From a virus (lineage: Duplodnaviria > Caudoviricetes): 64,000 nt of DNA. The translations under genes and the position numbers were made by a program. The stretch is taken from the IMG/VR virus record IMGVR_UViG_3300044693_000261, positions 39,349-103,348 of that record; one strand, given 5' to 3'. How positions within the stretch are numbered: position 1 is the stretch's first letter; each line of letters opens with the position of its first letter. This document shows positions 1 to 64,000 of this stretch, one piece after another. The notes beneath the pieces were generated by a model that made no database searches, was not told where the DNA came from, and saw only the letters and a list, made by a program, of their open reading frames with translations.

Positions 1-98
1 CGACGGGCTCGGGTCGGTTGTCGGGGGCGCGGGCGGCGCGGTCCACGGTGGCCTCGATCGAGAAGGAGTCGCTGGCCGAGGTGGCGGCGCGGTTCGAC

Positions 99-140
99 CT
101 GTCGGACTTCTGAGACACCGGCTACCCTATAAGTGTTCCG
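99..140 (+). promoter_or_regulatory. Early-class promoter (CTGTCG-N18-TACCCT-N6-GTTCCG)
   Basis: Matches the 12-copy motif; intergenic, upstream of the 219 ORF. Confidence 0.7.
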
Positions 141-218
141 CGAGAGGGGCCGCGCCGTCGGACGCGGCTCTGCCTGACATGATCAACGCCACCGACTCAA
201 GTTACTGGGGAGTAGCCC

Positions 219-500
219 ATGCCGTTGCCCTATCGCCCACACCTCGCGCCGCCGGCCGACGCGCCGCAGGTCGCCGAGCAGCTGCGCCAGATCCTGGAGT
301 CGCAGCCGCTGACCTACGCCGCCGGTCGCACGCACTACACGGCCACCGGTGCGGAGAGCTACCCGCCGCCCGAGGGCGACCTGGAGCCGCACCGACTGGT
401 GATGCAGGTGGTCGAGGTGGACGAGAACGACCGCGAGCACGTGGTGTCGCGGTGGCTGGTGACGGTCGAGCCGTTACCGCTGTCAAGGACCGTTTCGTGA
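219..500 (+). CDS. Hypothetical protein
   Basis: ATG after GGGGAG, high-GC3 codons, downstream of promoter. Confidence 0.75.
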   Translation: MPLPYRPHLAPPADAPQVAEQLRQILESQPLTYAAGRTHYTATGAESYPPPEGDLEPHRLVMQVVEVDENDREHVVSRWLVTVEPLPLSRTVS

Positions 501-516
501 ACGGAGGGAGCGTTAC

Positions 517-675
517 GTGAAACCCATCATCGGATGTCTGGCCGTGCTGGCCGCGTTCATCGTGATGGCGGTCGCCTACCGGCCGATACTGCTCGGGCTG
601 GTGCCGCTGGTCATCGTGGTGATGGTGCACGTGTTCGGCCGTACGCCGCGCCAGCGCCGCAGGGACTGGACGTGA
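517..675 (+). CDS. Small membrane protein (MKPIIGCLAVLAAFIV...)
   Basis: GTG after GGAGGGAG; hydrophobic 52 aa; GTGA overlap with next gene; too short for the ORF track. Confidence 0.65.
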   Translation: MKPIIGCLAVLAAFIVMAVAYRPILLGLVPLVIVVMVHVFGRTPRQRRRDWT

Positions 676-1007
676 CAGGCATCGACTGGTCGAAGGTCGG
701 CCCGAAGCTGTGCCCGACCGACGGCTGCGAGCACCGCATCGAGCTGGCGTTCACGCCGGCGCACCCGTGGTCGCTGGACTGCGAGCGCGGTAGGTGGTGG
801 CGCGGCTGCCTGGCGGCGGCCGCGCCGCGCGAGCCGGGACGCCAGCGCTGCGAGTGCCCCGGCTGCCAGCCGATGGCCGACGTGAAGTTGAACCTGCGGC
901 TGACGCGCAAGCGGTGCCGTTGCGACCCGCAGCGCATCGCCGCCGAGCTGGCCGCACGAACCGAGGAGGTGGGCGACGGTGCTGTGGACGAGGCCGCCGA
1001 GCTGTAG
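672..1007 (+). CDS. Cys-rich hypothetical protein
   Basis: GTG start coupled to previous stop; CPTDGC, CECPGC, CRC motifs. Confidence 0.65.
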   Translation: MTGIDWSKVGPKLCPTDGCEHRIELAFTPAHPWSLDCERGRWWRGCLAAAAPREPGRQRCECPGCQPMADVKLNLRLTRKRCRCDPQRIAAELAARTEEVGDGAVDEAAEL

Positions 1008-1248
1008 ACCGTACTGCTGTGGCGCGAACGACAACGGGCCGCCGTTCGCGCTGTGGTTCTGGCACGACGGCGTCGACCCGGTCTGGCTGTGTCAGCCGCA
1101 CCTAAACATCTGGCTGGATCTGGCCGACGAGGGCGAGATCGGCGAGCCGCTGCGACTGGAGTTCGTACGGCCGCCGACGCTGACCGAGGTCGCCGAGGTG
1201 ATCGAGCGCGAGTACGGCGCGGCGTTGCGGGTGCTCGGTGAGGCTTGA
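979..1248 (+). CDS. Putative Zn-binding hypothetical protein
   Basis: CRPYCC...WLCQPH; GGAGG upstream. Confidence 0.65.
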   Translation: MLWTRPPSCRPYCCGANDNGPPFALWFWHDGVDPVWLCQPHLNIWLDLADEGEIGEPLRLEFVRPPTLTEVAEVIEREYGAALRVLGEA

Positions 1249-1286
1249 CCCAACCTTACGTTGACGGCTATCCTCGCTGTGTTCCG
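1245..1286 (+). promoter_or_regulatory. Early-class promoter (TTGACC-N18-TATCCT-N6-GTTCCG)
   Basis: Near-consensus SigA -35/-10 plus motif. Confidence 0.85.
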
Positions 1287-1305
1287 GTGACGAGAGGATG
1301 AGGAC

Positions 1306-2034
1306 ATGCGCAAGGAGCATCTGGTCGCGGCCCGCGTGTACGCCAACGCGGCGCGCGCCACCGACACGGGCGACGTGGTCGTGCTGGTCTCGCCCACGAT
1401 GGTGCGCCGCAGCGTGCCGTCGATGGGCAGCGGCGACGGCTGGGGTGAGCTGAGCAAGGCCCGCCCCGGCGAGAGGCCGGGCCAGCAGCGGGCCACCGGC
1501 TGGGGTAAGCCGCTGCTGGCCGAGGTCGGCTACCTGGCGGTGAAGATCACCGACAAGCAGGAGCGCGACCAGCTGATCAACGGCGTCGACGACAACGGTC
1601 AGCCGACCAACGCCGGCGCGTCGCTGGTGATGGGCTGGGCGCTGGTGTGGGCCGAGCAGGTCGCCGGCAAGAACCTGAACGCGCGGGTGACCGAGGGCCA
1701 CAACCACCGCTACGCGCTGGTGATCGCCGAGGCGCGCACGCTGCGGCCGCTGCGCGAGCACCGGCGGGCCCTCGTCGAGGCCCGCAAGGACGCCGAGCAG
1801 CGCGCGGAGGCCAACCGTCAGCGAAGCGATGAGCTGTTCGTGCTGCGTGAGCAGGCTTCTCGTCAGCTGGCGGCGATGAATCTGTCGCTGGACGACCTGG
1901 AGGACGACGGCATCGCCGAGCACTACCGCCTGGTTCCGGTGCCGGTGACGCTGCTGGCCAAGCTGGCGCAGATGGCGCACTCGTTCCACCTGATCCCGGA
2001 GGGCGCGGAACTCATCTACCCCGGTGGCGACTGA
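1306..2034 (+). CDS. Hypothetical protein with C-terminal coiled coil
   Basis: ORF with RBS directly after promoter. Confidence 0.85.
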   Translation: MRKEHLVAARVYANAARATDTGDVVVLVSPTMVRRSVPSMGSGDGWGELSKARPGERPGQQRATGWGKPLLAEVGYLAVKITDKQERDQLINGVDDNGQPTNAGASLVMGWALVWAEQVAGKNLNARVTEGHNHRYALVIAEARTLRPLREHRRALVEARKDAEQRAEANRQRSDELFVLREQASRQLAAMNLSLDDLEDDGIAEHYRLVPVPVTLLAKLAQMAHSFHLIPEGAELIYPGGD

Positions 2035-2051
2035 TCTGGCGACAACCCAGC

Positions 2052-2090
2052 GACAACCCCCGGTCATCCGATCGGGGGTTGTCCTGTTTG
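2052..2090 (+). terminator. Hairpin terminator
   Basis: GACAACCCCC...GGGGGTTGTC stem followed by CTGTTTG. Confidence 0.7.
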
Positions 2091-2105
2091 TGACCACTTT
2101 CTGGC

Positions 2106-2147
2106 TTGTCGTGTCCTAGGACACCCGGTTATGCTGATGACGTTCCG
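2106..2147 (+). promoter_or_regulatory. Early-class promoter (TTGTCG-N18-TATGCT-N6-GTTCCG) with palindrome GTGTCCTAGGACAC in the spacer
   Basis: Motif match; perfect 14-bp palindrome at 2111-2124. Confidence 0.85.
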
Positions 2148-2166
2148 ACGACGATTGGGGTAAACC

Positions 2167-2361
2167 ATGGGTCACCACAAGACGCGCGGTGAGGGTGCGC
2201 CGTCGCGGGCCAAGCCGCTCGGCCAGCGCAGCGAGATGTTCGGCAAGAAGGCCAACCCGCAGGTCGCCGACAACGATCTGGCGGAGCCCGGTGTCGTCGA
2301 GGAGCTGCTGCGTGAGGGCAACGACACCGAGAAGCACCCGTACAAGCCGAGCGACGGCTGA
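2167..2361 (+). CDS. Hypothetical protein
   Basis: ORF directly after promoter. Confidence 0.7.
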   Translation: MGHHKTRGEGAPSRAKPLGQRSEMFGKKANPQVADNDLAEPGVVEELLREGNDTEKHPYKPSDG

Positions 2362-2380
2362 CCGGAGAGGAGTGATCACG

Positions 2381-2635
2381 ATGGACTGGAGACATCGCGC
2401 GGCCTGCCGCGACGAGGACCCCGAGCTGTTCTTTCCCGTGGGCAACTCCGGCCCGGCGCTGCTCCAGATCGCCGAGGCCAAGACGGTTTGTCGCCGGTGT
2501 CCGGTGGTATCCCGCTGCCTCACCGAGGCCATCGAGTGCGGAGACGACGCCGGCGTGTGGGGCGGCATGAGCGAGGACGAGAGGCGCGCGCTGAAGCGGC
2601 GCAATGCCCGGACGAGGGCCCGCAGCAATGCCTAA
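2381..2635 (+). CDS. whiB: WhiB family Fe-S transcription factor, WhiB1/WblE-like
   Basis: MDWRHRAACRDEDPELFFPVGNSGPA...CRRCPV..C...GVWGGMSEDERRALKRR: four Cys and GVWGG turn. Confidence 0.97.
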   Translation: MDWRHRAACRDEDPELFFPVGNSGPALLQIAEAKTVCRRCPVVSRCLTEAIECGDDAGVWGGMSEDERRALKRRNARTRARSNA

Positions 2636-2813
2636 GGGCAGCAAGTCCTCGGACAGCGGCTCCTCAGCTTCGCCGAAGCAGCCGAAGCAGTCGAAGTCGC
2701 CGTGCGACCCGGTGTGCAGGGGGCCGTGGAAAAGCACCGACAACCGCGACCCGTACACCGGCAAGTTGGTGTATCCGATGAAGAAATGCACCATCTGCGG
2801 CACGGAGTCCTGA
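2628..2813 (+). CDS. Small Zn-ribbon-like protein
   Basis: CDPVC...CTIC; overlaps whiB stop. Confidence 0.65.
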   Translation: MPKGSKSSDSGSSASPKQPKQSKSPCDPVCRGPWKSTDNRDPYTGKLVYPMKKCTICGTES

Positions 2814-2883
2814 CCTCGGCGCACCGCGCCGCGATGGGCCTGGCACACTGGTCGGGCGTTCTCACTGCTTGACCCAGCTCACC

Positions 2884-2928
2884 CCACGGCCCCGCCGGCC
2901 CCCTCCATCCGTCCGGCGGGGCCGTGGC
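2884..2928. terminator. GC-rich hairpin, probable terminator
   Basis: CCACGGCCCCGCCGG / CCGGCGGGGCCGTGG inverted repeat, intergenic. Confidence 0.6.
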
Positions 2929-2950
2929 ATGTCCGGGTTCGGATTGCTCC

Positions 2951-2992
2951 TTGACCCACATCTGCGGCGCTGGGTATGCTCGACGTGTTCCG
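2951..2992 (+). promoter_or_regulatory. Early-class promoter (TTGACC-N18-TATGCT-N6-GTTCCG)
   Basis: Near-consensus SigA elements plus motif. Confidence 0.85.
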
Positions 2993-3021
2993 GCAAGACA
3001 TCCCCGAGAGAGGGTCGACCC

Positions 3022-3741
3022 ATGCGGACGCAAGACCTCAAGCCCGGCACGGCGTACCTGTACCGCGAGAACGGCCGTGGCCCTGGCGTCATGGTGTACG
3101 CGATCGACAACAGGCCGTGGCGGCAGCGCCAGCGCGGCTACTCGGGCGAGAACCCGACCTTGCGCACCCTGTCGCTGACCGATGACGACAGCGGGCAGCA
3201 GTTCCGGGGCGCGCCGGTGCTGATGATCGACAAGTTCGAACCCGAGTTCGAGCTGCCCGAGCAGCTGCTGGCCCAGCGCGCCGACATCATCGCCGGCGCG
3301 GTGCGGGTCAAGGGTGTCTACCGGATCCAGCTGCGGGAGGTGCCCAACCCGAATCCGGGTGTCCGCACGCGCATCGAGGTGCCCGAGGCCATCTGGGAGC
3401 GCGCCGGCCTCGGCGACGGCCCGGTCCGCCACCGCGTGACCGTGCACGTGGTCAACCCCCGGTGGATCGTCGGCCCGTGGTCGGAGCACGTGGAGTCCCA
3501 CCGTCGCAACGCCGAGCGGACGGAACGACACCTCGCCGAGGAGCGGGAGCGGGCTCGCGCTCAGCACGACCGGATGGGTCAGATCGCGGCGCTGGGGCGG
3601 TTCGTGAACGTCGACCTGACGCTCCGGTCCCTGTCCACCTTCGACGACACGGTCATCGTCAGCTCGGCCGACCTGCTGACGGTGCTTCAGCGCCTGCACG
3701 CCGCGCGCAGCACCCTGACTCACCCGGGGGACGCGCTCTGA
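3022..3741 (+). CDS. Hypothetical protein
   Basis: ATG after GAGAGGG, downstream of promoter. Confidence 0.8.
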   Translation: MRTQDLKPGTAYLYRENGRGPGVMVYAIDNRPWRQRQRGYSGENPTLRTLSLTDDDSGQQFRGAPVLMIDKFEPEFELPEQLLAQRADIIAGAVRVKGVYRIQLREVPNPNPGVRTRIEVPEAIWERAGLGDGPVRHRVTVHVVNPRWIVGPWSEHVESHRRNAERTERHLAEERERARAQHDRMGQIAALGRFVNVDLTLRSLSTFDDTVIVSSADLLTVLQRLHAARSTLTHPGDAL

Positions 3742-4181
3742 TGGGCTGGTGGAGCGGTACGCCGAGCATCACCGGTATCGACCCGGATGACCTGATCACC
3801 GCCGCGCACGAGCTGGGCCACGCGGTGTGCGCCTACGCGCACGGCGTGGGCGTCACCTCGATCACCCTGGGGCTGACCACGCTGGACCTGCCCGACGACG
3901 ACGACGAGTTCACGCCGCAGCACTGGCGCGCCTACCTGGTGGGCTGCATGGCCGGCTACGAGGCCGAGGTGCTGTGGGCCCGCCGGGTCGGCGGCACGGC
4001 CGACAAGAGGCAGTCGGGTCTGGACATGCGCAACTTCCGGACCTACCGCAGGCGTGGCCGGATCGACATCACCGAGGGGCAGGCCCGCCGTGCGGCGCGG
4101 GTGGCCGTGAAAAGGAACTGGGGCCGGATCCGGCGTCTCGCGCCGGTGCTGGCGATCGAGGGGTCCATCGCCCCGTGGTGA
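3741..4181 (+). CDS. HExxH zinc metallopeptidase-like protein (M41/M50-like domain)
   Basis: AAHELGHAV...MAGYEAE; TGATG coupling. Confidence 0.75.
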   Translation: MGWWSGTPSITGIDPDDLITAAHELGHAVCAYAHGVGVTSITLGLTTLDLPDDDDEFTPQHWRAYLVGCMAGYEAEVLWARRVGGTADKRQSGLDMRNFRTYRRRGRIDITEGQARRAARVAVKRNWGRIRRLAPVLAIEGSIAPW

Positions 4182-4203
4182 TCGAAAGGAGCATTCTCCG
4201 CTG

Positions 4204-4809
4204 ATGAGCGAATCCCGCGTGCGCAGCATGACCGCGATCGAGCTGGTGGCGGCCGCTGAGGAGGCGGCGCGCCGCCGGGTGACCGCGCCGGACCGGGTGC
4301 CCGAGTGGGTGTCCGAGGGCGCGGGCGCGCCGCCGCCGGTGATGCCGATGCGCTACATCGAGGCCACCAAGCGGGTCGCCACCGCGCTGTTCGACGGCGA
4401 CCTGGCGCGCACCCTCTACGACGACTTCTGGACGCTGGCCGACGAGGTGGGCCGCGACTTGACGCGGGTCGCCGGCGAGAGCCTGCGCAGCAGCCTGAAC
4501 CTCGCCGAGTGCGAGAACTGCGGCGGCGAGCACGCGTTGGTGGCGCTGACGGTCCAGACCAACGTCGGTATTCCGGCGCAGGTCGCGCCGGGCATGCGCA
4601 CCGCGATCACCTGCTCGGTGCTGCTGGCCTGCGAGGTGCCCGAGACGCGGCACCCGATGTTCGCCGGCGAGCGCGGCAGCACCCAGAACCTGACCGGCCT
4701 GTGCGCGCTGGCGTGGATCCGCGCGCTGGCCGTGTGCGACGCCCTGCGCGTGCAGGTCGTCTCGCCCGACGAAATGATCCGCAAGCTGAACGGAGACGAC
4801 GACCAGTGA
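4204..4809 (+). CDS. Hypothetical protein (CENC motif)
   Basis: AAAGGAG RBS, coding-like codon usage. Confidence 0.8.
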   Translation: MSESRVRSMTAIELVAAAEEAARRRVTAPDRVPEWVSEGAGAPPPVMPMRYIEATKRVATALFDGDLARTLYDDFWTLADEVGRDLTRVAGESLRSSLNLAECENCGGEHALVALTVQTNVGIPAQVAPGMRTAITCSVLLACEVPETRHPMFAGERGSTQNLTGLCALAWIRALAVCDALRVQVVSPDEMIRKLNGDDDQ

Positions 4810-5459
4810 CCGACACGATGCAGTCATCCACAACTTATCCACAGCCTGTGCATGCCGCCGGCGCGGCCCGCGAGGAACTATCCCTGCGGATCTTCGACCT
4901 CGCCGACGCGCTGACCGAGCAGGCCAAGGCGGTGCGCTCGATCGCCGAGCACGTCGAGGCCGGCAGGCCGTTGCAGCACCACGACGGCGCGACGTTCACC
5001 GCCGCCGAGGCCGTCGCCTGGGTGGCCGAGGCGCTGGAGGCCGTCACGAAGCGAGCCGACCTGTCCGCGCTCGTGCGCGACGCCGCGACACACGACGTGG
5101 CCGTCGCCCGCGCCACTGAGGCGAACTGGCTGATCGGCTCCGTGGAGCGCGACTACGTGTCGGCGCTCAACGCGGTGTTGGCCTCGCCGGCCGAGGCCGT
5201 CGACGACCGGCAGCGCTGGCGCGGGCAGGCCGAGGCTTACCACGACATCGACCGCGCGGTGCGGGCCCGACACAGCTTCCCCGCGCCGATGCTGCGCAAC
5301 CGGGGATGGCGCGAGCTCAACGGCGTCTACAGCGATGCCGACATCGCCGGATTCCGACATGGCCACGACGCGCAGGCCGAGGCCGGGCGCGACACCGCCG
5401 CCGGTGTGTTCGCCGCCGGTCCGGACGACCTGACCGACCTGGCGGCCGACAATGGCTGA
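4806..5459 (+). CDS. Hypothetical protein
   Basis: GTGA overlap; 3' part of track ORF 4305..5459. Confidence 0.75.
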   Translation: MTDTMQSSTTYPQPVHAAGAAREELSLRIFDLADALTEQAKAVRSIAEHVEAGRPLQHHDGATFTAAEAVAWVAEALEAVTKRADLSALVRDAATHDVAVARATEANWLIGSVERDYVSALNAVLASPAEAVDDRQRWRGQAEAYHDIDRAVRARHSFPAPMLRNRGWRELNGVYSDADIAGFRHGHDAQAEAGRDTAAGVFAAGPDDLTDLAADNG

Positions 5460-6018
5460 CGACGCCGAGCTGGAGATCGATCTCAACCGGCGCATCGAGC
5501 GCGAGTCGGCGGACGTGGCCGAGGCGTTCGTGCGCAGCATGGGTGGCATTCGCGACTCGGTCGCCGCCGAGCGGCTGCGCAACAGCATCACTCGGGCGAC
5601 CAGGCACGCGGTGGCGCGGGAGATCATGGCGTGGCTGGAGTCGGGCGTCTACCGCAGTCACGGCGCGGTCGGCGCGTGGGAGCTGGGCGACCGTCTCGCG
5701 CTGCTGACCGACACCGCGCCCGACGACTGGCACCAGCACCCGGGCGCGAGCCTGCGCAGGCTGTACGCCGACGGCGGCGTGTCCGTCGACGGCCAGTGGG
5801 TGCCGTTCCGCGCGATGGCCACGGAGACGGTGCGGGCGGAGATGCTGGGCCAGCTGCACGCCGGTCTGGGTACGACGGCGGCGCAGCCCTCGACACCGGG
5901 GCCGAGCGCGCGGCCGTGGATCACGGTCTCGGCGCTGCGCAAGCTCGGCGTGTCCACCGACCTCGGCCATCTGCGCGAGTTCTTCGGCGCGGTCGACGTC
6001 GAGGTGGTGGATCGGTGA
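5452..6018 (+). CDS. Hypothetical protein
   Basis: Overlapping operon packing. Confidence 0.8.
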   Translation: MADDAELEIDLNRRIERESADVAEAFVRSMGGIRDSVAAERLRNSITRATRHAVAREIMAWLESGVYRSHGAVGAWELGDRLALLTDTAPDDWHQHPGASLRRLYADGGVSVDGQWVPFRAMATETVRAEMLGQLHAGLGTTAAQPSTPGPSARPWITVSALRKLGVSTDLGHLREFFGAVDVEVVDR

Positions 6019-6353
6019 CGCGCGCCTACCCGACACACGTGACCGACGCGGTCGCGTTCGTGGAGATGACGCCGCCGGTCGCAGCGATGTTCGCGGCGAT
6101 CGTGCGGCAGGCCGCCCGCTACGGCGTCAAGGAGTTGAGCGAGCAGGTGCGCGCGATGACCGAGGTCTACGAGGACCCGGCGGGCCGCGCGGCAATGGTC
6201 GACTTCGCCAAGCGCAACCTGTACAGCAGCGCGGCCAGGAACGGCTACGCGGTGCTGACCTGCACGGTCGACGAGTGGACCAATCCGAGCGGCGGCTGGC
6301 GCACCACCGTGCGGGTCAGCGCTGTGCCCCTGAGCGACGTGGAGCGACCGTGA
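6015..6353 (+). CDS. Hypothetical protein
   Basis: GTGA overlap with upstream GAGG. Confidence 0.75.
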   Translation: MTRAYPTHVTDAVAFVEMTPPVAAMFAAIVRQAARYGVKELSEQVRAMTEVYEDPAGRAAMVDFAKRNLYSSAARNGYAVLTCTVDEWTNPSGGWRTTVRVSAVPLSDVERP

Positions 6354-6739
6354 CCGAGCAGGCGACCCGAGCGTTGTCGGCGGCCGAGATCGGCCGCTCG
6401 CTCAATACGGCAGTCAAGCCCCGCAGCGCTGGCGTCGAAGGCGAGGTCTACCCCGCCGACGAGACGCAGGCCGCCGCGATCGTGGTGGAGTGGTTGAACC
6501 AGTCCGGTCTACGCGAGGCTGTTGAGGACCGCATCCTGGCCGGCTCGCACGAGATGGACATCGCCCGCGCGTTGGCCGCCTACCTGGTGCTGAAGCTGAC
6601 CGACGACGGCCGTTTCACTTTCCCGTCGGTGGAGGAGCTGATGGCCGAGCTGGGCGAGCGGACGGTGACGTTCACCGCCGACGACCAGGTGATGGTGCTT
6701 CAGGTGCACCCCGAGGGCGAGGAACCCGGCGGTGAGTGA
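6350..6739 (+). CDS. Hypothetical protein
   Basis: GTGA overlap, GGAG RBS. Confidence 0.75.
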   Translation: MTEQATRALSAAEIGRSLNTAVKPRSAGVEGEVYPADETQAAAIVVEWLNQSGLREAVEDRILAGSHEMDIARALAAYLVLKLTDDGRFTFPSVEELMAELGERTVTFTADDQVMVLQVHPEGEEPGGE

Positions 6740-6962
6740 CGACAACGCCGAGGTCACCGACGGTGGCTACAACTTCGTCACCGAGTCGTTCGGCCTGGTC
6801 GACACCGGTGCCGGTTGGATGATCGAGGCCAAGGACGGCTCGGGCGAGGCGATCATGGTGCCCGAGGTCGAACTGTGGCGGCTGGCGGACGTTCTGTGTC
6901 AGGCGCACGTCGCCGCCGGCCGCAAGCGAGGGGAGGCCAAGCGCCGTGTCGCGAAACGCTGA
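6732..6962 (+). CDS. Hypothetical protein
   Basis: Operon packing. Confidence 0.7.
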   Translation: MSDDNAEVTDGGYNFVTESFGLVDTGAGWMIEAKDGSGEAIMVPEVELWRLADVLCQAHVAAGRKRGEAKRRVAKR

Positions 6963-7551
6963 ACCGGTCGCGCCCCGGATCTGGTGGTCGCCGACCCAGG
7001 GTGTGATCACCGACGGTCAGGGCTCCGGTCCGGAGCTGCCGGCCGACGCGGTGCCGTATCGACCGGCGGACATTCGGGCTGGCCTGGAGCTGGGGCGCGC
7101 TGCCGGCGCTTCCTGGCCGATGGCCAAGCCGCCGCGTGTGTGGTGGTCGGCCGAGCGCGGCGGCCTGATCGTCGGCAACCCGGACATGGATCCAGCTGAC
7201 TACGGCTCGATCCCGGCTGACGCCGTGCCGTACGGGTTCAACCCGAAGCCGGATCCGGACCTGATCCGGTGGTGCGAGTATCCGGACTGCCTGGCGTCCT
7301 TCCATGCGATCAGCGGACCGGCCGAGAACGGCTGGCTGTACCGCAAGGGCCGGGGCGTCGGCGGCGCGCTACTGCTGTGTCCGGCACATCGGGACGATTC
7401 GCACCTGATCAGCTCGGAGGGTTTCACCCGCGATGATCCGACCGTGACCGTGGTGTGCGACTGCGGCGACCGGGCGGTGATCAAGCCGACGACCGGCTGG
7501 GCGATGCGGCAGTGGTGGGCGGCGCATGTGCGCACCGTTGACCGGCCGTGA
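6946..7551 (+). CDS. Hypothetical protein with duplicated WWS...PADAVPY module and Cys/His-rich C-terminus
   Basis: PRIWWS...LPADAVPY and PRVWWS...IPADAVPY; CEYPDC, LCPAH, CDCG. Confidence 0.8.
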   Translation: MSRNAEPVAPRIWWSPTQGVITDGQGSGPELPADAVPYRPADIRAGLELGRAAGASWPMAKPPRVWWSAERGGLIVGNPDMDPADYGSIPADAVPYGFNPKPDPDLIRWCEYPDCLASFHAISGPAENGWLYRKGRGVGGALLLCPAHRDDSHLISSEGFTRDDPTVTVVCDCGDRAVIKPTTGWAMRQWWAAHVRTVDRP

Positions 7552-7579
7552 CATGGGTGAGTATTCTCGATGTGTTCCG
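7538..7579 (+). promoter_or_regulatory. Early-class promoter (TTGACC-N18-TATTCT-N6-GTTCCG)
   Basis: Motif match. Confidence 0.85.
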
Positions 7580-7600
7580 GCAGTGAGAGGTAGGTGAACC

Positions 7601-7966
7601 ATGGACATGACCCCTGGCAAGCGGCGCTCGTTCAAGCCGATCCCGTTCGGCTTCGACAGTCGCCCCTGCGCGCGCTGCGATGAGCGCATGGCCATCGGCA
7701 AGCAGGTGCCCAAGGGGGTGCGCCGGCACGTGGCTCGCCACCTATGCAACGGCTGCTACCCGACGGTCGCCAAGGCGGGTGAACTCAACCAGTTCGGACG
7801 GATCACCTGCGACAGTGACCAGCTCGCTTCGCGGGTCGAGGCGCTGCTGGCCGAGGGCAAGACCCTGGCTGACTGCGCTCGGATCTTCGCCACGCCGCGC
7901 ACGACCTTGGACAGCGCCCTGCGTCGGCACCGCGCGCTGGTCGAGAACGGAGAGTCGCATGCCTGA
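7601..7966 (+). CDS. Zn-finger plus HTH DNA-binding protein
   Basis: CARC...LCNGCY, then LLAEGKTLADCARIFATPRTTLDSALRR (HTH-like). Confidence 0.7.
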   Translation: MDMTPGKRRSFKPIPFGFDSRPCARCDERMAIGKQVPKGVRRHVARHLCNGCYPTVAKAGELNQFGRITCDSDQLASRVEALLAEGKTLADCARIFATPRTTLDSALRRHRALVENGESHA

Positions 7967-8399
7967 GATCGTGGCCTGCCGGTGGTGCACCCATCCGGTG
8001 CCGCAGACCCCCAAGGGAGTGCACCGCAAGCACGCCGTCGACGGCTCGCTGGTGTTCCGCACCGAGGCCGGCGACGACGGCAAGCCGCGCCCGCCGATGC
8101 TGCCCTGCGATGGCTCCGGCTTGGTCAACCCGCCCGAGGGCGAGCCTCTGCCGGTCGCGTGGGTGACGCTGCGGCCGTGCGGCTGCGTCGAGGGTGTCGC
8201 CTACCTGTGGGCGTACGGCACTCGTCGCGCCGCCGCGCGCGAGATGGGCGCGACCGACGGCTCCCGGCTGCTGGTGTGCGTCGACAGGGCTGGCCACCTC
8301 GCGGCCGTCGACAGCCTGCGCGCCCACAGCCTGGACAACCAGGGGCACCAGCATCCCGAGCTGACGTACCTGCCGCACCCGCTGGACGGTGCGCGGTGA
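7959..8399 (+). CDS. Cys/His-rich hypothetical protein
   Basis: CRWC...RKH...CDGSG, RPCGC; GGAG RBS. Confidence 0.75.
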   Translation: MPEIVACRWCTHPVPQTPKGVHRKHAVDGSLVFRTEAGDDGKPRPPMLPCDGSGLVNPPEGEPLPVAWVTLRPCGCVEGVAYLWAYGTRRAAAREMGATDGSRLLVCVDRAGHLAAVDSLRAHSLDNQGHQHPELTYLPHPLDGAR

Positions 8400-8914
8400 A
8401 CAGTCGGGCCGAGCAGCTGGCCGTCGGCTGGGAGCGTATGACCGGTTCGGTGCATCCCGAGCAGGCCAAGATCTTCCGGTTGTGCGCCAAGCAGTTGCGT
8501 GCCGCGTTCGACGGGTCCGACTTCGGCCTGTCGCGCGCGGCGTGGGTCGTGGTCTGCCAGGACTGCGACCACGCGCCGCACGAGGGTGAGCAGTGCCGCA
8601 AGGCGTCCAACCCCGAGAACCCGACGCTGTGCGATTGCACATCCGACAAGCTCGCGCAGATGCTGGCCTCCGACGAGGTGCTGCTGGCGGTGCTGACCGA
8701 ACAGGTCGCCGAGGAGGTCGCCCGCGCGTTGTCGGCCGCCAAGCGGGGCGATGACCGCCAGTGGCGCACGCTGCCCCGATTCATGCAGTGCACCATCGCG
8801 CGCGGCTATCTGCGGGACTTCGCGGTGTCGCTGCCCATCCTGCTGCGCCACTGGCGTGGCCTGGTGTCCGGCGAGGGCTGGATCGACCGTGTCAAAGCTG
8901 AGGAGAACTCGTGA
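8396..8914 (+). CDS. Hypothetical protein with Zn-binding motif
   Basis: CQDCDH..H...C...CDC; GTGA overlap. Confidence 0.75.
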   Translation: MNSRAEQLAVGWERMTGSVHPEQAKIFRLCAKQLRAAFDGSDFGLSRAAWVVVCQDCDHAPHEGEQCRKASNPENPTLCDCTSDKLAQMLASDEVLLAVLTEQVAEEVARALSAAKRGDDRQWRTLPRFMQCTIARGYLRDFAVSLPILLRHWRGLVSGEGWIDRVKAEENS

Positions 8915-9558
8915 CCGACACCACCGTCTCGCTGTCGGCGATCGCCGACGCGCTCGTGCGCCTCGGCGACCACGCGCTGGCGCTGGGCCGCATCGATCGC
9001 ACCTACTGCTACCACCCCGACCGGCGGCGCAAGGAGAACGTCGCCGAGCACACGGTGATGCTGGGCTGGATCGCGCCGGCACTGGCGCAGCAGCTGTTCC
9101 CCGAACTCGACCGTGGCCTGATCGCGCAACTCGCCCTCGTGCACGACGCGGTCGAGATCTACGCGGGCGACACCCCGACGTTGCGCATCACGGCGGCGGA
9201 GCGCCTGGCCAAGGCCGACCGCGAGCGCGCGGCCGCCAACCGGATCCGCGAGGAGTTCCTGGCCACCCTGCCGTGGTTCACCGCGTTGGTCGACGAGTAC
9301 GAGTCGCAGCGCCTGCCGGAGTCCCGCTACGTCAAGGCGGTCGACAAGCTGCTGCCCAAGATCGTGCACCTGCTCGACGGCCTGCACGGCCTGCACGAGC
9401 AGGGCATGGACCGCGCCGAGCTGACCAGGGTGCTGACGCAGCAGGACCTGGACATGCGGGGCTACGCCGGCGAGTACGACGCGCTGTTCGCGATCCGACA
9501 CGAGCTCGTGTCGGCCGTCCTGGGCCATCCCAGCTGGCAGGCTGCCGATCATGCCTGA
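8911..9558 (+). CDS. HD-domain phosphohydrolase (YfbR/5'-deoxynucleotidase-like)
   Basis: ENVAEH, LALVHDAVEIYAGD, VKAVDKL motifs. Confidence 0.88.
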   Translation: MTDTTVSLSAIADALVRLGDHALALGRIDRTYCYHPDRRRKENVAEHTVMLGWIAPALAQQLFPELDRGLIAQLALVHDAVEIYAGDTPTLRITAAERLAKADRERAAANRIREEFLATLPWFTALVDEYESQRLPESRYVKAVDKLLPKIVHLLDGLHGLHEQGMDRAELTRVLTQQDLDMRGYAGEYDALFAIRHELVSAVLGHPSWQAADHA

Positions 9559-9799
9559 ACAGGACTTCGAGACCACACCGTCCGGCTGGACGCTCGTACT
9601 GACCGACTGGTGGAACGCCAGCGCGCGGGTCACCATCACCCTCAAATCCGGGATTCAGTTCACCGGCGACCTGGTCAAGCCGCCGCGCGACGAGGCGAAC
9701 TCGCTGGGCACCGTGACGCTGGTCGACAGCCGCCCGCGTGTCGAGTCCAAGCACACGGTGGCGTTGGCCGAGATCGCCGCGATCACGGCAGCGAAATGA
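9551..9799 (+). CDS. Small protein, possible Sm/Hfq-like fold
   Basis: VTITLKSGIQFTGDL...VALAEIAAI pattern; the fold call is tentative. Confidence 0.6.
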   Translation: MPEQDFETTPSGWTLVLTDWWNASARVTITLKSGIQFTGDLVKPPRDEANSLGTVTLVDSRPRVESKHTVALAEIAAITAAK

Positions 9800-9978
9800 G
9801 GATCCGCCGCTGCGCGTGGTGCGCGGTCGACCTGCGGCCATGGCAGTGGCGGCACTGCCGGCAGTGTCGGCGCGCCCTGCTCGGCGACGCCGGCCTCTAC
9901 CTGCGCGGCGGCGGCCCGCCGTTCCCGTTCGGGTCGCGGCGCAACCAGAAGCAGCCATCCCGGAGGGAGACACGGTGA
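9796..9978 (+). CDS. Small CxxC-CxxC protein
   Basis: CAWC...CRQC; ATGA overlap. Confidence 0.6.
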   Translation: MRIRRCAWCAVDLRPWQWRHCRQCRRALLGDAGLYLRGGGPPFPFGSRRNQKQPSRRETR

Positions 9979-10226
9979 AGATCAGACGCGGCCAGCAGGC
10001 CGGAACGCAGTACACGCCGCACCAGTTCGCCAACAACTGGATCAGCGTCGAGGAAGCCTCGCACGTCTACAACCCGTTGCAGGTCGAACTGGAGACCGAG
10101 AACGAGGTGCAGTGGTTCCTCAACCAGGACGACCCGCGCAACGTCGGCACGTTCTGGGACGAGTGGGAGTTGGACCGCGAACAGCGGATCTTTCGCCGGC
10201 GCGAGCCCGCCAAGGAGTCCGAGTGA
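9975..10226 (+). CDS. Hypothetical protein
   Basis: GGAGGGAG RBS, GTG start. Confidence 0.75.
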   Translation: MKIRRGQQAGTQYTPHQFANNWISVEEASHVYNPLQVELETENEVQWFLNQDDPRNVGTFWDEWELDREQRIFRRREPAKESE

Positions 10227-10816
10227 TCGTCGTCGCCGGTGGCCGAGGGGCCGGGAAGTCGACCAAGCTGGCCGCCTGGGTGCTGAACGGCCATCCGGTG
10301 CGGGTCTGGCCGTACTGGTCGCGGATCGCGGTGGTCAGCAACGCGACGTTGCGCGATCACTTCGTGGTGTCGTTCGGGCTGCCCGAGCACGTCGTCTACA
10401 GCGCCGAGGACTTCCGCGACAAGATGCGCGGCAAGCTGACCGGCAAGATGCGCGAGCAGGTGGAGATCGGCGTGGATGAGCCGGCCATCCTGCTGTCGCA
10501 CGTGCTGCGTCTGCCGGTCGGCCTGCTGGCCACCGAGGCCGATGAGGTCTGGACCACCGCCGGTGCGCTACTGGCCGGTAACGGACAGGGCGCGGACTTC
10601 GAACGCGTCGGCGGCCTCGGTATGGTGCCTGGCCGCGTCGAGCTGTCCACCGGCTCGGCGATCGCCACCGACGGCGACATGCGCGCGATCGAGCACGCCC
10701 GCGAGATGTTCCGCACCGGCGGCCCGCGTGCCGAGCTGGCCCCCGGCCTGTTTCCCACCGCCGAGCCCGGCCATCCCCGATTCGACCGCATCCACGTGGA
10801 AGGAACCCAGTCGTGA
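10223..10816 (+). CDS. Small P-loop NTPase-like protein
   Basis: Walker A GGRGAGKST; Walker B-like IGVDE. Confidence 0.75.
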   Translation: MIVVAGGRGAGKSTKLAAWVLNGHPVRVWPYWSRIAVVSNATLRDHFVVSFGLPEHVVYSAEDFRDKMRGKLTGKMREQVEIGVDEPAILLSHVLRLPVGLLATEADEVWTTAGALLAGNGQGADFERVGGLGMVPGRVELSTGSAIATDGDMRAIEHAREMFRTGGPRAELAPGLFPTAEPGHPRFDRIHVEGTQS

Positions 10817-11244
10817 CCAAACCTGACCGTGAGGCGAGCGTGACCGCCTCGATCCCGCTATCCGTTCCGGAGCCCGATGTCCCCGCTGAGCCCGGCTCGC
10901 CGACCGCCGAGGCCGAGCTGGCTGAGCGGGAGCGCGCCGAGGAGGAGGCCGAGGCGAACTTCTGGTCGTGGTGCGAGGTGGACCGGGCCCGCAAGGTGGC
11001 CGCGATCGTCACCGACTACCACAGCCAATTCGTGCCGGCGCTGGCGCGGGGGCTGCGCGCGGCGGACGCGGCGGCGATCCCACCCGAGCAGATCGCCGAG
11101 CAGATGAGCAGGGTCTTTCAGCACATCCTCGCGGCTCTGGCGGGCGAGCAGGACCCGGTCAAGCTGGGGATCGAGCACAGCCGCGAGACGATCGGGCGCG
11201 TGCACGTCGCGATCACCAGCCCGCCGGGGGGGCTGTCGCGGTGA
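10813..11244 (+). CDS. Hypothetical protein
   Basis: GTGA overlap. Confidence 0.75.
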   Translation: MTKPDREASVTASIPLSVPEPDVPAEPGSPTAEAELAERERAEEEAEANFWSWCEVDRARKVAAIVTDYHSQFVPALARGLRAADAAAIPPEQIAEQMSRVFQHILAALAGEQDPVKLGIEHSRETIGRVHVAITSPPGGLSR

Positions 11245-11528
11245 CCGCGATGCTGACCAGGTCGACCGGGGAGCTGCCCGAGCACGGCACTCGGGCCCGC
11301 TACGACGCGCCGCATCACTGCCACTGCGGCACCTGTCGGCGCGGCAACCGGGAACGGGCGGCCGCCGCCAAGGCCCGGCGGCTGGCCACACGCGAGTGGG
11401 TGGACGCCCCGGGCGGCGGCTACTGGTTCGCGCACTTGGCCAGTAAGCACGACGCCAGCACGTACGCGAACTGGGGCTGTGGGTGTCCCGAGTGCAAAGC
11501 GGATCACTCGGGACGCCTGAAGGCGTGA
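11241..11528 (+). CDS. Protein with two H-x5-Y-xn-CxCxxC Zn modules
   Basis: HGTRARY...CHCGTC and HDASTY...CGCPEC. Confidence 0.75.
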   Translation: MTAMLTRSTGELPEHGTRARYDAPHHCHCGTCRRGNRERAAAAKARRLATREWVDAPGGGYWFAHLASKHDASTYANWGCGCPECKADHSGRLKA

Positions 11529-11539
11529 CGCGTGGGGGC

Positions 11540-11581
11540 TTGTGCCCCTACGCACTCTCTGGTTATGCTGCATGTGTTCCG
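11540..11581 (+). promoter_or_regulatory. Early-class promoter (TTGTGC-N18-TATGCT-N6-GTTCCG)
   Basis: Motif match. Confidence 0.8.
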
Positions 11582-11770
11582 GCGCACGAGAGGTAGCACC
11601 AACGCAGGGACGCTCGACATGGCGAAGCCCCCGACCTGCGGGGGCTTGGAAGTGGCGGCCGTCCTTCGACGACGATCGACCTGGAAGGTTGCCCACAGGG
11701 GGCAACCCATGGACGACCGCCGCGCACATGGTGCCACATCTGGTGTTCCACCCGCCAGCACAGCCAGGGA
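11576..11770 (+). ncRNA. Candidate structured ncRNA or long 5' leader
   Basis: About 200 nt after the promoter with stems AAGCCCCCG/CGGGGGCTT and GGCGGCCGTCC/GGACGACCGCC enclosing GGTTGCCC/GGGCAACC. Confidence 0.4.
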
Positions 11771-11779
11771 GTGGTCTCG

Positions 11780-11899
11780 ATGCAGCGCAACACCAAGGGG
11801 ATCCGCCGCACCGCGCGCAACCGCGCCGATCGGCGACTCGCCGCCAGCCAGCAGGCGATGCTGGTGCTGGCCGCCGAGCTGGCGGGCAACCGCCGCTGA
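11780..11899 (+). CDS. Small basic peptide MQRNTKGIRRTARNRADRRLAASQQAMLVLAAELAGNRR
   Basis: AGGGAG RBS; immediately followed by a terminator hairpin. Confidence 0.55.
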   Translation: MQRNTKGIRRTARNRADRRLAASQQAMLVLAAELAGNRR

Positions 11900-11904
11900 A
11901 CCGC

Positions 11905-11945
11905 GACAACGACCCTGCGCCTCTCCTCGGTGCAGGGTCGTTGTC
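11905..11945 (+). terminator. Hairpin terminator
   Basis: GACAACGACCCTGC / GCAGGGTCGTTGTC 14-bp stem. Confidence 0.7.
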
Positions 11946-11967
11946 CTACATGGAGGAAGGGAACCGC

Positions 11968-12447
11968 ATGGCCGAGCTGAGCTACACCCAACCGCTGGAC
12001 GTCGGCGACATGGTCGCGCTGCTGCACCACGCCGCCGACGTCGACGTGCCGATCGTCGGCATCAGCCGCGTCGACGCCGATCCGTACGTGGTCGGCCCGG
12101 TCATCACGGTGACCATCGGCGAGATCGGCACCATCTCCGAGGACGGCTACCGCACCGACGGCATCAGACCGTTCGTGACCTTTGCCGAACGCCTCGGCGT
12201 GCAGGAAGTGCTGATCACACCGCTACGCGAGGGCTGCTACTGGACGCGCGCGTTCGGCAGCGTCGGCACGATCGCCGTCGAGTTCCAGACCGCCCGCAGC
12301 GACTACCCGCTGCTGCGCGACCTGTTCGAGGCCAACCAACCCATCCCCGAGGAGCAGGACCCGGCCGAGCCGTCGGTCATGCTGCCCCTCGCCCAGCTGG
12401 CGGCCGCGCTCGACGCCGCCACGACCAAGGAGGACACGACCCCGTGA
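11968..12447 (+). CDS. Hypothetical protein
   Basis: GAAGGG RBS, ATG. Confidence 0.8.
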   Translation: MAELSYTQPLDVGDMVALLHHAADVDVPIVGISRVDADPYVVGPVITVTIGEIGTISEDGYRTDGIRPFVTFAERLGVQEVLITPLREGCYWTRAFGSVGTIAVEFQTARSDYPLLRDLFEANQPIPEEQDPAEPSVMLPLAQLAAALDAATTKEDTTP

Positions 12448-12938
12448 CCAAACCCGACTACGTGCACACCGACGAGGACGACGCGCCGGAGGTGCTGATC
12501 ACCGGCGAGCCGGTGACGGAGCAGCCGCCGACCGGCTGCGACTGCGAGGAGTTCATCGCGCGTGGCGCGCATAGCGTGCGCTGCTCGTGGTGGAACATTC
12601 ACGAGCCGGTCAGCCGCGACCGGGACGGCGGCTACGCCGACTTCGCCGACGCGATGACCACCGGCATCGGCCGGCGGGACCCGCGCCTGCTGGCGGTCAA
12701 GGCCGACGCCGGTTGGATGGCCCGATTCCTGTCGATCGGCACCCTCGCGGCGGCGCTGATCAGCCTGTACACGGTCGCGATCTGGGCGGTGCAGCTCGCC
12801 TACGAGGCGAGCCCGTCGGCGTGGCTGGCGGGCCTGCGGCTGTTCCTGGTGCTGTTCGGGTTGCTGCTGGCGGTGGTGGTCGCCCTCGCGGCGGTCCGCT
12901 ACAACCTGCGCCGGCACAGCAGCGCCGGCGGCCGCTGA
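12444..12938 (+). CDS. Membrane protein (2 C-terminal TM segments)
   Basis: AAGGAGG RBS; hydrophobic segments. Confidence 0.8.
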   Translation: MTKPDYVHTDEDDAPEVLITGEPVTEQPPTGCDCEEFIARGAHSVRCSWWNIHEPVSRDRDGGYADFADAMTTGIGRRDPRLLAVKADAGWMARFLSIGTLAAALISLYTVAIWAVQLAYEASPSAWLAGLRLFLVLFGLLLAVVVALAAVRYNLRRHSSAGGR

Positions 12939-12955
12939 ACGGCCCGATCGAAAGC

Positions 12956-12996
12956 TTGTGTCCTAGGACGCTGCCGGTTATGCTCGCAGTGTTCCG
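12956..12996 (+). promoter_or_regulatory. Early-class promoter (TTGTGT-N17-TATGCT-N6-GTTCCG) with GTGTCCTAGGAC
   Basis: Motif match; same palindrome core as 2111. Confidence 0.85.
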
Positions 12997-13017
12997 AGCG
13001 TGAGAAGGAGGGCCGAC

Positions 13018-13605
13018 ATGGTCCCGCAGGACATCGCCGCCTTGGCCGCAGCCTACGGCGCACCCGCTCCGACCCCCGAACCGGCCGTCGACACCCGCGC
13101 CGCCCAGCGTGAGATCGTCGCCGGCGGCGTCGACATCGACAAGATGGTGCAGCTGGACAACCTCAAGCAGCGCAAGCGGGACCACGAGAGCGCGGCCGAC
13201 GCGCTCGGCGAGGAGATCGCCGCGCTGGAGGCCGAACTGCTGGAGCAGTTCGCGCTGTCCGGCGAGCACGACAAGTCGCTGCCGACCGGCCGCCGAGGCT
13301 CGCCCCGCTGCCAGATCTGGGGCTCGCGCCGCCCCGAGGTTACCGACGCCGAGTACTTCGCCGCGTTCGCCGAGGCCGGCGAGGATTGGGCGGTGCTGGT
13401 CCGCGACAGCGTCAACGCGCGGTCGCTGGCCAGCAAGATCAAGGAGCTGGACGAGACCGGCATGGCCGGTGCGCAGCAGCTGGAGGCGCTGCTGCCCGAG
13501 CCGATCCGCCGCGTCATCGCGCCGGTCGAGAAGTGGTCCATCGGCTTCAACAACATCTCCAACGGGAGCAAGGGCAGGCGTCTGCCCCAGCGGACCGGCG
13601 AGTAG
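13018..13605 (+). CDS. Coiled-coil phage replication-region protein
   Basis: AAGGAGG RBS; heptad pattern; first gene of the replication cluster. Confidence 0.8.
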   Translation: MVPQDIAALAAAYGAPAPTPEPAVDTRAAQREIVAGGVDIDKMVQLDNLKQRKRDHESAADALGEEIAALEAELLEQFALSGEHDKSLPTGRRGSPRCQIWGSRRPEVTDAEYFAAFAEAGEDWAVLVRDSVNARSLASKIKELDETGMAGAQQLEALLPEPIRRVIAPVEKWSIGFNNISNGSKGRRLPQRTGE

Positions 13606-13736
13606 GTCTCCGCGCCCGCGTGTCGCGGGAACGGACCCGGCCCCCCCGGTCCTAGCCTGTGGTCTCCGGCTGGGGTGGGCTAAACCCCCTGGGCACCGTG
13701 TACCTGCGGTGTTCGACGACGATCGAAGGAGGCGGC

Positions 13737-14627
13737 GTGACCGACGTCGTGCCGAGCAACACCATCGACGCCATGCACGAGGCGGAGATGATTCAAGCGT
13801 TCGTGGAGAAGTACCCCACCCTCGACCCGAACAACAACCTGATCGAGTTGCTGGAGGACAACATCGGGTCGGCCGAGGAGGGTGGCGGCATCACCTTCTC
13901 CGACCTGGACCGGGTCACCGTCACCCCCGGCGGTACGCCGTCCTGGGTGGTGCCGGATCTGCTGGCCGGCGAAACCATGGTCAAGAAGCTCACCGGCATC
14001 GTCCTGCGGTGGGAGGCGTCCCGTGCGTACTGGGACTCCACCGACCTGTCGGACTCCCCGCCGGACTGCTCCAGCCGCGACGGCGTCACGCCCATCCCGG
14101 GCGGCCTGTACGCCGAGGGTGGTGAACGGGCCGACGAGAACCCGCCGATGCCCTACACCGTGCGCGGCGTCGAGGTGGTCGACCCGGAGACCGGCCAGCC
14201 GGCCCTGCGGGTGTCGTGCGCCAACTGCCCGATGAACCAATTCGGCAGTTCGCTCAAGGGCACTGGCGGCAAGGGCTGCAAGGAGTCCCGACTGCTCTAC
14301 CTGATGCGGCCGGGCGAGTCGCTGCCGACCATCGTCAGCCTGCCGCCGACCTCGATCCGACCGCTGAAGTCCTTCCTGCTCAAGGTCGGCGCGGCCAAGG
14401 GCAAGCGGTACAACCAGATCGAGATCGGGCTGTCGCTCAAGACGGTCACCAAGGGCGGCAACTCCTACGGCGAGGTCGTGCCCAACCTGGAACGCATCCT
14501 GGAGAACTCCGAGGCGGCGCTGGCCGAGGCGGCATCGGAGGAGTTCGCGGGCCTGCTTCAGCGCGCGCCGGTCCCGACGCTCGCGATCGCTTCCGGGGAG
14601 GGCACAACCACCCAGGCCGAGTCGTGA
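13737..14627 (+). CDS. Replication-module protein, possible ssDNA-binding protein
   Basis: PPDCSSRDG...CANCPMNQFGS...GKGCKESR motif, directly upstream of primase; function inferred. Confidence 0.6.
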   Translation: MTDVVPSNTIDAMHEAEMIQAFVEKYPTLDPNNNLIELLEDNIGSAEEGGGITFSDLDRVTVTPGGTPSWVVPDLLAGETMVKKLTGIVLRWEASRAYWDSTDLSDSPPDCSSRDGVTPIPGGLYAEGGERADENPPMPYTVRGVEVVDPETGQPALRVSCANCPMNQFGSSLKGTGGKGCKESRLLYLMRPGESLPTIVSLPPTSIRPLKSFLLKVGAAKGKRYNQIEIGLSLKTVTKGGNSYGEVVPNLERILENSEAALAEAASEEFAGLLQRAPVPTLAIASGEGTTTQAES

Positions 14628-16789
14628 CCCGGGCCGAGCACGCCGGCGAGTTCGCCGCTGCGCTGCTCGGTCCCCACGGCGACAGCCTCGCCGGCCACTT
14701 CGTCACCGTGTGGTCGGTGGAGGGTGATGGCAACCGGACGCGATGGATCCCGGCCGACAAGCCGGAATCCGTCGCGTCCGCCGTCGTCGAGGCGGACGAG
14801 ACAGCAGGCACCCGGGCCGTGTACCTGGGCATCGCGTTGGCCGCCTCCGCAGGAGCGCACAACGAACGCATGGTCGACGACGTCGGCAAGAGACGTGGCG
14901 TGCCCGTCGCGGGTCTGCTGGGCGTCATCGCCGATATCGACATCGCCGGCCCGGGGCACGACGAGAAGCGCGTGCTGCCGCCGGATGAGGCCGCCGCGCG
15001 CCGGGTGATCGATTCGATGGGCCTGCCGCCCACGCTGATCACGCACACCGGTGGCGGGATGCACGCCTACTGGCTGTTCCCCGAGCCGTGGATCTTCGGC
15101 CAGGTCGACATCGACATGTTCGGCAAGCCCGTGGTCGACGCCGACAAGGTCGCCGCCGACCGCGCGGCGGCGGCCGACCTGCTGTGGTCCTGGGTGACAA
15201 CGCTGCGGATCAACGCCCGCAGCATCGGTGGCTGGTGGGTCGACCCGGTGGGCGACCTGACCCGGGTGCTGCGGGTGCCCGGCAGCACCAACCGCAAGGT
15301 CAGCCCGGCGCGGCCGGCGGTCGTGCTGGAGCGCGACGAGGCCAACCGCTACGACAGCGACACGCTGCTGGCGCACGTGGCGGACGCCAAGGTGCTGGAG
15401 CAGTACCGGCTCGCCGGCAAGGAGATCACCGAGGGCCTGCTGGCCGGGGTGGACGTGACGGCGGTGTGGGCGCGGGCGACCTCGCCGGCCTACGCGGCGC
15501 GCGATCACCTGCCGCCGTGGCTGGAGCTGGTGATCGAGCTGGACGCCGACATGGGCGACGGCAAGATCGGCGCGACCTTCGCCGGCAAGCGGCCCGACCT
15601 GCGCGGCGACCCGTCGTCGCTGGACGCCTCACTGGTGCGGCTGCTCGCTGACGCCGAGGTCGAGCCCGAGATGATCTGCGAGGCGGTCATGTGCCGCCGG
15701 CTGCGGACCGGCGAGAAGATCGAGAAAGTGGACCCGCGCACGCGGGTCGACTACCTCAACCGGACCGTCGGTCGGTTCATCGCCGAGTCGCGGATCAAGA
15801 AAGCCAAGCGGGAGGCCACCCTCGCCTCGGCGGCCCACACGCTGGCCGAGGCGACCGCCGAGCCCGAGCCGGAGCCTGAACTAGACGTCGGGCCGACACC
15901 GCTGACCCTGGTCGAGGAGAAGGCGGTCAGCGGCTCGGTCGACGAGGAGCCGATCGAGGACGCACCGTCGGGCGCGCCCGACATCGACCGCGTCGACGAC
16001 GACGGCACGACGCTGGCCGAGCCGGGCAAGCCGACCGAGCAGGAGCAGGCCGCACTGGCCAAGGCGACCTCGCTGTTGGCCTTCCCAGAAGGGTTCACCC
16101 TGTGGCGGGTCGAATGGCGGGAGGGCCGCCGAACCGATCAGATGCGGCTGTGGGTGTACCGATCGGCACAGACCACGCCGCCGCGCGGAATGGAGGAGTG
16201 GAAGCCGAACAGCGCGGTGCCCACCAGGTGGCACCCCAAGGAGTCCTACGAGGAACCCGGCAAGGTCTGCGGGCACCTGCTGCACGACCTGCACCTGGGC
16301 ACTGGTCAGCCGCAGCGGGGATGGCGTGGCGACGGCGTCCCGCTGCTCTACCAGGTGTTGCACGAGGTGAAGGTGGGCACGCCGCGCGGCGCGATCCGAG
16401 CGGCCGTGCGGGACTACCTGGCGGCCAGTCCGCCGATCGATCAGTTCAGCGTCGCCCGCGACGCCGGCCACCCGTGGCTGATCGCCGACACCCCACACAG
16501 TGCGCCGACCGTGGCCGTGCCGGTGCCGGTGCTGCGCCGGCACCTGGCGCAGATGGGCGAGGTATCCGTGCTTTCCCCTGAGGAGGTGGTGACGATGGCC
16601 GCCGCGATGGGCTGCGGCGTCCGTTCGGGCGTCGTGGTCGCCGAAGGCGGGCGGCCAGTGCGGGATGCCCGCACGTGGCTGGTGATCGCGCCGGGACTGT
16701 TGACCGGCGACGAGTGGCAGGACGTTCGGCTGGCTGTGGCGAACTACCGCGACCAGCAATCCGGCGCGCACCTGCGAGCGGTCCCGTGA
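14624..16789 (+). CDS. AEP/RepB'-family DNA primase (prim-pol)
   Basis: IADIDI, THTGGGMHAYW, DLTRVLRVPGSTN motifs; no Walker A in the C-terminus. Confidence 0.85.
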   Translation: MTRAEHAGEFAAALLGPHGDSLAGHFVTVWSVEGDGNRTRWIPADKPESVASAVVEADETAGTRAVYLGIALAASAGAHNERMVDDVGKRRGVPVAGLLGVIADIDIAGPGHDEKRVLPPDEAAARRVIDSMGLPPTLITHTGGGMHAYWLFPEPWIFGQVDIDMFGKPVVDADKVAADRAAAADLLWSWVTTLRINARSIGGWWVDPVGDLTRVLRVPGSTNRKVSPARPAVVLERDEANRYDSDTLLAHVADAKVLEQYRLAGKEITEGLLAGVDVTAVWARATSPAYAARDHLPPWLELVIELDADMGDGKIGATFAGKRPDLRGDPSSLDASLVRLLADAEVEPEMICEAVMCRRLRTGEKIEKVDPRTRVDYLNRTVGRFIAESRIKKAKREATLASAAHTLAEATAEPEPEPELDVGPTPLTLVEEKAVSGSVDEEPIEDAPSGAPDIDRVDDDGTTLAEPGKPTEQEQAALAKATSLLAFPEGFTLWRVEWREGRRTDQMRLWVYRSAQTTPPRGMEEWKPNSAVPTRWHPKESYEEPGKVCGHLLHDLHLGTGQPQRGWRGDGVPLLYQVLHEVKVGTPRGAIRAAVRDYLAASPPIDQFSVARDAGHPWLIADTPHSAPTVAVPVPVLRRHLAQMGEVSVLSPEEVVTMAAAMGCGVRSGVVVAEGGRPVRDARTWLVIAPGLLTGDEWQDVRLAVANYRDQQSGAHLRAVP

Positions 16790-17613
16790 CCGCCATCCCA
16801 ATCGGGGTCGCCGTGCGACCGCCGACCTCGGTGGCCGACAGCGTGCACGCCATGACGGCGCTGCTCGTGCAGGGCCGCATCGGCGGCTGCATCGCCTGTC
16901 ACGGATCGTCGGTGTGGTGGCTGCCGGACGGCTTTACCGACGGTGCGAGCGTGTGCGTGCACCCGCGCTGTGTGCCGACCTTCTACGCCATGGAGGAGTT
17001 CGACGACGCGCCGTCAGTCGGACCGGTCAAGCCGATGGGCGCGTACGCCGCGATGGGCGCGCCGGTCGCGGTCGAGTCGGCGGTGCCGCTGCGGCGCACC
17101 CTCGAATGGGCCTATGACGATCCGCGCCGGTGGATGGTGCGCGTAGAGGGCGTCGTGACCAGCTGGGCCACGCCGTTCGGCAGCGACATCCACGCCGTGG
17201 CGCTGTACGAGCGGATGCGCCTGCTGGCCGAGCGCGGCCTGTCGGCGAACCCGCACTGGCACAACCAGATCGTCGGGGTGGCGCTGCTCGGCCCCGAGGG
17301 CGGCGTGATGGGCTCGTGGATCGCCGACAAGGGGTGTTGGTTCGAGGATGGCAAGGAGCGCTGGCCCAGCCTGAGCCGGCGCGGGGTGTTCACGACCTGC
17401 TCGGCCTGCCGGGCGGTGCGCTGGCCGAGCTGCTGGATGGACGGTCGCGACCGCTGCCTGGACTGCGTGCGCGCCGATGATCCGGCCGACGATCCGCGCC
17501 CGTACTGGCCGGACGATCCCAACCCTCCGCCCGAGTCCGTCTGGCCCGAGCACCTGCGGTCCGCCTACAAGCCGAAGCGGCTCGGTCTGCCGAAGGGGAT
17601 GCGCGGACACTAG
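16786..17613 (+). CDS. Cys-rich hypothetical protein
   Basis: CIAC...CVHPRC; CSAC...CLDC; GTGA overlap. Confidence 0.75.
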   Translation: MTAIPIGVAVRPPTSVADSVHAMTALLVQGRIGGCIACHGSSVWWLPDGFTDGASVCVHPRCVPTFYAMEEFDDAPSVGPVKPMGAYAAMGAPVAVESAVPLRRTLEWAYDDPRRWMVRVEGVVTSWATPFGSDIHAVALYERMRLLAERGLSANPHWHNQIVGVALLGPEGGVMGSWIADKGCWFEDGKERWPSLSRRGVFTTCSACRAVRWPSCWMDGRDRCLDCVRADDPADDPRPYWPDDPNPPPESVWPEHLRSAYKPKRLGLPKGMRGH

Positions 17614-17616
17614 ACT

Positions 17617-17637
17617 GGCTATGCTTTACCTGTTCCG
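17617..17637 (+). promoter_or_regulatory. Early-class promoter core (GGC-TATGCT-N6-GTTCCG)
   Basis: Motif match; -35 poor. Confidence 0.75.
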
Positions 17638-17651
17638 ACGAGAGGAGACCC

Positions 17652-18473
17652 GTGTCCGTCAATCTGCTGTGGTTCGACGCCGAGACCGGCGGCTTGGACC
17701 TGGACAACGACAACGTGCTGGAGGTGGCGTGGACCGTCACCGACCACGACGGCAACCAGCTCACGCCGCTGCGCCAGCACCTCGTGCACCTCACGCCGCC
17801 CGGCAGCGACCGCCCCGACGTGCACCCGGCCAACGCGTTCGCCTGGGTCAACCGCGCGCCGGCGCTGGTGCAGGAGATGCACGAGCGGTCCGGCCTGGCC
17901 GCCCAGTACCGCGCCGCCTATCCGCACATGGTCACCACCGACGCGAGCCTGATCGAGGAGTCGATCCGCCTCGACCTCGAAGCCGCGACCCGTGCGCACG
18001 CCGCGCGCGGCGACACCCCGGTCAGCCGGAGCTACCTCGCCGGCGCGGGCGTCAGCCACTTCGATCACGAGCTGCTGGCCATCCACACGCCGCAGTTGGC
18101 CGGTCGCGGCGGCCTGCTGCACTACCGCGACATCGACGTGTCGGTGGCGCTGTGCACGCTGACCGGCGGCGACCACGAGGGCGGTTCGACCAGCCTCGAC
18201 GACGTCGTACTGGTCCGCACGCTGGACTACATCTACGCCCAGACCGAGGCGCTGTACGACAGCCAGCACGCCGCCGGCCTGATCGAGCGCGTCACGCACG
18301 TCACCAGCTCGATGGACATGCTGCCCAGCGCCGAGGAGTTCGAGGGCATCGAGAAGATCGTGCAGGCCGACGAGGCTCCGCACCGCGCCGGTCCGGACGT
18401 GATCCGCGCGCTGGTGCTGTTCCGACTGCTGCGCGGCCACCGACAAGCGATACAGACAGGCGGTGATCGGTGA
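17652..18473 (+). CDS. Oligoribonuclease (Orn)-like DEDDh 3'-5' exonuclease
   Basis: LLWFDAETGGL, VQEMHERSGL, HFD, LHYRDIDVS, HRAGPD. Confidence 0.85.
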   Translation: MSVNLLWFDAETGGLDLDNDNVLEVAWTVTDHDGNQLTPLRQHLVHLTPPGSDRPDVHPANAFAWVNRAPALVQEMHERSGLAAQYRAAYPHMVTTDASLIEESIRLDLEAATRAHAARGDTPVSRSYLAGAGVSHFDHELLAIHTPQLAGRGGLLHYRDIDVSVALCTLTGGDHEGGSTSLDDVVLVRTLDYIYAQTEALYDSQHAAGLIERVTHVTSSMDMLPSAEEFEGIEKIVQADEAPHRAGPDVIRALVLFRLLRGHRQAIQTGGDR

Positions 18474-19090
18474 TGGGTTTCGTCGTCACCACCCTATTCT
18501 GCGCGCTGGTCGCCATCGGGCTGTGGGTGTACGGCCGTCGCGCCCGACGCGACAACGAACACCTACGCGCCCAGCTGGCCAAGCTGATCGAGGCCAGACA
18601 TCCGGGCTTGGTCGTTCCGCCGGGCATGCAGTACGTGCCGATCACGCCAGCCGACCCGCCGCCGCCACCGGGAATGGATCCGGCGACGCGTCCTGTGGCC
18701 GCCTACCGCTCGCGCCGACAGCCCGAGGGTGTCTGGGTGGTCGCCGGCACGTGGTCGGAGCAGCCGGTCGAGGTCGTGCCGAGCGCGGCGGCGGCCGAGC
18801 TGCTGGCCTACTGGATGTCGTGCGACGAGGTGTGCGTGACCCACGAGGTGCGCTACCTGTCGCGTGGCGAGACCAACCCGATCGCGCCGCAGGTCAACCG
18901 GCGCGTCAAGGCGCTCGCCGCGTGGGCGGTGACGGCCACGGTAGCCGGCAGGCTGGAGGCATTGCCGCCAGGCAATCCGCTCGCGCCGCTGCCGCCCGAG
19001 GTGGTCGAGAAGTTCCGGCGGGACTTCGCCGACCTCCAGCACCGTCGGCAGCGGCTGGAAGCCGACATGCACCATCGGAACGAGCCATGA
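18473..19090 (+). CDS. Membrane-anchored hypothetical protein
   Basis: N-terminal TM segment; coupled start. Confidence 0.75.
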   Translation: MGFVVTTLFCALVAIGLWVYGRRARRDNEHLRAQLAKLIEARHPGLVVPPGMQYVPITPADPPPPPGMDPATRPVAAYRSRRQPEGVWVVAGTWSEQPVEVVPSAAAAELLAYWMSCDEVCVTHEVRYLSRGETNPIAPQVNRRVKALAAWAVTATVAGRLEALPPGNPLAPLPPEVVEKFRRDFADLQHRRQRLEADMHHRNEP

Positions 19091-19302
19091 GCACCCTTCC
19101 GCCGGTGGTGTGGCTGCTCTTGGCGGGCGTGGCCGCCGTGCTGATCCTGGCCGCTGTGGACGCCTACGAGCAGCGCAACGCCGAGCGGCACGAGGAGTTC
19201 CTGGCGACGCTGGCGCGCCTGCGTACGGCGACCACGGCGGGTAGGCACGCGCTGCCCGAGGATCCCCCGACCGAGACGATTCCGACCGTTGCCGTGTCGT
19301 AG
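19087..19302 (+). CDS. Small membrane protein
   Basis: ATGA overlap; N-terminal TM. Confidence 0.7.
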   Translation: MSTLPPVVWLLLAGVAAVLILAAVDAYEQRNAERHEEFLATLARLRTATTAGRHALPEDPPTETIPTVAVS

Positions 19303-19329
19303 GACACCGGCTATGCTTGGGTCGTTCCG
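19289..19329 (+). promoter_or_regulatory. Early-class promoter (TTGCCG-N17-TATGCT-N6-GTTCCG) with GTGTCGTAGGACAC
   Basis: Motif match; palindrome with one mismatch. Confidence 0.85.
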
Positions 19330-19442
19330 GCAATAACTACAGCTTCCGCCGGTGCCGGGGTGTTTCGGCGCTGCCTCCTCCCGATGAGGCAGCGCCTCGT
19401 GTCCCCCGACACCGGCGGTTCCCACGTTCAGGGAGGTCAACG

Positions 19443-19661
19443 ATGACGGGTGTGCTTTCCGGCTTCCGGGTCGGCCAAGAGTGGCGGTTCAATGGCCCCG
19501 GCGCGAGTCGGGACGTGGAGATCGGCAGCGTCGACGCCACGCACGCGCACGGCAAGGTGATTCGCATCGACCGCCAGCGGCTGCCCGTCGACCGCCAGCA
19601 CGACACCTCGGTCGCGATCGTCGCGCTGGCCACCAACTGGCATCTGATCAAGGACGCGTAG
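19443..19661 (+). CDS. Small beta-rich hypothetical protein
   Basis: GGGAGG RBS after a structured leader. Confidence 0.75.
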   Translation: MTGVLSGFRVGQEWRFNGPGASRDVEIGSVDATHAHGKVIRIDRQRLPVDRQHDTSVAIVALATNWHLIKDA

Positions 19662-19663
19662 CC

Positions 19664-19918
19664 GTGGACCAGCGCAAGGCCCGCAAACTCGTCGCTGAGA
19701 CGGTGGCCGCCTTCGCCCGCGAGCGGGCCACCGCGTTCGCCGGCAACACGGGCGCGACCAACGCCCTGGAGTACTCCGCCGACGACCGCGACCGGCTCTA
19801 CCGCGCCTTCGACGCGCTCGCGTCCGAACTGGCCCGGCGCGCCGGCTTGCCGCACCTTCCCGCACCGATCGACCCCGATCAGATCTCCCTATTCGACGAA
19901 AGCGAGGCCACTCCGTGA
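19664..19918 (+). CDS. Hypothetical protein
   Basis: AAGGA RBS, GTG. Confidence 0.75.
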   Translation: MDQRKARKLVAETVAAFARERATAFAGNTGATNALEYSADDRDRLYRAFDALASELARRAGLPHLPAPIDPDQISLFDESEATP

Positions 19919-20082
19919 AGCGCGCCACCGACTGGTTCTTGATCATCGCTGCACTGGCACTGTTCCTCGGCGGCGTGGCCAGTCTGTTCCTGTGGGACTG
20001 GCGCTACATCGCCGGCGGCGTAATCGGCGCGGTCTGCTCCGCCATCGCCAAGGCTGCCGTGGAAGGCCCGGATCGTCGATGA
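19915..20082 (+). CDS. Small 2-TM protein (MKRATDWFLIIAALALFL...)
   Basis: GTGA/ATGA coupling on both sides; not in track. Confidence 0.7.
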   Translation: MKRATDWFLIIAALALFLGGVASLFLWDWRYIAGGVIGAVCSAIAKAAVEGPDRR

Positions 20083-20264
20083 TCTGGGGCTGGCTGGCGG
20101 TGATCGCCGCGACCACCAATCTGGTCACGACGGCCGTCATTGACCGTCGGCGGCACAACGTCGCGAACTGGTGGATCCTGACCAGCGTCGGCCTGCTCAG
20201 TGGCAGCCTGGTCCTGTTCGCGCTCGCATGGATGGCAGTCATCGGCGGCCGGGGCGCGTCGTGA
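20079..20264 (+). CDS. Small 2-TM protein
   Basis: Coupled start; hydrophobic. Confidence 0.7.
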   Translation: MIWGWLAVIAATTNLVTTAVIDRRRHNVANWWILTSVGLLSGSLVLFALAWMAVIGGRGAS

Positions 20265-21160
20265 CCGAAGTGTCGGGCCCGGACCGTACGGTCGTCCACA
20301 TGAGACCGTTGCCGTCGGGCGAGGTGTGGTCGCCCTCGCGGGCCCGCAAGTACCAGCAGTGCCCCCGAGCGTGGTGGTTGAGCTACCGCAGCGGGATCGA
20401 GGGCACGCCGCCGCCGGTGCATTGGCGGCGGGGCAGCGTCGCGCACGCCGCGCTGGAGGCGGTCTACGACACGGTCGCCCAGCTGGAGCGGCTGCCCTGG
20501 CCGGGCGTCACCTGCGAGGTGTTCTACCCGATCGCCGAGCACGCCCTGCACGTCGCCTGGCGCGAGCACGAGATGCCCGACGACAACGCCATGCGCGACA
20601 CCCTGCTGGAGCAGCTGCGGATCGTGCTGGCCGACCAGTTGATGCCGCATCCCAGCTCGATCCTCGGCGTCGAGCTGGAGCTGTCCGGCGTGATCGAGCA
20701 CCCCGCCGGCTCGGTGCCGGTCCGAGGGCTGGTCGACGTGGCGTTGCGGTTGGCCGAGGACTGGCTGCACGTGCGCGACTGGAAGACCTACAGCACCATC
20801 CCGTCCAAGGAGGAGCTGCGCGGCGACCTCCAGCTGGGCACCTATGCGCTGCTGGCGGCCCGGCGGTTCCCGTGGGCTCGGCGGGTGTCGGCCAGCATCT
20901 ACAGCGTGCCCAAGGCGTTTGAGCGCGATGTGACGTTCACGCCGTACGACCTGGACGTGATCGCCGAGCGCCTGGCCGACATCGCGCACACGGCGAACGC
21001 GGACGAGGAGTGTGTGCCGCAGCCGTCCGAGTGGTGCGACACCTGCTCACACAAGGAGCACTGCCCGATCTTCGCTCCGGACGTGCCCATCGGACCCGCG
21101 ACGGACACGAAGCTGATCACTAACATGCGCGCCGCCGTCTACGACCTGGAGGGTTTTTGA
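20261..21160 (+). CDS. RecB/Cas4-like PD-(D/E)XK exonuclease with Fe-S cysteines
   Basis: SPS...CPR, GSVAH, GLVD, DWKT, QLGTY, CDTC...C. Confidence 0.9.
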   Translation: MTEVSGPDRTVVHMRPLPSGEVWSPSRARKYQQCPRAWWLSYRSGIEGTPPPVHWRRGSVAHAALEAVYDTVAQLERLPWPGVTCEVFYPIAEHALHVAWREHEMPDDNAMRDTLLEQLRIVLADQLMPHPSSILGVELELSGVIEHPAGSVPVRGLVDVALRLAEDWLHVRDWKTYSTIPSKEELRGDLQLGTYALLAARRFPWARRVSASIYSVPKAFERDVTFTPYDLDVIAERLADIAHTANADEECVPQPSEWCDTCSHKEHCPIFAPDVPIGPATDTKLITNMRAAVYDLEGF

Positions 21161-21354
21161 TCATGTGCACACGATGCGAGAGTGCCGAGGCGTCCGGTAC
21201 GGAGGTGTCCGAGGCGGCCTGTATGGACGTCGTGTCGGACTGCCCCGAGTGCAAGTCGGTGAACTCGGTGAGCATTGGTCCGGTGTCGCCGAATCCGGAG
21301 TCGGGCGACGTCGCTGACTGCGACGTCTGCGGCTGGCAGTCGGAGACATTCTAG
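21157..21354 (+). CDS. Zn-ribbon protein
   Basis: CTRC, CPEC, CDVC. Confidence 0.6.
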   Translation: MIMCTRCESAEASGTEVSEAACMDVVSDCPECKSVNSVSIGPVSPNPESGDVADCDVCGWQSETF

Positions 21355-21392
21355 TCCATAAAGGACTACGCAGAGTGCGTGTAGACGACACG

Positions 21393-21434
21393 CGGAAACG
21401 CCCCTAGCATACCCGGCAGACGACGACCGGTAAG
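21393..21434 (-). promoter_or_regulatory. Antisense variant of the early promoter (GGG-TATGCT-N6-GTTTCCG)
   Basis: Reverse-strand motif in the gap before the helicase. Confidence 0.5.
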
Positions 21435-21449
21435 ACCTGGAGGACCACA

Positions 21450-23324
21450 GTGGACAATCGGCTTTCCATAGCCACACTGCACACCCTCGTTCGAGGCAGG
21501 GTTCAGCGGATCTGGGGGCCGCCCGGCTGCGGCAAGACGACCACCCTGGCCAACCGCACGCTCGCGACGGTCCGTGAACGCGGCCCCGAGTCGACCATGA
21601 TTGTCAGTTTCACCACCACGGCGGCCGCCGCCATCGCCGACGCCGTCAATGAGGCGGCGCTGCGCTCGGGCACCGGTATCGCCATCCCCGACCGCAACAT
21701 CGGCACCCTGCACAGTCTCGGCTTCCGCGCGATCGGCACACCGGACGTCGCCCTGGACCCGAAGAAGATCACCGGATGGAACGACACCTGCCCGGCCGAC
21801 TGGCGCATTCGACCGGACGGTCGGCGGTCCACACCGGACATGGCCGCCGAGACCGGCATGCTCGGCGGGGCCGAGGCGCTGGAGGAGGTGCGCAGCGGCG
21901 ATGCGCTGCTCGGCCAGATGGAGCTGCTGCGGGCCACGCTCACGCCCGAGGAGGACTGGCCGCAGCGGGTGCGCTCCTTCGCCACCCGCTGGGACGAGTG
22001 GAAGCGGGACAACGGCCTGGCCGACTTCGGCGACATGATCCTGGGCGCGCTCGACCGGGCGCTGGACGGCGAGCCCGCGCCAGGGCGGCCCGAGGTGTTC
22101 ATCGTCGACGAGGCGCAGGACTTGACCCCGGCCGAGCTGGCGCTGGCGTTCCTGTGGGGCGGCGCGGCCGGCGTCACCGTGCTCGCCTTCGACGACGACC
22201 AGAGCATCAACGCCTGGCGCGGCGCGGACGCCTCGCCGCTGCTGCGGCTGGGTACCGACGAGAACGGCCAGCCTCGTGGCGACGTCGAGATCGTCGACCG
22301 GGTGCTGGAGCAGTCCTACCGCATCCCCTCCAGCGTGCACAGCGTTGCCGAGCGCTGGGTGCACCGCATCCCGCCCAACGCCCGACACGAGAAGGTCTAC
22401 AACCCGCGCGCCGAGGTCGGACACTGCTACACCGCTGGCCTGACGCTGAACGACCCTCGGCTGATCAGCCACATCCGCGAGGACGTCGAAGCCGGCCGCA
22501 GCGTCATGGTCATCGCGTCCTGCGGCTACATGCTGACCCCGGTGCTCACCGGACTGCGTCAGCAGGGCATCCCGTTCGCCAACCGGTACCGGCCCGCCGA
22601 GCCGCGCTGGAATCCGCTGCGCCGCCCGGCCAAGGGCCTGGGCCTGGCCGAGCGGGTCTACCGCTACCTGGTCGTCGACCAGTCGCTACCCGAGCGGACG
22701 TTGTACGACCGGCACGGCGAGCCCGCCGGCACCGAGCAGCGCTGGCGGTACTGGACCGGCGACGACATCCGGGCATGGTTGCCGCTGGTGCGCACCTTCG
22801 GCGAGGGCCGAGTGCGCATCCTGGCCAACGGGGCCAAGAGCAGGGCCGAGACGCTGCCCGACGGTCCGGTGCCGTGGCCGCTGATCGCCGACTTGTTCAC
22901 CGACGTCACCGCGCTGGAATGGGCCGTGGCCCCCGACATCGAGTTCCTGGCGGCCAACGCGATCAACGCCGAGACCCGCAAGAAGCTGGAATACCCGGCG
23001 CAGGTGGTGCGCACCTTCGGCGCGGCCGCGCTCGACGAGGAGCCGCTGGTCACGATCGGCACCATCCACAGCGTCAAGGGCGGCGGCGCGGACGTCGTCT
23101 ACCTCGCGCCCGACCTGTCCACCGCCGGCGCGACCCAGTGGTACTCGACCGATGAGGGCGAGCGCGACCAGATCATCCGTCTGTTCTACGTCGGCCTGAC
23201 TCGGGCTAAGCAGCGCGTCGTGGTGCTCAACGCCTGCGGCCAGCACACGGTGCCGCGCCGCATGCTGGTGCCGGTAGAGCTGGAGGTCCGCGACCTGCCG
23301 GAGGTCGCCAGTGTCAGCGCCTGA
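21450..23324 (+). CDS. UvrD/Rep-like superfamily 1 helicase
   Basis: GPPGCGKTT, VDEAQD, DDDQSI, LEQSYR, TIHSVKG, FYVGLTRAK. Confidence 0.93.
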   Translation: MDNRLSIATLHTLVRGRVQRIWGPPGCGKTTTLANRTLATVRERGPESTMIVSFTTTAAAAIADAVNEAALRSGTGIAIPDRNIGTLHSLGFRAIGTPDVALDPKKITGWNDTCPADWRIRPDGRRSTPDMAAETGMLGGAEALEEVRSGDALLGQMELLRATLTPEEDWPQRVRSFATRWDEWKRDNGLADFGDMILGALDRALDGEPAPGRPEVFIVDEAQDLTPAELALAFLWGGAAGVTVLAFDDDQSINAWRGADASPLLRLGTDENGQPRGDVEIVDRVLEQSYRIPSSVHSVAERWVHRIPPNARHEKVYNPRAEVGHCYTAGLTLNDPRLISHIREDVEAGRSVMVIASCGYMLTPVLTGLRQQGIPFANRYRPAEPRWNPLRRPAKGLGLAERVYRYLVVDQSLPERTLYDRHGEPAGTEQRWRYWTGDDIRAWLPLVRTFGEGRVRILANGAKSRAETLPDGPVPWPLIADLFTDVTALEWAVAPDIEFLAANAINAETRKKLEYPAQVVRTFGAAALDEEPLVTIGTIHSVKGGGADVVYLAPDLSTAGATQWYSTDEGERDQIIRLFYVGLTRAKQRVVVLNACGQHTVPRRMLVPVELEVRDLPEVASVSA

Positions 23325-23826
23325 TGACCATGTCCGATGGGACGAGGACACCACGCTGCCCGTGGTGCGGGACGTCAGTCTGCCCGATGACGTGGCGCTG
23401 GTGATGCCGCGCGGCGTCACCGTCGGCGTCGAGGACGAGACGCCCGCTGTGGTGCGGCCACGCGCTACGCGGCAACGCGGCACCGGGACCGCGCGTCACC
23501 GTAGCGAGGCGGACATCCAGGCCGCCTACGTGGCGCGGCTGAAGCACCTGGACGGCTACGTGATCGTGACCACGGGGTCGCGGTATCTGCCGACCGGCAC
23601 ACCGGACACCCTGGGTTGCTACCGGGGGCGCATGGTCGTTGTGGAGATCAAGCGGCCGGGCGAACGCCCGACCGGAGCGCAGTTGGGTCAACTGCGACGC
23701 TGGCAGCTGGCCGGCGCGCTGGTGGCGTGGATCGATAACGAGAGACAGCTCGACGACGTGCTGTCGCACGTGAACGACCTGGAGTGGGTTAACGACCTAT
23801 CCAGACCAGGTGATGGGAGAAGCTAG
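23311..23826 (+). CDS. VRR-NUC domain nuclease (resolvase-like)
   Basis: SEADIQ...GTPD...VEIKRPG...T..Q. Confidence 0.85.
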   Translation: MSAPDDHVRWDEDTTLPVVRDVSLPDDVALVMPRGVTVGVEDETPAVVRPRATRQRGTGTARHRSEADIQAAYVARLKHLDGYVIVTTGSRYLPTGTPDTLGCYRGRMVVVEIKRPGERPTGAQLGQLRRWQLAGALVAWIDNERQLDDVLSHVNDLEWVNDLSRPGDGRS

Positions 23827-24098
23827 TGACCGCCATGGGTGCGGGCGCGACGCCCCCGGAGGTGACCGTCTTGTCGGTCGCGCCGGGGGCGTCGACGTCT
23901 CTGGAGCGTAGCGAGAAGCGACTGATTGACAGCGCTCTGCGATTGGGCGAGTTCGTGGAGGTCACGCCGCCGGTGCTGCGTCTGATCACCAAGCTGAACA
24001 AGCTGACCAAGGGTCGACTCGGCGGCCGCATGCTCGCCCTGCTGGACGCCGTGCACGACGTGCGGTTCTGGCGCGCCAGGCAGGGCGAGAACAGCTAG
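23826..24098 (+). CDS. Hypothetical protein (last gene of the + arm)
   Basis: Converges on holin with overlapping stops. Confidence 0.6.
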   Translation: MTAMGAGATPPEVTVLSVAPGASTSLERSEKRLIDSALRLGEFVEVTPPVLRLITKLNKLTKGRLGGRMLALLDAVHDVRFWRARQGENS

Positions 24099-24439
24099 GC
24101 GACGATGCTGTTGCGGCCCCCGCCGATGAATCCGCCGGCGCGGTTCACGCGGGGGCCGATCCCGGTGGTCTTCCAGACGCCGAGGTACGCGCCGATGCCG
24201 AACACGAACGCGGTCACGCTGGTCAGCAGTGCGCCGATCACGTCGAATGGGGTGTCGTTCTGGAGCGCGCCGAGCCAGGTGGACAGGAAGCCCGACAGCG
24301 CCGAGAGCACGAGCAGGACGACCGATCTGACGGCGTCGCTGGCGTTCCACCGCGTGACCAGCCCGGACAGCAGTGGCAGCACGGTGCCGATCAGCATGCC
24401 CAGCACCTGGGCGAGGTCGAGGTGAAGCAGGTAAACCAT
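24095..24439 (-). CDS. Holin
   Basis: Multi-TM protein immediately downstream of endolysin; GAGGAG RBS. Confidence 0.8.
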   Translation of the reverse strand: MVYLLHLDLAQVLGMLIGTVLPLLSGLVTRWNASDAVRSVVLLVLSALSGFLSTWLGALQNDTPFDVIGALLTSVTAFVFGIGAYLGVWKTTGIGPRVNRAGGFIGGGRNSIVA

Positions 24440-24455
24440 GATCGTCTCCTCGCGG

Positions 24456-25424
24456 TCAGGCGTTGGCCTTGGGGGTCATCGTGCCGGTCACGCCGTTCAG
24501 CGTGATGTCGTACTCGGCCGCGCCGCCGCCCCCGCCGACACCGCCGGCGAGCAGGGTGGCCAGGTTGGCCAGGTTGTTCTGACCCTGCTCCCAGCGGTTG
24601 TGCTTGGCTTCCAGGTTGGCGATGTCGTCCGTGGTCAGGTTCCACAGGACCGGGATGCCCCGGAAGACCGTCGTACCGGGCTGGACCTGCTCGCGTAGGT
24701 CCTGGATCTCGCCAGTTCCGTGGACGCCACGAAGCCAGCCCGACTCGTTGGGAAATGCGAACATGTCCGGCCCCTCTGGTATCTGTGCTAGCGGCGCGGG
24801 TGCGCCGATGGTGAGCTGGCCGAGGGTGAACCCACCGACCGTGACGCTGCGGTCCAGCGCGTAGGGCTGGCTGGCGTCGGTGTACTGGTGCGCGGCCAGC
24901 CGGGGGTGCGTCCAGCCGACGTTGCCGGCGGTGACGCCGTAGCGCGCCGCGCACAGGTAGACGTCGCCGTCCGCCCACTGATCGGGCTGAAGAAAGCCGG
25001 TCAGCCACCAGTTCTGCGACGCGTAGACGCACAGCTTGTTCTGCCCGGTGGCCTGCCGCAGCAGGTCGCGGAACGCGCGGATGTAGGTGTTGGCCTGCTC
25101 GGCGGTCCAGCTGAACACGCCGGGCTCGTTCTCCATGTCCAGCATCGGCAGCATCGCACCGCTGGAGAACGCGCCCTGCGGCCTGGCGACGTCGACGAAG
25201 TGCTGCACCTGCGCCGCCGGCGAGTAGCGCGGGTCAGCGAAGTGGTAGGCCCCCACGACCAGGCCGGCGGCCCGCGCGCCCTGCACCTGCTGAACGAATC
25301 GGCCGTTGACGTAGCCGGTCGCCTCGGTCGCCTTCGACCAGGCCCACCCCGTGCCGGCACCGCGCACCGCGCCCCAGTCCAGGACGTTGTTGTAGCCGCT
25401 GACGTCCACGCCTGCGTCGCCCAC
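24456..25424 (-). CDS. Endolysin, GH25 muramidase
   Basis: GVDVSGYN, KATE, GAYHF, LDME, QYTD. Confidence 0.92.
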   Translation of the reverse strand: MGDAGVDVSGYNNVLDWGAVRGAGTGWAWSKATEATGYVNGRFVQQVQGARAAGLVVGAYHFADPRYSPAAQVQHFVDVARPQGAFSSGAMLPMLDMENEPGVFSWTAEQANTYIRAFRDLLRQATGQNKLCVYASQNWWLTGFLQPDQWADGDVYLCAARYGVTAGNVGWTHPRLAAHQYTDASQPYALDRSVTVGGFTLGQLTIGAPAPLAQIPEGPDMFAFPNESGWLRGVHGTGEIQDLREQVQPGTTVFRGIPVLWNLTTDDIANLEAKHNRWEQGQNNLANLATLLAGGVGGGGGAAEYDITLNGVTGTMTPKANA

Positions 25425-25499
25425 GTGATCCCTCCGGGTGTCGATCCGTGCGCACCCATGCTCACCCGAAGGGGTGCCGATCCTGCGGCGACGCGCCGG

Positions 25500-26390
25500 T
25501 CAGCGTGTCTTGTGCGCGGCTGGTCCGAACAGGCCGCTGGCCGTCGTCGACGTCGGGGTTGGGGTCACGCAGCGGTAGTTGGGCGCGGTGTCCGCGCCGC
25601 CGTCGCGCGTGCAGTTCTGCACCGAGCCGTCCGATAGCGTCATGGTGAAGCCGCCCAGCGGCGGCCCGCAGAACGGTCCGACGGTGCGGGTCGTGCCGTC
25701 GGTCAGCTTCACGTCGACATAGCAGCGGTCGCTGGAGGTCACCACGTCGGCGACGCCGACGCCGTTCTGGCCGTTGGTCCCCTTCTGACCATTGGGTCCG
25801 GTGGGTCCTACCGGTCCGGAGGGGCCGGTCTCGCCTGTTGGTCCACTGGGGCCGGTGGGGCCCGGTGATCCGTCCATGCCGCAGAACGGGCCGAATCGGT
25901 TGACGACGTTGTTGGTCAGTCCGATCTCGATGTTGCAGCGGTCGAGTTGGCGGGCGTAGGCGATGCCGACGCCGTTCTGACCATTGCTGCCGTTCTGACC
26001 GGGCAGCCCCTGCGCGCCGGTGATGACCGAGGGGCTGGTGACGGCCGGTTCGCCGCGCTGCACACGGGTGCACGCCTCGGCAGCCGAGGGGTCGACGGCG
26101 ATCTGACCGCCGGCCAGCTGGCACACTTGGCGAATCAGCGCGTCCTGCTGGCTGATGACGCTGCTCTGGTCGGAGAGTGCCGCGACGTTGGTGCTGTTAC
26201 TGGCCAGTAGGTAAGCCAGCGTCACCACGATGATGGCGAGCGCGGCGGCGACGACGGCCCCCCACAGCCGCATGCCACGTCGACCCTTGGCCACCACCTG
26301 TGGCTGCGGTTTCGGTTCGGCGGCTGGCGTACTGTCCGGCGGCGGAGGCGTTGGCCGTAACCCTTGACCGTCGCGTACGCGGGGGCTCAC
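25500..26390 (-). CDS. Membrane-anchored collagen-like protein (lysis region)
   Basis: One TM, Gly-X-Y runs, three Cys-paired GPFCG-type modules. Confidence 0.8.
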   Translation of the reverse strand: MSPRVRDGQGLRPTPPPPDSTPAAEPKPQPQVVAKGRRGMRLWGAVVAAALAIIVVTLAYLLASNSTNVAALSDQSSVISQQDALIRQVCQLAGGQIAVDPSAAEACTRVQRGEPAVTSPSVITGAQGLPGQNGSNGQNGVGIAYARQLDRCNIEIGLTNNVVNRFGPFCGMDGSPGPTGPSGPTGETGPSGPVGPTGPNGQKGTNGQNGVGVADVVTSSDRCYVDVKLTDGTTRTVGPFCGPPLGGFTMTLSDGSVQNCTRDGGADTAPNYRCVTPTPTSTTASGLFGPAAHKTR

Positions 26391-26797
26391 ACCAGCCCCC
26401 CGTGATCGGATGTGTCCTTGTCCATGGGCTTGTCCTTGGTGCGCCGGGTGGTCCGGCGGGGTGGGGGTTCCTCGTCGTCGACGAGGCGTTGCAGCTGCGG
26501 TGTCAGCGGTGGCACCGGTTGCCCTGCCTGGCGTAACAGGTACTCAAGATCAGCACAACGGCCCTGCCACAGGCTCGCCTCGTTCTGGGCTCGAATCAGG
26601 GCGCGGCGGACGCGGCTGGCGTCCTCGGTGGCCTCGATCACGCGTTCGCGCGCCAGGCCGCGCTCGGTCTGGCGGTAGTTCACGGCGAACCGGTACACGC
26701 CGATGATCACGGTCAGCAGGCCGCCGCCCAGGATGAATCCGAGGATTCCGGACGATGTCGACAGGTCCGCGCCGTCGGTGGCCGCGAGCAGCAGCAC
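26387..26797 (-). CDS. Single-TM coiled-coil protein (lysis region)
   Basis: GGGAGG RBS, GTG; GILGFILGGGLL TM. Confidence 0.75.
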   Translation of the reverse strand: MLLLAATDGADLSTSSGILGFILGGGLLTVIIGVYRFAVNYRQTERGLARERVIEATEDASRVRRALIRAQNEASLWQGRCADLEYLLRQAGQPVPPLTPQLQRLVDDEEPPPRRTTRRTKDKPMDKDTSDHGGLV

Positions 26798-26808
26798 CGC
26801 CCACCTCC

Positions 26809-27207
26809 CTATCTGTCTCTGCGGCGGACCACGACCAGCACCCGGTGCGCGAGTTTCGCCGTCAGCGCGCCAGCGATAGCCGCCGCCGTAAGCGGTATCA
26901 CCGTGCCCGCGCTGACAGCTTGAAGGATCAATGAGACTGTCCAGGTCAGACTCGCCGAGCTGAGAAAGATCACGCCACCCGCCTCGACCTGCGGCCTGGG
27001 CAGCACGAGGCCCACCACGCCCGCGATGCCGCCGACCAGGCAGAACAGTGCCCAAACGTCCACGATGACCCGTCCGCCCTGCGACAGCAGGGAGGGCGAC
27101 GGGAACGCGAACAGCGCGAGCGCGCCGGCCAGCGCGAACAACGAGTAGCAGCAGGCCAGCAAGATCAGGTCACCGTCACGACGAAACCATCCGGCCAGCC
27201 TGCGCAT
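26809..27207 (-). CDS. 4-TM membrane protein (possible second holin)
   Basis: Four hydrophobic segments, basic C-terminus. Confidence 0.75.
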   Translation of the reverse strand: MRRLAGWFRRDGDLILLACCYSLFALAGALALFAFPSPSLLSQGGRVIVDVWALFCLVGGIAGVVGLVLPRPQVEAGGVIFLSSASLTWTVSLILQAVSAGTVIPLTAAAIAGALTAKLAHRVLVVVRRRDR

Positions 27208-27210
27208 ACG

Positions 27211-27447
27211 TCACCCCTCGGTCGGCGTGGCCCCGTTCAGCTGCCGGGTGTGGTGCTCGATCAGGGCCGCGATCTCGTCAGCCTTCCTGCGGACGTGGGC
27301 CAACGCCTCGGGGTTGCCGATCACTTCCGCCTCCTCGCACTCCAGCTTCAGCCGATAGTGATCGGCCTCCAGTGCCAGCAGCCTCTCGCGGCGCAGCTGC
27401 TCCTCGCCTCTGTCGTCGAGAATGGTGTATCCGTAGCTCGCGGACAT
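27211..27447 (-). CDS. Small protein after tail fibre (possible fibre chaperone)
   Basis: GGAGAGG RBS; position. Confidence 0.7.
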   Translation of the reverse strand: MSASYGYTILDDRGEEQLRRERLLALEADHYRLKLECEEAEVIGNPEALAHVRRKADEIAALIEHHTRQLNGATPTEG

Positions 27448-27463
27448 GGGTTTCCTCTCCGGG

Positions 27464-29191
27464 TTACGCGGCAATGTAGGATTCGATGATGACTTCCCGC
27501 GCCCTGATTTCAGCACTGCGCAGGTAGATCCATGGCGACGCCGCGCCGATGGTGTAGACGGATTTGAATTGCACCGTCGCGCCGGCGGGCACGCTGAGCA
27601 GCGTGTGCCGGGCGTCGAACAGGTCACCCGTCGGCCGGTTGCCCGGATTGGGGGTGCCCTGCGCGTTCTCCACCAGCCGATCAACGTCGACGTACGACGC
27701 GCCGTTGATCTTCACCTGGAGCTTGTGCGAATAGCTCTGTCCGTCGGCCTCATCCGGCACGCCGGAGCCCAACATCAATTCCGTGATGACGCTGATTTCG
27801 ATGTCGGTCGCCGTCAGCGATTTCACCGTCATCGCCGGCCACGTATAGCTGAATGCGTTGCTGGGCAGCACCGCATTGCCCTGCGTCGGGCCGTCGCCGG
27901 GAGAAACCCACGCTTTGCGGCAGAAGTGGGTCACGTTCTGGCGCATGTCCCGCAACGTCGCCGCGCTGCGCCACGGCACCGCGCCCTGCATCCGGCCGTC
28001 GGCTTCCCAGCTGCCTACCTGGGTAGTGCTGACCGAGGGACCGCTGCGCACGGCCTGCTGGATGGTCAAGAACGGCTGACTGAAGTCGAGGAACCGGTAC
28101 AGCGTCTGGGTGGGACTGGCCGGCAGCAGCTCCTGGGACTGGAATCCGGGCAGCCGCGCCGACCAGCCGGCGGGACCGGCCGACAGGTAGACGGAGTCCA
28201 GGGCCGGGTTCGTTTCGTCGGCCAGCGAGGTGTAGCGGAACGACAGCCAGCTGGTGTTGCTCCCGTTGGCGCTGCCGCGTACGTAGAGCACGTTGCTCGC
28301 CAGGGTGATGCTGCCGCTCGTGCCGGCCACGCCCCATGGCGTGCGCCCCAGGGTGATGCCGTCGCGCTGCACCTGCGCGATCGGCGCGCTGTCGCTTGAG
28401 TCCCGGTAGGCCGCCAGCAGTGATTTGGTGGTCGCCGTCGCCTGCCCGTACAGCGCGAGGCCGACCGTGTCCGCGCCGCCGGCGGTGGGGCCGACCGCGA
28501 GCGCATTGGCCGTGCCCAGGCTCGCGCCGCCGAACGAGCTGGGCTGGGTGGCGGACAGCTTGCCGGTGCCGTCGATGTTGACGACGGCCGAGCCGGCCTG
28601 GTTGAGCATCCGCAGCAGCGAGCCGGGAGTGCCACCGCCCGAGTACGCCTGCGTAAGTGTCAGCACGTGCTCGTTCGCGGCGTAGGCGGTGATCTGCGCC
28701 CGGACCGTGGAGGCCGGTAGCGCGGTTCCGCCGACGGTCAGCCGCCCCTGGCTGGTGTCCGACGGGTGTCCGACGGCGATGCCCTTGCGCAGCGACAGCG
28801 CGCCGTCGAACGTCAGGTTGGACGCCCAGCCGGCGACGTCGAGCGTGGGGTGCTCGACCCGCAGCGCGTCCTTGGTGGGGTCGCCCAGCGCTGGGTTGAC
28901 CAGCGCCCGGATCAGCTGCGTGGTGGGGATCGTCGGACCGCCGACGTGATACCACCCCGAGGCGTCGTCGCGCCGCCACAGCGTGCGGTAGGGCGCGCTG
29001 CCCTGCGACTGCCAGACATAACGCCCCTGATAGAGGCTGGTGGTGGGCAGTGCCGAGACGGTGACGCCGTCGTCGTAAGCCGCCCACGTCTCCAGGTTGA
29101 GGAACGCGGCGTCGAAGTCGACCCGGCTCGGCGAGTCGGTGCCGGCCCCCCACTGCGGGAGCTGAAACCGGGTGGTGAGGGTCTTGGTCAT
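27464..29191 (-). CDS. Tail fibre / receptor-binding protein
   Basis: N-terminal TTRFQLPQW..G.D motif, beta-rich body, follows baseplate genes. Confidence 0.8.
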   Translation of the reverse strand: MTKTLTTRFQLPQWGAGTDSPSRVDFDAAFLNLETWAAYDDGVTVSALPTTSLYQGRYVWQSQGSAPYRTLWRRDDASGWYHVGGPTIPTTQLIRALVNPALGDPTKDALRVEHPTLDVAGWASNLTFDGALSLRKGIAVGHPSDTSQGRLTVGGTALPASTVRAQITAYAANEHVLTLTQAYSGGGTPGSLLRMLNQAGSAVVNIDGTGKLSATQPSSFGGASLGTANALAVGPTAGGADTVGLALYGQATATTKSLLAAYRDSSDSAPIAQVQRDGITLGRTPWGVAGTSGSITLASNVLYVRGSANGSNTSWLSFRYTSLADETNPALDSVYLSAGPAGWSARLPGFQSQELLPASPTQTLYRFLDFSQPFLTIQQAVRSGPSVSTTQVGSWEADGRMQGAVPWRSAATLRDMRQNVTHFCRKAWVSPGDGPTQGNAVLPSNAFSYTWPAMTVKSLTATDIEISVITELMLGSGVPDEADGQSYSHKLQVKINGASYVDVDRLVENAQGTPNPGNRPTGDLFDARHTLLSVPAGATVQFKSVYTIGAASPWIYLRSAEIRAREVIIESYIAA

Positions 29192-29204
29192 CGGTGGGTG
29201 CTCC

Positions 29205-30389
29205 TCACACGAGCCGGAACAGGACGGCGTCGAAGTCGACGTGGTTGGCGACGGTCACCACGCCGCCGTCGAGGGTCACCACGGCCTTGGCCGCGCCGAC
29301 CGGGGCATGGTGGGTGGCGGTGCCGCGCGTCCACACACCGGCGCTGGCGGTCATCGCCGAGGAGGTGGTGCTGATCGTGCCGCCCGAGGAGTTCTGCCAG
29401 GTGACCAGTAGGGCAGCGCTGGCCAGCGCCGCTTGCGGGTTAACCGACACCCCCACCAAGTAGTCGCGGTCGGCCAAGATGCCGGTGATCACCGGCGAGA
29501 CGAGGCCGGTATGGCTGGCGGTGGTCGTCGAGGTGACCCGAGCTATCTTCGCGCCGTCGGGGCCACCGGTGACGCTGGCCGCCGTGGATGCGTTCAGCGC
29601 AACCCACGGGCTGACGCCGGTCTCGAAACTGGCGTTGGGCGCGAGGTTGTCCGGCACGTCCGCGTAGGTCAAGCCGGTCTCCTCCAGTGCCGTCCAGGTA
29701 GGTGACGCTTCCCAGTCGGCCCAGGTCGGTCGGCTGGCCTCCAATGTGTCCCAGGTGGCCTGCGTGGACTGCGTCCACAGCACCACGCCGGCGGGCTTGA
29801 CGCCCTTGCGCAGGATCGCGCCGACCACGGCGAGGGGGTCGGGCGTCTCCGACCCTCGGGTGATGATCGTGACATCCCATGGTCCGGGGGTCACGCCATC
29901 GGGCCGGTACTGCGGCACGCACCGGGCGTACCGGCTGCCGATCAGCGCGCTGCGGGCGGCGTCCTCCATGGCACGTTTGGTGCCCGCCTTGTAGCCGCTG
30001 GTGGCGTAGGCGATGGTGTCGCGCTGCTCGGTCTCCGAGGCTGCCGGATCGAGCCGGACACCGACCAGTTGCGCCAGCCATGGCAGCCACGCGGCATCGG
30101 CGGCGAACGGGTCGCCGAGACTGGACAGCCGCGATGTGCGCGCATCCCGGTACAGGGTCATCTCGTCGGGCGAGAGCGCCCACGGCTCGGGGGTCGCCGG
30201 CCCGACGGCGCGCGAGCCCCGGAACGCCTCGACCAGGTCGTCGATGTCGCCGGCCGCGCCCAACACGCAATTCAGGTACCGCTTGAGCAGCCAGTCCTGG
30301 CCGGCGTCCAGCTGCCGGTAGATCCCGGGCAACCGGTGGTACAGCCGGTCTACCAGCGTGCTGACGTCGGGCGGCATCGGCTCGGTCAT
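29205..30389 (-). CDS. Baseplate wedge protein (P2 gpI-like) with C-terminal carbohydrate-binding-like domain
   Basis: DP...WLPWLAQLVG, GT, VKPAGV; NASFETG..PW. Confidence 0.85.
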   Translation of the reverse strand: MTEPMPPDVSTLVDRLYHRLPGIYRQLDAGQDWLLKRYLNCVLGAAGDIDDLVEAFRGSRAVGPATPEPWALSPDEMTLYRDARTSRLSSLGDPFAADAAWLPWLAQLVGVRLDPAASETEQRDTIAYATSGYKAGTKRAMEDAARSALIGSRYARCVPQYRPDGVTPGPWDVTIITRGSETPDPLAVVGAILRKGVKPAGVVLWTQSTQATWDTLEASRPTWADWEASPTWTALEETGLTYADVPDNLAPNASFETGVSPWVALNASTAASVTGGPDGAKIARVTSTTTASHTGLVSPVITGILADRDYLVGVSVNPQAALASAALLVTWQNSSGGTISTTSSAMTASAGVWTRGTATHHAPVGAAKAVVTLDGGVVTVANHVDFDAVLFRLV

Positions 30390-31552
30390 GGGGCCGCATC
30401 CACTGTGATCGTCAGCGCGCCAGCCTTGGGCAGGCTGGTCGGGTCGGTCAGTGCGTAGTCGGCGGCACTGCCGGCGATGGTGACCGTGACGACTCGGTCG
30501 ACGCCCGGCACCCGGTCGACGAGGCTGATCACCTCGTTGAGGTAGATCGAGCGGCCGAAGTTCCACAACAGCGGATTGAGGTAGGCCGTCAAGGTCTGAT
30601 TGATCGAGGTCTGCACTACCGTGGTGTCGTAGCCAGGCAATGCCACGACGTGCACGGCGGCCGCGACGGTGACCACCGTGATGTCGGTGACGTGCACGAT
30701 CAGCATCGCGGCGGCCTGGCTGTCGAGGTCGGCCTGTATCGCGGTCTTGGTGCCGCTGGACAGGGCGGTTCCGTCCGTCGCGAGCACGCAGACGGTGATG
30801 TGCCCCGGGTCGGCTCCGGGACTGTGGCCGAGGCCGGGCTGATAGAGGTCGATCGCCAGCGCCCGGCCGACGTTGACGTTGGCCAACGCCGCCTCCTCGA
30901 AGTGGCGCGGCAGCACCAGCGTGCTGGTCAGCCGCGAGAGCGTGGCCACGCCTCGATCCCGCCAGCTGTCGGTCGTCTCCGGATCGCGGCCGTCGGCGAC
31001 GGCGGTTGCGAGCACCACGCTGTCGATGTAGGGCACTGGGTCGGCGAGGGTGAGCGCGGTGCCGGCGGCCACGCCGTTGCCGGCGGCGGTGTTGGTGTTG
31101 CTGATCAGGTTGACGACACCGCTGGTCACGCCGGACGCGATCACCAGGTCGGGCGGCTCGACCAGGAACGTCACCACGCTGCCGCCGGCCAGCGGCAGGT
31201 AGATCCGAGTGCCGGCGGGCACGCGGTGGCCGAGCGAGTCGCCGAACGTGATGGTGGCGGTCGCGGTGGCCGGCGCGCCGTAATCCTTGTCGACGCCCAC
31301 CAGGTGCAGCACAGCCTCGGCGACCGCGCCGGGCAGCCGGTTGATTGCCGTGACGGCCTCGGCGATCTCCAGCGCCACCGACTCGATCAGCAGCACCTCC
31401 ATGCTGCCTTCGCGCAGCGTCAGCTCGGGCACGTTGAGCTGGAGCGCGGCCAGGGCGGTCTGAATGATCTCCTGGTCGGTCCGGTCGAACGGCCGCAGGT
31501 CGGTGTAGGCCGTGATGTCCGGCGTCGGATTGACCAGAAACGGACTGCTCAC
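30386..31552 (-). CDS. Baseplate J/gp47-like protein
   Basis: ATITF...VPAGT, GRDPET...WR.R, VPGVDRV. Confidence 0.9.
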   Translation of the reverse strand: MSSPFLVNPTPDITAYTDLRPFDRTDQEIIQTALAALQLNVPELTLREGSMEVLLIESVALEIAEAVTAINRLPGAVAEAVLHLVGVDKDYGAPATATATITFGDSLGHRVPAGTRIYLPLAGGSVVTFLVEPPDLVIASGVTSGVVNLISNTNTAAGNGVAAGTALTLADPVPYIDSVVLATAVADGRDPETTDSWRDRGVATLSRLTSTLVLPRHFEEAALANVNVGRALAIDLYQPGLGHSPGADPGHITVCVLATDGTALSSGTKTAIQADLDSQAAAMLIVHVTDITVVTVAAAVHVVALPGYDTTVVQTSINQTLTAYLNPLLWNFGRSIYLNEVISLVDRVPGVDRVVTVTIAGSAADYALTDPTSLPKAGALTITVDAAP

Positions 31553-31884
31553 GCGCTGCCTCCCTGCGTGCCGTTGACCCACTGCCAGGCCACGGTGACC
31601 TCCTCGCGGTCACCGAATCCGTCGTCGCCGAGGAGGCGCACGGTCAGCTCGGTCACCTGCACCGTCGGCCCGAAGTCAAGCAAGTGGCGCTGGAGCGCGC
31701 CGAGCTGGAAGCCGGCGAAGGCGGCGTCGGCCACGCCGAAGGTGGGGCACTGGATCCGCTCGCCGCGCTGGGTCAGCATGGCGACCGCGATCTGCTCCTC
31801 CACGTCGGCGTCGCTGCCCTGCTCGACGGTCGCGATGGAGCCGTCCGGGCCGATGCGGAACGGGAAGCTGATCACTCGGGGCAC
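31549..31884 (-). CDS. Baseplate wedge / sheath initiator (gp25/GpW-like)
   Basis: SFPFR...LT..GER...PTFG. Confidence 0.85.
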   Translation of the reverse strand: MPRVISFPFRIGPDGSIATVEQGSDADVEEQIAVAMLTQRGERIQCPTFGVADAAFAGFQLGALQRHLLDFGPTVQVTELTVRLLGDDGFGDREEVTVAWQWVNGTQGGSA

Positions 31885-31935
31885 GCGCGCATCGTCCCAT
31901 GTCGCCCGGAGCGCGCCGGGCAGGCGCGCGGCCGG

Positions 31936-33021
31936 TCAGTCCAGCGACACCCAGGGCATCGACGTGAAGTACGACCATGTGCCGTCGGCGGTGTTGAGCG
32001 TGCTCGGCGGGCTGCCGGTCAGCGCCTTGGACGCGGCGACCCGCATGCTGCCCTGCCCGAACAGCATCGAGTTGTCCAGCGCGGGAGTGCCGCGCACCGT
32101 GAACGAGCCAGAGGTGACCTGGAGCAGGACCACGACGAATCCGGCGGGCACCACGAACACGCTGGCGGTCGGCGCGGCCTGGAACGGCATGTTGCCGACC
32201 GCCGCCGTGATGCTGGGGCCGGTCGAGACCAGCGACATGGCGCTGCCCGCCGTCGAGCCGGCGTAGATCGAGGCCACCACCGTCGCGCCCGCGCCGGACA
32301 GCACGCCCAGGTGGGCGTTGAGCATGGTGATCGGCAGCGAGCTGTAGAGGGTGAACGCGTAGCCGTTGCCGCTGGACAGCGAGGCCGAGGCGGTGCTGGC
32401 CGCGTACCGGTCCATGGTGGTGACCGCGTCGCCGTAGATGTTGAACAGTTTCTTGTTGTCGAACGGCTCGCGGCCCAGAAGCTGATTGATCGTGGTGGTG
32501 TTCGTGGCGATGTTCGCGGTGTTGGTGGCCACGTCGCTCGCGGCGGCCGCGCCGATCGAGCCCAGGCTGATCGGGTCGGTTCCGCCGGTGGCGTGTGTGG
32601 CGTGGTGCGGCAGCGGCGTGCGCGCGTCGGACAGCCGCGCGTCGTCGGCGGCCGTGATGCTGCCGGCCGTGGTGCCGACCGGCAGTCGGTTGTAGGCGAC
32701 CTTGCGGCTGGCGTCCAACGCGGCGACACCGCCCGCCTGGTCCAGTTGGGAGTCGTCCAGCTTGGCGTCCAGCGCGGCCTGCAATCCGACGATGTCGGAG
32801 ATCTCGCCGGCGCGGCCGGGCAGGCGGCCGACGATCACCAGCGAGTCCACCGACTCGCCCAGCTGGGCCAGCACAACCCGCTCGCCCACCGTGAGGCCGG
32901 CGACCATCGACTGCACAGGTCCCCAGCGCAGGCCGGGCGCGCGGGTGATGATCTCGCAGCTGTAGCCCTGCGACTCGACCGAGACGATCCGGCCGAGATG
33001 CATATAGCCGTACTCGGGCAT
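31936..33021 (-). CDS. Baseplate spike (gpV-like N-terminus) with fibre-like extension
   Basis: GRIV...VGERVVL OB-like segment, then GLQAALDAK, DARLSDARTP, HATGGTDPI fibre motifs. Confidence 0.7.
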   Translation of the reverse strand: MPEYGYMHLGRIVSVESQGYSCEIITRAPGLRWGPVQSMVAGLTVGERVVLAQLGESVDSLVIVGRLPGRAGEISDIVGLQAALDAKLDDSQLDQAGGVAALDASRKVAYNRLPVGTTAGSITAADDARLSDARTPLPHHATHATGGTDPISLGSIGAAAASDVATNTANIATNTTTINQLLGREPFDNKKLFNIYGDAVTTMDRYAASTASASLSSGNGYAFTLYSSLPITMLNAHLGVLSGAGATVVASIYAGSTAGSAMSLVSTGPSITAAVGNMPFQAAPTASVFVVPAGFVVVLLQVTSGSFTVRGTPALDNSMLFGQGSMRVAASKALTGSPPSTLNTADGTWSYFTSMPWVSLD

Positions 33022-33031
33022 GCCGGCCCCC

Positions 33032-34840
33032 TCAGTACTTGCAGCCGGGGATGCGGCCGGCTGCCGTCCAGCCGCGTCCGTTGGCGTTGCCCTGTCGGAT
33101 GCCGTCCTGCTCGTTCATCGCCTCGATCGTCTTGCCGTTGCCCAGACTGATCGCGACGTGGCCGGGCTGGAACAGCAGCGCGCCCTTGGTGTTGATCCCG
33201 TCCTGGATCGAGATGAGCGTGCCGTGCTGACTGCACCACGCCTGTTGCTGCTCGGAGGTGCGCGGGCAGTCGGTGATGCCGCAGCGGGCACAGCACCACT
33301 GCACGAGCTCGGAGCAGTCGAACGCGCGCGGGTTCGGATCGCTCGGCGACGCCTGCGCGCCGTAGACGTACGCCTTGCCGGCCTGCTGGAGCGCCAGCGC
33401 CACGATCTGCGATGCCTGGCTGTCGTAGGAGCCACCCGAGGTGCCGGCCGCGCTGGCGCTGCCCGAGTTGGGGCTGGTCGACTGCGGCGGCTGCGGTGGC
33501 GGGTCGACCGGCTCGATCAGCGTGACGTCCGCGCCATCGACATCGGGACCCAGGTCATGCGCCACTTTCATGACGATCATGCGCCGGAATCCGTCGCCCT
33601 GGACACCGGGGGTGAAGGTGATGTCGACCGGGACACCGGGCCGGAAGAACGGCGCGCGGTTGTTCGGGACCCGACCCTCCACCTGGAGCACGCTGTTGTT
33701 GCTGGCGATCGAGGCGGCGGTGACCGAGGGGATCTCCAGCCAGCGGCGGCCGTCGTCGGGCAGATCCCAGCCGATCTGAAGCACGCCGCCGGCGCACCAC
33801 TGCATTGCGAACGCCGCCGAGCCGAACACCAGCCGCGCGCCGGACACGAACACGTACTTGCCCAGTTCCTTGGCCAGCCGAACGATCGTTGTCCACGCCG
33901 AGGGCTTGTCGCCGGTGCCGCTGGTCGAGGTCTGGTCCGGCACGTCGCGGGAGATCACCGACTGCGTGGGCACCGACTCGCCGAGGAAGCACCGATTCGG
34001 GTCGAGGCCGACGGTCTGAAGCTCTTGGGCGATCCACTCGGTGGCGCTGATGCCGGCCGCCGTACGCGGGCCGGTCAGCCCCATGAGCGCGAACACGATG
34101 TCGTCGATGCAGGCGAGATCCACTTGGCCGGTGCCGGCGGGACCGCCGGTCATGGTGAAAGAGTCCATTCGCAGGTTCAGGTCCGACCAGCTCACGTGCA
34201 GGCCCTGGGTCCACAGTCCGCGCGCCATCAGGCCGTAGTTCACGTCGTTCACCGACAGGCTCAAGTTCGGCACGGTGCTCATGCCAGCCGTCCACTTCGC
34301 GTCGCCGACCACGCTGTTGCCGATGTCGCCTTCCAGCGCCGCGCCGAGCACACGCACCGGACCGAGGCCGCCGATCATCGGATTGTCGGCCTGCTGAACC
34401 ACGCCGGGGCCAGCCGAGGTGTAGCTGGGACCCGGCGCGCCGTAGGTGACGGCGGTCGACTTGGATCCCGATGAGTCCGACCCGGGCAGGCTGCCGGTCG
34501 TGCTGGCCGCCTGCGCCACACCTTGCCGAGCCTCGGCCATGTACTGCTGATACTTGCCCGAGGTGTAGGTGGACCACGCCCGTAGTCCCTGGCCGTCGTA
34601 GATCTTCTTGGCGCACTGCGTGTTGAACGTCGGGTCGAACAGCTGGTTGGGGTCGTACCCGTGCACCGAGTTGATCTGGAACAAGCCACGGTCGACGGTG
34701 CCGTTGGCGTCGTTGAACGTGGCGTCGGTGCGGAACCCCGACTCGGCCTTGGCGATGGCGACCATGGTGGCCTGGTCGCCATCCGGGAAGCCGGCCTGTT
34801 TGACCAGGCCGGCTACCTGCGCCGCCGACAGGACCGTCAT
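33032..34840 (-). CDS. Baseplate hub with lytic transglycosylase and NlpC/P60 domains
   Basis: AKAESGF...GLFQIN...AWSTY; C-terminal FDCSELV...GHVAI. Confidence 0.9.
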   Translation of the reverse strand: MTVLSAAQVAGLVKQAGFPDGDQATMVAIAKAESGFRTDATFNDANGTVDRGLFQINSVHGYDPNQLFDPTFNTQCAKKIYDGQGLRAWSTYTSGKYQQYMAEARQGVAQAASTTGSLPGSDSSGSKSTAVTYGAPGPSYTSAGPGVVQQADNPMIGGLGPVRVLGAALEGDIGNSVVGDAKWTAGMSTVPNLSLSVNDVNYGLMARGLWTQGLHVSWSDLNLRMDSFTMTGGPAGTGQVDLACIDDIVFALMGLTGPRTAAGISATEWIAQELQTVGLDPNRCFLGESVPTQSVISRDVPDQTSTSGTGDKPSAWTTIVRLAKELGKYVFVSGARLVFGSAAFAMQWCAGGVLQIGWDLPDDGRRWLEIPSVTAASIASNNSVLQVEGRVPNNRAPFFRPGVPVDITFTPGVQGDGFRRMIVMKVAHDLGPDVDGADVTLIEPVDPPPQPPQSTSPNSGSASAAGTSGGSYDSQASQIVALALQQAGKAYVYGAQASPSDPNPRAFDCSELVQWCCARCGITDCPRTSEQQQAWCSQHGTLISIQDGINTKGALLFQPGHVAISLGNGKTIEAMNEQDGIRQGNANGRGWTAAGRIPGCKY

Positions 34841-34995
34841 GGCTTCTTACGGCCGCTGCGCAGCGCGCCGACCAGAGCAGTGAGCAGGAACAGGCAGATA
34901 CCGACGATGGCCAGCCAGAACAAGCCCTTGATCACGAAGCCGAACACGGTGGCGGCGGCCCAGACGACCAGCAAGATCAGGATGAACGCGAGCAT
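34837..34995 (-). CDS. 52-aa 2-TM membrane protein
   Basis: AGGAGG RBS; MLAFILILLVVWAAATVFGFVIKGLFWLAIVGICLFLLTALVGALRSGRKKP; ATGA overlap with hub gene. Confidence 0.8.
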   Translation of the reverse strand: MLAFILILLVVWAAATVFGFVIKGLFWLAIVGICLFLLTALVGALRSGRKKP

Positions 34996-35004
34996 GGCAA
35001 CCTC

Positions 35005-35682
35005 CTACGGGATGGTGAACACCTGGCCGGGATAGATCCAGTGCGGATCTTTGATCTTGTCGCGGTTCGCGTCGAAGATCCTCGGCCACAGCGCGCCGTT
35101 GCCGTAGTAGCGGATCGCGATGTTCCACAGGCAGTCGCCGCTGACCACGGTGTAGGTTCTCGCCGGCGCGGGCGGCGGCGCGGGCGGCGGCGGCGGGTAG
35201 GTAATCGGCCCGACCGCCGGCGCGGGATCTGAGGCTCGCGTCAGGGTGATCGAGCAGGTGGCTCGCGTGATCTCGTTGCTGTCGGGGTGGCGCTGCTCGG
35301 AAGACACCGACACATCGGTCAGCCGCCACAGGCCACCCTCGTTGGGACCGTAGTTGACCAGAACCCGCTCGTTCTGCCTGGCCAGCGCCTTGATCGCGGC
35401 GAATTCTCCGGTCTGCACGAACAGCATGTCGTGTCGGTCCGCCATCAGGAACGAGAACTTGAGCGTGTCCAGAGGCTGGCTCTTGCGCAGCAGCAACGGC
35501 GTGTTGCCGGGCCGGTCGACGGTGACCCAGTCCGGCGCGATGCCGCCGTACTCGATCGCGGTCGGCGCGAACGGAACGGTGAGGGTCACGCTGCTCGACT
35601 CGTTATAGAGGTACATCCGGTGACCGCCGACGCCCCGGAATCTGCGCCCGCTGATCGGATCACGAATGATCACCACCGCCAT
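35005..35682 (-). CDS. LysM-domain tail tube initiator
   Basis: YTVVSGDCLWNIA.RYYG...IYPGQVFTIP; follows tape measure. Confidence 0.9.
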   Translation of the reverse strand: MAVVIIRDPISGRRFRGVGGHRMYLYNESSSVTLTVPFAPTAIEYGGIAPDWVTVDRPGNTPLLLRKSQPLDTLKFSFLMADRHDMLFVQTGEFAAIKALARQNERVLVNYGPNEGGLWRLTDVSVSSEQRHPDSNEITRATCSITLTRASDPAPAVGPITYPPPPPAPPPAPARTYTVVSGDCLWNIAIRYYGNGALWPRIFDANRDKIKDPHWIYPGQVFTIP

Positions 35683-35696
35683 GTCGGATCACCTCC

Positions 35697-38600
35697 TCAG
35701 TAGTCGTAACGGCGCGACAGCTCGCGCTCACGGTCGTGACGGCGCAGCGCCTCCAGCACGGCGCGCCCGCTGTCCTCTCCCTGCACGCTGATCGGCGGCC
35801 GCTGCTCGCGCACGCTGCGGGCCAACTCGCGCACGGCCGAGGTCAGCGCGGCGTCGTCGCGACCGGTCACGCTGATCGGCGGCAGGCTCACGCCGTCCAG
35901 CGACGGCAGGTCGGAGTAGCCCGGCATGGACCGGGCGACAGCGGCCGCGACACCGGCGGGAATCGACTTGGCCAGGCCCGGCAGCGCCCGCAGGGTGGCC
36001 AGGTTCGGCACGACGTAGCCGCCGCGCGGGAGGTTGCGCACCTCGGGGCCGTGCTGGCCCACGATGTCGGTGACTCGGCCGTGGCGCACGATCGGCTCGG
36101 GGCCGTGTTCGCCGACGACGGCGAGGCCGCCAGGGGTTTGGCCGCCGTGCCACAGGGTGGGCAGCTTCGGCAGGCTGAACGTCTGGCCGCCGATAACCGG
36201 AATCCAGTCGGGCACGTTGATCGAGGGGATGCCGTTCCATCCATTCGCGATGAAATTCCAGGCACCCTTGACCACACCGATAAGACCATTCCAGGCACCC
36301 TTGACCGCATCGACAACGGTCGTCGCCGCATTCTGGATGCCAGTCCACACGCCGCTGATCGCATCACCGACCGGCCGAAATACATTTCCGAGCCAGCCGG
36401 TGAAGTCGTTCCACTTGTCGGAGATGATTTTCATCATCTCCGACGCCACTTCCTGGATGTACTGCCACTTGGGTGTGATCCAGTCCATGAATCCCTGCCA
36501 GGCACCAGAGAGTAGACCGGTAAGCCAATTCCAGGCGTCACTGATTCCTTGAATCACCGGCTGAATAATCGTCGAATAGAACCAGGTCCAGGCCGCCGAA
36601 ATTCCGTCGATGAATCCCTGCCACACAATCTGCCACACCATGATCGATGCGCTGATGTAATTGCCGATCGCATCGAGCACCGGCGCGATGTAATTGCCGT
36701 AGAAGTAGTTCCAGGCGTCGCCGATAGCGGTAACGGCGGCATTCCAGACCGACTCGACAAACGAAACGGTCGTATTCCAGGCGTTGACGAAAAAGTCGAT
36801 TACCGGCTTAATGCCGTTCGTCCACAGCCAATTCGCTCCGTCCGCGATTCCCTGCCAGGCCAGTTGGGCGACATAGACGATACCGTCCCACATCGCTTTT
36901 AGAATAACCGCAATGACAACAATGATGCCGACGATGATATACACCGCTGTTTGCACGATAAACGAGATCACCGACCAGGCGACGCTGAAAATCGAAATGA
37001 TCAGATTAATCGTTGGCTGGACGCCATTCGTCCAGATGAACATGATCACCGAGACGATGCCGGAAACCACTGTTGAGACAACGCCGTATACGAAGTTAAA
37101 GGCGGTGACGAGCGCTCCGGTCACCGTATCCCAGACGCTGACGATAAACGACACCGACGCGTTGAACGCATCGGAAATCCCCTGCCACACAGCAGCGAAG
37201 AACGCGCCCACATTCTTTGCCGCGTTGACGATCCAGTCGATCGCCACACCGGCCGCCATCATTATCCAATTCCAGGCGGCAACGGCCGCCGTGCTGATCG
37301 CCTCCCAGATGGCGTTCACCAGATTGCGGAACCACTCGCATTTCATGTAGAGCAGCACGAGGCCGGCGATCACTGCGATAATGGCCAGGATGATCAGACC
37401 GATCGGCGTCGTGGCCAATTCGCCCAGCGCGGAGAACGCCGACCCCAGGCCGGCGATCGCGCCCTTGCCGACCGTGCTGGTCAGCGACATGGTCGCCTGA
37501 AACGCCTTCTGTGCCAGGGTCAGGTCCTTCGTGGCGGCGCTGGCTTCCTGCATCCACTTGAATGCCTCGGCACCCTTGCCGACGATTGCCCACACCGGTC
37601 CGAGGGCCTTGAATCCGAGCAGGCCGAGCAGCAGGCTAGAGATCACGAAGTTGGCACCGGGCACGTTCTGCTGGAGCCACACCAACGCGCCGGCCGCGTC
37701 GGCCGCCAGCTTCGCCAGCGACGTGAAGCCGCCGAAATCCGCGCCACTGAACAGCTGGGCAAGGCTGGTGGCCAGGCTGATCAGCGTTGGTCCGAGGCCG
37801 TTCTGACCGGACAGGCTGTCGAGCAAATGGAACAGTGCCGGCAGCAACTGCGAATTAATCTGAGCCAGCAGTGGCGCGACATTCATATTGCCAGCCAGGT
37901 GCGCCAGGTAGTAAGCGACGCTACCGAGTAGCTTGCCCATCTCGTGCAGCGCGGGCAGTGCGTCCTGGAAATACTTCGTGATCCGGGCCTGCCCCTGCGC
38001 CGACTCGGTCCAGGCGCGGAAGCGTTCCGAGAGCAGCACGAACGCGCCACCGAAGTTGTTCACCACGCCGTAGGCGATATGAAAGATGTTGAACAAGCCA
38101 ACCAGGAAGTTCCACAAGGCATGGCCGGCGGCCTCCAGTCCAAGCCACGCCCTCATCAGAATCGCGGTCACCTTGCCCGAGGCGGCCATCATCTGAACCC
38201 ACTGGCCCAGCTTTGTCGCGGTCTCGGCGAAGTGCGCCGCCATCATCTGCGTCACCGGGATGATGGCATTGATCAGCGCCAGCGTCGGAGTGAGCAGCGA
38301 TAGCAGCGCGCCGAGCACGATGCGCACGATTGGCGCGAGCCCGGCGAAAATCGCGTTGAGGTAGGCGATGGTCGACGCCTGCGCCGACCACTTGCCCAGC
38401 TGTGTCGCGCCGTCGCCCAGCTCGCCGGAGATCAGGGCCAGACCCTTGCCGGTGGCGTTGACGAACGGACCGATCGACGACGCCAGGTTGTTCATACCTT
38501 TGACGATGCCACCGTTCGCGACCTCGCCACTGATATCGGTGAACTGCTGCTTGATTCGGCCAAGCGGCGCGGCCAGCTGGGTCGCGGTCAGCTTGAACAC

Positions 38601-39113
38601 CGCCATTGAGGCCGCCGCCGCCAGTGCCATCGGGCCCAGGTTCAGCAGGTTCAGCAGCAGTGGCGCAAGGTGCGCGGCGGCCATTACGCCGCCGGCCGCC
38701 AGCGCCGAGAGGCCGCCGGCGGCGGCGAAGATCCCCGTAGCGATCGAGGCGAACTTGTAGAAGGTCATGAGCTTGCCGAGGCCGCCGGCCGACTTGCCCA
38801 TTTTGTCCATCTTTTTGATGAACTTGTCCAGGTCAGATGACGCTTTGCTAGACTGCTTCCCGGTCTTCTCGGTCTTCTTGCCGACGTCCTCGATCTTCGG
38901 CGACGCCTTCGCCGACGAGTCGCCCACACCGTCGGTGGACTTCTTCGCCTTGTCCATGCCGCTGGCGAACTCCTCGCCACCGGCCTTGCCGGCCGCGCCC
39001 ATCCTCAGCGCCTCGCGCTCGACGGCGGCCAGCCGGCGCTCGATCTCCTCCAGCGTGGCGGAGATGTCATCCCGCATGGTGACGGAGAGCCTGACCTCCT
39101 CGTCTGCGGACAC
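35697..39113 (-). CDS. Tape measure protein
   Basis: About 1140 aa, helical, W/F periodic repeats, VGEHGPE motif; follows chaperones. Confidence 0.92.
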   Translation of the reverse strand: MSADEEVRLSVTMRDDISATLEEIERRLAAVEREALRMGAAGKAGGEEFASGMDKAKKSTDGVGDSSAKASPKIEDVGKKTEKTGKQSSKASSDLDKFIKKMDKMGKSAGGLGKLMTFYKFASIATGIFAAAGGLSALAAGGVMAAAHLAPLLLNLLNLGPMALAAAASMAVFKLTATQLAAPLGRIKQQFTDISGEVANGGIVKGMNNLASSIGPFVNATGKGLALISGELGDGATQLGKWSAQASTIAYLNAIFAGLAPIVRIVLGALLSLLTPTLALINAIIPVTQMMAAHFAETATKLGQWVQMMAASGKVTAILMRAWLGLEAAGHALWNFLVGLFNIFHIAYGVVNNFGGAFVLLSERFRAWTESAQGQARITKYFQDALPALHEMGKLLGSVAYYLAHLAGNMNVAPLLAQINSQLLPALFHLLDSLSGQNGLGPTLISLATSLAQLFSGADFGGFTSLAKLAADAAGALVWLQQNVPGANFVISSLLLGLLGFKALGPVWAIVGKGAEAFKWMQEASAATKDLTLAQKAFQATMSLTSTVGKGAIAGLGSAFSALGELATTPIGLIILAIIAVIAGLVLLYMKCEWFRNLVNAIWEAISTAAVAAWNWIMMAAGVAIDWIVNAAKNVGAFFAAVWQGISDAFNASVSFIVSVWDTVTGALVTAFNFVYGVVSTVVSGIVSVIMFIWTNGVQPTINLIISIFSVAWSVISFIVQTAVYIIVGIIVVIAVILKAMWDGIVYVAQLAWQGIADGANWLWTNGIKPVIDFFVNAWNTTVSFVESVWNAAVTAIGDAWNYFYGNYIAPVLDAIGNYISASIMVWQIVWQGFIDGISAAWTWFYSTIIQPVIQGISDAWNWLTGLLSGAWQGFMDWITPKWQYIQEVASEMMKIISDKWNDFTGWLGNVFRPVGDAISGVWTGIQNAATTVVDAVKGAWNGLIGVVKGAWNFIANGWNGIPSINVPDWIPVIGGQTFSLPKLPTLWHGGQTPGGLAVVGEHGPEPIVRHGRVTDIVGQHGPEVRNLPRGGYVVPNLATLRALPGLAKSIPAGVAAAVARSMPGYSDLPSLDGVSLPPISVTGRDDAALTSAVRELARSVREQRPPISVQGEDSGRAVLEALRRHDRERELSRRYDY

Positions 39114-39195
39114 TCTCACCTCACACACGAGCGGGCCGGGCACGGACTGGGTGATCGTCCCATGTCCGCTGTGCCCGGCCCGCTCGCCACGCTGG

Positions 39196-39414
39196 TCACT
39201 TCTTCTCGGCGGCCTCGCGCTCCTTGGCCGTCACGTACCGGGCCGCCGCCAGTCGGACGATCATCGGCCAGTCGTCGCCGTCGTCCATCAGCAGCGGCAC
39301 GGGATCGATCCGGAACGTCCGCGCCACCACGGCGGCCGCGCGGACGCGAGGATCAGCCATCAGCGCCTCGATCGCGGCCTCGGTCCACTCGGCGCGCGCG
39401 CTCAGTCCAAAGGG
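39196..39414 (-). CDS. Tail assembly chaperone, -1 frameshift extension
   Basis: Coding-like frame PFGLSARAEW...KK entered at the slippery site. Confidence 0.75.
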   Translation of the reverse strand, partial: PFGLSARAEWTEAAIEALMADPRVRAAAVVARTFRIDPVPLLMDDGDDWPMIVRLAAARYVTAKEREAAEKK

Positions 39415-39953
39415 TCTTCGCTGTCCGCCTCGTCGCCGTATCCGGCCTTCTCCAGCAGCTCCTGACCACGGTTGATCAGGTATGCCTCGGAACCCGCCAT
39501 CAGCTTCTTGACCGCGATCAGCTTGTCGGGGGTGCCCAGACTGCCCAGGAACTCCCGGTCGTCGAAGGTCAGCGGGGTGCCCTCGCCGTCGGCGACCACG
39601 ACGTAGGGCTGATCGGTGCCGCGCCGGATCTCCACCCTCTCGCAGGTGTCGGCGAGCGCGCGGGCGTACAGCCGGAACGCGTCCAGCTTGGACAGGTCCG
39701 GGACGCCGCTCTGCCTGCCGCTCTTGGGCGGCAGGGCGGCGCGCTGCCAGCGCTGCAACTCGTTGTTGGGCACGTCGGTGCGGCAGGTGAAGCGGACCAG
39801 GCCCAGCGGGTTCTCGAACACGTACGGCTCGAACTCGACGACCGCGCTGCTGACCTCGCGCAGCAGGTCGAGGGTGGAGAAGCCGGGATCGGCGGCCTGC
39901 TGGTGGTGGTTGCCGGTGTCGCCGGCGGCGCTGTGAACATCGAACGTCGTCAT
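39402..39953 (-). CDS. Tail assembly chaperone
   Basis: Between tube and tape measure; GAGGA RBS. Confidence 0.85.
   Translation of the reverse strand: MTTFDVHSAAGDTGNHHQQAADPGFSTLDLLREVSSAVVEFEPYVFENPLGLVRFTCRTDVPNNELQRWQRAALPPKSGRQSGVPDLSKLDAFRLYARALADTCERVEIRRGTDQPYVVVADGEGTPLTFDDREFLGSLGTPDKLIAVKKLMAGSEAYLINRGQELLEKAGYGDEADSEDPLD
39408..39414 (-). other. Programmed -1 frameshift slippery heptamer C CCT TTG
   Basis: X XXY YYZ pattern just before the chaperone stop codon. Confidence 0.75.
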
Positions 39954-40054
39954 GGTGGTGCATTCCTCTCCGGGTGGTGAAGACCCAGCGGTCCGGGCTG
40001 ACCCCGGCGACCCGGAGAGATCACACCGGAGCCAGCCCGCACCACTGGGGCGCG

Positions 40055-40109
40055 GTTTCCGTTGAATGCAACACACCTTGGATGTTCGGGGGTCACATTC
40101 AACGGAAAC
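40055..40109 (-). terminator. 14-bp inverted repeat after the tail tube gene
   Basis: GTTTCCGTTGAATG / CATTCAACGGAAAC. Confidence 0.6.
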
Positions 40110-40128
40110 AGCGTTTTACTTGAATACG

Positions 40129-40539
40129 TCAGCTGATGCCGCCGACCGCGAAGGTCAGCTCCATCCGCGCCGCGTCGCCCGAGCTCGCGTCGACCTCGGG
40201 CTCCTTGACGCCGATCAGCAGGCAGTTGCTGAACACCCGACCCTTGGCGGCGGCGCGCGTCATGTCGCCGTAGGTCGGCGTGACGGTGACCGACGTCCTG
40301 AACTGGCCCACCATGCCGATCAGCGTGTTGAGCAGGTCCTGATCACGGTCTGGGTCGTAGGGCCGACCGCAGGTCAGGTCGCCGATCTCGGGCGGCGCGG
40401 CGAGCACGTCGGGCACGAGCGAGCCGCCGTCGAACACCTTGTTGGCCGAGGAGGTCTTCTCGCCGCCCGACTTGTTCGCCCAGGTGCCGGTGATTCCCTC
40501 GATCGTGACCAGAAACTGGCGAATGGACGCCTTGGGCAT
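40129..40539 (-). CDS. Tail tube protein
   Basis: 136 aa directly after sheath; SGGE...LT..R...DASS...ELTF. Confidence 0.85.
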   Translation of the reverse strand: MPKASIRQFLVTIEGITGTWANKSGGEKTSSANKVFDGGSLVPDVLAAPPEIGDLTCGRPYDPDRDQDLLNTLIGMVGQFRTSVTVTPTYGDMTRAAAKGRVFSNCLLIGVKEPEVDASSGDAARMELTFAVGGIS

Positions 40540-40555
40540 CTCCGCCCTCCTTTCT

Positions 40556-42013
40556 TCAGAGGCGGGCGGTGACGCCGGCCTTGGTGACCGTCAGGTAGAC
40601 CATCTCGCCCGAGGGGGCGACCCGGATGCCGATCGAGGCGTAGATCGCGTTGGCTGCCTCGGTGGTCCGGTTGTTGTTGGTGGCGTCGGCGACGACCTTG
40701 TAGCCGGGGTCGATCTGCTGCCCCGAGGTGTCGTCGATCCACGCGTAGAGACCGTTGGCGTCGGCCATCGGCGCGAGGATGCCCTCCAGCACGCCGGCCA
40801 ACGCCGCGAGCAGGTGCCCCTTGGGGTCGATGACGCCGAACACGAACTGTTCGGACCGGCTCTCGGCCTCCCAGCTGACGCGGTTGAGCACGTCCGCGCC
40901 GGTGAGCATGCCCCAGTTGACCTGATCGTTGGCGAGGCTGCGCCAGCCGTAGTTCCGTACGCCGGTCGGCGCGCCGATGATGATGTTGACCTTGGACGAG
41001 TTCAGGTCGTCGCTGTCGGACTTCTCGAACACGTCGTCGACGGCCCTGACGTACCTGCTCAGCGCGATGTCGCCGGCCGCAGCCCGCCACGGGCCGACGG
41101 TCTCGTGCGCCCGCGCCCGGACAGCCGCGATGTAGCCGTCCGGCGGGATCGCCCGTGTGCCGCCGAATCCGTCGTCGATGCGCACCCACGGCGCGAACAG
41201 TCCGGCCCGCTTGTCGTCGATCGACGCGGCCAGGCTCGACAGGTCTTCCTTGTCGGAGCCGCGCGCCGTGGACAGGATCGCGATCCGGTTGTAGGCGTCG
41301 GCGTGCGCCATGAGGCCGGCGTGCACACTGTCACCGCCGCCGGGGATCGCGACCGCGCCGTCCCCGAGGTTGCGCTGAAACAGCGCCAGCAGCCCGACCA
41401 TGACGGTGCTGGTGGCGTTGGCGCGGTCATCCGCGCCGGCCGCCAGCGACACCGGGCCGACGACGGCCGGGTTGTTGTTCGGCGCGACGGTGGCGCTGGC
41501 CAGGTCCTGAACCACGATCCATGCCGAGGACGAGGTGCGCTGCACGGCGTCCTGCGGGCTGACCAGGTTCACGTAGGTCTCGACGACCTGCCCCTGGTAA
41601 AGCACCTTCAGGGTGAACGTGTTGGTCACCGAGCCGGCGACGATCTGCACGGCGATGTCCGAGGAGTACGCGCCGGGGCCGGTGGCGTGCACGCTGAGCG
41701 TGGCCACGGGGGTGCTCGCGCGGTCCATCAGCGGCGTCGACAGCGCGCCGGTGGTGGCCGCCGGGCCGACGGCGCGGGCCACGTAGCACCTCGTGCCGCC
41801 TTCCTCGAAGAAGGTCCTTACGTCGTCGTACAGGTTGCCGTAGGTCGGCCGCACCCCGAACTGCTGCTGGAAGTCGGCCAGCGACGACACCATCACGGCG
41901 CGGTCGGTCGGCCCCCGCGACGCCAGCCCGACCACGAAATACGTCGAGGATGGCGCGCGATTGGGGCTGGAGGGACCGGCAACCGCACCGGTGGTCACCT
42001 TCACACCCGGCAT
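40556..42013 (-). CDS. Tail sheath protein
   Basis: MPGV, G.ASRGP, FFEEGG..CYV.R, PPDGYIAA, YGWRSL, FVF. Confidence 0.93.
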   Translation of the reverse strand: MPGVKVTTGAVAGPSSPNRAPSSTYFVVGLASRGPTDRAVMVSSLADFQQQFGVRPTYGNLYDDVRTFFEEGGTRCYVARAVGPAATTGALSTPLMDRASTPVATLSVHATGPGAYSSDIAVQIVAGSVTNTFTLKVLYQGQVVETYVNLVSPQDAVQRTSSSAWIVVQDLASATVAPNNNPAVVGPVSLAAGADDRANATSTVMVGLLALFQRNLGDGAVAIPGGGDSVHAGLMAHADAYNRIAILSTARGSDKEDLSSLAASIDDKRAGLFAPWVRIDDGFGGTRAIPPDGYIAAVRARAHETVGPWRAAAGDIALSRYVRAVDDVFEKSDSDDLNSSKVNIIIGAPTGVRNYGWRSLANDQVNWGMLTGADVLNRVSWEAESRSEQFVFGVIDPKGHLLAALAGVLEGILAPMADANGLYAWIDDTSGQQIDPGYKVVADATNNNRTTEAANAIYASIGIRVAPSGEMVYLTVTKAGVTARL

Positions 42014-42068
42014 GGTCAACTCCTTCGCTTGATCATTCGCACGCCAGCGGGTGCGACCTCGTCGCGGA

Positions 42069-42434
42069 TCATCCCACCTGGTCCGACGGGGACTGGTCAG
42101 ACTCGCCGCCGACGCCCTCGGTCTCGGACTCCTCCTCGGCCGGTGCGTCCTCGGTCGTGGGCTTCTCGGCCTTCGGGGCTTCCGCGCCGGGCGTCCAGGT
42201 GTCGACCAACAGGTAGCCCCTGTTGACCGCCTTCTGTCCGACCCGATCCAGCGGATAGGGCACGGTGACGCGCTCGCCGCCACCGAGGCTGTGCCCCTCG
42301 ACGTCGTAGACCACGCCGCTGGTGCCCGGGTTGACCAGCGTGACGGTGTTGGGCGGCAGCGAGCGCGTCTCATCTCCGGATGCGGTCGCGGTGTCCTTGG
42401 CGTCCTTGGCCGCCGCCTGCCTGCGCTGTGCCAT
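42069..42434 (-). CDS. Hypothetical virion-region protein
   Basis: AAAGG RBS, acidic tail. Confidence 0.75.
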   Translation of the reverse strand: MAQRRQAAAKDAKDTATASGDETRSLPPNTVTLVNPGTSGVVYDVEGHSLGGGERVTVPYPLDRVGQKAVNRGYLLVDTWTPGAEAPKAEKPTTEDAPAEEESETEGVGGESDQSPSDQVG

Positions 42435-42446
42435 TGAAAAGCCTTT

Positions 42447-43094
42447 CTATGGGAGTGGCTGGCCGGGGCCGACGGCACCGGTGGTGACCTGGGTGGTCTG
42501 AGCAGTGCCCAGGGGAGGTCGAGTCGAGCCGTCGGCGGTGCCCTCCTCCATGTTGATCTCGTAAGAGAGCATGCCCGGCGACCACACGCGGTGGCTGCCC
42601 GCGCCACTGCGCTTGTTGGGCCGGTAGGGCTCGCCGTACTCCTCGACGATGGTGACCTCGTGCAGCAGGTAGCCGGTGTCGCCGCCCTCGGTGGTCAGCG
42701 TCGGATACTCCATCAGCGTCAGGCGTGTCGCCGTGCACAGGTTGTCGCGGGCGGCCTTGCTGGCCTCCCAGTCATCACCCTTGGCCCAGACGATGATCTT
42801 GGCCTGATACCGATACTGGTAGACCGGCCTGCCCGCCTCGTCGAGGTCGACGCGCACCGGCGAGCCGACCAGGCGCGGATTCAGCACAAGCACCCAGCTG
42901 TCGCCGCGCGAGTCCAGAGCGTCGTCGGCCGTCTCGCCCGACACGACCATCCCGACGTCGGGCAACTGCTCCTCGTCCAGCCCCCACGCCAGCCGCAGCA
43001 GCCGGGTCTTGTTCGGCAATTCGGCGACCAGCAGCGCCGTCACCGCGTCCCGCAGACCCCGCGCGCCACCGCGCGCCACCACCGGGCCGGTCAC
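42447..43094 (-). CDS. Tail terminator / neck protein (putative)
   Basis: Synteny upstream of sheath. Confidence 0.65.
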   Translation of the reverse strand: MTGPVVARGGARGLRDAVTALLVAELPNKTRLLRLAWGLDEEQLPDVGMVVSGETADDALDSRGDSWVLVLNPRLVGSPVRVDLDEAGRPVYQYRYQAKIIVWAKGDDWEASKAARDNLCTATRLTLMEYPTLTTEGGDTGYLLHEVTIVEEYGEPYRPNKRSGAGSHRVWSPGMLSYEINMEEGTADGSTRPPLGTAQTTQVTTGAVGPGQPLP

Positions 43095-43567
43095 CGGGTC
43101 CTCGCTCGGCCGGTGAGGATCCAGCTGCGCACCGCCAGCTGCGGTGCGCCGGAGGCGAGCACGGCACGGGCGTTGAACAGCTCGCGCTTGGGCATGTACT
43201 TGGTTCCCGACTGGTGGTAGCGGGCGGGCCTGTCCTTCGTACCGGCGGTCACCGACTTCTGGTCCATGCGCTCGATACCCATCGGCCGGTCGGCCAGCGA
43301 GCGCAGCAGGTTGCCTTCGCGCACGAGGGTGTCGCCCTGCCAGCCGTCAGCGCGCTTGCGTCGCAGATAGGTGGGCGACAGCGGAGCCCACGGCGTCCCC
43401 CAGCGCGCGCCCCGAGTACCGAACTGAATACGGTTTTCATGAGCGAACCAATCGAGGAACACCTGCCACGCCGGCAGCCCGTTCTGGGCTCGCGCGCGCA
43501 TGTCCGACAGCGCTCGGCGGGCCTGCGCCACACCCGACACCTTCGCCTCGATGATCATCCGAGCCAC
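43091..43567 (-). CDS. Virion morphogenesis / tail completion protein (Mu gpG-like)
   Basis: WAPLSP.Y...L...G.L.RSL...ARYHQSGT..MPKR. Confidence 0.85.
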   Translation of the reverse strand: MARMIIEAKVSGVAQARRALSDMRARAQNGLPAWQVFLDWFAHENRIQFGTRGARWGTPWAPLSPTYLRRKRADGWQGDTLVREGNLLRSLADRPMGIERMDQKSVTAGTKDRPARYHQSGTKYMPKRELFNARAVLASGAPQLAVRSWILTGRARTR

Positions 43568-43571
43568 GCCG

Positions 43572-44150
43572 TCACCTCGTGATGTTGCGCCACTTGAACC
43601 AGTTCAGCGCCTTCAGCTCCTCGGGCAGCCACTCCTCCTTCAGCGGCGGCAGCGTCGCGCCATCCATGCTGCGCACCGTGACCGTGTCGTCGTGCCGGTT
43701 GAGGAAGATCGCCCCGGCCTTGCGTTTGATGGCCTTGACCAGCGCCGGATGCGGGCCCCAACCGGGGATGTAGGTGATCGCCACCCGGCTGGTGACGTAG
43801 CCGGCGAACGGGTCGAGCGAGTAGCCGACCATCGCCTCCCGAGTGTTCAGACTGAACAGCGCGCGTTCGTCCTCGCGCAGTTCCCATCCGGCCGGCAGCA
43901 CGTTGTCGGTGATCGCGACACCGTCGAGGCTGACCACCTGGTAGATCGGATGCCGCGCCAACACCAGACCGGAGTCGGTGACCGACGCGTTGGGGATCGT
44001 CACCGGCGCGCGCGGCGTGATCGGCGCGCCGAAGTACACCTCCAGGTCGCCTTCGCAGCCCTGAAGGATCTCCTCGGCGTCGGTCCACTGCTCCTCTGTC
44101 CAGGTCGGCGCGGACAGGTGCCGGTTCAGCTGCCCGGTCGTCACGATCAT
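43572..44150 (-). CDS. Head-to-tail adaptor
   Basis: VAITYIPGW motif; synteny. Confidence 0.75.
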   Translation of the reverse strand: MIVTTGQLNRHLSAPTWTEEQWTDAEEILQGCEGDLEVYFGAPITPRAPVTIPNASVTDSGLVLARHPIYQVVSLDGVAITDNVLPAGWELREDERALFSLNTREAMVGYSLDPFAGYVTSRVAITYIPGWGPHPALVKAIKRKAGAIFLNRHDDTVTVRSMDGATLPPLKEEWLPEELKALNWFKWRNITR

Positions 44151-46795
44151 CCGGCCACGCCTCCCGCTCCAGTCACCACACCCGTACTCGACCCGCCGCC
44201 GGCGACCGGCCCCACCTTCACCGCCGGTCGCGCCGCCGGCCCCGGGGCCGGGCCGCCCGTTTTGAGCAGCGGCGGCCACAGCAGCGGATCACGCACGCTG
44301 ATCGTCCACGACAGGTGCAGCGGCGCGGCGCAGGCGGTGCCGCGTGTCGAGCCCGAAGTGCTCGCCGGCGCGGCCACCGCGAGCAAGGCGCGCACCCAGC
44401 CGGGCACGCGCTTCACGCCCGCGCCGACGCCATCGGCCAGACCCAGCGCCGCGACCACCCGGATCCGCTTACGTGTCGGCAGCCCCACCGTCCCAGGCGT
44501 CGGCAGCGCGAACGTCGCCACGCGGACACCGGTCCGGACGCCGTGCGCCGAGGTCGGCACAGTCAGGCCCAGGGTGGCCGTGCGGGTGCCGGCATGCCGT
44601 GCGCCGCCGTCGCCGAACGAGGCCAGCCGCAGCGAACCGCCGACCGCGCGAGCCAGGATCTTGCCGCCGGCCGCCCCGTCAGCCAGCGCCAGCGCGGCCG
44701 TGCGGGCGCGTCCAGTCGCCTTCGTGCCAGTCGCCGCCGTCGCCAGGTGCAGCGTCGCGGTGCTCGCACCGGAGGTGGTCTTGCGCGCTGTGCCGGTCGC
44801 GGACAACGTCACGGTCGCCGTCAGCGCGCGACCGGTCGCCTTCGTGCCGGTCGCCCCGTCGGCCAGCGTCAGGTTGGCGGTGACCGCGCCGACGGCCCGC
44901 TTGACGCCGACAAGGCCCGTGGACAGCGCCAGGTCCGTGTCGATCTCGCTGCCGAACGCGGTGTCGGTCTGGGCGCGTCCGGCCAGCCGCAGCGCCGGCG
45001 ACACCGCGCAGGCGGTGCTGTGCGTGCCGCCGACCTGTCCGTCACCAAGCAGGCCGGCGGTCGGTGCGCCGATGCCGCGCTTGGTGCCGGTGGACAGGGC
45101 GGACAGGGCGAGGCTCGCGGTGACACTGCCGGTGTCCGCGCGTCCGGCGGTGGCGGGGACCGACAGCGTCGTCTGTGCCGTGCCAGTCACGGCGGTGTCG
45201 CGCTGCGCCGCCGCCTCGGCCGCCAGGCCAAGCTCGGCGGTGAGGTTGGCCTGACCTCGGTGCGCCGGCGTCGAACCGACCGCCATGGCAAGGCTCGCGG
45301 TCGGTTCGCCGAACGCGACGATGCCGGCGGCGACAGGCGTGGCGAGCGTCGCGCCGGCGGTCAGGCTCGCGATCCAGGCCGGTGTGCCGACGGTCGGCGC
45401 GGACAGGACAGCCAGCGTGAACGAGAGCCGGTTGACTCGCTTGCCGCCGACCGTCGAGGTGGACAGCGTGGCCGAGGCGGTGGACGCGGCGGTCAGGATG
45501 CGTCCAGACGTCACCGGAGCCGTCAGGACCAGGGTCGGCACAGGTGAGCCGGCTGACCGCTTGCCGCCGGCGGCCAGGGCGGACAGAGCGGCCGCCGCCG
45601 TCCGACTTCCTGTCCGCGTGGACGTTCCACCTTGTCCGGTGGACAGCGTGGCCGAGGCGGTGGACGTTCCGAAACGTCCGGTAGTGGCCGCCACCGGCGC
45701 GGACAGCGCGGCGGACGCTGTCCGCGTTCCGGTGCGGACGCTGGTGGACGCGGTGGACGCGGACAGGGCGAGGCTCGCCGTGGCATTCGCGTTCACCCGC
45801 TTGCCACCGACGGCGGGCGCGGACAGCGTGGTCGAGGCGGTTCGCGTGGTCGAGGCGGTGTGCACCGCGCTGGCCGAGGTGGTCAGCGACGCCGCCGCTG
45901 TGGGGCTGGCGGTGCCTCGGTGCTGCACGCTGGTGCTCGCGGACAGGGCGGCCGCCGCCGTCCGGGCGACGTTCGCCTTGTGCTGCCCGGTCGCCGAGGT
46001 GGACAGGGCCATCGCGGCGGTGGGGCTGCCCACGCCCCGGTGCTGCACGCTGGTCGAGGTCGTCAGCGTGGCGGCGGCGGTGCGGGTGATGTTGGCCTTG
46101 TGCTGCCCGGTGGCCGAGGTGGACAGGGCGGCCGAGGCGGTGGGCGCGCCGGTGAACGTCAGCGGCGCGATCGCCATGGACAGCGACATCCAGCCGACGG
46201 CGTCGGCGGTCGCGGTCGCCGTCTTGGTGCCGGTCGCCCCGCTGGAGCTGAGCACCTGCACGTCGACGGTGCCGAACTGATAGTTGGACCAGGCGTCTTG
46301 CAACTCGGTCATGCCGGTCGGCGGCGTGTAGCTCCCCGCCGTGCCGGCGTTGGACGCCGAGAACGCGCAGATCAGCAGCGCGCCACCGACAGTGGGGGCG
46401 ATCGAGTTGGCGACGTGGCTGGTCTGACCCGAGGTGGCGCTGCTGTTGAACGACGGCGCGATGTTGACCGGGTTGACCGGATCCTGCCCGGTGACCCGGA
46501 CCAGGATGTTGACGGTCGACGTGTTGGCGTCGGTGCCCAGCGTGTATGTAGAAGGTTCCGAGCCGCCGGCGGTCTTGACGAACACCTTGCACTTGCCGAC
46601 GCCGGTCACGTCCAGCGTCGTGCCGGACTGGGTGAACCCGGACGGCGCGGTCATGTTCGCGGCCGTGCCGTCCGGGTCGGCGAACATGACCAGCACGAGG
46701 TAGTCGCCGCTGACGACGCCGGACGGCTTGGTGATCACCGCCGAGGTCACGCTGTCGGAGGTGGCGACAGTCGACGACGCAGCCGCCACCGTCAC
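44147..46795 (-). CDS. Ala/Thr-rich repetitive virion protein (about 20-aa repeats)
   Basis: N-terminal KPSGVVSGDYLV domain, then 60-bp periodic repeats. Confidence 0.85.
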   Translation of the reverse strand: MTVAAASSTVATSDSVTSAVITKPSGVVSGDYLVLVMFADPDGTAANMTAPSGFTQSGTTLDVTGVGKCKVFVKTAGGSEPSTYTLGTDANTSTVNILVRVTGQDPVNPVNIAPSFNSSATSGQTSHVANSIAPTVGGALLICAFSASNAGTAGSYTPPTGMTELQDAWSNYQFGTVDVQVLSSSGATGTKTATATADAVGWMSLSMAIAPLTFTGAPTASAALSTSATGQHKANITRTAAATLTTSTSVQHRGVGSPTAAMALSTSATGQHKANVARTAAAALSASTSVQHRGTASPTAAASLTTSASAVHTASTTRTASTTLSAPAVGGKRVNANATASLALSASTASTSVRTGTRTASAALSAPVAATTGRFGTSTASATLSTGQGGTSTRTGSRTAAAALSALAAGGKRSAGSPVPTLVLTAPVTSGRILTAASTASATLSTSTVGGKRVNRLSFTLAVLSAPTVGTPAWIASLTAGATLATPVAAGIVAFGEPTASLAMAVGSTPAHRGQANLTAELGLAAEAAAQRDTAVTGTAQTTLSVPATAGRADTGSVTASLALSALSTGTKRGIGAPTAGLLGDGQVGGTHSTACAVSPALRLAGRAQTDTAFGSEIDTDLALSTGLVGVKRAVGAVTANLTLADGATGTKATGRALTATVTLSATGTARKTTSGASTATLHLATAATGTKATGRARTAALALADGAAGGKILARAVGGSLRLASFGDGGARHAGTRTATLGLTVPTSAHGVRTGVRVATFALPTPGTVGLPTRKRIRVVAALGLADGVGAGVKRVPGWVRALLAVAAPASTSGSTRGTACAAPLHLSWTISVRDPLLWPPLLKTGGPAPGPAARPAVKVGPVAGGGSSTGVVTGAGGVAG

Positions 46796-46805
46796 GGCGA
46801 ACCCC

Positions 46806-47048
46806 CTAGGAGTCGAACGGGCTGTCGGGTTTGGCGACCGAGCGGACCAGCGCCGAGAAGCCCGCCTCCAGGTGCGTGCGCGCGATGGCCAGCTGTCGGC
46901 GGTCGGCGGCGATCGGGATGTTGGCGTGCACCTTCCGCCACATCTCGGCCGCCGCCACCTCGGCCTGCTTGATCTCCCGGATGACGTCGACCGTGTCCTG
47001 GTCGAGGTCCCGGTAGCCGGGGATCTGACGGTGCTGGTTGTCCACCAT
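46806..47048 (-). CDS. acb2: Acb2-like anti-CBASS cyclic-nucleotide sponge
   Basis: DNQHRQIPGYRDL.Q ... RQLAIARTHLEAGFSALVRSVAKPDS matches Acb2 family termini as I recall them; TGATG coupling. Confidence 0.85.
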   Translation of the reverse strand: MVDNQHRQIPGYRDLDQDTVDVIREIKQAEVAAAEMWRKVHANIPIAADRRQLAIARTHLEAGFSALVRSVAKPDSPFDS

Positions 47049-47395
47049 CAGGTGGCCTGGAGCGTCGGCGTCAGGCCGTACGTGCCGGCCGAGCCGTAGG
47101 TCTCCGAGGCCGGCAGCGCGCCCGAGTAGTAGCAGGTGCCGCCCGAGGCCGCCGACCACAGCGACCAGTAGGTGATGGTGGTGCCGGCGGGGACGTTGAG
47201 CACGGCCTGGGATCCCGCCTTCGAGCCACCGGAGGACGACCCCCACGTGGTCTGCACGCGCGCGTAGGAGCCGCCGGAGACCTCGCCGGTGCTGGTGCCG
47301 CCCGGATCGGCGGTGTGCAACGCGATGTAGGTGGCGGCGGAGCCGATCGCGTCGACGGCCGCGTTGCGTGCCGTGCTGGTGAATGCGTTGGCCAT
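47048..47395 (-). CDS. Small virion structural protein (fibre/decoration-associated)
   Basis: ALHTADPG...EVSGGSYAR motif common in phage structural regions. Confidence 0.8.
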   Translation of the reverse strand: MANAFTSTARNAAVDAIGSAATYIALHTADPGGTSTGEVSGGSYARVQTTWGSSSGGSKAGSQAVLNVPAGTTITYWSLWSAASGGTCYYSGALPASETYGSAGTYGLTPTLQAT

Positions 47396-47410
47396 GGTCA
47401 GCCTTTCCGG

Positions 47411-48943
47411 TTACTTGAGCAGGATCAACGGCACGTAGCCGCCGCCGTCGATGATGCTGGCCAGCGCGCCGCCGTTGGCCGTTGGCCACGCCGAGCGGAA
47501 CGCGCCCCAGCTGCGCGGCACCGCCGGACCGCCGACCGCCGACAGCGCGCTGGAGTTCGCCATCACCTGGTAATGCATGCTCGGCGGCGTGTCATAGCCA
47601 TGCGTGGACCACTCGGCCGCAATGTAGAGCCCGGCGGCGGGCACCACGATCTGCGAGTCCAGCGGCAGCGACACCTTGCCGGCGGTCTCCCACAGGGTCG
47701 TCGGCGACGACGGAGTGGTGGTGGACAGCACCGCCGTGCCGGCCGCGTTCCACACCCGGAAGCCGTTGAGGTCCGCCGAGCCGGTGCCGTGGTTTCCGGC
47801 AGTGCGCACGTAGGTGAAGATCTCGGTATAGGTGTGCGGGCCGGGCAGCCAGATGACACAGCCCTGCTGCGAGTTGCCGCTGGTGCCCTGGTTGGTGTTG
47901 CTCGGGTCGTAGCTCGCGGCGACCGCTCCGTCCCAGTAGGACAGCGGCAGGGCGGTGCGCGGGTTGGTCAGCGCGCCACCCACCGCCGTGCTGATCGGCT
48001 TGTCGACGTCGGCGGTGTTGTCGACGTTGCCCAACCCCACGTCGGCCTTGGCCAGCGTGACCACGCCGGTGCGACCGGCGACCGAAGTGACCGGCGCGGA
48101 CTGGAGCGCCGAGCGGGCCAGCGCGAGGTCGGACTGCGCCGAGGTGGACAGGTCGGCCTCGGGGATACCGCCAACGGGCAGCGAGTACTTCGCGGCGATC
48201 GCGGCGGCCTGCGCGGTGGACACCGGCTTGTTGACGTCGCTGGTGTTGTCCACATTGGTCAGGCCAACGTCTGTTTTGGACAGCGTCACCGCGCCGGTGC
48301 GCCCCGCGACGGACTGCACGGGGCTGGCCGGGTAGGCGTGCTCGTGCCAGCTGGACAGCTGTGTCGGGTCGTCGGCGATGAGCACCCAGGTCGTGCCCAG
48401 GTCGGTGCGGATGGCCCAGTCGCCGCGCTGGCCGGTCAGCGCGAGCATGGCGGACTGAGTGGCCACCGCGCCCAGGAAGTCGGTCAGCGCCACCGCCGGC
48501 AACTGGGCCTGCGGGATCAGGCCGCCGATCAGGTCGGCCTTGGCCGCCAGCGCCGCGCCGAGGCCGGTCACGTCGCTCTGCGCGTGGGTGTGCGACAGCG
48601 CGGCCTTGCCGGCCAGGTCGGTGATCAGACCGGTGACGTCGGCTTCGGCATGCGTGTGGCTGCTGTTCGCCTTGGTCGCCAAACCCGAGGTGAGCGCGGC
48701 CGGCTGCACAGCGCTGGTGATCGTCGACCGGGTGCCCGAGTCCAGATCGGTGATCGGAATGCCACCCGAGGGCAGCGTGTACTTGCCGGCCAGCGCGGGC
48801 ACGGTCGGCGCGTCGGCGGTGCCGGCCAGGTCGCCGGCGAGCTTGATCCCACCCAGGGTGGTCGAGGTGGCCGGGCCGCCGCCGGCCGAGCCGGGCGGAC
48901 CCGCCGGGCCCTTGATGTTGCCGACCTTGACCCACGTCGCCAT
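47411..48943 (-). CDS. Fibre protein in head/neck region
   Basis: GNIKGPAG, HTHA..DVTGL x2, SVAGRTG.VTL.K.DVGL.NVDNT.D..KP.STA x2. Confidence 0.85.
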   Translation of the reverse strand: MATWVKVGNIKGPAGPPGSAGGGPATSTTLGGIKLAGDLAGTADAPTVPALAGKYTLPSGGIPITDLDSGTRSTITSAVQPAALTSGLATKANSSHTHAEADVTGLITDLAGKAALSHTHAQSDVTGLGAALAAKADLIGGLIPQAQLPAVALTDFLGAVATQSAMLALTGQRGDWAIRTDLGTTWVLIADDPTQLSSWHEHAYPASPVQSVAGRTGAVTLSKTDVGLTNVDNTSDVNKPVSTAQAAAIAAKYSLPVGGIPEADLSTSAQSDLALARSALQSAPVTSVAGRTGVVTLAKADVGLGNVDNTADVDKPISTAVGGALTNPRTALPLSYWDGAVAASYDPSNTNQGTSGNSQQGCVIWLPGPHTYTEIFTYVRTAGNHGTGSADLNGFRVWNAAGTAVLSTTTPSSPTTLWETAGKVSLPLDSQIVVPAAGLYIAAEWSTHGYDTPPSMHYQVMANSSALSAVGGPAVPRSWGAFRSAWPTANGGALASIIDGGGYVPLILLK

Positions 48944-48945
48944 GC

Positions 48946-49440
48946 TCACGCCTCCAGCGTGTAGAGGTCGCCCGAGTCGACGTCCAGGTACTGGTCGCCG
49001 ACGGCCGAGTTGGTGATCGTGCCGGGCGTTCCGTGGCCGATCCACAGATGGGCGGCCGGCGTGCGGCCGGGCTCGCGGGTGACCTCTCCGTCGACCCACA
49101 CGGGCCCCTCGGCGATGCGGGTGATCTTGCCGGCCTGGTCGGTCAACTCGATGTCGTAGACGCCGTCCACGAACGACCAGGCCGCCGAGTCCTCGGCGGG
49201 GACGGTGATCTGCACGTTGGTGGGGATGCTCGATCCGGCATTGGGCACCATGGCGACGTTGCCCGCCGGCACGCTCCACTCGTAGAGCACGGCGGGGTCG
49301 GTGCGGGTGGCCCGGATCTGGCCGCGCGCGGTCCAGCCGGTGAGATCCTGTGCGCCGCCGTCGAACTGGGCGAGCACCGGCCAGCGCCAGGACCAATCCT
49401 CACCCTGAACGATGGTCAGTCTCTGCTGCTTGCGGGGCAC
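48946..49440 (-). CDS. Fibre-attachment (BppU-like Ig-type) protein
   Basis: IVQGEDW, DLTGWTARGQIR, GVYDIEL, GDQYLD..SGDLY. Confidence 0.75.
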   Translation of the reverse strand: MPRKQQRLTIVQGEDWSWRWPVLAQFDGGAQDLTGWTARGQIRATRTDPAVLYEWSVPAGNVAMVPNAGSSIPTNVQITVPAEDSAAWSFVDGVYDIELTDQAGKITRIAEGPVWVDGEVTREPGRTPAAHLWIGHGTPGTITNSAVGDQYLDVDSGDLYTLEA

Positions 49441-49464
49441 GGGCGTGATCGTCGCACGGGGACG

Positions 49465-49497
49465 GGCGCGGGTCGGAGCAGGCGCGCCGACCCGCGC
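49465..49497 (-). terminator. Hairpin terminator
   Basis: GCGCGGGTCGG / CCGACCCGCGC stem. Confidence 0.6.
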
Positions 49498-49503
49498 TGT
49501 CGA

Positions 49504-50067
49504 TCACGCGTCGGCGGCCTGGTCCATCTCGGTTTCGGACAGCGGCTCGTGGTCGGGCTGGTTGTAGTCGACCAGCACCGTCGCCTTGTGCGCCTGCGTG
49601 GCGGCCTTGCCCACCCACTTCTCGTAGAAGTCCTTGCGGACCATCTGCCCCGCGCTCCAGAGCTTCTTCGTGCTCGGGGTCTGGGCGTACTGCGGGATGA
49701 ACCCGAGGTAGCCGTCCTCCTCGGCGACCACGTACTTGTGGGCGTCGGTGCGGTTGCCCAGGAAGCTGCCGTGCAGCGTCTCCGGGCCGCCGACGGTGAA
49801 CGGGTGGATGCCGGCGGCGCGGCTCACCTCGCGGTCCTGGGTGTTGCCGGAGTGGCGCGGGTCGCGCGGGTCGTTCTCACCCTCGCGGCCGGCGTCGGCC
49901 CCGGTCTCGACGTCGGCGTCGCCGGCGACCTGCTCGCTGTCGCCGGTCGGCTCGACCTTCTTGGCGGCGGCGGCCTTGCCGGTGGCCCGCTGCTGCCTGG
50001 ACTTGACGCCAGCAGCGGGGCCGGCGTCCTGGGTGTCTTCGGTGCTGCTGGTGGTCTCGTCAGCCAT
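49504..50067 (-). CDS. Hypothetical head-region protein
   Basis: ATG 7 nt after TAGCCT (-10-like, apparently leaderless). Confidence 0.8.
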   Translation of the reverse strand: MADETTSSTEDTQDAGPAAGVKSRQQRATGKAAAAKKVEPTGDSEQVAGDADVETGADAGREGENDPRDPRHSGNTQDREVSRAAGIHPFTVGGPETLHGSFLGNRTDAHKYVVAEEDGYLGFIPQYAQTPSTKKLWSAGQMVRKDFYEKWVGKAATQAHKATVLVDYNQPDHEPLSETEMDQAADA

Positions 50068-50077
50068 GCAGGTCAGG

Positions 50078-50866
50078 CTAGTGGGGTGAGGCCGAATTCA
50101 CGGGGGACGCGCCGCCGTGCACGTAGAACAGCCAGACCAGAGCGCCGGTGGCCAGGGTGGAGACGACCATCGTGATCGTGTTGCCGACGCCGGACGCCTC
50201 GAACCGCATCCATCGCGGCGTGCCGCACGGGTACCAGCGTTTTCCTCGGATGACGAACGGCCACATGATCGCGACACCGGCGTAGGTCAGACCATCGCCG
50301 GCGCAGTGCACGTAGCAGCCGATGGTGGCCATCAGGCCCAGCCAGCCGTATGCCTGTCCTGGCGGCAGCAGGAACCACGCGCCGCCGGCGAGCGCGGCCG
50401 CGACGACGATGTCGGTGAGGTGCCGGTTGCGCGGCGGCAGCGCCCGCAGCGCGAGCAGCGACAGGAAGAACAGCCAGAACAGGACCGCCCACACGCCGTA
50501 GCGGCCGGGCAACGCGGCCGAGGCGGACATGATGCCGCCGAACAGCCACGCGCCGGGCTGGGTGTGGGTAATGCCCCGGTGGGTGCCGTCGCGGTTCTGG
50601 TCGTAGCGGGTCTTGGTGGCGTGGTAGAGCCAGCCGGAGATGGCGGCCAGTCCGTGCGCGACGGCCTTGGTGAGGCCGCCGAGGCTGCGGGCGGCGGTCG
50701 CCTCGGGGTGGTCGAGGTCGGGCAGGACGGCCGCGCCGGCGCAGAGCATCGCGCCGACCAGTTGAGCTGGCACGGACAGGGGAGTGCCCAGCAGCGGCGG
50801 CAATGTGTGCATGACGAGGATGCCGGTCCCCAGCCCCTGTGTCGCATGCGTCGGTCCCATGACCAT
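50078..50866 (-). CDS. Membrane metal-dependent hydrolase (YdjM-like)
   Basis: MGPTHA, LPDLDH, HRGITH, H.AGDGLT..G motifs. Confidence 0.88.
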   Translation of the reverse strand: MVMGPTHATQGLGTGILVMHTLPPLLGTPLSVPAQLVGAMLCAGAAVLPDLDHPEATAARSLGGLTKAVAHGLAAISGWLYHATKTRYDQNRDGTHRGITHTQPGAWLFGGIMSASAALPGRYGVWAVLFWLFFLSLLALRALPPRNRHLTDIVVAAALAGGAWFLLPPGQAYGWLGLMATIGCYVHCAGDGLTYAGVAIMWPFVIRGKRWYPCGTPRWMRFEASGVGNTITMVVSTLATGALVWLFYVHGGASPVNSASPH

Positions 50867-50881
50867 GCGGAAACTCCTCTC

Positions 50882-50931
50882 CGGAACGTCTGGCCACGGT
50901 AGCGCAGACCGGCTATGCTTGTCGTGTTCCG
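50882..50931. promoter_or_regulatory. Divergent promoter pair: + GGC-TATGCT-N6-GTTCCG; - TACCGT-N8-GTTCCG
   Basis: GTTCCG on both strands, each followed by an RBS and start codon. Confidence 0.7.
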
Positions 50932-50953
50932 GAGGAGTGAAGGGGTCGACGCT

Positions 50954-51175
50954 ATGACTATGCAGAGCACGCAGAGCAAGCTCAAGGCCATGGGCGCATG
51001 GAGGATCGACGGCGGCTACCGCATCCCCGCCGAGCAGGGCGGCGACTGGATCGTCACCCGCAGCGCAGACGGGCACATCGGCTGGATCGTCGCCCGCGTC
51101 CACCGCCCGGACGCGGCGCTCAACGTCGGCCCCAAGCTGGGCGACCGGCTCGACTTCGTGGCGAGCTGGCTGTGA
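50954..51175 (+). CDS. Hypothetical protein (cassette 1)
   Basis: After promoter and RBS, opposite strand to structural genes. Confidence 0.75.
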   Translation: MTMQSTQSKLKAMGAWRIDGGYRIPAEQGGDWIVTRSADGHIGWIVARVHRPDAALNVGPKLGDRLDFVASWL

Positions 51176-51252
51176 CCGCCGACCAGGCCATCCTGCTGTT
51201 GCTCGCGGCCGCCATATTCGGCTACGCCGTGTTCCGCCTCTGCTGGGGATAG
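51172..51252 (+). CDS. 26-aa single-TM peptide (cassette 1)
   Basis: GTGA overlap; stop abuts the repeat. Confidence 0.5.
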   Translation: MTADQAILLLLAAAIFGYAVFRLCWG

Positions 51253-51300
51253 CGAGCAGCCCCCCGGCGAGGCGGTGCCGGGGGGCTGCTGCTCAAGGCG
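51251..51300. repeat. 50-bp direct repeat copy 1 / hairpin terminator
   Basis: 48/50 identical to 51836-51885. Confidence 0.9.
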
Positions 51301-51323
51301 CTGAAAAATCTTGACCTACCCCC

Positions 51324-51364
51324 TTACCCGACCTTGCGTCATCGGGTATGCTTGCGGTGTTCCG
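51324..51364 (+). promoter_or_regulatory. Early-class promoter (TTACCC-N17-TATGCT-N6-GTTCCG)
   Basis: Motif match. Confidence 0.8.
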
Positions 51365-51382
51365 GAAAGAGAGGCGAGACCG

Positions 51383-51601
51383 ATGACCAAGACCGAAGCC
51401 CGCGACATCATCGTCACCGACGTGCGCGTCTGGGCCCGCAAGGCCGGCAAGCCCGCGACCAAGTCGCTGGTTGAGGAGCGCATCAGCGAACTCGGTGGCC
51501 AGGGCTACGTCGGCACGCTCAAGCACGCGGCGGCGAACGCCACCACCGTGCTTGCCGTGTGGCGCGAGGTCATCGCCATCAAGCGACTGACGGGTGAGTG
51601 A
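51383..51601 (+). CDS. Hypothetical protein (cassette 2)
   Basis: GAGAGG RBS after promoter. Confidence 0.8.
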   Translation: MTKTEARDIIVTDVRVWARKAGKPATKSLVEERISELGGQGYVGTLKHAAANATTVLAVWREVIAIKRLTGE

Positions 51602-51833
51602 CGTGGGAGTGATGGTCAGGCGATGCCAGGGGCGCTACACACAGCGCCCACCGCACACCCAGTGCACGCGCGTCGGGACGTTCTTCGTCACGTACTTCAC
51701 CGACGGCAACGGCGCTAAGTGGTCCTGCGCCCAGCACCTCGCCCAGGTCGTGCGCGCGGTTGACGCCGCCGCCAGCGGCGACAGCGACCAGCTCGGCGGC
51801 AATGTGATCAAGGTGGTGGCGAGGTCGTCATGA
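51594..51833 (+). CDS. Small Cys/His Zn-binding protein (cassette 2)
   Basis: C...C...CAQH; stop abuts the repeat. Confidence 0.7.
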   Translation: MSDVGVMVRRCQGRYTQRPPHTQCTRVGTFFVTYFTDGNGAKWSCAQHLAQVVRAVDAAASGDSDQLGGNVIKVVARSS

Positions 51834-51835
51834 GC

Positions 51836-51885
51836 AGCGAACAGCCCCCCGGCGAGGCGGTGCCGGGGGGCTGTTGCTCAAGGCG
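51836..51885. repeat. 50-bp direct repeat copy 2 / bidirectional terminator after capsid gene
   Basis: 13-bp stem between convergent genes. Confidence 0.9.
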
Positions 51886-51890
51886 ACCCG

Positions 51891-53219
51891 TCAGCCGGTG
51901 CTGTGCTGAAGGTCGACCTTGACCATGCTCTCCGGGCGGAAAACGGCCAGACCCAGCCGCTCCTCGGCCAGCACGACGATCGCGTTGCGGACGAAGAAGT
52001 CCATGTGCTGGTCGGCGGTGCGGATGTTGGACTGCATCCGGTCGTAGATCTGCGCGCCGAGGCCGAACGCGCCGACCAGGGCGGTGCCCTCCGGGATGAC
52101 CGGGGTCGCGACGACCGGCAGCTGCCACAGCTGCCGCTGCGCGCCGGTGGTCACCGACACGGCCGCGACGTAGCGGCCCATGGAGTCCTTGGTCAGCTCC
52201 ATGCGCTCCCAGTCGTACGGGTGCACGACCACGCCGGTCGCCTCGTAGTTGGCGAGCACGACGCGGGTGGTGGCCCGCCGGATGGCGTCGATGTAGGTGT
52301 CGCCGGTGACGGGGGTCGCGGCACCCGGGTAGATCTGGATGTTGTCGGTGTTGAGGATGCCGAGCAGGTTCTCGCCCTGCCCGTCGCCGAGCAGCAGCTG
52401 GGCGTCCTCCTCCAGCCGCAGGCCGTACATCAGCCGGGTGTCGACGATGTTGCGCAGCGTCGGCTCGTCGTCCAGCGTGTTCCTGTGCGCGGGGATCCAG
52501 TGCGCGATGGTCTTGATCGGCGTGCTCTTGGTGCCGAAGTTGATGTTGCTCTTGGGCTTCAACCCAAAATTCGAATTGTCGTTGGTCCGCTCGGCGACCG
52601 TCGCGGCGGCGTTGTCGCCGGGGTTGACGAAGCCCAGCTCCTGGACGTACTCGATCATCACCGACGTGGTGCTGGCCGAGGGGAACAGGTCGCGCACGCG
52701 CGCCTGCCGCATCGGCGCGGCCACGACCGGGGCGCGTTCGACCGTGCCGAAGCCGGGGTGGGTGAACGTGCCGATGCTGCCCGAGTACAGGTCCTTGTAC
52801 TGGACTGCCGCCGTCAGCTCGACGTCGGAGACCTCGAAGGTGCCATTCATGGCACCGGACGCCTTGCGGTCCTTGAACTCGGCCGACTCGACGAACCGCT
52901 GGCCGAGGCTCTTGTACTCGACCGCCGTCGGCTGCTGCATCGCGGCCTGCTGCTGCGCGGCCAGCGACTGCCCCGCCGGCGCGTTCAGGTAGTCCTCGAT
53001 CCGGCTCTTGCCTTCGAGGCCGCCGATGACGTCCTGAACCTCGCGGGCCTGCGCCATGAGCGACTTGAACTCGGCGGAAGCCGTCTCGGAGACGACGATC
53101 CCGCCGTCTTCCTTCTTGAACCCCTCGCGGGTGATGGCGTTCAGCTTCTCGTTGAGACCGCCCAGCTGCTCGCGGGCCGCCTTCAGCAGGCTCTTGGTCT
53201 CGATCGTGTCGTGACTCAC
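51891..53219 (-). CDS. Major capsid protein (HK97 fold with N-terminal delta/scaffold domain)
   Basis: KTIAHWIP, QLLLGDG.GENLLGILN, HP.DW, AEERLGL.V.RP. Confidence 0.95.
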   Translation of the reverse strand: MSHDTIETKSLLKAAREQLGGLNEKLNAITREGFKKEDGGIVVSETASAEFKSLMAQAREVQDVIGGLEGKSRIEDYLNAPAGQSLAAQQQAAMQQPTAVEYKSLGQRFVESAEFKDRKASGAMNGTFEVSDVELTAAVQYKDLYSGSIGTFTHPGFGTVERAPVVAAPMRQARVRDLFPSASTTSVMIEYVQELGFVNPGDNAAATVAERTNDNSNFGLKPKSNINFGTKSTPIKTIAHWIPAHRNTLDDEPTLRNIVDTRLMYGLRLEEDAQLLLGDGQGENLLGILNTDNIQIYPGAATPVTGDTYIDAIRRATTRVVLANYEATGVVVHPYDWERMELTKDSMGRYVAAVSVTTGAQRQLWQLPVVATPVIPEGTALVGAFGLGAQIYDRMQSNIRTADQHMDFFVRNAIVVLAEERLGLAVFRPESMVKVDLQHSTG

Positions 53220-53345
53220 GCTGGTCTTTCCTTCCGTGCGCGATCCGATGTGTGCTGGACCCGCGCCGGTCAGTACCAAGCGCGCATGCCCGGAAGGGTA
53301 TTCGTGGTGATCGTCGAGAAGTCGGAACCGTAACGGCGTGTCGAA

Positions 53346-53389
53346 ACGACGGACGGCCCCAGGGTCGGGGGACCGGGGCCGTCCGTCGT
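53346..53389 (-). terminator. Hairpin terminator after the giant protease gene
   Basis: ACGACGGACGGCCCC / GGGGCCGTCCGTCGT 15-bp stem. Confidence 0.75.
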
Positions 53390-53401
53390 GGAGCGTAAGT
53401 G

Positions 53402-56400
53402 TTACTGCCCGGTAGGCGCGGCAGGCTTGGCGGCCTGAAGGCTCCAGCCGTCGGCCGGGATCTCCAAGGTGTAGACGGTGTCGGTGCCGGTGGTCGAGTT
53501 GTCGTCGACCGCGCGGAACGTCGCTGTGATCGAGCCGTCCGGGTTGACGCTGACCGAGTCGGTGGACTGGTAGGTCTTCTTGAGCTGCAACGGCCCGTCG
53601 TTGTGTCCCGGAATCGAGACGCCCGGGAACGTCAGTGTCCAGCCGTTGCCCGAATCCACCGACTTGCTGATCTGCACACCGCCCGAGCGCGCCTCGTCGG
53701 CCAGCTTCTTCGCGAACGCCACACGCTGCTCGTACTGCCGATCGGAGTCCGAGGTCAGCCGCGCCGGCGTGACGTCGACCTTGCTGATCTTCGCCTCACC
53801 GGTGTTGCCCGCGCTGGCCAGCCGCTCCACGTTCGACCAGTTCTGCGGGTCGGCGTCGTGCATCACCTGGTCGGACATGGCTTTCAGCGCCGCGCCCATG
53901 TCGCCGGTCTTGGTCAGCTTGCTCGGGTAGTAGTTGTCGGTGCTGTTCGGGTCCTTGACTCGGTAGCTGATCGTCGTGCCCTTGTGCTTCTCGGCCAGGT
54001 CGGCCAGCGTCGAGGCCACCGTGTACGGGTGGGTCGGGGCCATGGTGGTCGCCCACGCCGCGATCGAGCGCAGCTGGTTGGCGTTCTTCTCGTCGGTCCG
54101 GTTGACGAAGTCGCCCCGCGACAGCGCCAGACCGGGCGAGTCCAGGCCGGTCGCCTCGGTGTAGGGCGCGGTGTTCAGCGACACGACCCGCACATCGCTG
54201 GGCACATCGGCCTGCGCCGCGTTCGGGGTGTCGGCCAGCAGTGCCCGGGTCGCGCCCGGCCCCTGCGCGATGGCCTCGTCCAGCTTCGCGCGGTTGACGA
54301 CGACCCCGGCCAGGCCGATGCCCAGCTGCTCCTTGGTGTCCCTGATCTCTTGAACGGCCCCACTGCCGTCGCCGGACCAGTCGATGGCGCTGCCGGTACC
54401 CGGGTTGACGGCCGTTTCGTAGTAGCGACCGGCGCGGTCGGCCACGTCCTGGGTGGCGAAGCTGCCGATGCGCTTGCCGGACGGCGCATGCGTCAAACTG
54501 CCATCCGGCGTGGTGAAGAACCAGCCGCCAGCCGACAGTCGCGCACCCTTCCACCTGCTGTCGTCGGTGATCATCTCATTGAGATAGTTCTGGTGCTGCT
54601 GGTAGGCGTCCTGCTTGAGCGAGTCGGGGATGTTGCCTTTGCGCCACGCCTCGCGCACATCGTCGATGCTGTTGAACTGCGACTGTGCGGGCGCGTCCAG
54701 CAGGTTGAGCTGTCCACCGGCGACGGCGTCGATCACCTGCGTCTGGTTGTCCAGGGCTCGCTGCGCTTCCGGGGTGGTCGCCTCCGGGGTGATCGAGGCA
54801 GCCTTGGCCGCGCGCGCCGACGGAGCCTTGACGCGTCGAGTGGCCGCGCCGGAGCGCTGCTTGGGCGGGGTCGCGTTCGGCGCACCCAGCTGGGCGTCGA
54901 GTGCGGCGCGGGCCTTGGTGACCGCCGACTCCAATGCCGCATCGGTAGGCGTGGCCTCGGTCAGCGCCTTCGCCTTCTGCGCCGTGTCCGGGACGTCCTG
55001 GCCCTGCGCCAGTGGCGCGATCGCGTGCGAGACGGGGTTGCCGCTGTAGGCGTCGGCCATGGGCGACCACTTGCCGGGACTGGACTCGACCCACTTCGGC
55101 ATGGTGACGCGGTCGCCGGTGACTGAGAGCGTGACCGGCGTCTGGGCGGGCGCGCCCTCCTCGACCGCGCGGATCTGGAACAGGCCGGCGCTGGCCGGAC
55201 GCGTCTTGGCCGAGCTGGTCAGCCCCATCGAGTTGCGGCCGCCGCCGTAGGTCTGCCCCTCGGCGGTGCCGAGGATTTTGAACACGCGGGCATACGGCGT
55301 GGTCGAGGTGGGGTTGCCGCTCACCGGCGACGTGTCGTACATCATGAAACGCTGACCGGGCTGGGCCTCGAACAGCGCGGCGGTGCCGACAGGCGTGGTC
55401 GAGTAGCTGTGCCTGATCTCGTTGGCGATGCCACGCAGGTGCAGCGAGCCACGGCTGGGCGCGTCACCGTTGACCAGCTGCTCCGTGTCGCCGGTGCGCG
55501 CGCCGCCGCCGTAGCGGGCGGACAACTCGTCGGCGCGGCGCTCCAGCATGGCGATCGCCTTGTCGGGTGCGCCGAGCATGTAGACGTTGCGTGCGCCGTT
55601 GGCCACGCGCATCGTCTCGGCGTCGTCGGCCAGCTGCTCGGGCGTGCGGTCCTCGGTGGCGTAGCGGCCGCGCTGCGGCTTACCGTCGTGCAGCAGCAAT
55701 CCGAGGTTGCCGATGCGGGTGGTCAGCGCCCGGTCGCCGGAGGCGTAGTTGGGGAACACCTTGGCCATGTCGGACGACCGGCTGAAGTTCAGCTGATACG
55801 CGGTGGTCTGGACCAGCGGGTTGGTGGTGTCGCCGTTGGCCACGCGCTGCGCGACCACGTTGGCCACCCCGAACGCGCCCAGCTCGGTCGGGCTCAGGCC
55901 GCTGTCCTTGACCATGCCCATCGGGTCGGTGCCGGCGCGCGACCAGTCGATGGTCGAGCCGCTGGGCCCGGTGCCGCGCTCCAGCGCCTGCATGACGTCG
56001 CGGGCGTCCTTATTGGACAGGGCGGCCTCGGGCATACGGATGTACGCGCCATTTTCGCTGGTGAAGATCGTGTAGCCCTTGCGGTCACTCGTGCGCGCCG
56101 CGAACAGGCCGCCGCCGGGCGAGAGCATCGCCGTGTCCCACTGGATCGTGTTGGGACGCGAGGTGAACTGCTCGACACCGGCCAGGTGCTCGCGCACGTC
56201 GGCGATCGACTTGTACGGCGTCGACACCGGCTGGTCGGTCAGTGGCGTCGGCTCGGTGAAGTCGCGCATGCCGGTAACCGGGTTGACGCTCGGCGACTGC
56301 GCGGCCGCCAGCGCGGCGGCCTTGCGGATCGTCGCGGTCCGCGCGGCCGGCTCGGGCGCGGGCGGCGCGGTCGGCAGCGTCTCGCCCTCGGGCACGCCGC

Positions 56401-59400
56401 CGTACTGCTTGGCGTAGGCGTCCGCGAGCCCGCGCGCGATCTCCCGCTGGGCGTCCTCGGGGCTGACGGCTGTGCCGTCCTGGAGATCCACGGGCACGCC
56501 GGACTGGTCATACAACCGAGACGACCAGGGGATCATGCCGCGCTTGTCGGGGGTGCCGTAGGTGGCCACGTAGTTCTGCCCGACCACCATCTGGGTGCCG
56601 CCAGGGCCGCCGGCGAAGTACTGCCCGGCGGGCTGGTCGACGACGGCCGGGGTGGCCCAGGTCGCCGGCTTGTTGATCAGCGCCGGCGCGTTCGGCGTGG
56701 TGGTGGTCGCGGCGACCTCGGGCGTCGACGCGGCCGCGCCAGGGGTCCCGGCGGCAGCACCCGCGCCGCCGCCGCCGGGGGCGTTGGGGGCATTCGGCGC
56801 GTTCGGCATGCCCGGCTCGCCCGGGGTCGGCACACCGGGCTGGTCGGTGGGGGCGGGGCCGCCGTAGGTGACCGGGTCGAGGTTGCGGGAGCGCATCTCG
56901 GCGTCGATCTGGCCCAGCAGGCTGCGCAGCTTGTCGCGCTCCAGCCGCTTGGCGGCGCGCCGGTCTCGCGCCGAGGCGTTGCGCTTGTCGCGGGTGTCGC
57001 TGCGCAGGTTGCCGGCGAGTTCGCGGACCTTCTCGGCGTCCGGGTGGCTGGAGTCGACCTCGGTGAGCAGGTCGCGCAGGCCCTGGGCGTGCTCGCTGTC
57101 GGTCTTGGACCGGCGCAGGCTCGACTCCAGTCGGGCGCGCGCGGCGGCCGCCCGGTTCTCGTCGCCGGCGTCGATGGCCTCGGCGTAGTCCTCGGCCGCG
57201 CCAGCAAGGCCCGCCTTCGGCTTGGGCGTGGCCGGAACCGCCGGTGCCTGCGGGGCCTCGGGCGCGGCCGGCGCGTTCGGCTCGCCGGCGGGCGGCACCT
57301 TGGCCACCTCGTGGGTCGCCGCGCCGCCCGGCTCATTCGGTGCGGACGGCGCGGCCGGCGCGCCGGTGGGTGGCGTGACGGTGCCGGTGATCGGGCTGGC
57401 GTTGGCGGCGACCGCGTCGCGACGGTGGATCTCGTTCTGGAGTTTCAGCTCATCGACGACGTCCTGTCGGGTCGCGCCGAGCTGGTCGTTTTCCATGCCG
57501 GTCAGGTCCAGGGTGCCGGCGTCGGCCTGCTGGAGCAGTTCCGACACACGGTCCTGCCGGTCGGCGACGTCGGTGGTGACCTCCAGCTGGCCCTCGGGGT
57601 CCTCCGAGAGCCCCATGGCGGCGTCGGCCACGTTCTGCATCTGGTCCAGCTGCTCGGGGCTGATCTGCTCCTCCGGCGACGGACCGGCGTTGACATCGGG
57701 CTGGCCGGGCTCCTGTGATGCGCCTGCGCCGACTGGCCTGTTCGCTTGCGCGCCGAGCGCATCGGCGGCCTGCTGGTCGCCATTGGCGGCGCGTTCCTGC
57801 CGGCGGCGATTGATCTCAGTGCCGAACACGTCGCGCGCCATCTTCGCATCGTGATACGCGGCGGAGTTGCGGGTCTCGCCGGCGGCGGACACATCGCGCA
57901 GTTTCTGGTGAGCGGCGGTGTGCTCGGCCTGCAACTGGGCGTCGGACAGCGCGCCGACGTTGTTCATGTTCCCGGTCGGCTTGTACGGCTCGCCGCCGTT
58001 GTCGTCGCCGCCAGCCTGCGGCGCGCCGCCGCCGGGCGTCCAGTCGCGCAGCTTCTGCACGTACGCGCCGTTGTCGCCGAGGTCGGCCCCGCTGTGCTCG
58101 ATGTGGTCGGCCATCTCGGCGAGGTTGGCCTTGACGTCCTCGGGCTTGACGTTCGCCGGCATCTCGCCCGGGTCGCGGCCGGACGCGAGCGCGCTGGCCA
58201 CGTTCTCGGTCATGCTGCGGGTGGCCGGATCCTCGTCGCGCAGCAGCGCGGTGCCAGCGAGGCTGGCCGCGTGCCCGGCCTTCCCGCCGGGCCCCTTGGC
58301 CATCATGGTGTCGTTGTTGATCCGGTCGGCCATCAGGGCGTGGTCGACCTTGGGTGCCGGCGCGCCGCCCTTGCCGCGCCGCTTCTGCTCAGCCTCGACG
58401 GCCTTCAGGTGCTGCTCGTGCTTGGCGTGGTTGCGACCGTCGGAGACAACCGAGTTGCCCAGCTGGCTGCGGTTGCGGTGGATGTTGGCGGCTTCCTGTG
58501 CCAACTCGTCGTTGGACGCGCTCTTGAGCCAGTCGCCGCGCCCCCGGTTGGAGTGGGTGCGCTGCCGGGTCGCCTCGGGCGTGATCACGCGCGAGCGGTG
58601 TCCCGGCGCGGGCTTGCCGGTAGCGACCTCGGGCGCGTTCGGTGCCTCCGGAACCTTCGGGGCGGCCTTGGCCGGTGTGGGCTTCTTGCCCGTCGGCGCG
58701 GGCTTGTTCAGCTCGCGCATGGCGGTCGGGTGGTCCAGGCCAGCCTGACGGTGCTGGATGTACTGGTTGCGCTTACGCGAGTTGCGCACCTGCATGCGCT
58801 GCGAGTGCGGCAGTTCGGCCATCTCGCGCTCGGGGTTGTCCTGCCAGCGCTGCTGTGTCGTCATGCCGGCGCGCCGGAGGATGTTCTCCGTGCTGTTGAC
58901 GTTCTCCGTCGGGTTGGGGGTGCCCGCGCGGTGCTTGTCGAGCAGCGCCTGCCGGTGTCGCTCGCCCTCGGGGGTGAGGATCACGCCGCCATCCGAGTGA
59001 GGAGTTGCGAGCCCTCGATCGACAAGGCCGCCGGACACGGTGGGATGCGGCGTAGTGCGCAGACTGGCATCAGGGGTGCCGGCGGCCCCGTTCTGCGCCG
59101 CAGGCTTGGCCACCATCAATGCATGCTGCATCTGCGGCGACAGCGTCTGGAGCGGCTTGTCCGGCGCACTCGGCGCGTTCGGCGCACCGCCGGCGGACCG
59201 CTCGGCGATGGCGTCCTTGACCAACTGGTGCGGCGCACTGACCTGGCCGTCGGTGGCGCGGTTGGCCAGCTCGCGATCCAGCTGGTTCAGTTCGTCGTCG
59301 CTGTAGCCGCGTAGCGTCGCCTTGGCGGTGCTGGGCTGCATCCCGACGATGCGGCTGGCCAGCCCGTGAACGTCCGGCGTGGGGCCGCCGACGGCCTTGG

Positions 59401-60220
59401 CGGCGTCGACAACGGCCTGCGCCGAGGGCTTCTCGTGGGTCACACCCATGTCCTGGGTGACCGGCTTGCCCTCGGAACGCAGCGCGTGCGCCTTGGGCCC
59501 CATCGGTTTCATGCCCAGCCGGATCGGGGTGCCGTAGGGCAGGCCCCAAAACTCCTGATCGCGGACGTAGCGCGCCTTGGTCTCGGTCTGCTCGGGCCGG
59601 ATCCCGGTGTACTCCATGCCGTCGCGGTCGCCGGACTTCACCGACAGCAGGTGGGCGTACTTGTTCGCGCCGTGCAGCACGTCCGACCACTCGTACCAGT
59701 CGAGGTCGGTGATGTAGCGAACGCCGCCACGCTTGCGAGCCTGGCGCACCTTGTAGCCGATCGAGAAGTTCTGTTCGTCCTTGTAGAACTTGGCGTTGGC
59801 GTACGCGGTCCGACCGGCCTCGGTCTCCAGGTTGTACTGCGCCTTGACGTACAGCGCGCCGGCCGAGGCGGGCCACGGCTCACCGGTGACCGGCACTGTC
59901 TTGGGCAGGCGCGGGTCGCCCGGCTGCCACTCCTCGCGCACGATGGCCTTGGCGTACGGCGTCTTCCAGTCGTGCGCCGAGACACCCTTGGCTTTCATCT
60001 CGGCCAGGGTGCGCCGGAACGCATTGGGCACGATGACGTCGCCCACGTCGTCGACGACGCCGGTCACGGCGGCCAACAGCTCGACGTCGGCGACCAGGTT
60101 GCCGTCCTCGTCGCGGTACGGGCCGCCAGGAGTGTCGAGCACCCCCGTGGCCTCCGCCGGGTTGCCGCCGGGGTACTGCTTGAACTCGATGTCGTCGCCG
60201 CGATCGAGCGTGTGCGTCAT
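53402..60220 (-). CDS. HK97-family prohead protease fused to about 2050 aa of cargo (probable internal virion polyprotein)
   Basis: DDVGDVIVPNAF, AHDW (His), FSIGY (Ser), YEWS.V..GAN; directly upstream of capsid. Confidence 0.9.
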   Translation of the reverse strand: MTHTLDRGDDIEFKQYPGGNPAEATGVLDTPGGPYRDEDGNLVADVELLAAVTGVVDDVGDVIVPNAFRRTLAEMKAKGVSAHDWKTPYAKAIVREEWQPGDPRLPKTVPVTGEPWPASAGALYVKAQYNLETEAGRTAYANAKFYKDEQNFSIGYKVRQARKRGGVRYITDLDWYEWSDVLHGANKYAHLLSVKSGDRDGMEYTGIRPEQTETKARYVRDQEFWGLPYGTPIRLGMKPMGPKAHALRSEGKPVTQDMGVTHEKPSAQAVVDAAKAVGGPTPDVHGLASRIVGMQPSTAKATLRGYSDDELNQLDRELANRATDGQVSAPHQLVKDAIAERSAGGAPNAPSAPDKPLQTLSPQMQHALMVAKPAAQNGAAGTPDASLRTTPHPTVSGGLVDRGLATPHSDGGVILTPEGERHRQALLDKHRAGTPNPTENVNSTENILRRAGMTTQQRWQDNPEREMAELPHSQRMQVRNSRKRNQYIQHRQAGLDHPTAMRELNKPAPTGKKPTPAKAAPKVPEAPNAPEVATGKPAPGHRSRVITPEATRQRTHSNRGRGDWLKSASNDELAQEAANIHRNRSQLGNSVVSDGRNHAKHEQHLKAVEAEQKRRGKGGAPAPKVDHALMADRINNDTMMAKGPGGKAGHAASLAGTALLRDEDPATRSMTENVASALASGRDPGEMPANVKPEDVKANLAEMADHIEHSGADLGDNGAYVQKLRDWTPGGGAPQAGGDDNGGEPYKPTGNMNNVGALSDAQLQAEHTAAHQKLRDVSAAGETRNSAAYHDAKMARDVFGTEINRRRQERAANGDQQAADALGAQANRPVGAGASQEPGQPDVNAGPSPEEQISPEQLDQMQNVADAAMGLSEDPEGQLEVTTDVADRQDRVSELLQQADAGTLDLTGMENDQLGATRQDVVDELKLQNEIHRRDAVAANASPITGTVTPPTGAPAAPSAPNEPGGAATHEVAKVPPAGEPNAPAAPEAPQAPAVPATPKPKAGLAGAAEDYAEAIDAGDENRAAAARARLESSLRRSKTDSEHAQGLRDLLTEVDSSHPDAEKVRELAGNLRSDTRDKRNASARDRRAAKRLERDKLRSLLGQIDAEMRSRNLDPVTYGGPAPTDQPGVPTPGEPGMPNAPNAPNAPGGGGAGAAAGTPGAAASTPEVAATTTTPNAPALINKPATWATPAVVDQPAGQYFAGGPGGTQMVVGQNYVATYGTPDKRGMIPWSSRLYDQSGVPVDLQDGTAVSPEDAQREIARGLADAYAKQYGGVPEGETLPTAPPAPEPAARTATIRKAAALAAAQSPSVNPVTGMRDFTEPTPLTDQPVSTPYKSIADVREHLAGVEQFTSRPNTIQWDTAMLSPGGGLFAARTSDRKGYTIFTSENGAYIRMPEAALSNKDARDVMQALERGTGPSGSTIDWSRAGTDPMGMVKDSGLSPTELGAFGVANVVAQRVANGDTTNPLVQTTAYQLNFSRSSDMAKVFPNYASGDRALTTRIGNLGLLLHDGKPQRGRYATEDRTPEQLADDAETMRVANGARNVYMLGAPDKAIAMLERRADELSARYGGGARTGDTEQLVNGDAPSRGSLHLRGIANEIRHSYSTTPVGTAALFEAQPGQRFMMYDTSPVSGNPTSTTPYARVFKILGTAEGQTYGGGRNSMGLTSSAKTRPASAGLFQIRAVEEGAPAQTPVTLSVTGDRVTMPKWVESSPGKWSPMADAYSGNPVSHAIAPLAQGQDVPDTAQKAKALTEATPTDAALESAVTKARAALDAQLGAPNATPPKQRSGAATRRVKAPSARAAKAASITPEATTPEAQRALDNQTQVIDAVAGGQLNLLDAPAQSQFNSIDDVREAWRKGNIPDSLKQDAYQQHQNYLNEMITDDSRWKGARLSAGGWFFTTPDGSLTHAPSGKRIGSFATQDVADRAGRYYETAVNPGTGSAIDWSGDGSGAVQEIRDTKEQLGIGLAGVVVNRAKLDEAIAQGPGATRALLADTPNAAQADVPSDVRVVSLNTAPYTEATGLDSPGLALSRGDFVNRTDEKNANQLRSIAAWATTMAPTHPYTVASTLADLAEKHKGTTISYRVKDPNSTDNYYPSKLTKTGDMGAALKAMSDQVMHDADPQNWSNVERLASAGNTGEAKISKVDVTPARLTSDSDRQYEQRVAFAKKLADEARSGGVQISKSVDSGNGWTLTFPGVSIPGHNDGPLQLKKTYQSTDSVSVNPDGSITATFRAVDDNSTTGTDTVYTLEIPADGWSLQAAKPAAPTGQ

Positions 60221-60292
60221 GGGCGTTGTCCCTCCCGGCCTGGTCAGCCGTGATCGTATGAGCGACCGGGAGGGCCTTCGGGCAGGCGCGCC

Positions 60293-62197
60293 CTAGATCC
60301 CGTCGAACAGGCTGGCGGGCATGTTCAGCGCGCCGGTTTGCGCGGTGCCCACCGTGCCGTTCGATCCCAGGCCGTTGTCGTCGTCCTGGGTATTCTTGCC
60401 CTGTTCCGGTCCTCCGTCAACCAGATCGCCGTCGCCACCCAGCAGCCAGCGCTTGTCACGCCGCAGCACATCGGCCCAGTCGTCGTCGCCGATGTCGGTC
60501 TGGACGTCGCCGCCGTTCTGGTCGCCCGGGTCGCCAGCCGAGACGTCGAGCAGGCCGAGGCGGTCGGTTTCCAGCATCAGGTCGTCCAGCGACCCGGGCG
60601 CGGCCTTGAATTCGGCGGTCAGTCGGTCGAGGGCCTTCAGCTCCAGCGGGGTGATCACCACCTCGGCCGACTTGATCCGCAGACCCTGGTCCGCCTCGAC
60701 CACCGGGCCTTCGTCGGCGTCCCCCTCGACGCCGTCGCCGTCATCCTCGGTTTCGTCGTTGTCGAGGAGGGCGTTGCCGAATTCGTCCATCTCGCCCGGG
60801 TCGATCAGCAGCAGCGCCACCGGGTCGACGCCGTCGAACATGGCCGCCTCGTCGTCGTCAGGCATGCCGGGGTCGTACTGCTCCGGATCATCGCTGTCGC
60901 CGAGCAGCGGCATCGGCTGCGGCAACTCCTTCTTGCCCAGCTTGCCGCCGTCCTCGTGGCCTGGCCACACCCCCAGCGCGAGGTGATGGATGTTCGCGGT
61001 CAGGCCCGACAGGATGTGCGGATCGTGCACGTACTTGGCCAGCTGGCGACGCAGCCGGTAGAAGTCGTGAGGCTCGCCCGGCCGCCACTTCGCCCGCGCT
61101 ACCGGGTTGAACGCCCAGTAGCGGCGCAGCTTGGCCGCGCGCGGATCCGGCGAGGCCACCTTCACCTCGATACCGTTCTCGGCGCTCTTGCCCGACGGCT
61201 CGAAGTCGATCGAGGAGGCGTCGAGCATGTGCGTCGCGCCGAGCGCCTTGGCGCGCTTCTTGATGTGGGCCCGCAGCTCGGCCCGCTTGCCCTCCGGGGC
61301 CTCGCCGTAGGCCCGCAGCGCGTTCTTCAGGTCCTCGTGGTTGGCGATCGGGTAGGAGCCGTCCGGCATGGCGGTGCCGGCCTTCGCCATCTGCTTGCGC
61401 TTCTCGGGCGTGAACTTCCGCTTGTACTCGACGCTCTCGAACTCGCCGGCCTTGATCTCGCGGATCACCCTGTGCTCGATGCCAGGGTGCAGGGTCGTGC
61501 ACAGGTCGCCCAGGTCGTTGTGCTCGCACAGCGCCGTCTTGGTCTCGACGTCATGCGTCAGCGCGTACAGATCGGGCCGCAGGTCAGCGCAGACCGCGCC
61601 ACAGGCCGACTTCTCCTCACCGGACACGGGCCACACGTCGTGGTCGGTGTCGCCCTCCGGCGTGGTGTCGTCGTCGCCGTCACTGTCCGGGTCGACACCC
61701 AGCGGGAAGTCCTGCACGTCGTCGCCGACGGCGTAGCGCAGCTTGTCGAAGCGCACCGGACCGCCGTAGCTGACCTGGCTGGGATCCAGGCCGTAGCCGG
61801 CGGTGACATGCGGCAGGTAGCCGGGATGCTGTGCCGGCAAGTCGGGGTAGTCGTCGCTGCCGTTGATCGCGTCGGTGAGGTAGTCGCGCAGGTCCGACAG
61901 GTCGCCCGAGCCGCCGATCAGGTGCACGACGCAGGGGTCCATGTCGCCGTCCGGGCCGCCGGTCGGGTTGAAGTGCGCGGGGCCGACCACGTGGGCGTCG
62001 ATGGGTTGCACGCCGGGCGCGAGGCTGGCCACCAGGTTGCCGAGGTTGGCGCGCTGATCGTCACTCCAGCCGTTCACGTCGTCGTCGTCGCCGAGATACA
62101 GCAGCGTGGCGTGCAGCTCGCTGGGGTCCTCGCCGCCGTCGACCGCGAGGTTGCCCAGGCTGTCGTCGTCGGGCACGAGCGCGATCATTCCGCCCAT
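60293..62197 (-). CDS. Head-region multidomain protein with N-terminal 2H phosphoesterase (Acb1 / 2'-5' RNA ligase superfamily)
   Basis: LHATLLY and PHVTAGY HxT motifs; then AMPDGSYPI and KLRRYW...H...LGVWPG modules, acidic tail. Confidence 0.85.
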   Translation of the reverse strand: MGGMIALVPDDDSLGNLAVDGGEDPSELHATLLYLGDDDDVNGWSDDQRANLGNLVASLAPGVQPIDAHVVGPAHFNPTGGPDGDMDPCVVHLIGGSGDLSDLRDYLTDAINGSDDYPDLPAQHPGYLPHVTAGYGLDPSQVSYGGPVRFDKLRYAVGDDVQDFPLGVDPDSDGDDDTTPEGDTDHDVWPVSGEEKSACGAVCADLRPDLYALTHDVETKTALCEHNDLGDLCTTLHPGIEHRVIREIKAGEFESVEYKRKFTPEKRKQMAKAGTAMPDGSYPIANHEDLKNALRAYGEAPEGKRAELRAHIKKRAKALGATHMLDASSIDFEPSGKSAENGIEVKVASPDPRAAKLRRYWAFNPVARAKWRPGEPHDFYRLRRQLAKYVHDPHILSGLTANIHHLALGVWPGHEDGGKLGKKELPQPMPLLGDSDDPEQYDPGMPDDDEAAMFDGVDPVALLLIDPGEMDEFGNALLDNDETEDDGDGVEGDADEGPVVEADQGLRIKSAEVVITPLELKALDRLTAEFKAAPGSLDDLMLETDRLGLLDVSAGDPGDQNGGDVQTDIGDDDWADVLRRDKRWLLGGDGDLVDGGPEQGKNTQDDDNGLGSNGTVGTAQTGALNMPASLFDGI

Positions 62198-62348
62198 CTC
62201 GCCGCCTTCCGTTCGAGTGTCCGCGCCATCGTCGCAGCCCGGCCGCTTGCTTCGCGGCGGACACGCCACGTACGATGATCGTGCGTTGAAAGGGCCGAGG
62301 TTGAGCGAAAGCTCCCCCCCTGTCCCTCTCTCGCCGGAACCGGGACCG

Positions 62349-62372
62349 CCCGGCACTCCTCGGAGTGCCGGG
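62349..62372 (-). terminator. Hairpin terminator
   Basis: CCCGGCACTC / GAGTGCCGGG stem after the 62395 stop. Confidence 0.6.
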
Positions 62373-62394
62373 CAGTTCGCGTTTTGGGGGGTTG

Positions 62395-63138
62395 TCAGTA
62401 GTCCAGGCGGATGCGCGCGCCGCCGCGCGCCACGGACACGGTGACCGGCTGGCCCACGGGAACATCCGCCGGCCACTCGCCCACGGTGACGAAGCTGTCG
62501 TTGCGGTAGCCGCTGCGGTTCCACGTCCGGCCGTCGTGGTGGTGCTCGATGATGACGTTCTGCCCCGTGGCCATGGCGTCACGAACCTCGACGGGCAGCC
62601 GCAGGTCGTTCACGCTCTTGTTCGAGGTCAGTACCACCGAGTGGCCCTCGACGCGGCTGTCCTCCAGTTCGGGCACCTCGGCCAGCCGCGCGTCGGAGGT
62701 GTGCAGGTGCTGCACCGGGCAGGAGCCGTCAGCGTTCAGGTCCGCGCCGCAGACCATGGGTGGGATGTGGTCGCCGCCCCGGTCGATGGCCTGGATGTCG
62801 CCGATGATCATCTGGCACTGAGCGAGGCCCTTGACGTCGTCCAGCCGGTGGAATGCCCGCACTCGGGCGCGCAGGTTGTCGACGCCCGGGAGAGTGGCCA
62901 GCTCGGCGCAGATGGTGACGATCACGGTGTAGAGAGCGTCGGCGGCGGTCTTGCCGATGGCGATGCCAGTGCGTACGGTCTCGCCACCGTAGAAGGCGGT
63001 GTAGGCCCAGTGCTGGTCGGTGTAGAGGAAATGCAGGTTGCACAGCCGGATCTCGGCGTCGTTGCCGGTGATCTTGTGAACGGTGACGCCCTCGGTCGCC
63101 TCAATGGTCTCCAGCTCGGGGGCCTGCGTCTGCGTCAT
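62395..63138 (-). CDS. Hypothetical protein with its own early-class promoter (moron)
   Basis: AGGGAG RBS; promoter upstream, terminator downstream. Confidence 0.8.
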   Translation of the reverse strand: MTQTQAPELETIEATEGVTVHKITGNDAEIRLCNLHFLYTDQHWAYTAFYGGETVRTGIAIGKTAADALYTVIVTICAELATLPGVDNLRARVRAFHRLDDVKGLAQCQMIIGDIQAIDRGGDHIPPMVCGADLNADGSCPVQHLHTSDARLAEVPELEDSRVEGHSVVLTSNKSVNDLRLPVEVRDAMATGQNVIIEHHHDGRTWNRSGYRNDSFVTVGEWPADVPVGQPVTVSVARGGARIRLDY

Positions 63139-63158
63139 GGTGTTCTCCCTGTCTCGAA

Positions 63159-63199
63159 CGGAACGGGTCAAGCTTAGCCATGTCGCAAGGTTGGGTCAA
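63159..63199 (-). promoter_or_regulatory. Early-class promoter (TTGACC-N17-TAAGCT-N6-GTTCCG)
   Basis: Reverse-strand motif; spacer closely resembles the 1245 copy. Confidence 0.85.
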
Positions 63200-64000
63200 G
63201 CGGCCGGCGCGAACCATGTGCCGTAGCGGTCCCGATCACCATGACGATCCACCATGTCGTTCCACCACTGCCGCGCCTGGATCAGGCAGTACGAGCAGTC
63301 GGCGTGGGTGGCGGTGCAGTCGGGGTGTTTGATGTGCTCGTAGCGCGCCGCGAATGACCATGCCTGACTGTCGACCGAGTCCACGAGGTCGCCGTACAGC
63401 TTGAGCCCGTCGGTCTTCACGCCGAATCCGTGGATCGGCAAACCGGGGTCGCGGTCCCGCAGCGACGCCATGATGTCCCGGATCTCGCCGGTGTCCTGCC
63501 GCGTGCACACCGAGCCGACACCGACTACCGGAACGTTCGACACGTCGACGCCGGCATCCTCGAACATGTCCCAGCAGCGGTGATAGCTGGCCTCGTCGCT
63601 GCCCTGGAGTACGAGCATGAAAGGGTTTTCGCGCATCGGATCGTAGTTCACGGCCTCGTTCCACAGCCGCACCAGCTGGCCGTAGTTGGCCACGGTGAAC
63701 CGCTGGTGCTCCAGTTCGGTCAGGCCGGTGGCGGCCAAGATCTCGTCCTCGACCATCATGTCCTGCTGCGCGGCCCACGACAGATTTCCGATCTCGGTGT
63801 CGTAGCGCAGCACATCGGCGACGTACTGCTCCGGCGTGATCGTCCATCGGCCGTGCTGGCGCAGCTCGTTGAACCCGCGCGAGTCCAGCGCCCATGCACC
63901 GGTCGGCGGCGACTTCGGCAGCTTGTGCTTGAGCCGGCGCAACCGGCCGTAGCTGACGAACAGGGGAATGGTGGTGCGCCCGAGCCAGGCCGGCTCGGGC
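63196..64000 (-). CDS. DpdA / queuine tRNA-ribosyltransferase-like transglycosylase (5' end outside window)
   Basis: WALDSRGF, QDMMVE, VLQG, VGVGSVC.RQ, HGFGVK, SVDSQAWS, H..C..C motifs. Confidence 0.8.
   Translation of the reverse strand, partial: PEPAWLGRTTIPLFVSYGRLRRLKHKLPKSPPTGAWALDSRGFNELRQHGRWTITPEQYVADVLRYDTEIGNLSWAAQQDMMVEDEILAATGLTELEHQRFTVANYGQLVRLWNEAVNYDPMRENPFMLVLQGSDEASYHRCWDMFEDAGVDVSNVPVVGVGSVCTRQDTGEIRDIMASLRDRDPGLPIHGFGVKTDGLKLYGDLVDSVDSQAWSFAARYEHIKHPDCTATHADCSYCLIQARQWWNDMVDRHGDRDRYGTWFAPAA

Follow-up and report, generated by a model that had tools for sequence, protein, structure and literature searches.

An Acb2-family protein and a 2H phosphoesterase domain of a head-module protein encoded in the structural arm of a high-GC phage genome

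Layout of the structural arm and the Acb2-family gene

The analysed window, i.e. the whole stretch of 64,000 nucleotides, represents the structural arm of a myovirus-type phage genome of about 103 kb with a G+C content of 70%. The nearest cultured relatives of this phage infect actinobacteria. All features for which coordinates are given below are located on the minus strand. The order of the head module was determined as portal, MuF, a 112-aa gene, a DpdA-like gene, a 258-aa gene, the 2H-carrier gene, the protease gene and the capsid gene. The junction between the 112-aa and the DpdA-like genes crosses the end of the linear record and is therefore assumed, not shown.

The major capsid protein of the HK97 type (51891–53279) matched PF05065 (Phage_capsid) with an E-value of 1.2e-40, and its N-terminal region is rich in E-x-K motifs. 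The gene at 53402–60220 encodes a head protein of 2272 aa that begins with a putative prohead (capsid maturation) protease domain, assigned from a sub-threshold profile match and from homology to Gordonia and Brevibacterium phage proteins. The HK97 prohead protease model TIGR01543 matched the N-terminus with an E-value of 2.4e-6 and 27.7 bits, under the cut-off of 59, and PF04586 with an E-value of 0.022. Over residues 38–216, the identity to Gordonia and Brevibacterium phage proteins annotated as capsid maturation protease is 43–47% (E 1e-25 to 1e-27). The 634-aa 2H carrier is encoded at 60293–62197, its ATG at 62197 standing behind a purine-rich stretch. The protease gene begins 72 bp downstream of the carrier gene, which confirms the position of the 2H domain (61697–62197) just upstream of the protease, as stated in an earlier reading of the sequence alone (hereafter the sequence-only reading).

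A promoter-like site at 63150–63205, with a TTGAC-type -35 element, a TAAGCT -10 element and GTTCCG six bases on, lies upstream of the 258-aa, 2H-carrier and protease genes and is the sole recognisable promoter upstream of the 2H gene. Its putative consensus is the same as that of about ten sites ahead of the plus-strand genes of the replication arm. A simple promoter and terminator scan of 44–64 kb gave nothing exceeding shuffled sequences, and the ESM Atlas look-up of the 258-aa gene returned no usable result.

The gene of the 80-aa Acb2-family sponge is located at 46806–47048, 13 kb from the 2H gene, and the two do not form one unit. The protein matched Pfam PF24729 (Acb2_Tad1_hairpin) with an E-value of 1.1e-12 and 48.4 bits against the cut-off of 27, covering the full profile (1–58). 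With phmmer, the PDB entries of Acb2, 8H2J and 8IXZ, were found at an E-value of 4e-10. In the Foldseek search with the AF2 model (pLDDT 87), ranks 1–9 were all occupied by Acb2 (8H2J, 8H2X; TM 0.71–0.74) or T4 Vs.4 (7UQ2), and the next match had an E-value of 2. All four ligand-contacting residues of PaMx33 Acb2, the pocket roles of which have been described (PMC10312549), are present. Y12 (47013–47015) and K27 (46968–46970) correspond to Y11 and K26 of the cyclic-dinucleotide pocket, and R51 (46896–46898) and T58 (46875–46877) to R67 and T74 of the cyclic-trinucleotide pocket, respectively. An alignment of 97 homologues showed no variation at Y12 and K27 and a conservation of at least 90% at R51 and T58. 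The sister-phage orthologue, which has His at the position of T58, is 76% identical with a dN/dS of 0.40; judged from this comparison, the gene is under purifying selection. The ORF that the sequence-only reading had called Acb2-like is thus present, and its profile match, sequence, predicted fold and binding residues place it firmly in the Acb2 family. The search of NCBIfam gave no model for either this protein or the 2H carrier.

The Acb2 ATG overlaps the stop codon of the upstream 115-aa gene (47048–47395) by one base (TGATG), and the same overlap is found in the sister phage. The 115-aa protein is a Gp80-like head or fibre protein (Pfam PF23140, Gp80, podophage fibre I, E 1.4e-15), which also matched PHROG 240 'head protein' with an E-value of 8e-30. 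The next gene, at 47411–48943, contains phage-tail-repeat domains according to Pfam. Since these are the upstream genes, the description of the ORF as lying among virion fibre genes was fair. The Gp80-like and Acb2 genes were also considered as a conserved two-gene cassette, but this was dropped, as Leptolyngbya phage Lsp-JY19 has an unrelated gene before Acb2.

The comparison of gene order with the sister phage and other relatives revealed a lineage-specific cassette of 5.3 kb (44147–49440) with five genes, encoding a 164-aa protein, a PTR-repeat fibre of about 510 aa, the Gp80-like protein, Acb2 and an 882-aa Ala/Thr-rich repeat protein. A conserved 187-aa gene borders the cassette on one side and the head-tail adaptor gene on the other. 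The sister contig L120 contains the cassette with the same gene order, and the next-closest relatives (L098–L103) lack it, the adaptor homologue directly following the 187-aa homologue there. The slot of acb2 is a lineage-specific insertion and not an ancestral position of the head module.

The 2H phosphoesterase domain and its carrier protein

The 2H domain comprises the first 167 residues of the 634-aa protein and matched PF13563 (2'-5' RNA ligase / 2H superfamily) with an E-value of 7e-8 and 33 bits against the cut-off of 27. The first HxT motif (62105–62113) contains H29 and T31 and the second (61802–61810) H130 and T132. Across 62 sequences, no substitution was seen at H29, T31 or H130, and the conservation of T132 is at least 90%. 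Both motifs are invariant or nearly so in sets of 62 and 66 diverse sequences, and the flanking linkers vary.

The AF2 model of the domain (pLDDT 93) was compared with solved structures, and the Z scores given here are VIA Z values. The highest score, 14.8, was obtained with TT0787. The LigT-type proteins scored 14.6–14.8, Usb1 13.4–13.7 and E. coli LigT 13.3. The score with Acb1 (7T26) was 10.8. In profile comparisons by hhalign, T4 Acb1 was aligned over 101 columns spanning both motifs with an E-value of 1.5e-4, compared with only 13 columns for E. coli ThpR. The Pfam Acb1 model (PF23474) did not match the 2H domain even at E ≤ 10, PF13563 being the only family listed by hmmscan, and among 66 related 2H proteins one reached an E-value of 6e-4 against the Acb1 model. 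A six-frame genome search with both the Pfam Acb1 and PF13563 models was empty; it missed the known PF13563 positive and thus carries little weight. The sequence search of the PDB with the 2H domain gave no match. For the phosphodiesterase of Burkholderia phage BCSR5 (PDB 9Q2G), a mid-ranking structural neighbour, no description of the enzyme was found in the literature.

By profile and modelled structure, the domain is an intact 2H phosphoesterase outside the Acb1 family, with LigT-type proteins as the nearest folds. The sequence-only reading had called it Acb1-like. The 2H fold, the HxT/HxT tetrad and the remote hhalign similarity support this name; as the Acb1 model was unmatched and the nearest solved folds are of the LigT/ThpR type, it is valid at the superfamily level only.

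The carrier consists of the N-terminal 2H domain, a variable linker, two conserved modules of the head-assembly type and an acidic tail, an architecture common to about 50 homologues. The central module of the carrier recurs in MuF proteins, capsid proteins and proteases of the ClpP and S78 types. Three conserved E-x-K motifs (61160–61618), candidate cleavage sites of the maturation protease, are situated within otherwise variable linkers. E194-K196 (61610–61618) is kept in 31 of 36 aligned homologues, E218-K220 (61538–61546) in 40 of 42 and E344-K346 (61160–61168) in 43 of 43. The whole carrier contains 8 E-x-K motifs compared with 1.5 expected, a number reached in none of 500 shuffles. Similarly, the N-terminal 140 residues of the capsid protein contain 6 motifs compared with 1.3 expected (0/500 shuffles), and the alignments of Gordonia phage capsids start at residue 124, right after E121-x-K123. 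No E-x-K was found in four tail or fibre proteins. In 2H fusions of more distant relatives the motif is mostly missing: L043 has none, and the few of the L046 clade are not located close to the domain. The conservation and enrichment of the motifs suggest that the head protease cuts the carrier at E-x-K, which would free the 2H domain.

Relatives of the 2H gene and their Acb2 neighbours

Relatives of the 2H domain are encoded in at least 343 viral contigs according to one scan. At almost all of the 80 loci examined, the domain forms part of a large head-module protein. Pfam recognised a MuF or portal domain in 10 of 66 2H proteins (6 and 4, respectively); other fusion partners are zeta toxin and ADP-ribosyltransferase. 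A module labelled as head maturation protease by PHROGs is carried by 34 of the 80 loci, and one protein (P0070) is an S78 protease-2H fusion by Pfam. The module of about 220 aa fused to 2H has invariant His and Ser residues and takes its protease label from PHROGs only. Independent proof of this label was sought with Pfam, a PDB profile search and hhalign against the protease of the window, all of which were empty. Stand-alone 2H versions exist as well; in Brevibacterium phage Cantare such a gene is located between the portal and protease genes. Among the 16 Pfam families detected in 64 non-structural proteins, there was no RNA-repair partner (RNA ligase, polynucleotide kinase, RtcB or Tpt1).

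PF24729 was detected in 7 of 35 long 2H-bearing records, and in six of these the 2H gene starts where the Acb2/Tad1-hairpin gene ends. This adjacency, with the hairpin gene immediately upstream, is seen in three separate clades of 2H, which have different Acb2 subtypes; one further contig with it is L133. Among the Pfam families represented in 64 small ORFs that precede 2H genes, PF24729 ranks first (n = 7); genes of the DUF1360, DUF7316, HD and transglycosylase types occur in this slot, too. No description of a direct adjacency of Acb2-family and 2H genes was found in the literature searched.

In the other 28 of the 35 records, PF24729 stayed below the cut-off, with two weak matches. The closest capsid relatives (G002, G007 and G011) keep the 2H gene, and Acb2 was not detected in them. 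In the reverse census of the best 80 Acb2 loci in viral contigs, 2H was found nearby in a single locus, and the link is therefore confined to high-GC lineages. Other Acb2 genes were located in early small-gene arrays.

The sequence-only reading had proposed a two-pronged arrangement built into the head-assembly region. The sponge, the intact 2H domain in the head module beside the protease and the adjacency in three clades of relatives speak for it. The 13 kb between the genes, the lineage-specific insertion around Acb2 and the closest non-sister relatives without detected Acb2 speak against it.

Proposed function, alternatives and comparison with known systems

It is plausible, with a probability of roughly one half, that the phage encodes two separate counter-measures against nucleotide-based immunity, namely the sponge and the head-module 2H protein as a probably capsid-targeted degrader of nucleotide signals. 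Acb2 would be translated by coupling to the head/fibre gene, in the cassette between the capsid and neck genes, and would form the usual oligomer, predicted to sequester cyclic dinucleotides in the Y12/K27 pocket and cyclic trinucleotides in the R51/T58 pocket. For the 2H carrier we infer the following course. The C-terminal modules, common to prohead proteases, MuF proteins and capsid N-termini, would bring the 634-aa protein into the procapsid, where the maturation protease may cut it at the conserved E-x-K sites and free a 2H enzyme of about 20 kDa. The freed enzyme could open the phosphodiester bonds of cyclic or 2'-5' oligonucleotide signals via a 2',3'-cyclic phosphate intermediate, acting either at a late stage in the cell that produces the phage or, once ejected, in the next cell.

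The top structural matches of the domain, LigT-type proteins, Usb1 and E. coli LigT, together with its sole Pfam match, the 2'-5' RNA ligase superfamily, are also compatible with an action on RNA, and an RNase is one of the two options given for head-associated 2H domains by Iyer et al. (2017). The protein would then be a ThpR/LigT-like 2',3'-cyclic phosphodiesterase healing the RNA ends that RNase-based defences of the host leave behind, or a Usb1-like RNase that enters with the DNA, and Acb2 an unrelated accessory. This is rather unlikely considering the lack of RNA ligase, polynucleotide kinase, RtcB and Tpt1 families in the 64 non-structural proteins, the statement of Iyer et al. that head-associated 2H versions never associate with RNA ligases, the 13 hhalign columns to E. 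coli ThpR compared with 101 to T4 Acb1, and the Acb2-family genes abutting 2H in three separate clades. The same clades, having different Acb2 subtypes, and the first rank of PF24729 in the slot also argue against a mere coincidence, in which both genes are real but uncoordinated and the portal-protease and capsid-neck slots simply collect accessory genes. The distance of 13 kb, the lineage-specific cassette, the closest non-sister relatives with 2H and no Acb2, the many Acb2 loci without 2H and the variety of other genes in the slot keep such a coincidence a possible, if doubtful, explanation.

The target of the sponge could be mainly another signal, e.g. Thoeris 3'cADPR, and not CBASS nucleotides, given that ten Acb2 homologues from four clades of the family tree inhibit type I Thoeris (PMC12393519) and that T58 is replaced by His in the sister phage. 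This is improbable, as the protein retains all four residues with which PaMx33 Acb2 binds cGAMP and cA3, the 97 close homologues do not vary at Y12 and K27, and most of the tested Acb2 homologues inhibit CBASS (PMC12393519). A purely structural or scaffolding role of the 2H domain in the head protein, with no relevance of catalysis, is very improbable: its nearly constant embedding in head-morphogenesis proteins fits such a role, but the HxT motifs are preserved in both sequence sets while the linkers vary, and stand-alone versions exist.

Returning to the reading with two counter-measures, a broader and more tentative scenario can be outlined for a large group of high-GC phages. The 2H nuclease might be loaded into procapsids by protease-, MuF- or portal-type modules, be freed by E-x-K cleavage in the present lineage and hit cyclic-oligonucleotide alarms. 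Acb2-type sponges would have been repeatedly recruited to the slot before it, and in many relatives the antidote would be fused to a putative prohead protease. The statement of the sequence-only reading that some CBASS systems respond to late products such as the prohead protease is borne out by a 2026 preprint, according to which prohead proteases can activate this defence (PMC12991175). The fusion would then put the antidote in the same polypeptide as a protein class known to trigger CBASS, and the nuclease beside or fused to the protease, with an abutting Acb2, would offer a concrete test of how phages shield the triggering step.

Should immune nucleotides prove to be its substrate, the 2H enzyme would represent a second class of phage 2H anti-signalling nucleases besides Acb1, much more widespread, and the first such enzyme physically tied to head assembly. 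A role of head-packaged 2H domains against nucleotide signalling had been predicted in 2017 and 2022 (PMC5512222, PMC9503650), and this prediction of injected 2H effectors could be taken to the bench with cultured relatives, e.g. Brevibacterium phage Cantare gp9. If the enzyme acts on RNA, the Acb2 gene would be just one more of a family with over 4,000 members, and the finding ordinary.

In comparison with Acb2 of PaMx33 and JBD67 and Vs.4 of T4, the protein of the window belongs to the same Pfam family and is a small stand-alone protein with the same two-helix hairpin fold. It keeps the equivalents of Y11, K26, R67, A70, I71 and T74 of PaMx33 Acb2. It is shorter than the known Acb2 of about 93 aa because the inter-helix loop is shorter. 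In both JBD67 and the window, acb2 lies between the major capsid and head-tail adaptor genes. A late position of acb2 in the structural module is already known from the characterised phage JBD67. The present copy differs in coming from a phage of 70% G+C and in being part of a fibre-gene cassette; its closest homologues in cultured phages, those of Erwinia, Yersinia and Pseudomonas, share at most 50% identity.

With Acb1 (T4 gene 57B; Erwinia phage FBB1) the 2H domain shares the 2H fold and the HxT/HxT tetrad, and about 22% of the 128 structurally aligned residues are identical; LigT-type chains align better. The two motifs are about 100 residues apart compared with about 69 in Acb1, and the topology is LigT-like with extra helices. 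Acb1 is a stand-alone protein of about 150 aa with a C-terminal lid, in contrast to the N-terminal domain of a 634-aa head protein described here. T4 already carries both Acb1 and Acb2, and its acb1 also adjoins a head-internal protein gene, ipI. The internal head proteins and Alt of T4 are encoded with the head genes, encapsidated, cleaved by the prohead protease and ejected with the DNA. The carrier has no homology to them, and its corresponding packaging and cleavage are proposed from motifs and fusion partners.

The head-associated 2H domains of polyvalent and MuF- or portal-fused proteins (Iyer, Burroughs, Anand, de Souza and Aravind 2017; Iyer et al. 2022) are alike in their MuF, portal and protease fusions, in the absence of an RNA ligase partner and in the predicted anti-signalling role after packaging. 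In the window, by contrast, the 2H carrier is encoded separately, has modules of its own and contains conserved E-x-K sites. LigT/ThpR, the 2',5'-phosphodiesterases of eukaryotic viruses (rotavirus VP3, MHV ns2) and the penguinpox cGAMP PDE belong to the same superfamily and resemble the domain at the level of the fold only (Z 10–15, 8–20% identity). The viral enzymes among them destroy nucleotide second messengers of the host, in a genomic setting different from that of the head-module 2H protein.

Genome setting and gene order of the head module

The window covers bases 39349-103348 of the 103,348-bp IMG/VR virus record, which is estimated to be 91% complete; the record is linear and no end repeats were found in it. 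The G+C content of the window is about 70%, and the real genes were told from the many spurious ORFs by a third-codon-position G+C filter. Replication-type genes occupy 1-24 kb on the plus strand and the structural module 24-64 kb on the minus strand. The major capsid protein (51891-53279, minus) is 45-49% identical to the capsids of Brevibacterium phage Cantare and of Gordonia GMA6/DalanDe-type myoviruses.

If the two ends of the linear record are joined, the head module runs from terminase past an accessory block to the portal, MuF-like and 112-aa genes, and on to the DpdA-like gene, the 258-aa gene, the 634-aa carrier of the 2H domain (60293-62197, minus), a 2272-aa protease fusion (53402-60220, minus) and the major capsid protein. 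The step from the 112-aa gene to the DpdA-like gene is assumed, since it crosses the record ends. Within the head module, a single gene (258 aa) separates the DpdA/queuine tRNA-ribosyltransferase-like gene (63196-63942, minus; PHROG 1279, E 2e-77) from the 2H carrier downstream. The DpdA-like gene hints at a possible 7-deazaguanine DNA modification, and its ORF may extend past the record end. A gene for a YdjM-type membrane-bound metal-dependent hydrolase (50078-50880, minus; PHROG 20744, with PF04307 matched in the sister phage) comes after the capsid gene and before the fibre cassette.

The 2H domain and its carrier protein

Residues 1-167 of the carrier (61697-62197, minus) matched PF13563 with an E of 7e-8. 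In an alignment of 62 2H domains, H29, T31 and H130 were invariant and T132 nearly so. The AF2 model of the domain (pLDDT 93) has a clear 2H fold, and Foldseek and VIA agreed on the 2H family. The VIA Z values were 14.8 with TT0787, 14.6 with Deinococcus CPDase, 13.7 with Usb1, 13.3 with E. coli LigT, 12.3 with rotavirus VP3, 11.3 with phage BCSR5 PDE, 10.8 with Acb1 (7T26; 22% identity) and 10.1 with penguinpox cGAMP PDE. The Pfam Acb1 model PF23474 was not matched by the domain at E <= 10, and just 1 of 66 relatives reached E 6e-4. The 2H profile aligned with the T4 Acb1 sequence across 101 columns that take in both HxT motifs (E 1.5e-4) and with Cantare gp9 over 151 columns (E 1.1e-4); with E. 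coli ThpR, 13 columns only were aligned. The intact tetrad, the fold, the lack of a PF23474 match and the profile comparisons therefore describe an active-looking enzyme of its own clade, whose kinship to Acb1 is at the superfamily level only. Of the Acb1-like nuclease proposed in the sequence-only reading, the catalytically intact 2H enzyme was retained, but the domain belongs to a distinct, head-assembly-linked clade. T4 gene 57B, which is Acb1 (L127:5953-6411), is still named 'RNA ligase' in RefSeq, and the same misleading label is carried by Cantare gp9 and the JGI homologues of the window 2H protein.

The carrier architecture, a 2H domain followed by two conserved modules, was found in about 50 database proteins. 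Relatives of the 2H domain were encoded by at least 343 viral contigs in one scan, 80 of which were fetched; in nearly all the fetched loci the domain was part of a 360-1,640-aa protein downstream of the portal gene. Pfam families detected among 66 2H proteins included MuF (6), portal families (4), zeta toxin (1) and ADP-ribosyltransferase (1). By Pfam, P0070 is a fusion of 2H with an S78 protease. A module of about 220 aa, labelled head maturation protease in PHROGs, was fused to 2H in 34 of the 80 loci (e.g. L043:11486-12145). His, Ser and Asp residues are invariant in its alignment (A6); the protease label was unconfirmed by Pfam, PDB sequence search or hhalign. The central module of the carrier (about 65 residues, residues ~257-330; 61200-61430, minus) recurs with 50-60% identity in MuF proteins, C-terminally in ClpP- and S78-type proteases and N-terminally in Phage_capsid_4 proteins. 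This sharing suggests that the module may serve to join the procapsid. The same fusion behaviour of head-associated 2H domains was described by Iyer et al., who proposed that these domains are packaged and injected, acting as RNases or destroying nucleotide signals (PMC5512222, PMC9503650).

The E-x-K motif occurs 8 times in the carrier, against 1.5 expected, and this count was reached in none of 500 shuffles. The capsid protein has 6 such motifs, mostly followed by Ser and all within the N-terminal 140 residues (0/500 shuffles); the motif is missing from the tape measure, sheath, fibre and 882-aa proteins. In the carrier, the sites ending at residues 196, 220 and 346 were kept in 31/36, 40/42 and 43/43 homologues, respectively, within otherwise variable linkers. 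The alignments of Gordonia phage capsids start at residue 124, directly after E121-x-K123, and the N-terminal region of the capsid protein looks like a delta-domain chopped by the protease. We infer from these patterns that E-x-K is probably the cleavage motif of the maturation protease of this lineage and that the 2H carrier would be among the substrates. More distant 2H fusions largely lack the motif: L043 has none and the L046 clade few.

The Acb2 gene and its cassette

The 80-aa ORF lies at 46806-47048 (minus), with a one-base overlap between its ATG and the stop codon of the upstream Gp80-like gene (TGATG). It matched the Pfam family Acb2_Tad1_hairpin (PF24729) across the full profile (E 1.1e-12) and the solved PaMx33 Acb2 sequences 8H2J/8IXZ (E 4e-10), and the only significant PDB matches of its AF2 model (pLDDT 87) were Acb2 and T4 Vs.4. 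Its membership in the Acb2 family is settled, and both the location and the family assignment made from the sequence have held up. In the alignment to 8H2J/8IXZ, Y12, K27, R51, A54, I55 and T58 correspond to PaMx33 Y11, K26, R67, A70, I71 and T74. PaMx33 Acb2 holds cyclic dinucleotides by Y11/K26 and cA3 by R67/T74 (Cao et al., PMC10312549). Among 97 close homologues of the ORF, Y12 and K27 were invariant and R51 and T58 at least 90% conserved. The ligand range predicted from these residues is cyclic di- and trinucleotides; the Thoeris signal 3'cADPR is the ligand of some other Acb2 homologues (PMC12393519).

The sister phage (103,791-bp contig) has acb2 at the equivalent site with an identical start/stop overlap, and its product is 76% identical to that of the window (dN/dS 0.40). 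In the sister protein (L120:10001-10243), His replaces T58 of the window, which aligns with T74, a cA3 contact in PaMx33 Acb2; the trinucleotide pocket may differ between the two.

Acb2 belongs to a five-gene cassette (44147-49440, minus) that the window phage shares with its sister alone; the other members are a 164-aa gene, a PTR-repeat fibre gene, the Gp80-like gene and the gene for an 882-aa Ala/Thr/Ser-rich repeat protein (44147-46795, minus). The latter had no Pfam or PHROG matches; its 844-aa sister homologue also comes directly after Acb2. In the next-closest relatives the cassette is absent and the flanking 187-aa gene directly adjoins the head-tail adaptor gene, which indicates that Acb2 is carried by a lineage-specific cassette in a capsid-neck slot.

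Association of Acb2 with 2H genes, expression and function

Both features of the sequence-only reading were confirmed, and its sponge half is solid. The pairing with the nuclease fared differently: Acb2 and the 2H gene do not form one unit in the window genome. PF24729 was matched above the cut-off in 7 of 35 long 2H-bearing records and not above it in 28, the nearest non-sister relatives of the window included. In 6 of those 7, and in L057 and L133, an Acb2-family ORF shares the strand of the 2H gene and stops no more than a few bases from its start, the order being portal, Acb2-type gene, 2H fusion and, further downstream, capsid. In a set of 64 small ORFs preceding 2H genes, no Pfam family was commoner than PF24729 (n=7), which ranked first. 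The adjacency occurs in three separate clades of the 2H-domain tree (L043; L017; L046/L055/L057/L069/L072), with differing Acb2 subtypes. In L017, an 82-aa Acb2/Tad1-hairpin gene (9742-9990; PHROG 1454) sits exactly between the portal and 2H fusion genes; its close relative L023 is without this insert. From the side of Acb2, a 2H gene was nearby in just 1 of the best 80 loci. The association appears real but lineage-limited and argues by guilt by association. Among the papers searched, none was found that describes Acb2 genes abutting 2H-protease fusions.

This adjacency in three clades newly supports a putative anti-signalling role of the 2H enzyme, which was predicted earlier by others and is plausible. 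A role in RNA repair is weakened, since a survey of 64 non-structural proteins showed no family of RNA ligases or kinases, nor RtcB or Tpt1.

A conserved promoter-like pattern is composed of a TTGAC-type -35 box, a TATGCT-type -10 box and GTTCCG six bases on. The only recognisable site ahead of the 2H gene, at 63150-63205 (minus), faces the 258-aa, 2H and protease genes, and its consensus is that of about ten plus-strand sites of the replication arm (135-19324). Late co-expression is therefore an assumption. Acb2 lacks its own promoter of this type, being coupled to the preceding Gp80-like gene. Two further putative promoters (50926 and 51359, plus) precede short ORFs that lie on the plus strand between the capsid and YdjM-like genes. 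Overall, the earlier interpretation was half right.

The capsid-neck slot is already known for Acb2: the characterised acb2 of JBD67 lies between the major head and head-tail adaptor genes, and the placement in Leptolyngbya phage Lsp-JY19 is similar. Other close homologues are located in early small-gene arrays. T4 has both acb1 and acb2, and its acb1 adjoins the internal head protein gene ipI.

What the first reader, a model, noticed from the sequence alone, without database searches (positions are those of the whole stretch)
51891..62197. Shared E-x-K motifs suggest a protease-processed head polyprotein system
Seen: the capsid delta domain has IETK, AEFK, LEGK, VEYK, AEFK and VQYK (the last just before the HK97 fold); the protease is bracketed by IEFK and TETK; the 2H protein has GEEK, VETK, REIK, VEYK, IEVK, LELK, AEFK, several exactly at module boundaries (VEYK-RKFTPE, IEVK-VASPDP, TETK-ARYVRD). 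Known: HK97 protease cleaves after Lys. Inference: all three adjacent proteins are co-packaged and cut, releasing the 2H enzyme, small modules and the giant cargo inside the head for possible ejection.
Basis: inference. Interest (0 to 1): 0.8.

Follow-up and report, generated by a model that had tools for sequence, protein, structure and literature searches.

The report
Lysine-ending cut-site code in phage head
A 103-kb phage of high-GC (actinobacterial-type) hosts marks its capsid scaffold, its head protease and two large neighbouring proteins with one short motif (hydrophobic-Glu-x-Lys). This is most likely where the head protease cuts, so the mature contents of the head could be read from sequence, but no cut has been measured.

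Summary

- **Enrichment in this genome:** E-x-K is the most enriched of 1,600 gapped residue pairs in the capsid delta domain, the 2H protein and the first 260 residues of the giant protein (17 seen, 3.8 expected). The remaining 2,012 residues of the giant (3 vs 4.0) and the rest of the proteome (32 vs 38.8) show no enrichment.
- **Conservation:** the sites are kept in register in 28 capsid homologues (153 vs 28.7 in delta domains), in 45 homologues of the 2H protein and in related giants. Consensus: [D/E/G]-[I/V]-E-x-K, then A/R/V/S.
- **Position:** the sites fall in predicted flexible linkers or at domain starts. The last capsid site, VQYK|D, sits where HK97 is cut (K103|S104).
- **The protease** is a divergent Peptidase_S78 domain fused to about 2,050 residues of orphan sequence. 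Relatives fuse the same protease to 2H or NUDIX enzymes through E-x-K linkers.

The best reading is a prohead-protease cleavage code that releases head-internal cargo. Cleavage, packaging and ejection are all inferred. Published work predicts packaged 2H effectors but, in the library searched, not this motif. The scan noted the same V-E-x-K code earlier on another genome (e1-5327731).

The parts
60293..62197 (-). Gene for the 634-aa multi-module head protein. Modules: a 2H phosphoesterase domain, two small helical modules and an acidic tail. It carries 8 E-x-K motifs.
   Evidence: Pfam 2_5_RNA_ligase2. Motif count 8 vs 1.55 expected. AlphaFold model with three confident domains separated by low-confidence linkers.
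61682..62197 (-). 2H phosphoesterase domain (residues 1-172) with both H-x-T motifs (LHATL, PHVTA).
   Evidence: pLDDT above 90. Foldseek top hits are LigT-like 2'-5' RNA ligases, a phage phosphodiesterase and Acb1. H29, T31, H130 and T132 are invariant or nearly so in 52 homologues.
61421..61621 (-). Linker region of the 2H protein holding GEEK (61610-61621), VETK (61538-61549), REIK (61451-61462) and VEYK (61421-61432).
   Evidence: pLDDT below 50 for residues 177-197 and 213-256. The columns of K196, K220 and K259 hold E-x-K in 32/37, 41/44 and 13/17 homologues.
61208..61420 (-). Small helical module 2 (residues 260-330), starting directly after VEYK.
   Evidence: pLDDT 93-97. The same module sits C-terminal of the protease in Gordonia phage DalanDe gp27, at 1527-1610, and is followed there by TESK.
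61160..61171 (-). IEVK site immediately before module 3 (IEVK|VASPDP).
   Evidence: E-x-K is present in this column in 45 of 45 homologues. It lies in the low-confidence linker 333-347.
60953..61159 (-). Small helical module 3 (residues 347-415, VASPDP...WPG). This module is widespread and is fused elsewhere to S78 or ClpP prohead proteases and to MuF.
   Evidence: phrog_6439. pLDDT 93-97. Found in 74 proteins, including ones carrying PF04586, PF00574 or PF04233.
53402..60220 (-). Gene for the 2272-aa protease-cargo fusion protein.
   Evidence: Single open frame with GC3 of 0.92. Homologues of 2279-3689 aa occur in related phage contigs.
60179..60190 (-). IEFK site in the disordered N-terminal tail, ahead of the protease domain.
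   Evidence: Residues 1-29 have pLDDT below 50. Relatives have LEWK or VEFK at the same place. In 29 distinct S78 reading frames, E-x-K occurs 17 times vs 2.9 expected in the 45 residues upstream of the domain.
59633..60133 (-). Prohead protease domain (residues 30-196), a divergent member of Peptidase_S78 (HK97 gp4 type). Candidate catalytic residues are His83 and Ser153.
   Evidence: phrog_80 'head maturation protease', E=3.3e-13. Pfam S78 scores 19.9 bits, below the 21-bit cut-off. hhalign against HK97 gp4 gives E=3.2e-5 and aligns the His and Ser. H83 is invariant and S153 nearly so in 32 sequences. Relatives at 33-57% identity pass the Pfam S78 cut-off. The fold's top matches are herpesvirus assemblins and T4 gp21.
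59576..59587 (-). TETK site at the end of the linker after the protease domain (TETK|ARYVRD).
   Evidence: Linker 197-213 has pLDDT below 50. E-x-K lies 7-9 residues before the conserved FWGLP motif in 5 of 6 giant lineages. DalanDe gp27 has MEIK just after its protease domain.
59465..59575 (-). Conserved 37-residue segment (ARYVRDQEFWGLPYGTPI...SEGK) between TETK and SEGK. Its role is unknown.
   Evidence: Conserved in giants of distant relatives. Modelled with pLDDT of about 87-93 next to the protease domain.
53405..59464 (-). Cargo part (residues 253-2272). Residues of about 300-1200 are poor in hydrophobic residues. Two more globular regions follow at about 1200-1650 and 1800-2250. No family could be assigned.
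   Evidence: No Pfam or PHROG hit. Only 5 homologues of residues 1220-2272 among 1.84 billion representatives. No ESM Atlas hit. E-x-K is not enriched and its sites are not conserved. Composition.
51891..53219 (-). Major capsid protein gene (442 aa, HK97 fold).
   Evidence: Pfam Phage_capsid 1.2e-40. HK97 gp5 structures match at E of about 1e-53.
52794..53219 (-). Delta (scaffolding) domain, residues 1-142. Sites: IETK 53193-53204, AEFK 53064-53075, LEGK 53007-53018, VEYK 52911-52922, AEFK 52872-52883, VQYK 52794-52805.
   Evidence: 5 E-x-K vs 1.1 expected. The columns are conserved in 28 homologues, 153 vs 28.7 expected. The last site reads E-x-K in 10 of 28 and Q-x-K in the others. It lies 32 residues before VRDLF, and HK97 S104 lies 30 residues before IRDLL.

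Best explanation
**Proposed mechanism.** The motif [D/E/G]-[I/V/A/L]-E-x-K is the recognition site of this phage's own HK97-type (Peptidase_S78) prohead protease. Cutting most likely occurs after the Lys.

**Loading.** The protease is made as the N-terminal domain of a 2272-aa protein and enters the procapsid together with its C-terminal cargo. The neighbouring 2H protein is loaded as well, probably through one of its small conserved modules or its acidic tail.

**Cutting inside the procapsid.**
- The capsid delta domain is cut at six sites into pieces of 9-43 residues that can leave the shell. This leaves a 300-residue mature capsid protein starting at Asp143.
- The protease trims its own 14-residue N-terminal tail.
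- It separates itself from the cargo at TETK215.
- It cuts the 2H protein into a free 2H phosphoesterase of about 21 kDa and several small modules.

**Fate of the cargo.** The orphan cargo of about 2,020-2,060 residues has no conserved site and is too large to escape. It should therefore stay in the head with the DNA.

**Status of each step.**
- Shown here: the motif, its specificity, its conservation, its position at linkers, and the identities of the three proteins.
- Inferred: that the motif is cut, which bond is cut, that the 2H protein and the cargo are in the virion, and any delivery into the host.
For: 1. **Specific enrichment.** E.K ranks first of 1,600 patterns (17 vs 3.8, p=5e-7). 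It is not enriched in the rest of the proteome or in the cargo.
2. **Conservation in the capsid.** E and K are among the few invariant columns of an otherwise divergent delta domain in 28 homologues. Counts are 153 vs 28.7 in delta domains and 6 vs 10.1 in the mature part.
3. **Conservation in the 2H protein.** Among 45 homologues, five columns hold E-x-K in 32/37, 41/44, 13/17, 45/45 and 38/44 sequences, while P2 and the flanks vary. K.E is depleted.
4. **Linker position.** All five conserved columns fall in low-pLDDT linkers or at linker-domain junctions of the AlphaFold model. Linkers make up 37% of the residues.
5. **The protease domain is bracketed.**
   - Here the sites are IEFK (in the disordered tail) and TETK (at the linker end).
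   - Close and distant giants show the same pattern.
   - DalanDe gp27 also shows it (TETK 1112, MEIK 1315), although there the domain sits at 1135-1296 in a different domain order.
6. **Recurrence in unrelated linkers.** In 29 distinct S78 reading frames from IMG/VR, E-x-K is enriched just before (17 vs 2.9) and just after (25 vs 8.7) the domain. In several, the linker leads straight into a 2H or NUDIX domain.
7. **Match to the HK97 site.** VQYK|D is at the position of the HK97 K103|S104 site. That site was verified from the 282-residue mature chain against the 385-residue precursor.
8. **Protease identity.** Supported.
Against: - There is no experimental cleavage data for this phage or any relative. 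Literature searches found none.
- The proven HK97 site (TFNK|S) lacks Glu at P3, so only the P1 Lys is borrowed from known biology.
- The final capsid site here has Gln, not Glu.
- Some motif copies lie inside folded domains (AEMK 73 next to the catalytic His, PEGK 301) and are unlikely to be cut.
- Two giant lineages (L037, L061) lack the site after the protease.
- The portal's two E-x-K sites are not conserved.
- An E-x-K/R near the N-terminus is common in S78 proteases, including HK97 gp4 (TEIK 13-16). It might be a feature of the fold and not a cut site.
- No packaging signal has been identified for the 2H protein.
Confidence: 0.68

Rival explanations
1. The motif is a short docking or capsid-targeting signal that is bound but not cut. 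For example, the capsid interior, the delta domain or the portal might recognise it and so recruit the protease, the 2H protein and their modules into the procapsid.
For: The motif marks exactly the proteins expected to be recruited. Capsid-targeting peptides exist in T4 and P1, for example the 30 N-terminal residues of DarB (PMC9024508). No cleavage has been measured.
Against: - Six copies inside the delta domain, spaced 9-43 residues apart, fit degradation better than docking.
- The last copy coincides with the HK97 maturation site.
- The copies sit at linker-domain junctions, including between the protease and unrelated cargo enzymes in other phages. Release sites belong there; docking sites need not.
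Confidence: 0.12
2. Only the capsid delta domain is a real substrate. The E-x-K copies in the 2H protein and around the protease are inherited linker sequence or serve another purpose, and these two proteins act in the cytoplasm without being packaged.
For: Packaging of the 2H protein and of the cargo is not shown. The cargo half has no motif enrichment. Several motif copies are inside folded parts.
Against: - The 2H-protein sites are conserved more strictly than their surroundings, up to 45/45.
- They recur in non-homologous linkers of protease-2H and protease-NUDIX fusions.
- Modules of the 2H protein are fused elsewhere to S78 or ClpP prohead proteases, MuF and portal domains.
- A protease domain must be inside the procapsid to act on the delta domain, and the giant is covalently attached to it.
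Confidence: 0.12
3. The motif is cut, but by a different enzyme (a host Lys-specific protease or another phage protease), or at a bond other than Lys|X.
For: The specificity of this S78 domain is untested. Relatives of the fold cut after Glu (T4 gp21, phiKZ/SPN3US, P1 E120|S121) or after Ala (assemblins).
Against: - No other protease gene was found in the head module.
- The motif co-occurs with S78 domains across many lineages.
- The K|S-L-G and K|D junctions match the K|S-L-G junction of HK97.
Confidence: 0.06

Closest known systems
HK97 prohead maturation: gp4 protease (Peptidase_S78) acting on the delta domain of capsid protein gp5
   Same: - HK97-fold capsid protein with an N-terminal delta domain, with the protease gene directly upstream.
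- His/Ser protease of the assemblin-like fold.
- Maturation cut after a Lys at the equivalent position (K103|S104 in HK97, VQYK142|D143 here).
   Different: - The HK97 site (TFNK|S) has no Glu at P3.
- HK97 gp4 is a 225-aa stand-alone protein, whereas this protease carries about 2,050 extra residues.
- In HK97 no neighbouring enzyme shares the motif.
- The protease domain here falls just below the Pfam cut-off.
T4 gp21 with internal proteins and Alt (capsid-targeting sequence cut at L/I-x-E), and the phiKZ/SPN3US prohead proteases that process ejected head proteins
   Same: One prohead protease reads one short motif in the capsid protein and in several head-internal proteins. Propeptides carry several motif copies. 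Cargo is delivered with the DNA (PMC10052503; PMC5512222).
   Different: - Those motifs end in Glu, and their cuts have been measured.
- Cargo is targeted by N-terminal propeptides rather than by fusion to the protease.
- Those proteases belong to the gp21 branch, not S78.
Polyvalent proteins and MuF- or portal-fused effectors of phages (Iyer et al. 2017, PMC5512222)
   Same: Multi-domain proteins encoded in the head module. They include 2H phosphoesterase domains predicted to be packaged and injected, to degrade RNA or defence-signalling nucleotides. Module 3 of the 2H protein is also found in MuF fusions.
   Different: - That paper discusses processing by zincin-like peptidase domains.
- It does not describe fusion to the S78 prohead protease or an E-x-K linker code. 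'Prohead' occurs only in its reference list.
Phage P1 Dar system (DarB, 250 kDa, packaged in the head)
   Same: A protein of about 2,250 residues is carried inside a myovirus head and is thought to enter the cell with the DNA. The capsid protein is processed by the prohead protease (PMC9024508).
   Different: - DarB is targeted by its own 30 N-terminal residues and needs helper proteins.
- It is a recognisable methyltransferase/helicase.
- P1 cuts after Glu.
- There is no sequence similarity to the cargo here.

Membership tests
Peptidase_S78 (HK97 gp4-type prohead serine protease) | Significant match to the family profile | tested here: inconclusive
   Pfam PF04586 scores 19.9 bits against a 21-bit cut-off on the isolated domain and gives no hit on the whole protein. 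In contrast, phrog_80 'head maturation protease' gives E=3.3e-13. Relatives at 33-57% identity score 22-51 bits, above the cut-off.
Peptidase_S78 (HK97 gp4-type prohead serine protease) | Catalytic His and Ser conserved and alignable with HK97 gp4 H65 and S114 | tested here: met
   hhalign against HK97 gp4 (E=3.2e-5, 138 columns) aligns SAHD with FNHK and FSIGY with MSVGF. H83 is invariant and S153 nearly invariant in 32 sequences. That H65 and S114 are the catalytic residues of gp4 comes from my own knowledge, not from a tool.
Peptidase_S78 (HK97 gp4-type prohead serine protease) | Assemblin-like fold | tested here: met
   The model has pLDDT above 90 for residues 30-196. The top Foldseek hits are herpesvirus proteases and T4 gp21 (TM to target 0.53-0.57), with weak E-values of 3.5e-3 to 1e-2.
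Peptidase_S78 (HK97 gp4-type prohead serine protease) | Proteolytic activity and cleavage after Lys | not testable with these tools
   This needs biochemistry or virion N-terminomics.
HK97-fold major capsid protein with delta domain | Match to the Phage_capsid profile and to HK97 gp5 structures, plus an N-terminal extension ahead of the N-arm | tested here: met
   PF05065 at 1.2e-40. HK97 gp5 chains match at E of about 1e-53 over residues 165-435. There are 142 residues ahead of the predicted mature N-terminus.
2H phosphoesterase superfamily (LigT/CPDase/Acb1-like) | Two H-x-T/S motifs on the 2H fold | tested here: met
   PF13563 at 29.5 bits against a 27-bit cut-off. H29-x-T31 and H130-x-T132 are conserved in 52 sequences. 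Foldseek hits are 1iuh, 1vdx, phage phosphodiesterase 9q2g and Acb1 7t27. The substrate was not tested, and membership of the Acb1 subfamily is not established.
Prohead-protease-processed internal head proteins (T4 IP/Alt, phiKZ/SPN3US type) | The proteins are present in virions and their mature termini map to the protease motif | not testable with these tools
   Only indirect evidence is available: the shared motif, its linker position, and fusion of the same modules to prohead proteases, MuF and portal elsewhere.
Polyvalent proteins (Iyer et al. 2017) | Several unrelated effector-type domains in one polypeptide, encoded among virion genes | tested here: inconclusive
   The 2H protein has one enzymatic domain plus two small modules of unknown function. 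The giant has a protease plus unassignable sequence. The location in the head module is confirmed, with portal and MuF upstream and the capsid gene downstream.

The most novel reading that the evidence does not exclude
In a broad group of actinobacterial phages the S78 prohead protease doubles as a self-loading, self-releasing carrier. Whatever is fused to it (a 2H phosphoesterase, a NUDIX hydrolase or a 2,000-residue orphan protein) would be carried into the procapsid and cut free at hydrophobic-Glu-x-Lys linkers. It would then be injected with the DNA as a pre-made counter-defence or takeover factor. If so, the motif would be a readable code that predicts the mature virion proteome, and the capsid N-terminus, of hundreds of sequenced actinobacteriophages.
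Probability: 0.35. Interest if true: 0.75.

Novelty: new variant of a known kind. Interest (0 to 1): 0.6.

Why it matters
[quoted passage not shown] If this motif holds, that site can be read from sequence for this lineage, and perhaps for many phages in the SEA-PHAGES collection.
- **Identifying head cargo.** The motif would show which neighbouring proteins are head cargo and what their mature forms are.
- **Pre-loaded counter-defence.** It points to enzymes that may be delivered before any phage gene is expressed. These are the 2H and NUDIX enzymes, which could destroy nucleotide signals of CBASS-, Thoeris- or CRISPR type III-like defences.
- **A possible engineering handle.** Protease domain plus E-x-K linker could serve to load foreign proteins into capsids.
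- **An unexplored protein.** The orphan cargo of about 2,000 residues has almost no relatives in 1.84 billion representative proteins.

Tried and rejected
- **Portal processing.** The portal (genome 1670-3235, minus strand) has VETK at residue 16 and DEVK near its C-terminus. Neither is kept in four relatives, so I treat them as chance.
- **Motif-rich giant cargo.** Rejected. Residues 261-2272 have 3 sites vs 4.0 expected, and none is conserved in the 75%-identical homologues P0124 and P0125.
- **Helix or coiled-coil composition as the cause.** Rejected. Other E/K spacings and the reverse order are not enriched.
- **A DNA-level motif.** Unlikely, because the middle residue and the flanks vary between sites and between relatives.
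- **Internal repeats in the cargo.** Short shared strings suggested repeats, but BLASTP of the protein against itself found none.
- **Function of the cargo.** Nothing came from Pfam, PHROGs, ESM Atlas or a full HMMER search. Only five relatives exist, three of them inside other giants.
- **PDB sequence searches with the protease domain or its profile.** No hit.
- **A mis-specified alignment.** One search used wrong strand coordinates for two loci. It was redone.
- **Literature.** Searches for a published Lys-ending or E-x-K prohead-protease motif in actinophages found none. The library lacks most subscription-journal papers, so absence there is weak evidence.

Full report
**Context.** The window is the last 64 kb of a single 103,348-bp virus contig with about 70% G+C. 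My own gene calls, based on codon bias, give 140 genes. The finding covers three adjacent minus-strand genes:
- a 634-aa protein with a 2H phosphoesterase domain (60293-62197);
- a 2272-aa protein (53402-60220);
- a 442-aa HK97-fold major capsid protein (51891-53219).

Transcriptionally upstream, across the contig ends, lie the portal and a MuF-like head-morphogenesis protein. Between MuF and the 2H gene lie a 112-aa gene (genome 11-349), a DpdA homologue and a 247-aa gene of unknown function. Downstream of the capsid gene the minus strand carries the genes I take to be the tail module; I did not annotate them here. The closest cultured relatives by capsid protein are Brevibacterium phage Cantare and the Gordonia phages DalanDe, GMA6 and Chidiebere-like, at 45-49% identity. 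The annotated records of Cantare and DalanDe show sheathed-tail (myovirus) genes in genomes of 86-91 kb.

**The observation.**
- Against shuffles of each protein, E-x-K occurs 5 times in the capsid protein (1.2 expected, p=0.003), all within the first 116 residues.
- It occurs 8 times in the 2H protein (1.55 expected, p<0.0005) and 4 times in the first 260 residues of the giant (1.1 expected, p=0.017).
- The remaining 2,012 residues of the giant have 3 (4.0 expected). The other 137 proteins together have 32 (38.8 expected).
- Neither other spacings (EK, E..K, E...K), nor the reverse order (K.E), nor D.K or E.R is enriched.
- To guard against a motif picked after the fact, I scored all 1,600 residue pairs with gaps of 0-3 in the three motif-bearing segments. 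E.K ranks first (17 vs 3.79, Poisson 5e-7, about 9e-4 after correction). The next pattern is at 9e-4 uncorrected. The following ranks (EF, KS, FK, KA) are parts of the same extended motif.

**Identity of the three proteins.**
- *Capsid protein.* It matches Pfam Phage_capsid (1.2e-40) and HK97 gp5 structures (about 1e-53) from residue 165 on.
- *Protease domain, sequence evidence.*
  - The N-terminus of the giant gives only a sub-threshold Pfam S78 hit (19.9 vs 21 bits).
  - It matches PHROG 80, 'head maturation protease', at 3.3e-13.
  - It aligns with HK97 gp4 by profile comparison (E=3.2e-5), with the His and Ser motifs in register.
  - It keeps H83 and S153 in 32 relatives.
  - It is 33-57% identical to domains in IMG/VR contigs, and the ten of these that I scanned pass the Pfam cut-off.
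- *Protease domain, structural evidence.* Its AlphaFold model (pLDDT above 90 for residues 30-196) finds herpesvirus assemblins and T4 gp21 as best folds, with weak E-values. I file it as a divergent S78 prohead protease.
- *2H domain.* It has both H-x-T motifs, passes Pfam, and its model matches LigT-like enzymes, a phage phosphodiesterase and Acb1.
- *Cargo.*
  - The part of the giant beyond about residue 253 has no detectable family.
  - Residues 615-1167 are shared at about 30% identity with the giants of relatives.
  - The C-terminal 1,050 residues have only five relatives among 1.84 billion representative proteins.

**Conservation in the capsid and 2H proteins.**
- Four uncultured relatives (contigs of 79-122 kb) have the same three-gene arrangement: a 2H protein of about 640-680 aa, a protease-giant of 3,177-3,689 aa, then the capsid gene. 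Their E-x-K sites are in register.
- In 28 capsid homologues (42-99% identical in the delta domain) there are 153 E-x-K in the first 150 residues (28.7 expected) and 6 in the rest (10.1 expected). The E and K columns are among the few invariant positions of the delta domain.
- The last site reads E-x-K|D in 10 of the 28 and Q-x-K|D in the others, including this phage.
- In 45 homologues of the 2H protein, whose linkers are so variable that the alignment needs 1,720 columns, E-x-K occupies the columns of own K196, K220, K259 and K346 in 32/37, 41/44, 13/17 and 45/45 sequences.
- A fifth column, after module 3, holds it in 38/44 sequences. Over 167 distinct contexts the consensus is D/E/G at P6-P5, I/V at P4, E at P3, V/T/G/F/Y at P2, K at P1 and A/R/V/S at P1'.
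- More distant homologues that share only the 2H domain lose the enrichment. The code therefore belongs to a clade.

**The same pattern around other protease domains.**
- Cantare's capsid protein and protease, and DalanDe's capsid protein, are enriched too.
- In DalanDe gp27 the protease domain sits at 1135-1296 of 1,633 residues, in a different domain order. It is still bracketed by TETK 1112 and MEIK 1315.
- A module homologous to residues 240-325 of the 2H protein here lies at 1527-1610 of DalanDe gp27 and is followed by TESK 1616.
- In 29 distinct S78 reading frames from IMG/VR, E-x-K is enriched in the 45 residues before the domain (17 vs 2.9) and the 60 residues after it (25 vs 8.7).
- In several of these frames the linker leads directly into a 2H domain (three sites in a row in L063 and L068-L070). 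In others it leads into a NUDIX domain (L071, L074, L090).
- Giants that share the FWGLP motif keep E-x-K 7-9 residues upstream of it in five of six lineages.
- Recurrence in non-homologous linkers is the strongest argument that the motif is selected for its own sake.

**Position relative to structure.**
- The AlphaFold model of the 2H protein (52-sequence alignment) has three confident domains (1-172, about 260-330 and about 348-415). They are separated by segments with pLDDT below 50 (177-197, 213-256, 333-347, 417-514).
- All five family-conserved motif columns fall in these segments or at their junction with a domain. Such segments make up 37% of the protein.
- In the model of giant residues 1-260, IEFK lies in a disordered tail (1-29). 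TETK ends the 197-213 linker.
- The 37 residues after TETK, conserved among giants, are modelled confidently beside the protease domain. I could not inspect coordinates, so their role stays open. They could be a docking element or a substrate held in cis.
- Two copies lie inside folded parts and are probably not cut: AEMK 73, next to the catalytic His, and PEGK 301, in module 2.

**Relation to the HK97 site.** The mature HK97 chain in the PDB has 282 residues and the precursor has 385. The mature protein therefore starts at S104, after TFNK. S104 lies 30 residues before IRDLL. Here D143, after VQYK, lies 32 residues before VRDLF. Cutting at all six capsid sites would give delta-domain pieces of 9, 43, 19, 32, 13 and 26 residues, plus a 300-residue mature protein (positions). 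HK97 has Lys at P1 but no Glu at P3. The Glu therefore cannot be attributed to 'known HK97 specificity'.

**Interpretation.**
- The most economical reading is that hydrophobic-Glu-x-Lys is the cleavage motif of this lineage's S78 protease. Under this reading the three proteins are its substrates inside the procapsid.
- The protease must be inside the procapsid to act on the delta domain, and the cargo is covalently attached to it.
- After a cut at K215 the cargo has no conserved site and is far too large to leave through capsid pores. It should therefore remain in the head.
- Modules of the 2H protein are fused in other phages to S78 or ClpP prohead proteases, MuF and portal domains. This supports a location inside the head.
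- Whether any of these proteins is ejected, and what the 2H enzyme or the orphan cargo does in the host, is inference only.
- Published comparative work already predicted packaged, injected 2H domains fused to MuF or portal, acting on RNA or on defence-signalling nucleotides (PMC5512222).

**Known systems and novelty.**
- The logic matches two known kinds of system. One is T4 gp21 with its internal proteins. The other is phiKZ/SPN3US, where a single protease motif marks the capsid protein and the ejected head proteins and propeptides carry several copies (PMC10052503).
- A head-packaged protein of about 2,250 residues is known from P1 DarB (PMC9024508).
- Three things are new here: the motif itself (Lys-ending with Glu at P3, in S78 actinophages), the use of the protease as the carrier to which cargo is fused, and the orphan cargo.
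- I found no paper describing the motif. A structural survey of actinophage capsid proteins states that the delta-domain cleavage site cannot be predicted. The searched library is incomplete, so this is not proof of novelty.
- Other agents of this scan noted the same V-E-x-K code on another actinophage genome and related Lys-ending codes elsewhere. Those are unverified notes and not independent evidence.

**Verdict.** I rate it a new variant of a known kind, with interest 0.6.

Noticed in passing
window 63196-63942 (-) and 62395-63138 (-): A DpdA homologue (Pfam PF23859, 2.2e-81; 7-deazaguanine DNA-modification transglycosylase family) and a 247-aa protein with no family hit lie inside the head module, between the MuF-like gene and the 2H gene. 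This is an unusual place for a DNA-modification gene.
   Followed up: partly
G000 contig ends: genome 403-3235 (L042) and window 62395-64000: The contig is opened inside the head module. The portal (genome 1670-3235) and a MuF-like protein (403-1707) sit at the left end, and the rest of the head genes sit at the right end. The record is therefore probably circularly permuted or arbitrarily opened.
   Followed up: partly
L085:979-3369 (IMG/VR contig 3300028792_000003): In this relative the S78 protease reading frame seems to be interrupted. The N-terminal part of the domain ends at about residue 297 and the C-terminal Pfam S78 match resumes at 617-663. The inserted sequence looks intein-like. 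This was not examined further.
   Followed up: no
window 59465-59575 (giant residues 216-252): A 37-residue segment (ARYVRDQEFWGLPYGTPI...) directly after the protease domain is conserved among giant fusions of distant relatives. AlphaFold models it confidently beside the protease. Its function is unknown; it could be a docking element or a cis substrate.
   Followed up: partly
L071, L073, L074, L077, L090 (IMG/VR contigs of 62-91 kb): These loci encode prohead protease-NUDIX hydrolase fusions. In three of them (L071, L074, L090) an M-E-Y-K|A-T-P linker joins the two domains; no E-x-K was seen in the linker of L073 or L077. This head-cargo architecture was not mentioned in the literature I read.
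   Followed up: partly
window 60293-60650 (2H protein residues about 517-634) and the C-termini of its homologues: The acidic C-terminal tail of the 2H protein ends in a conserved L-F-D/E motif across relatives (…SLFDGI, …DLFDVG, …ALFEAA). This is a candidate capsid- or scaffold-binding tail.
   Followed up: no
L037-L040 (giants of relatives G001-G004), C-termini: The giants of the four relatives end in a zinc-ribbon-like CPxCG...CxSCG motif that is absent from the giant here. The C-terminal halves of these giants are not homologous between clades, as expected for fast-swapping cargo.
   Followed up: partly
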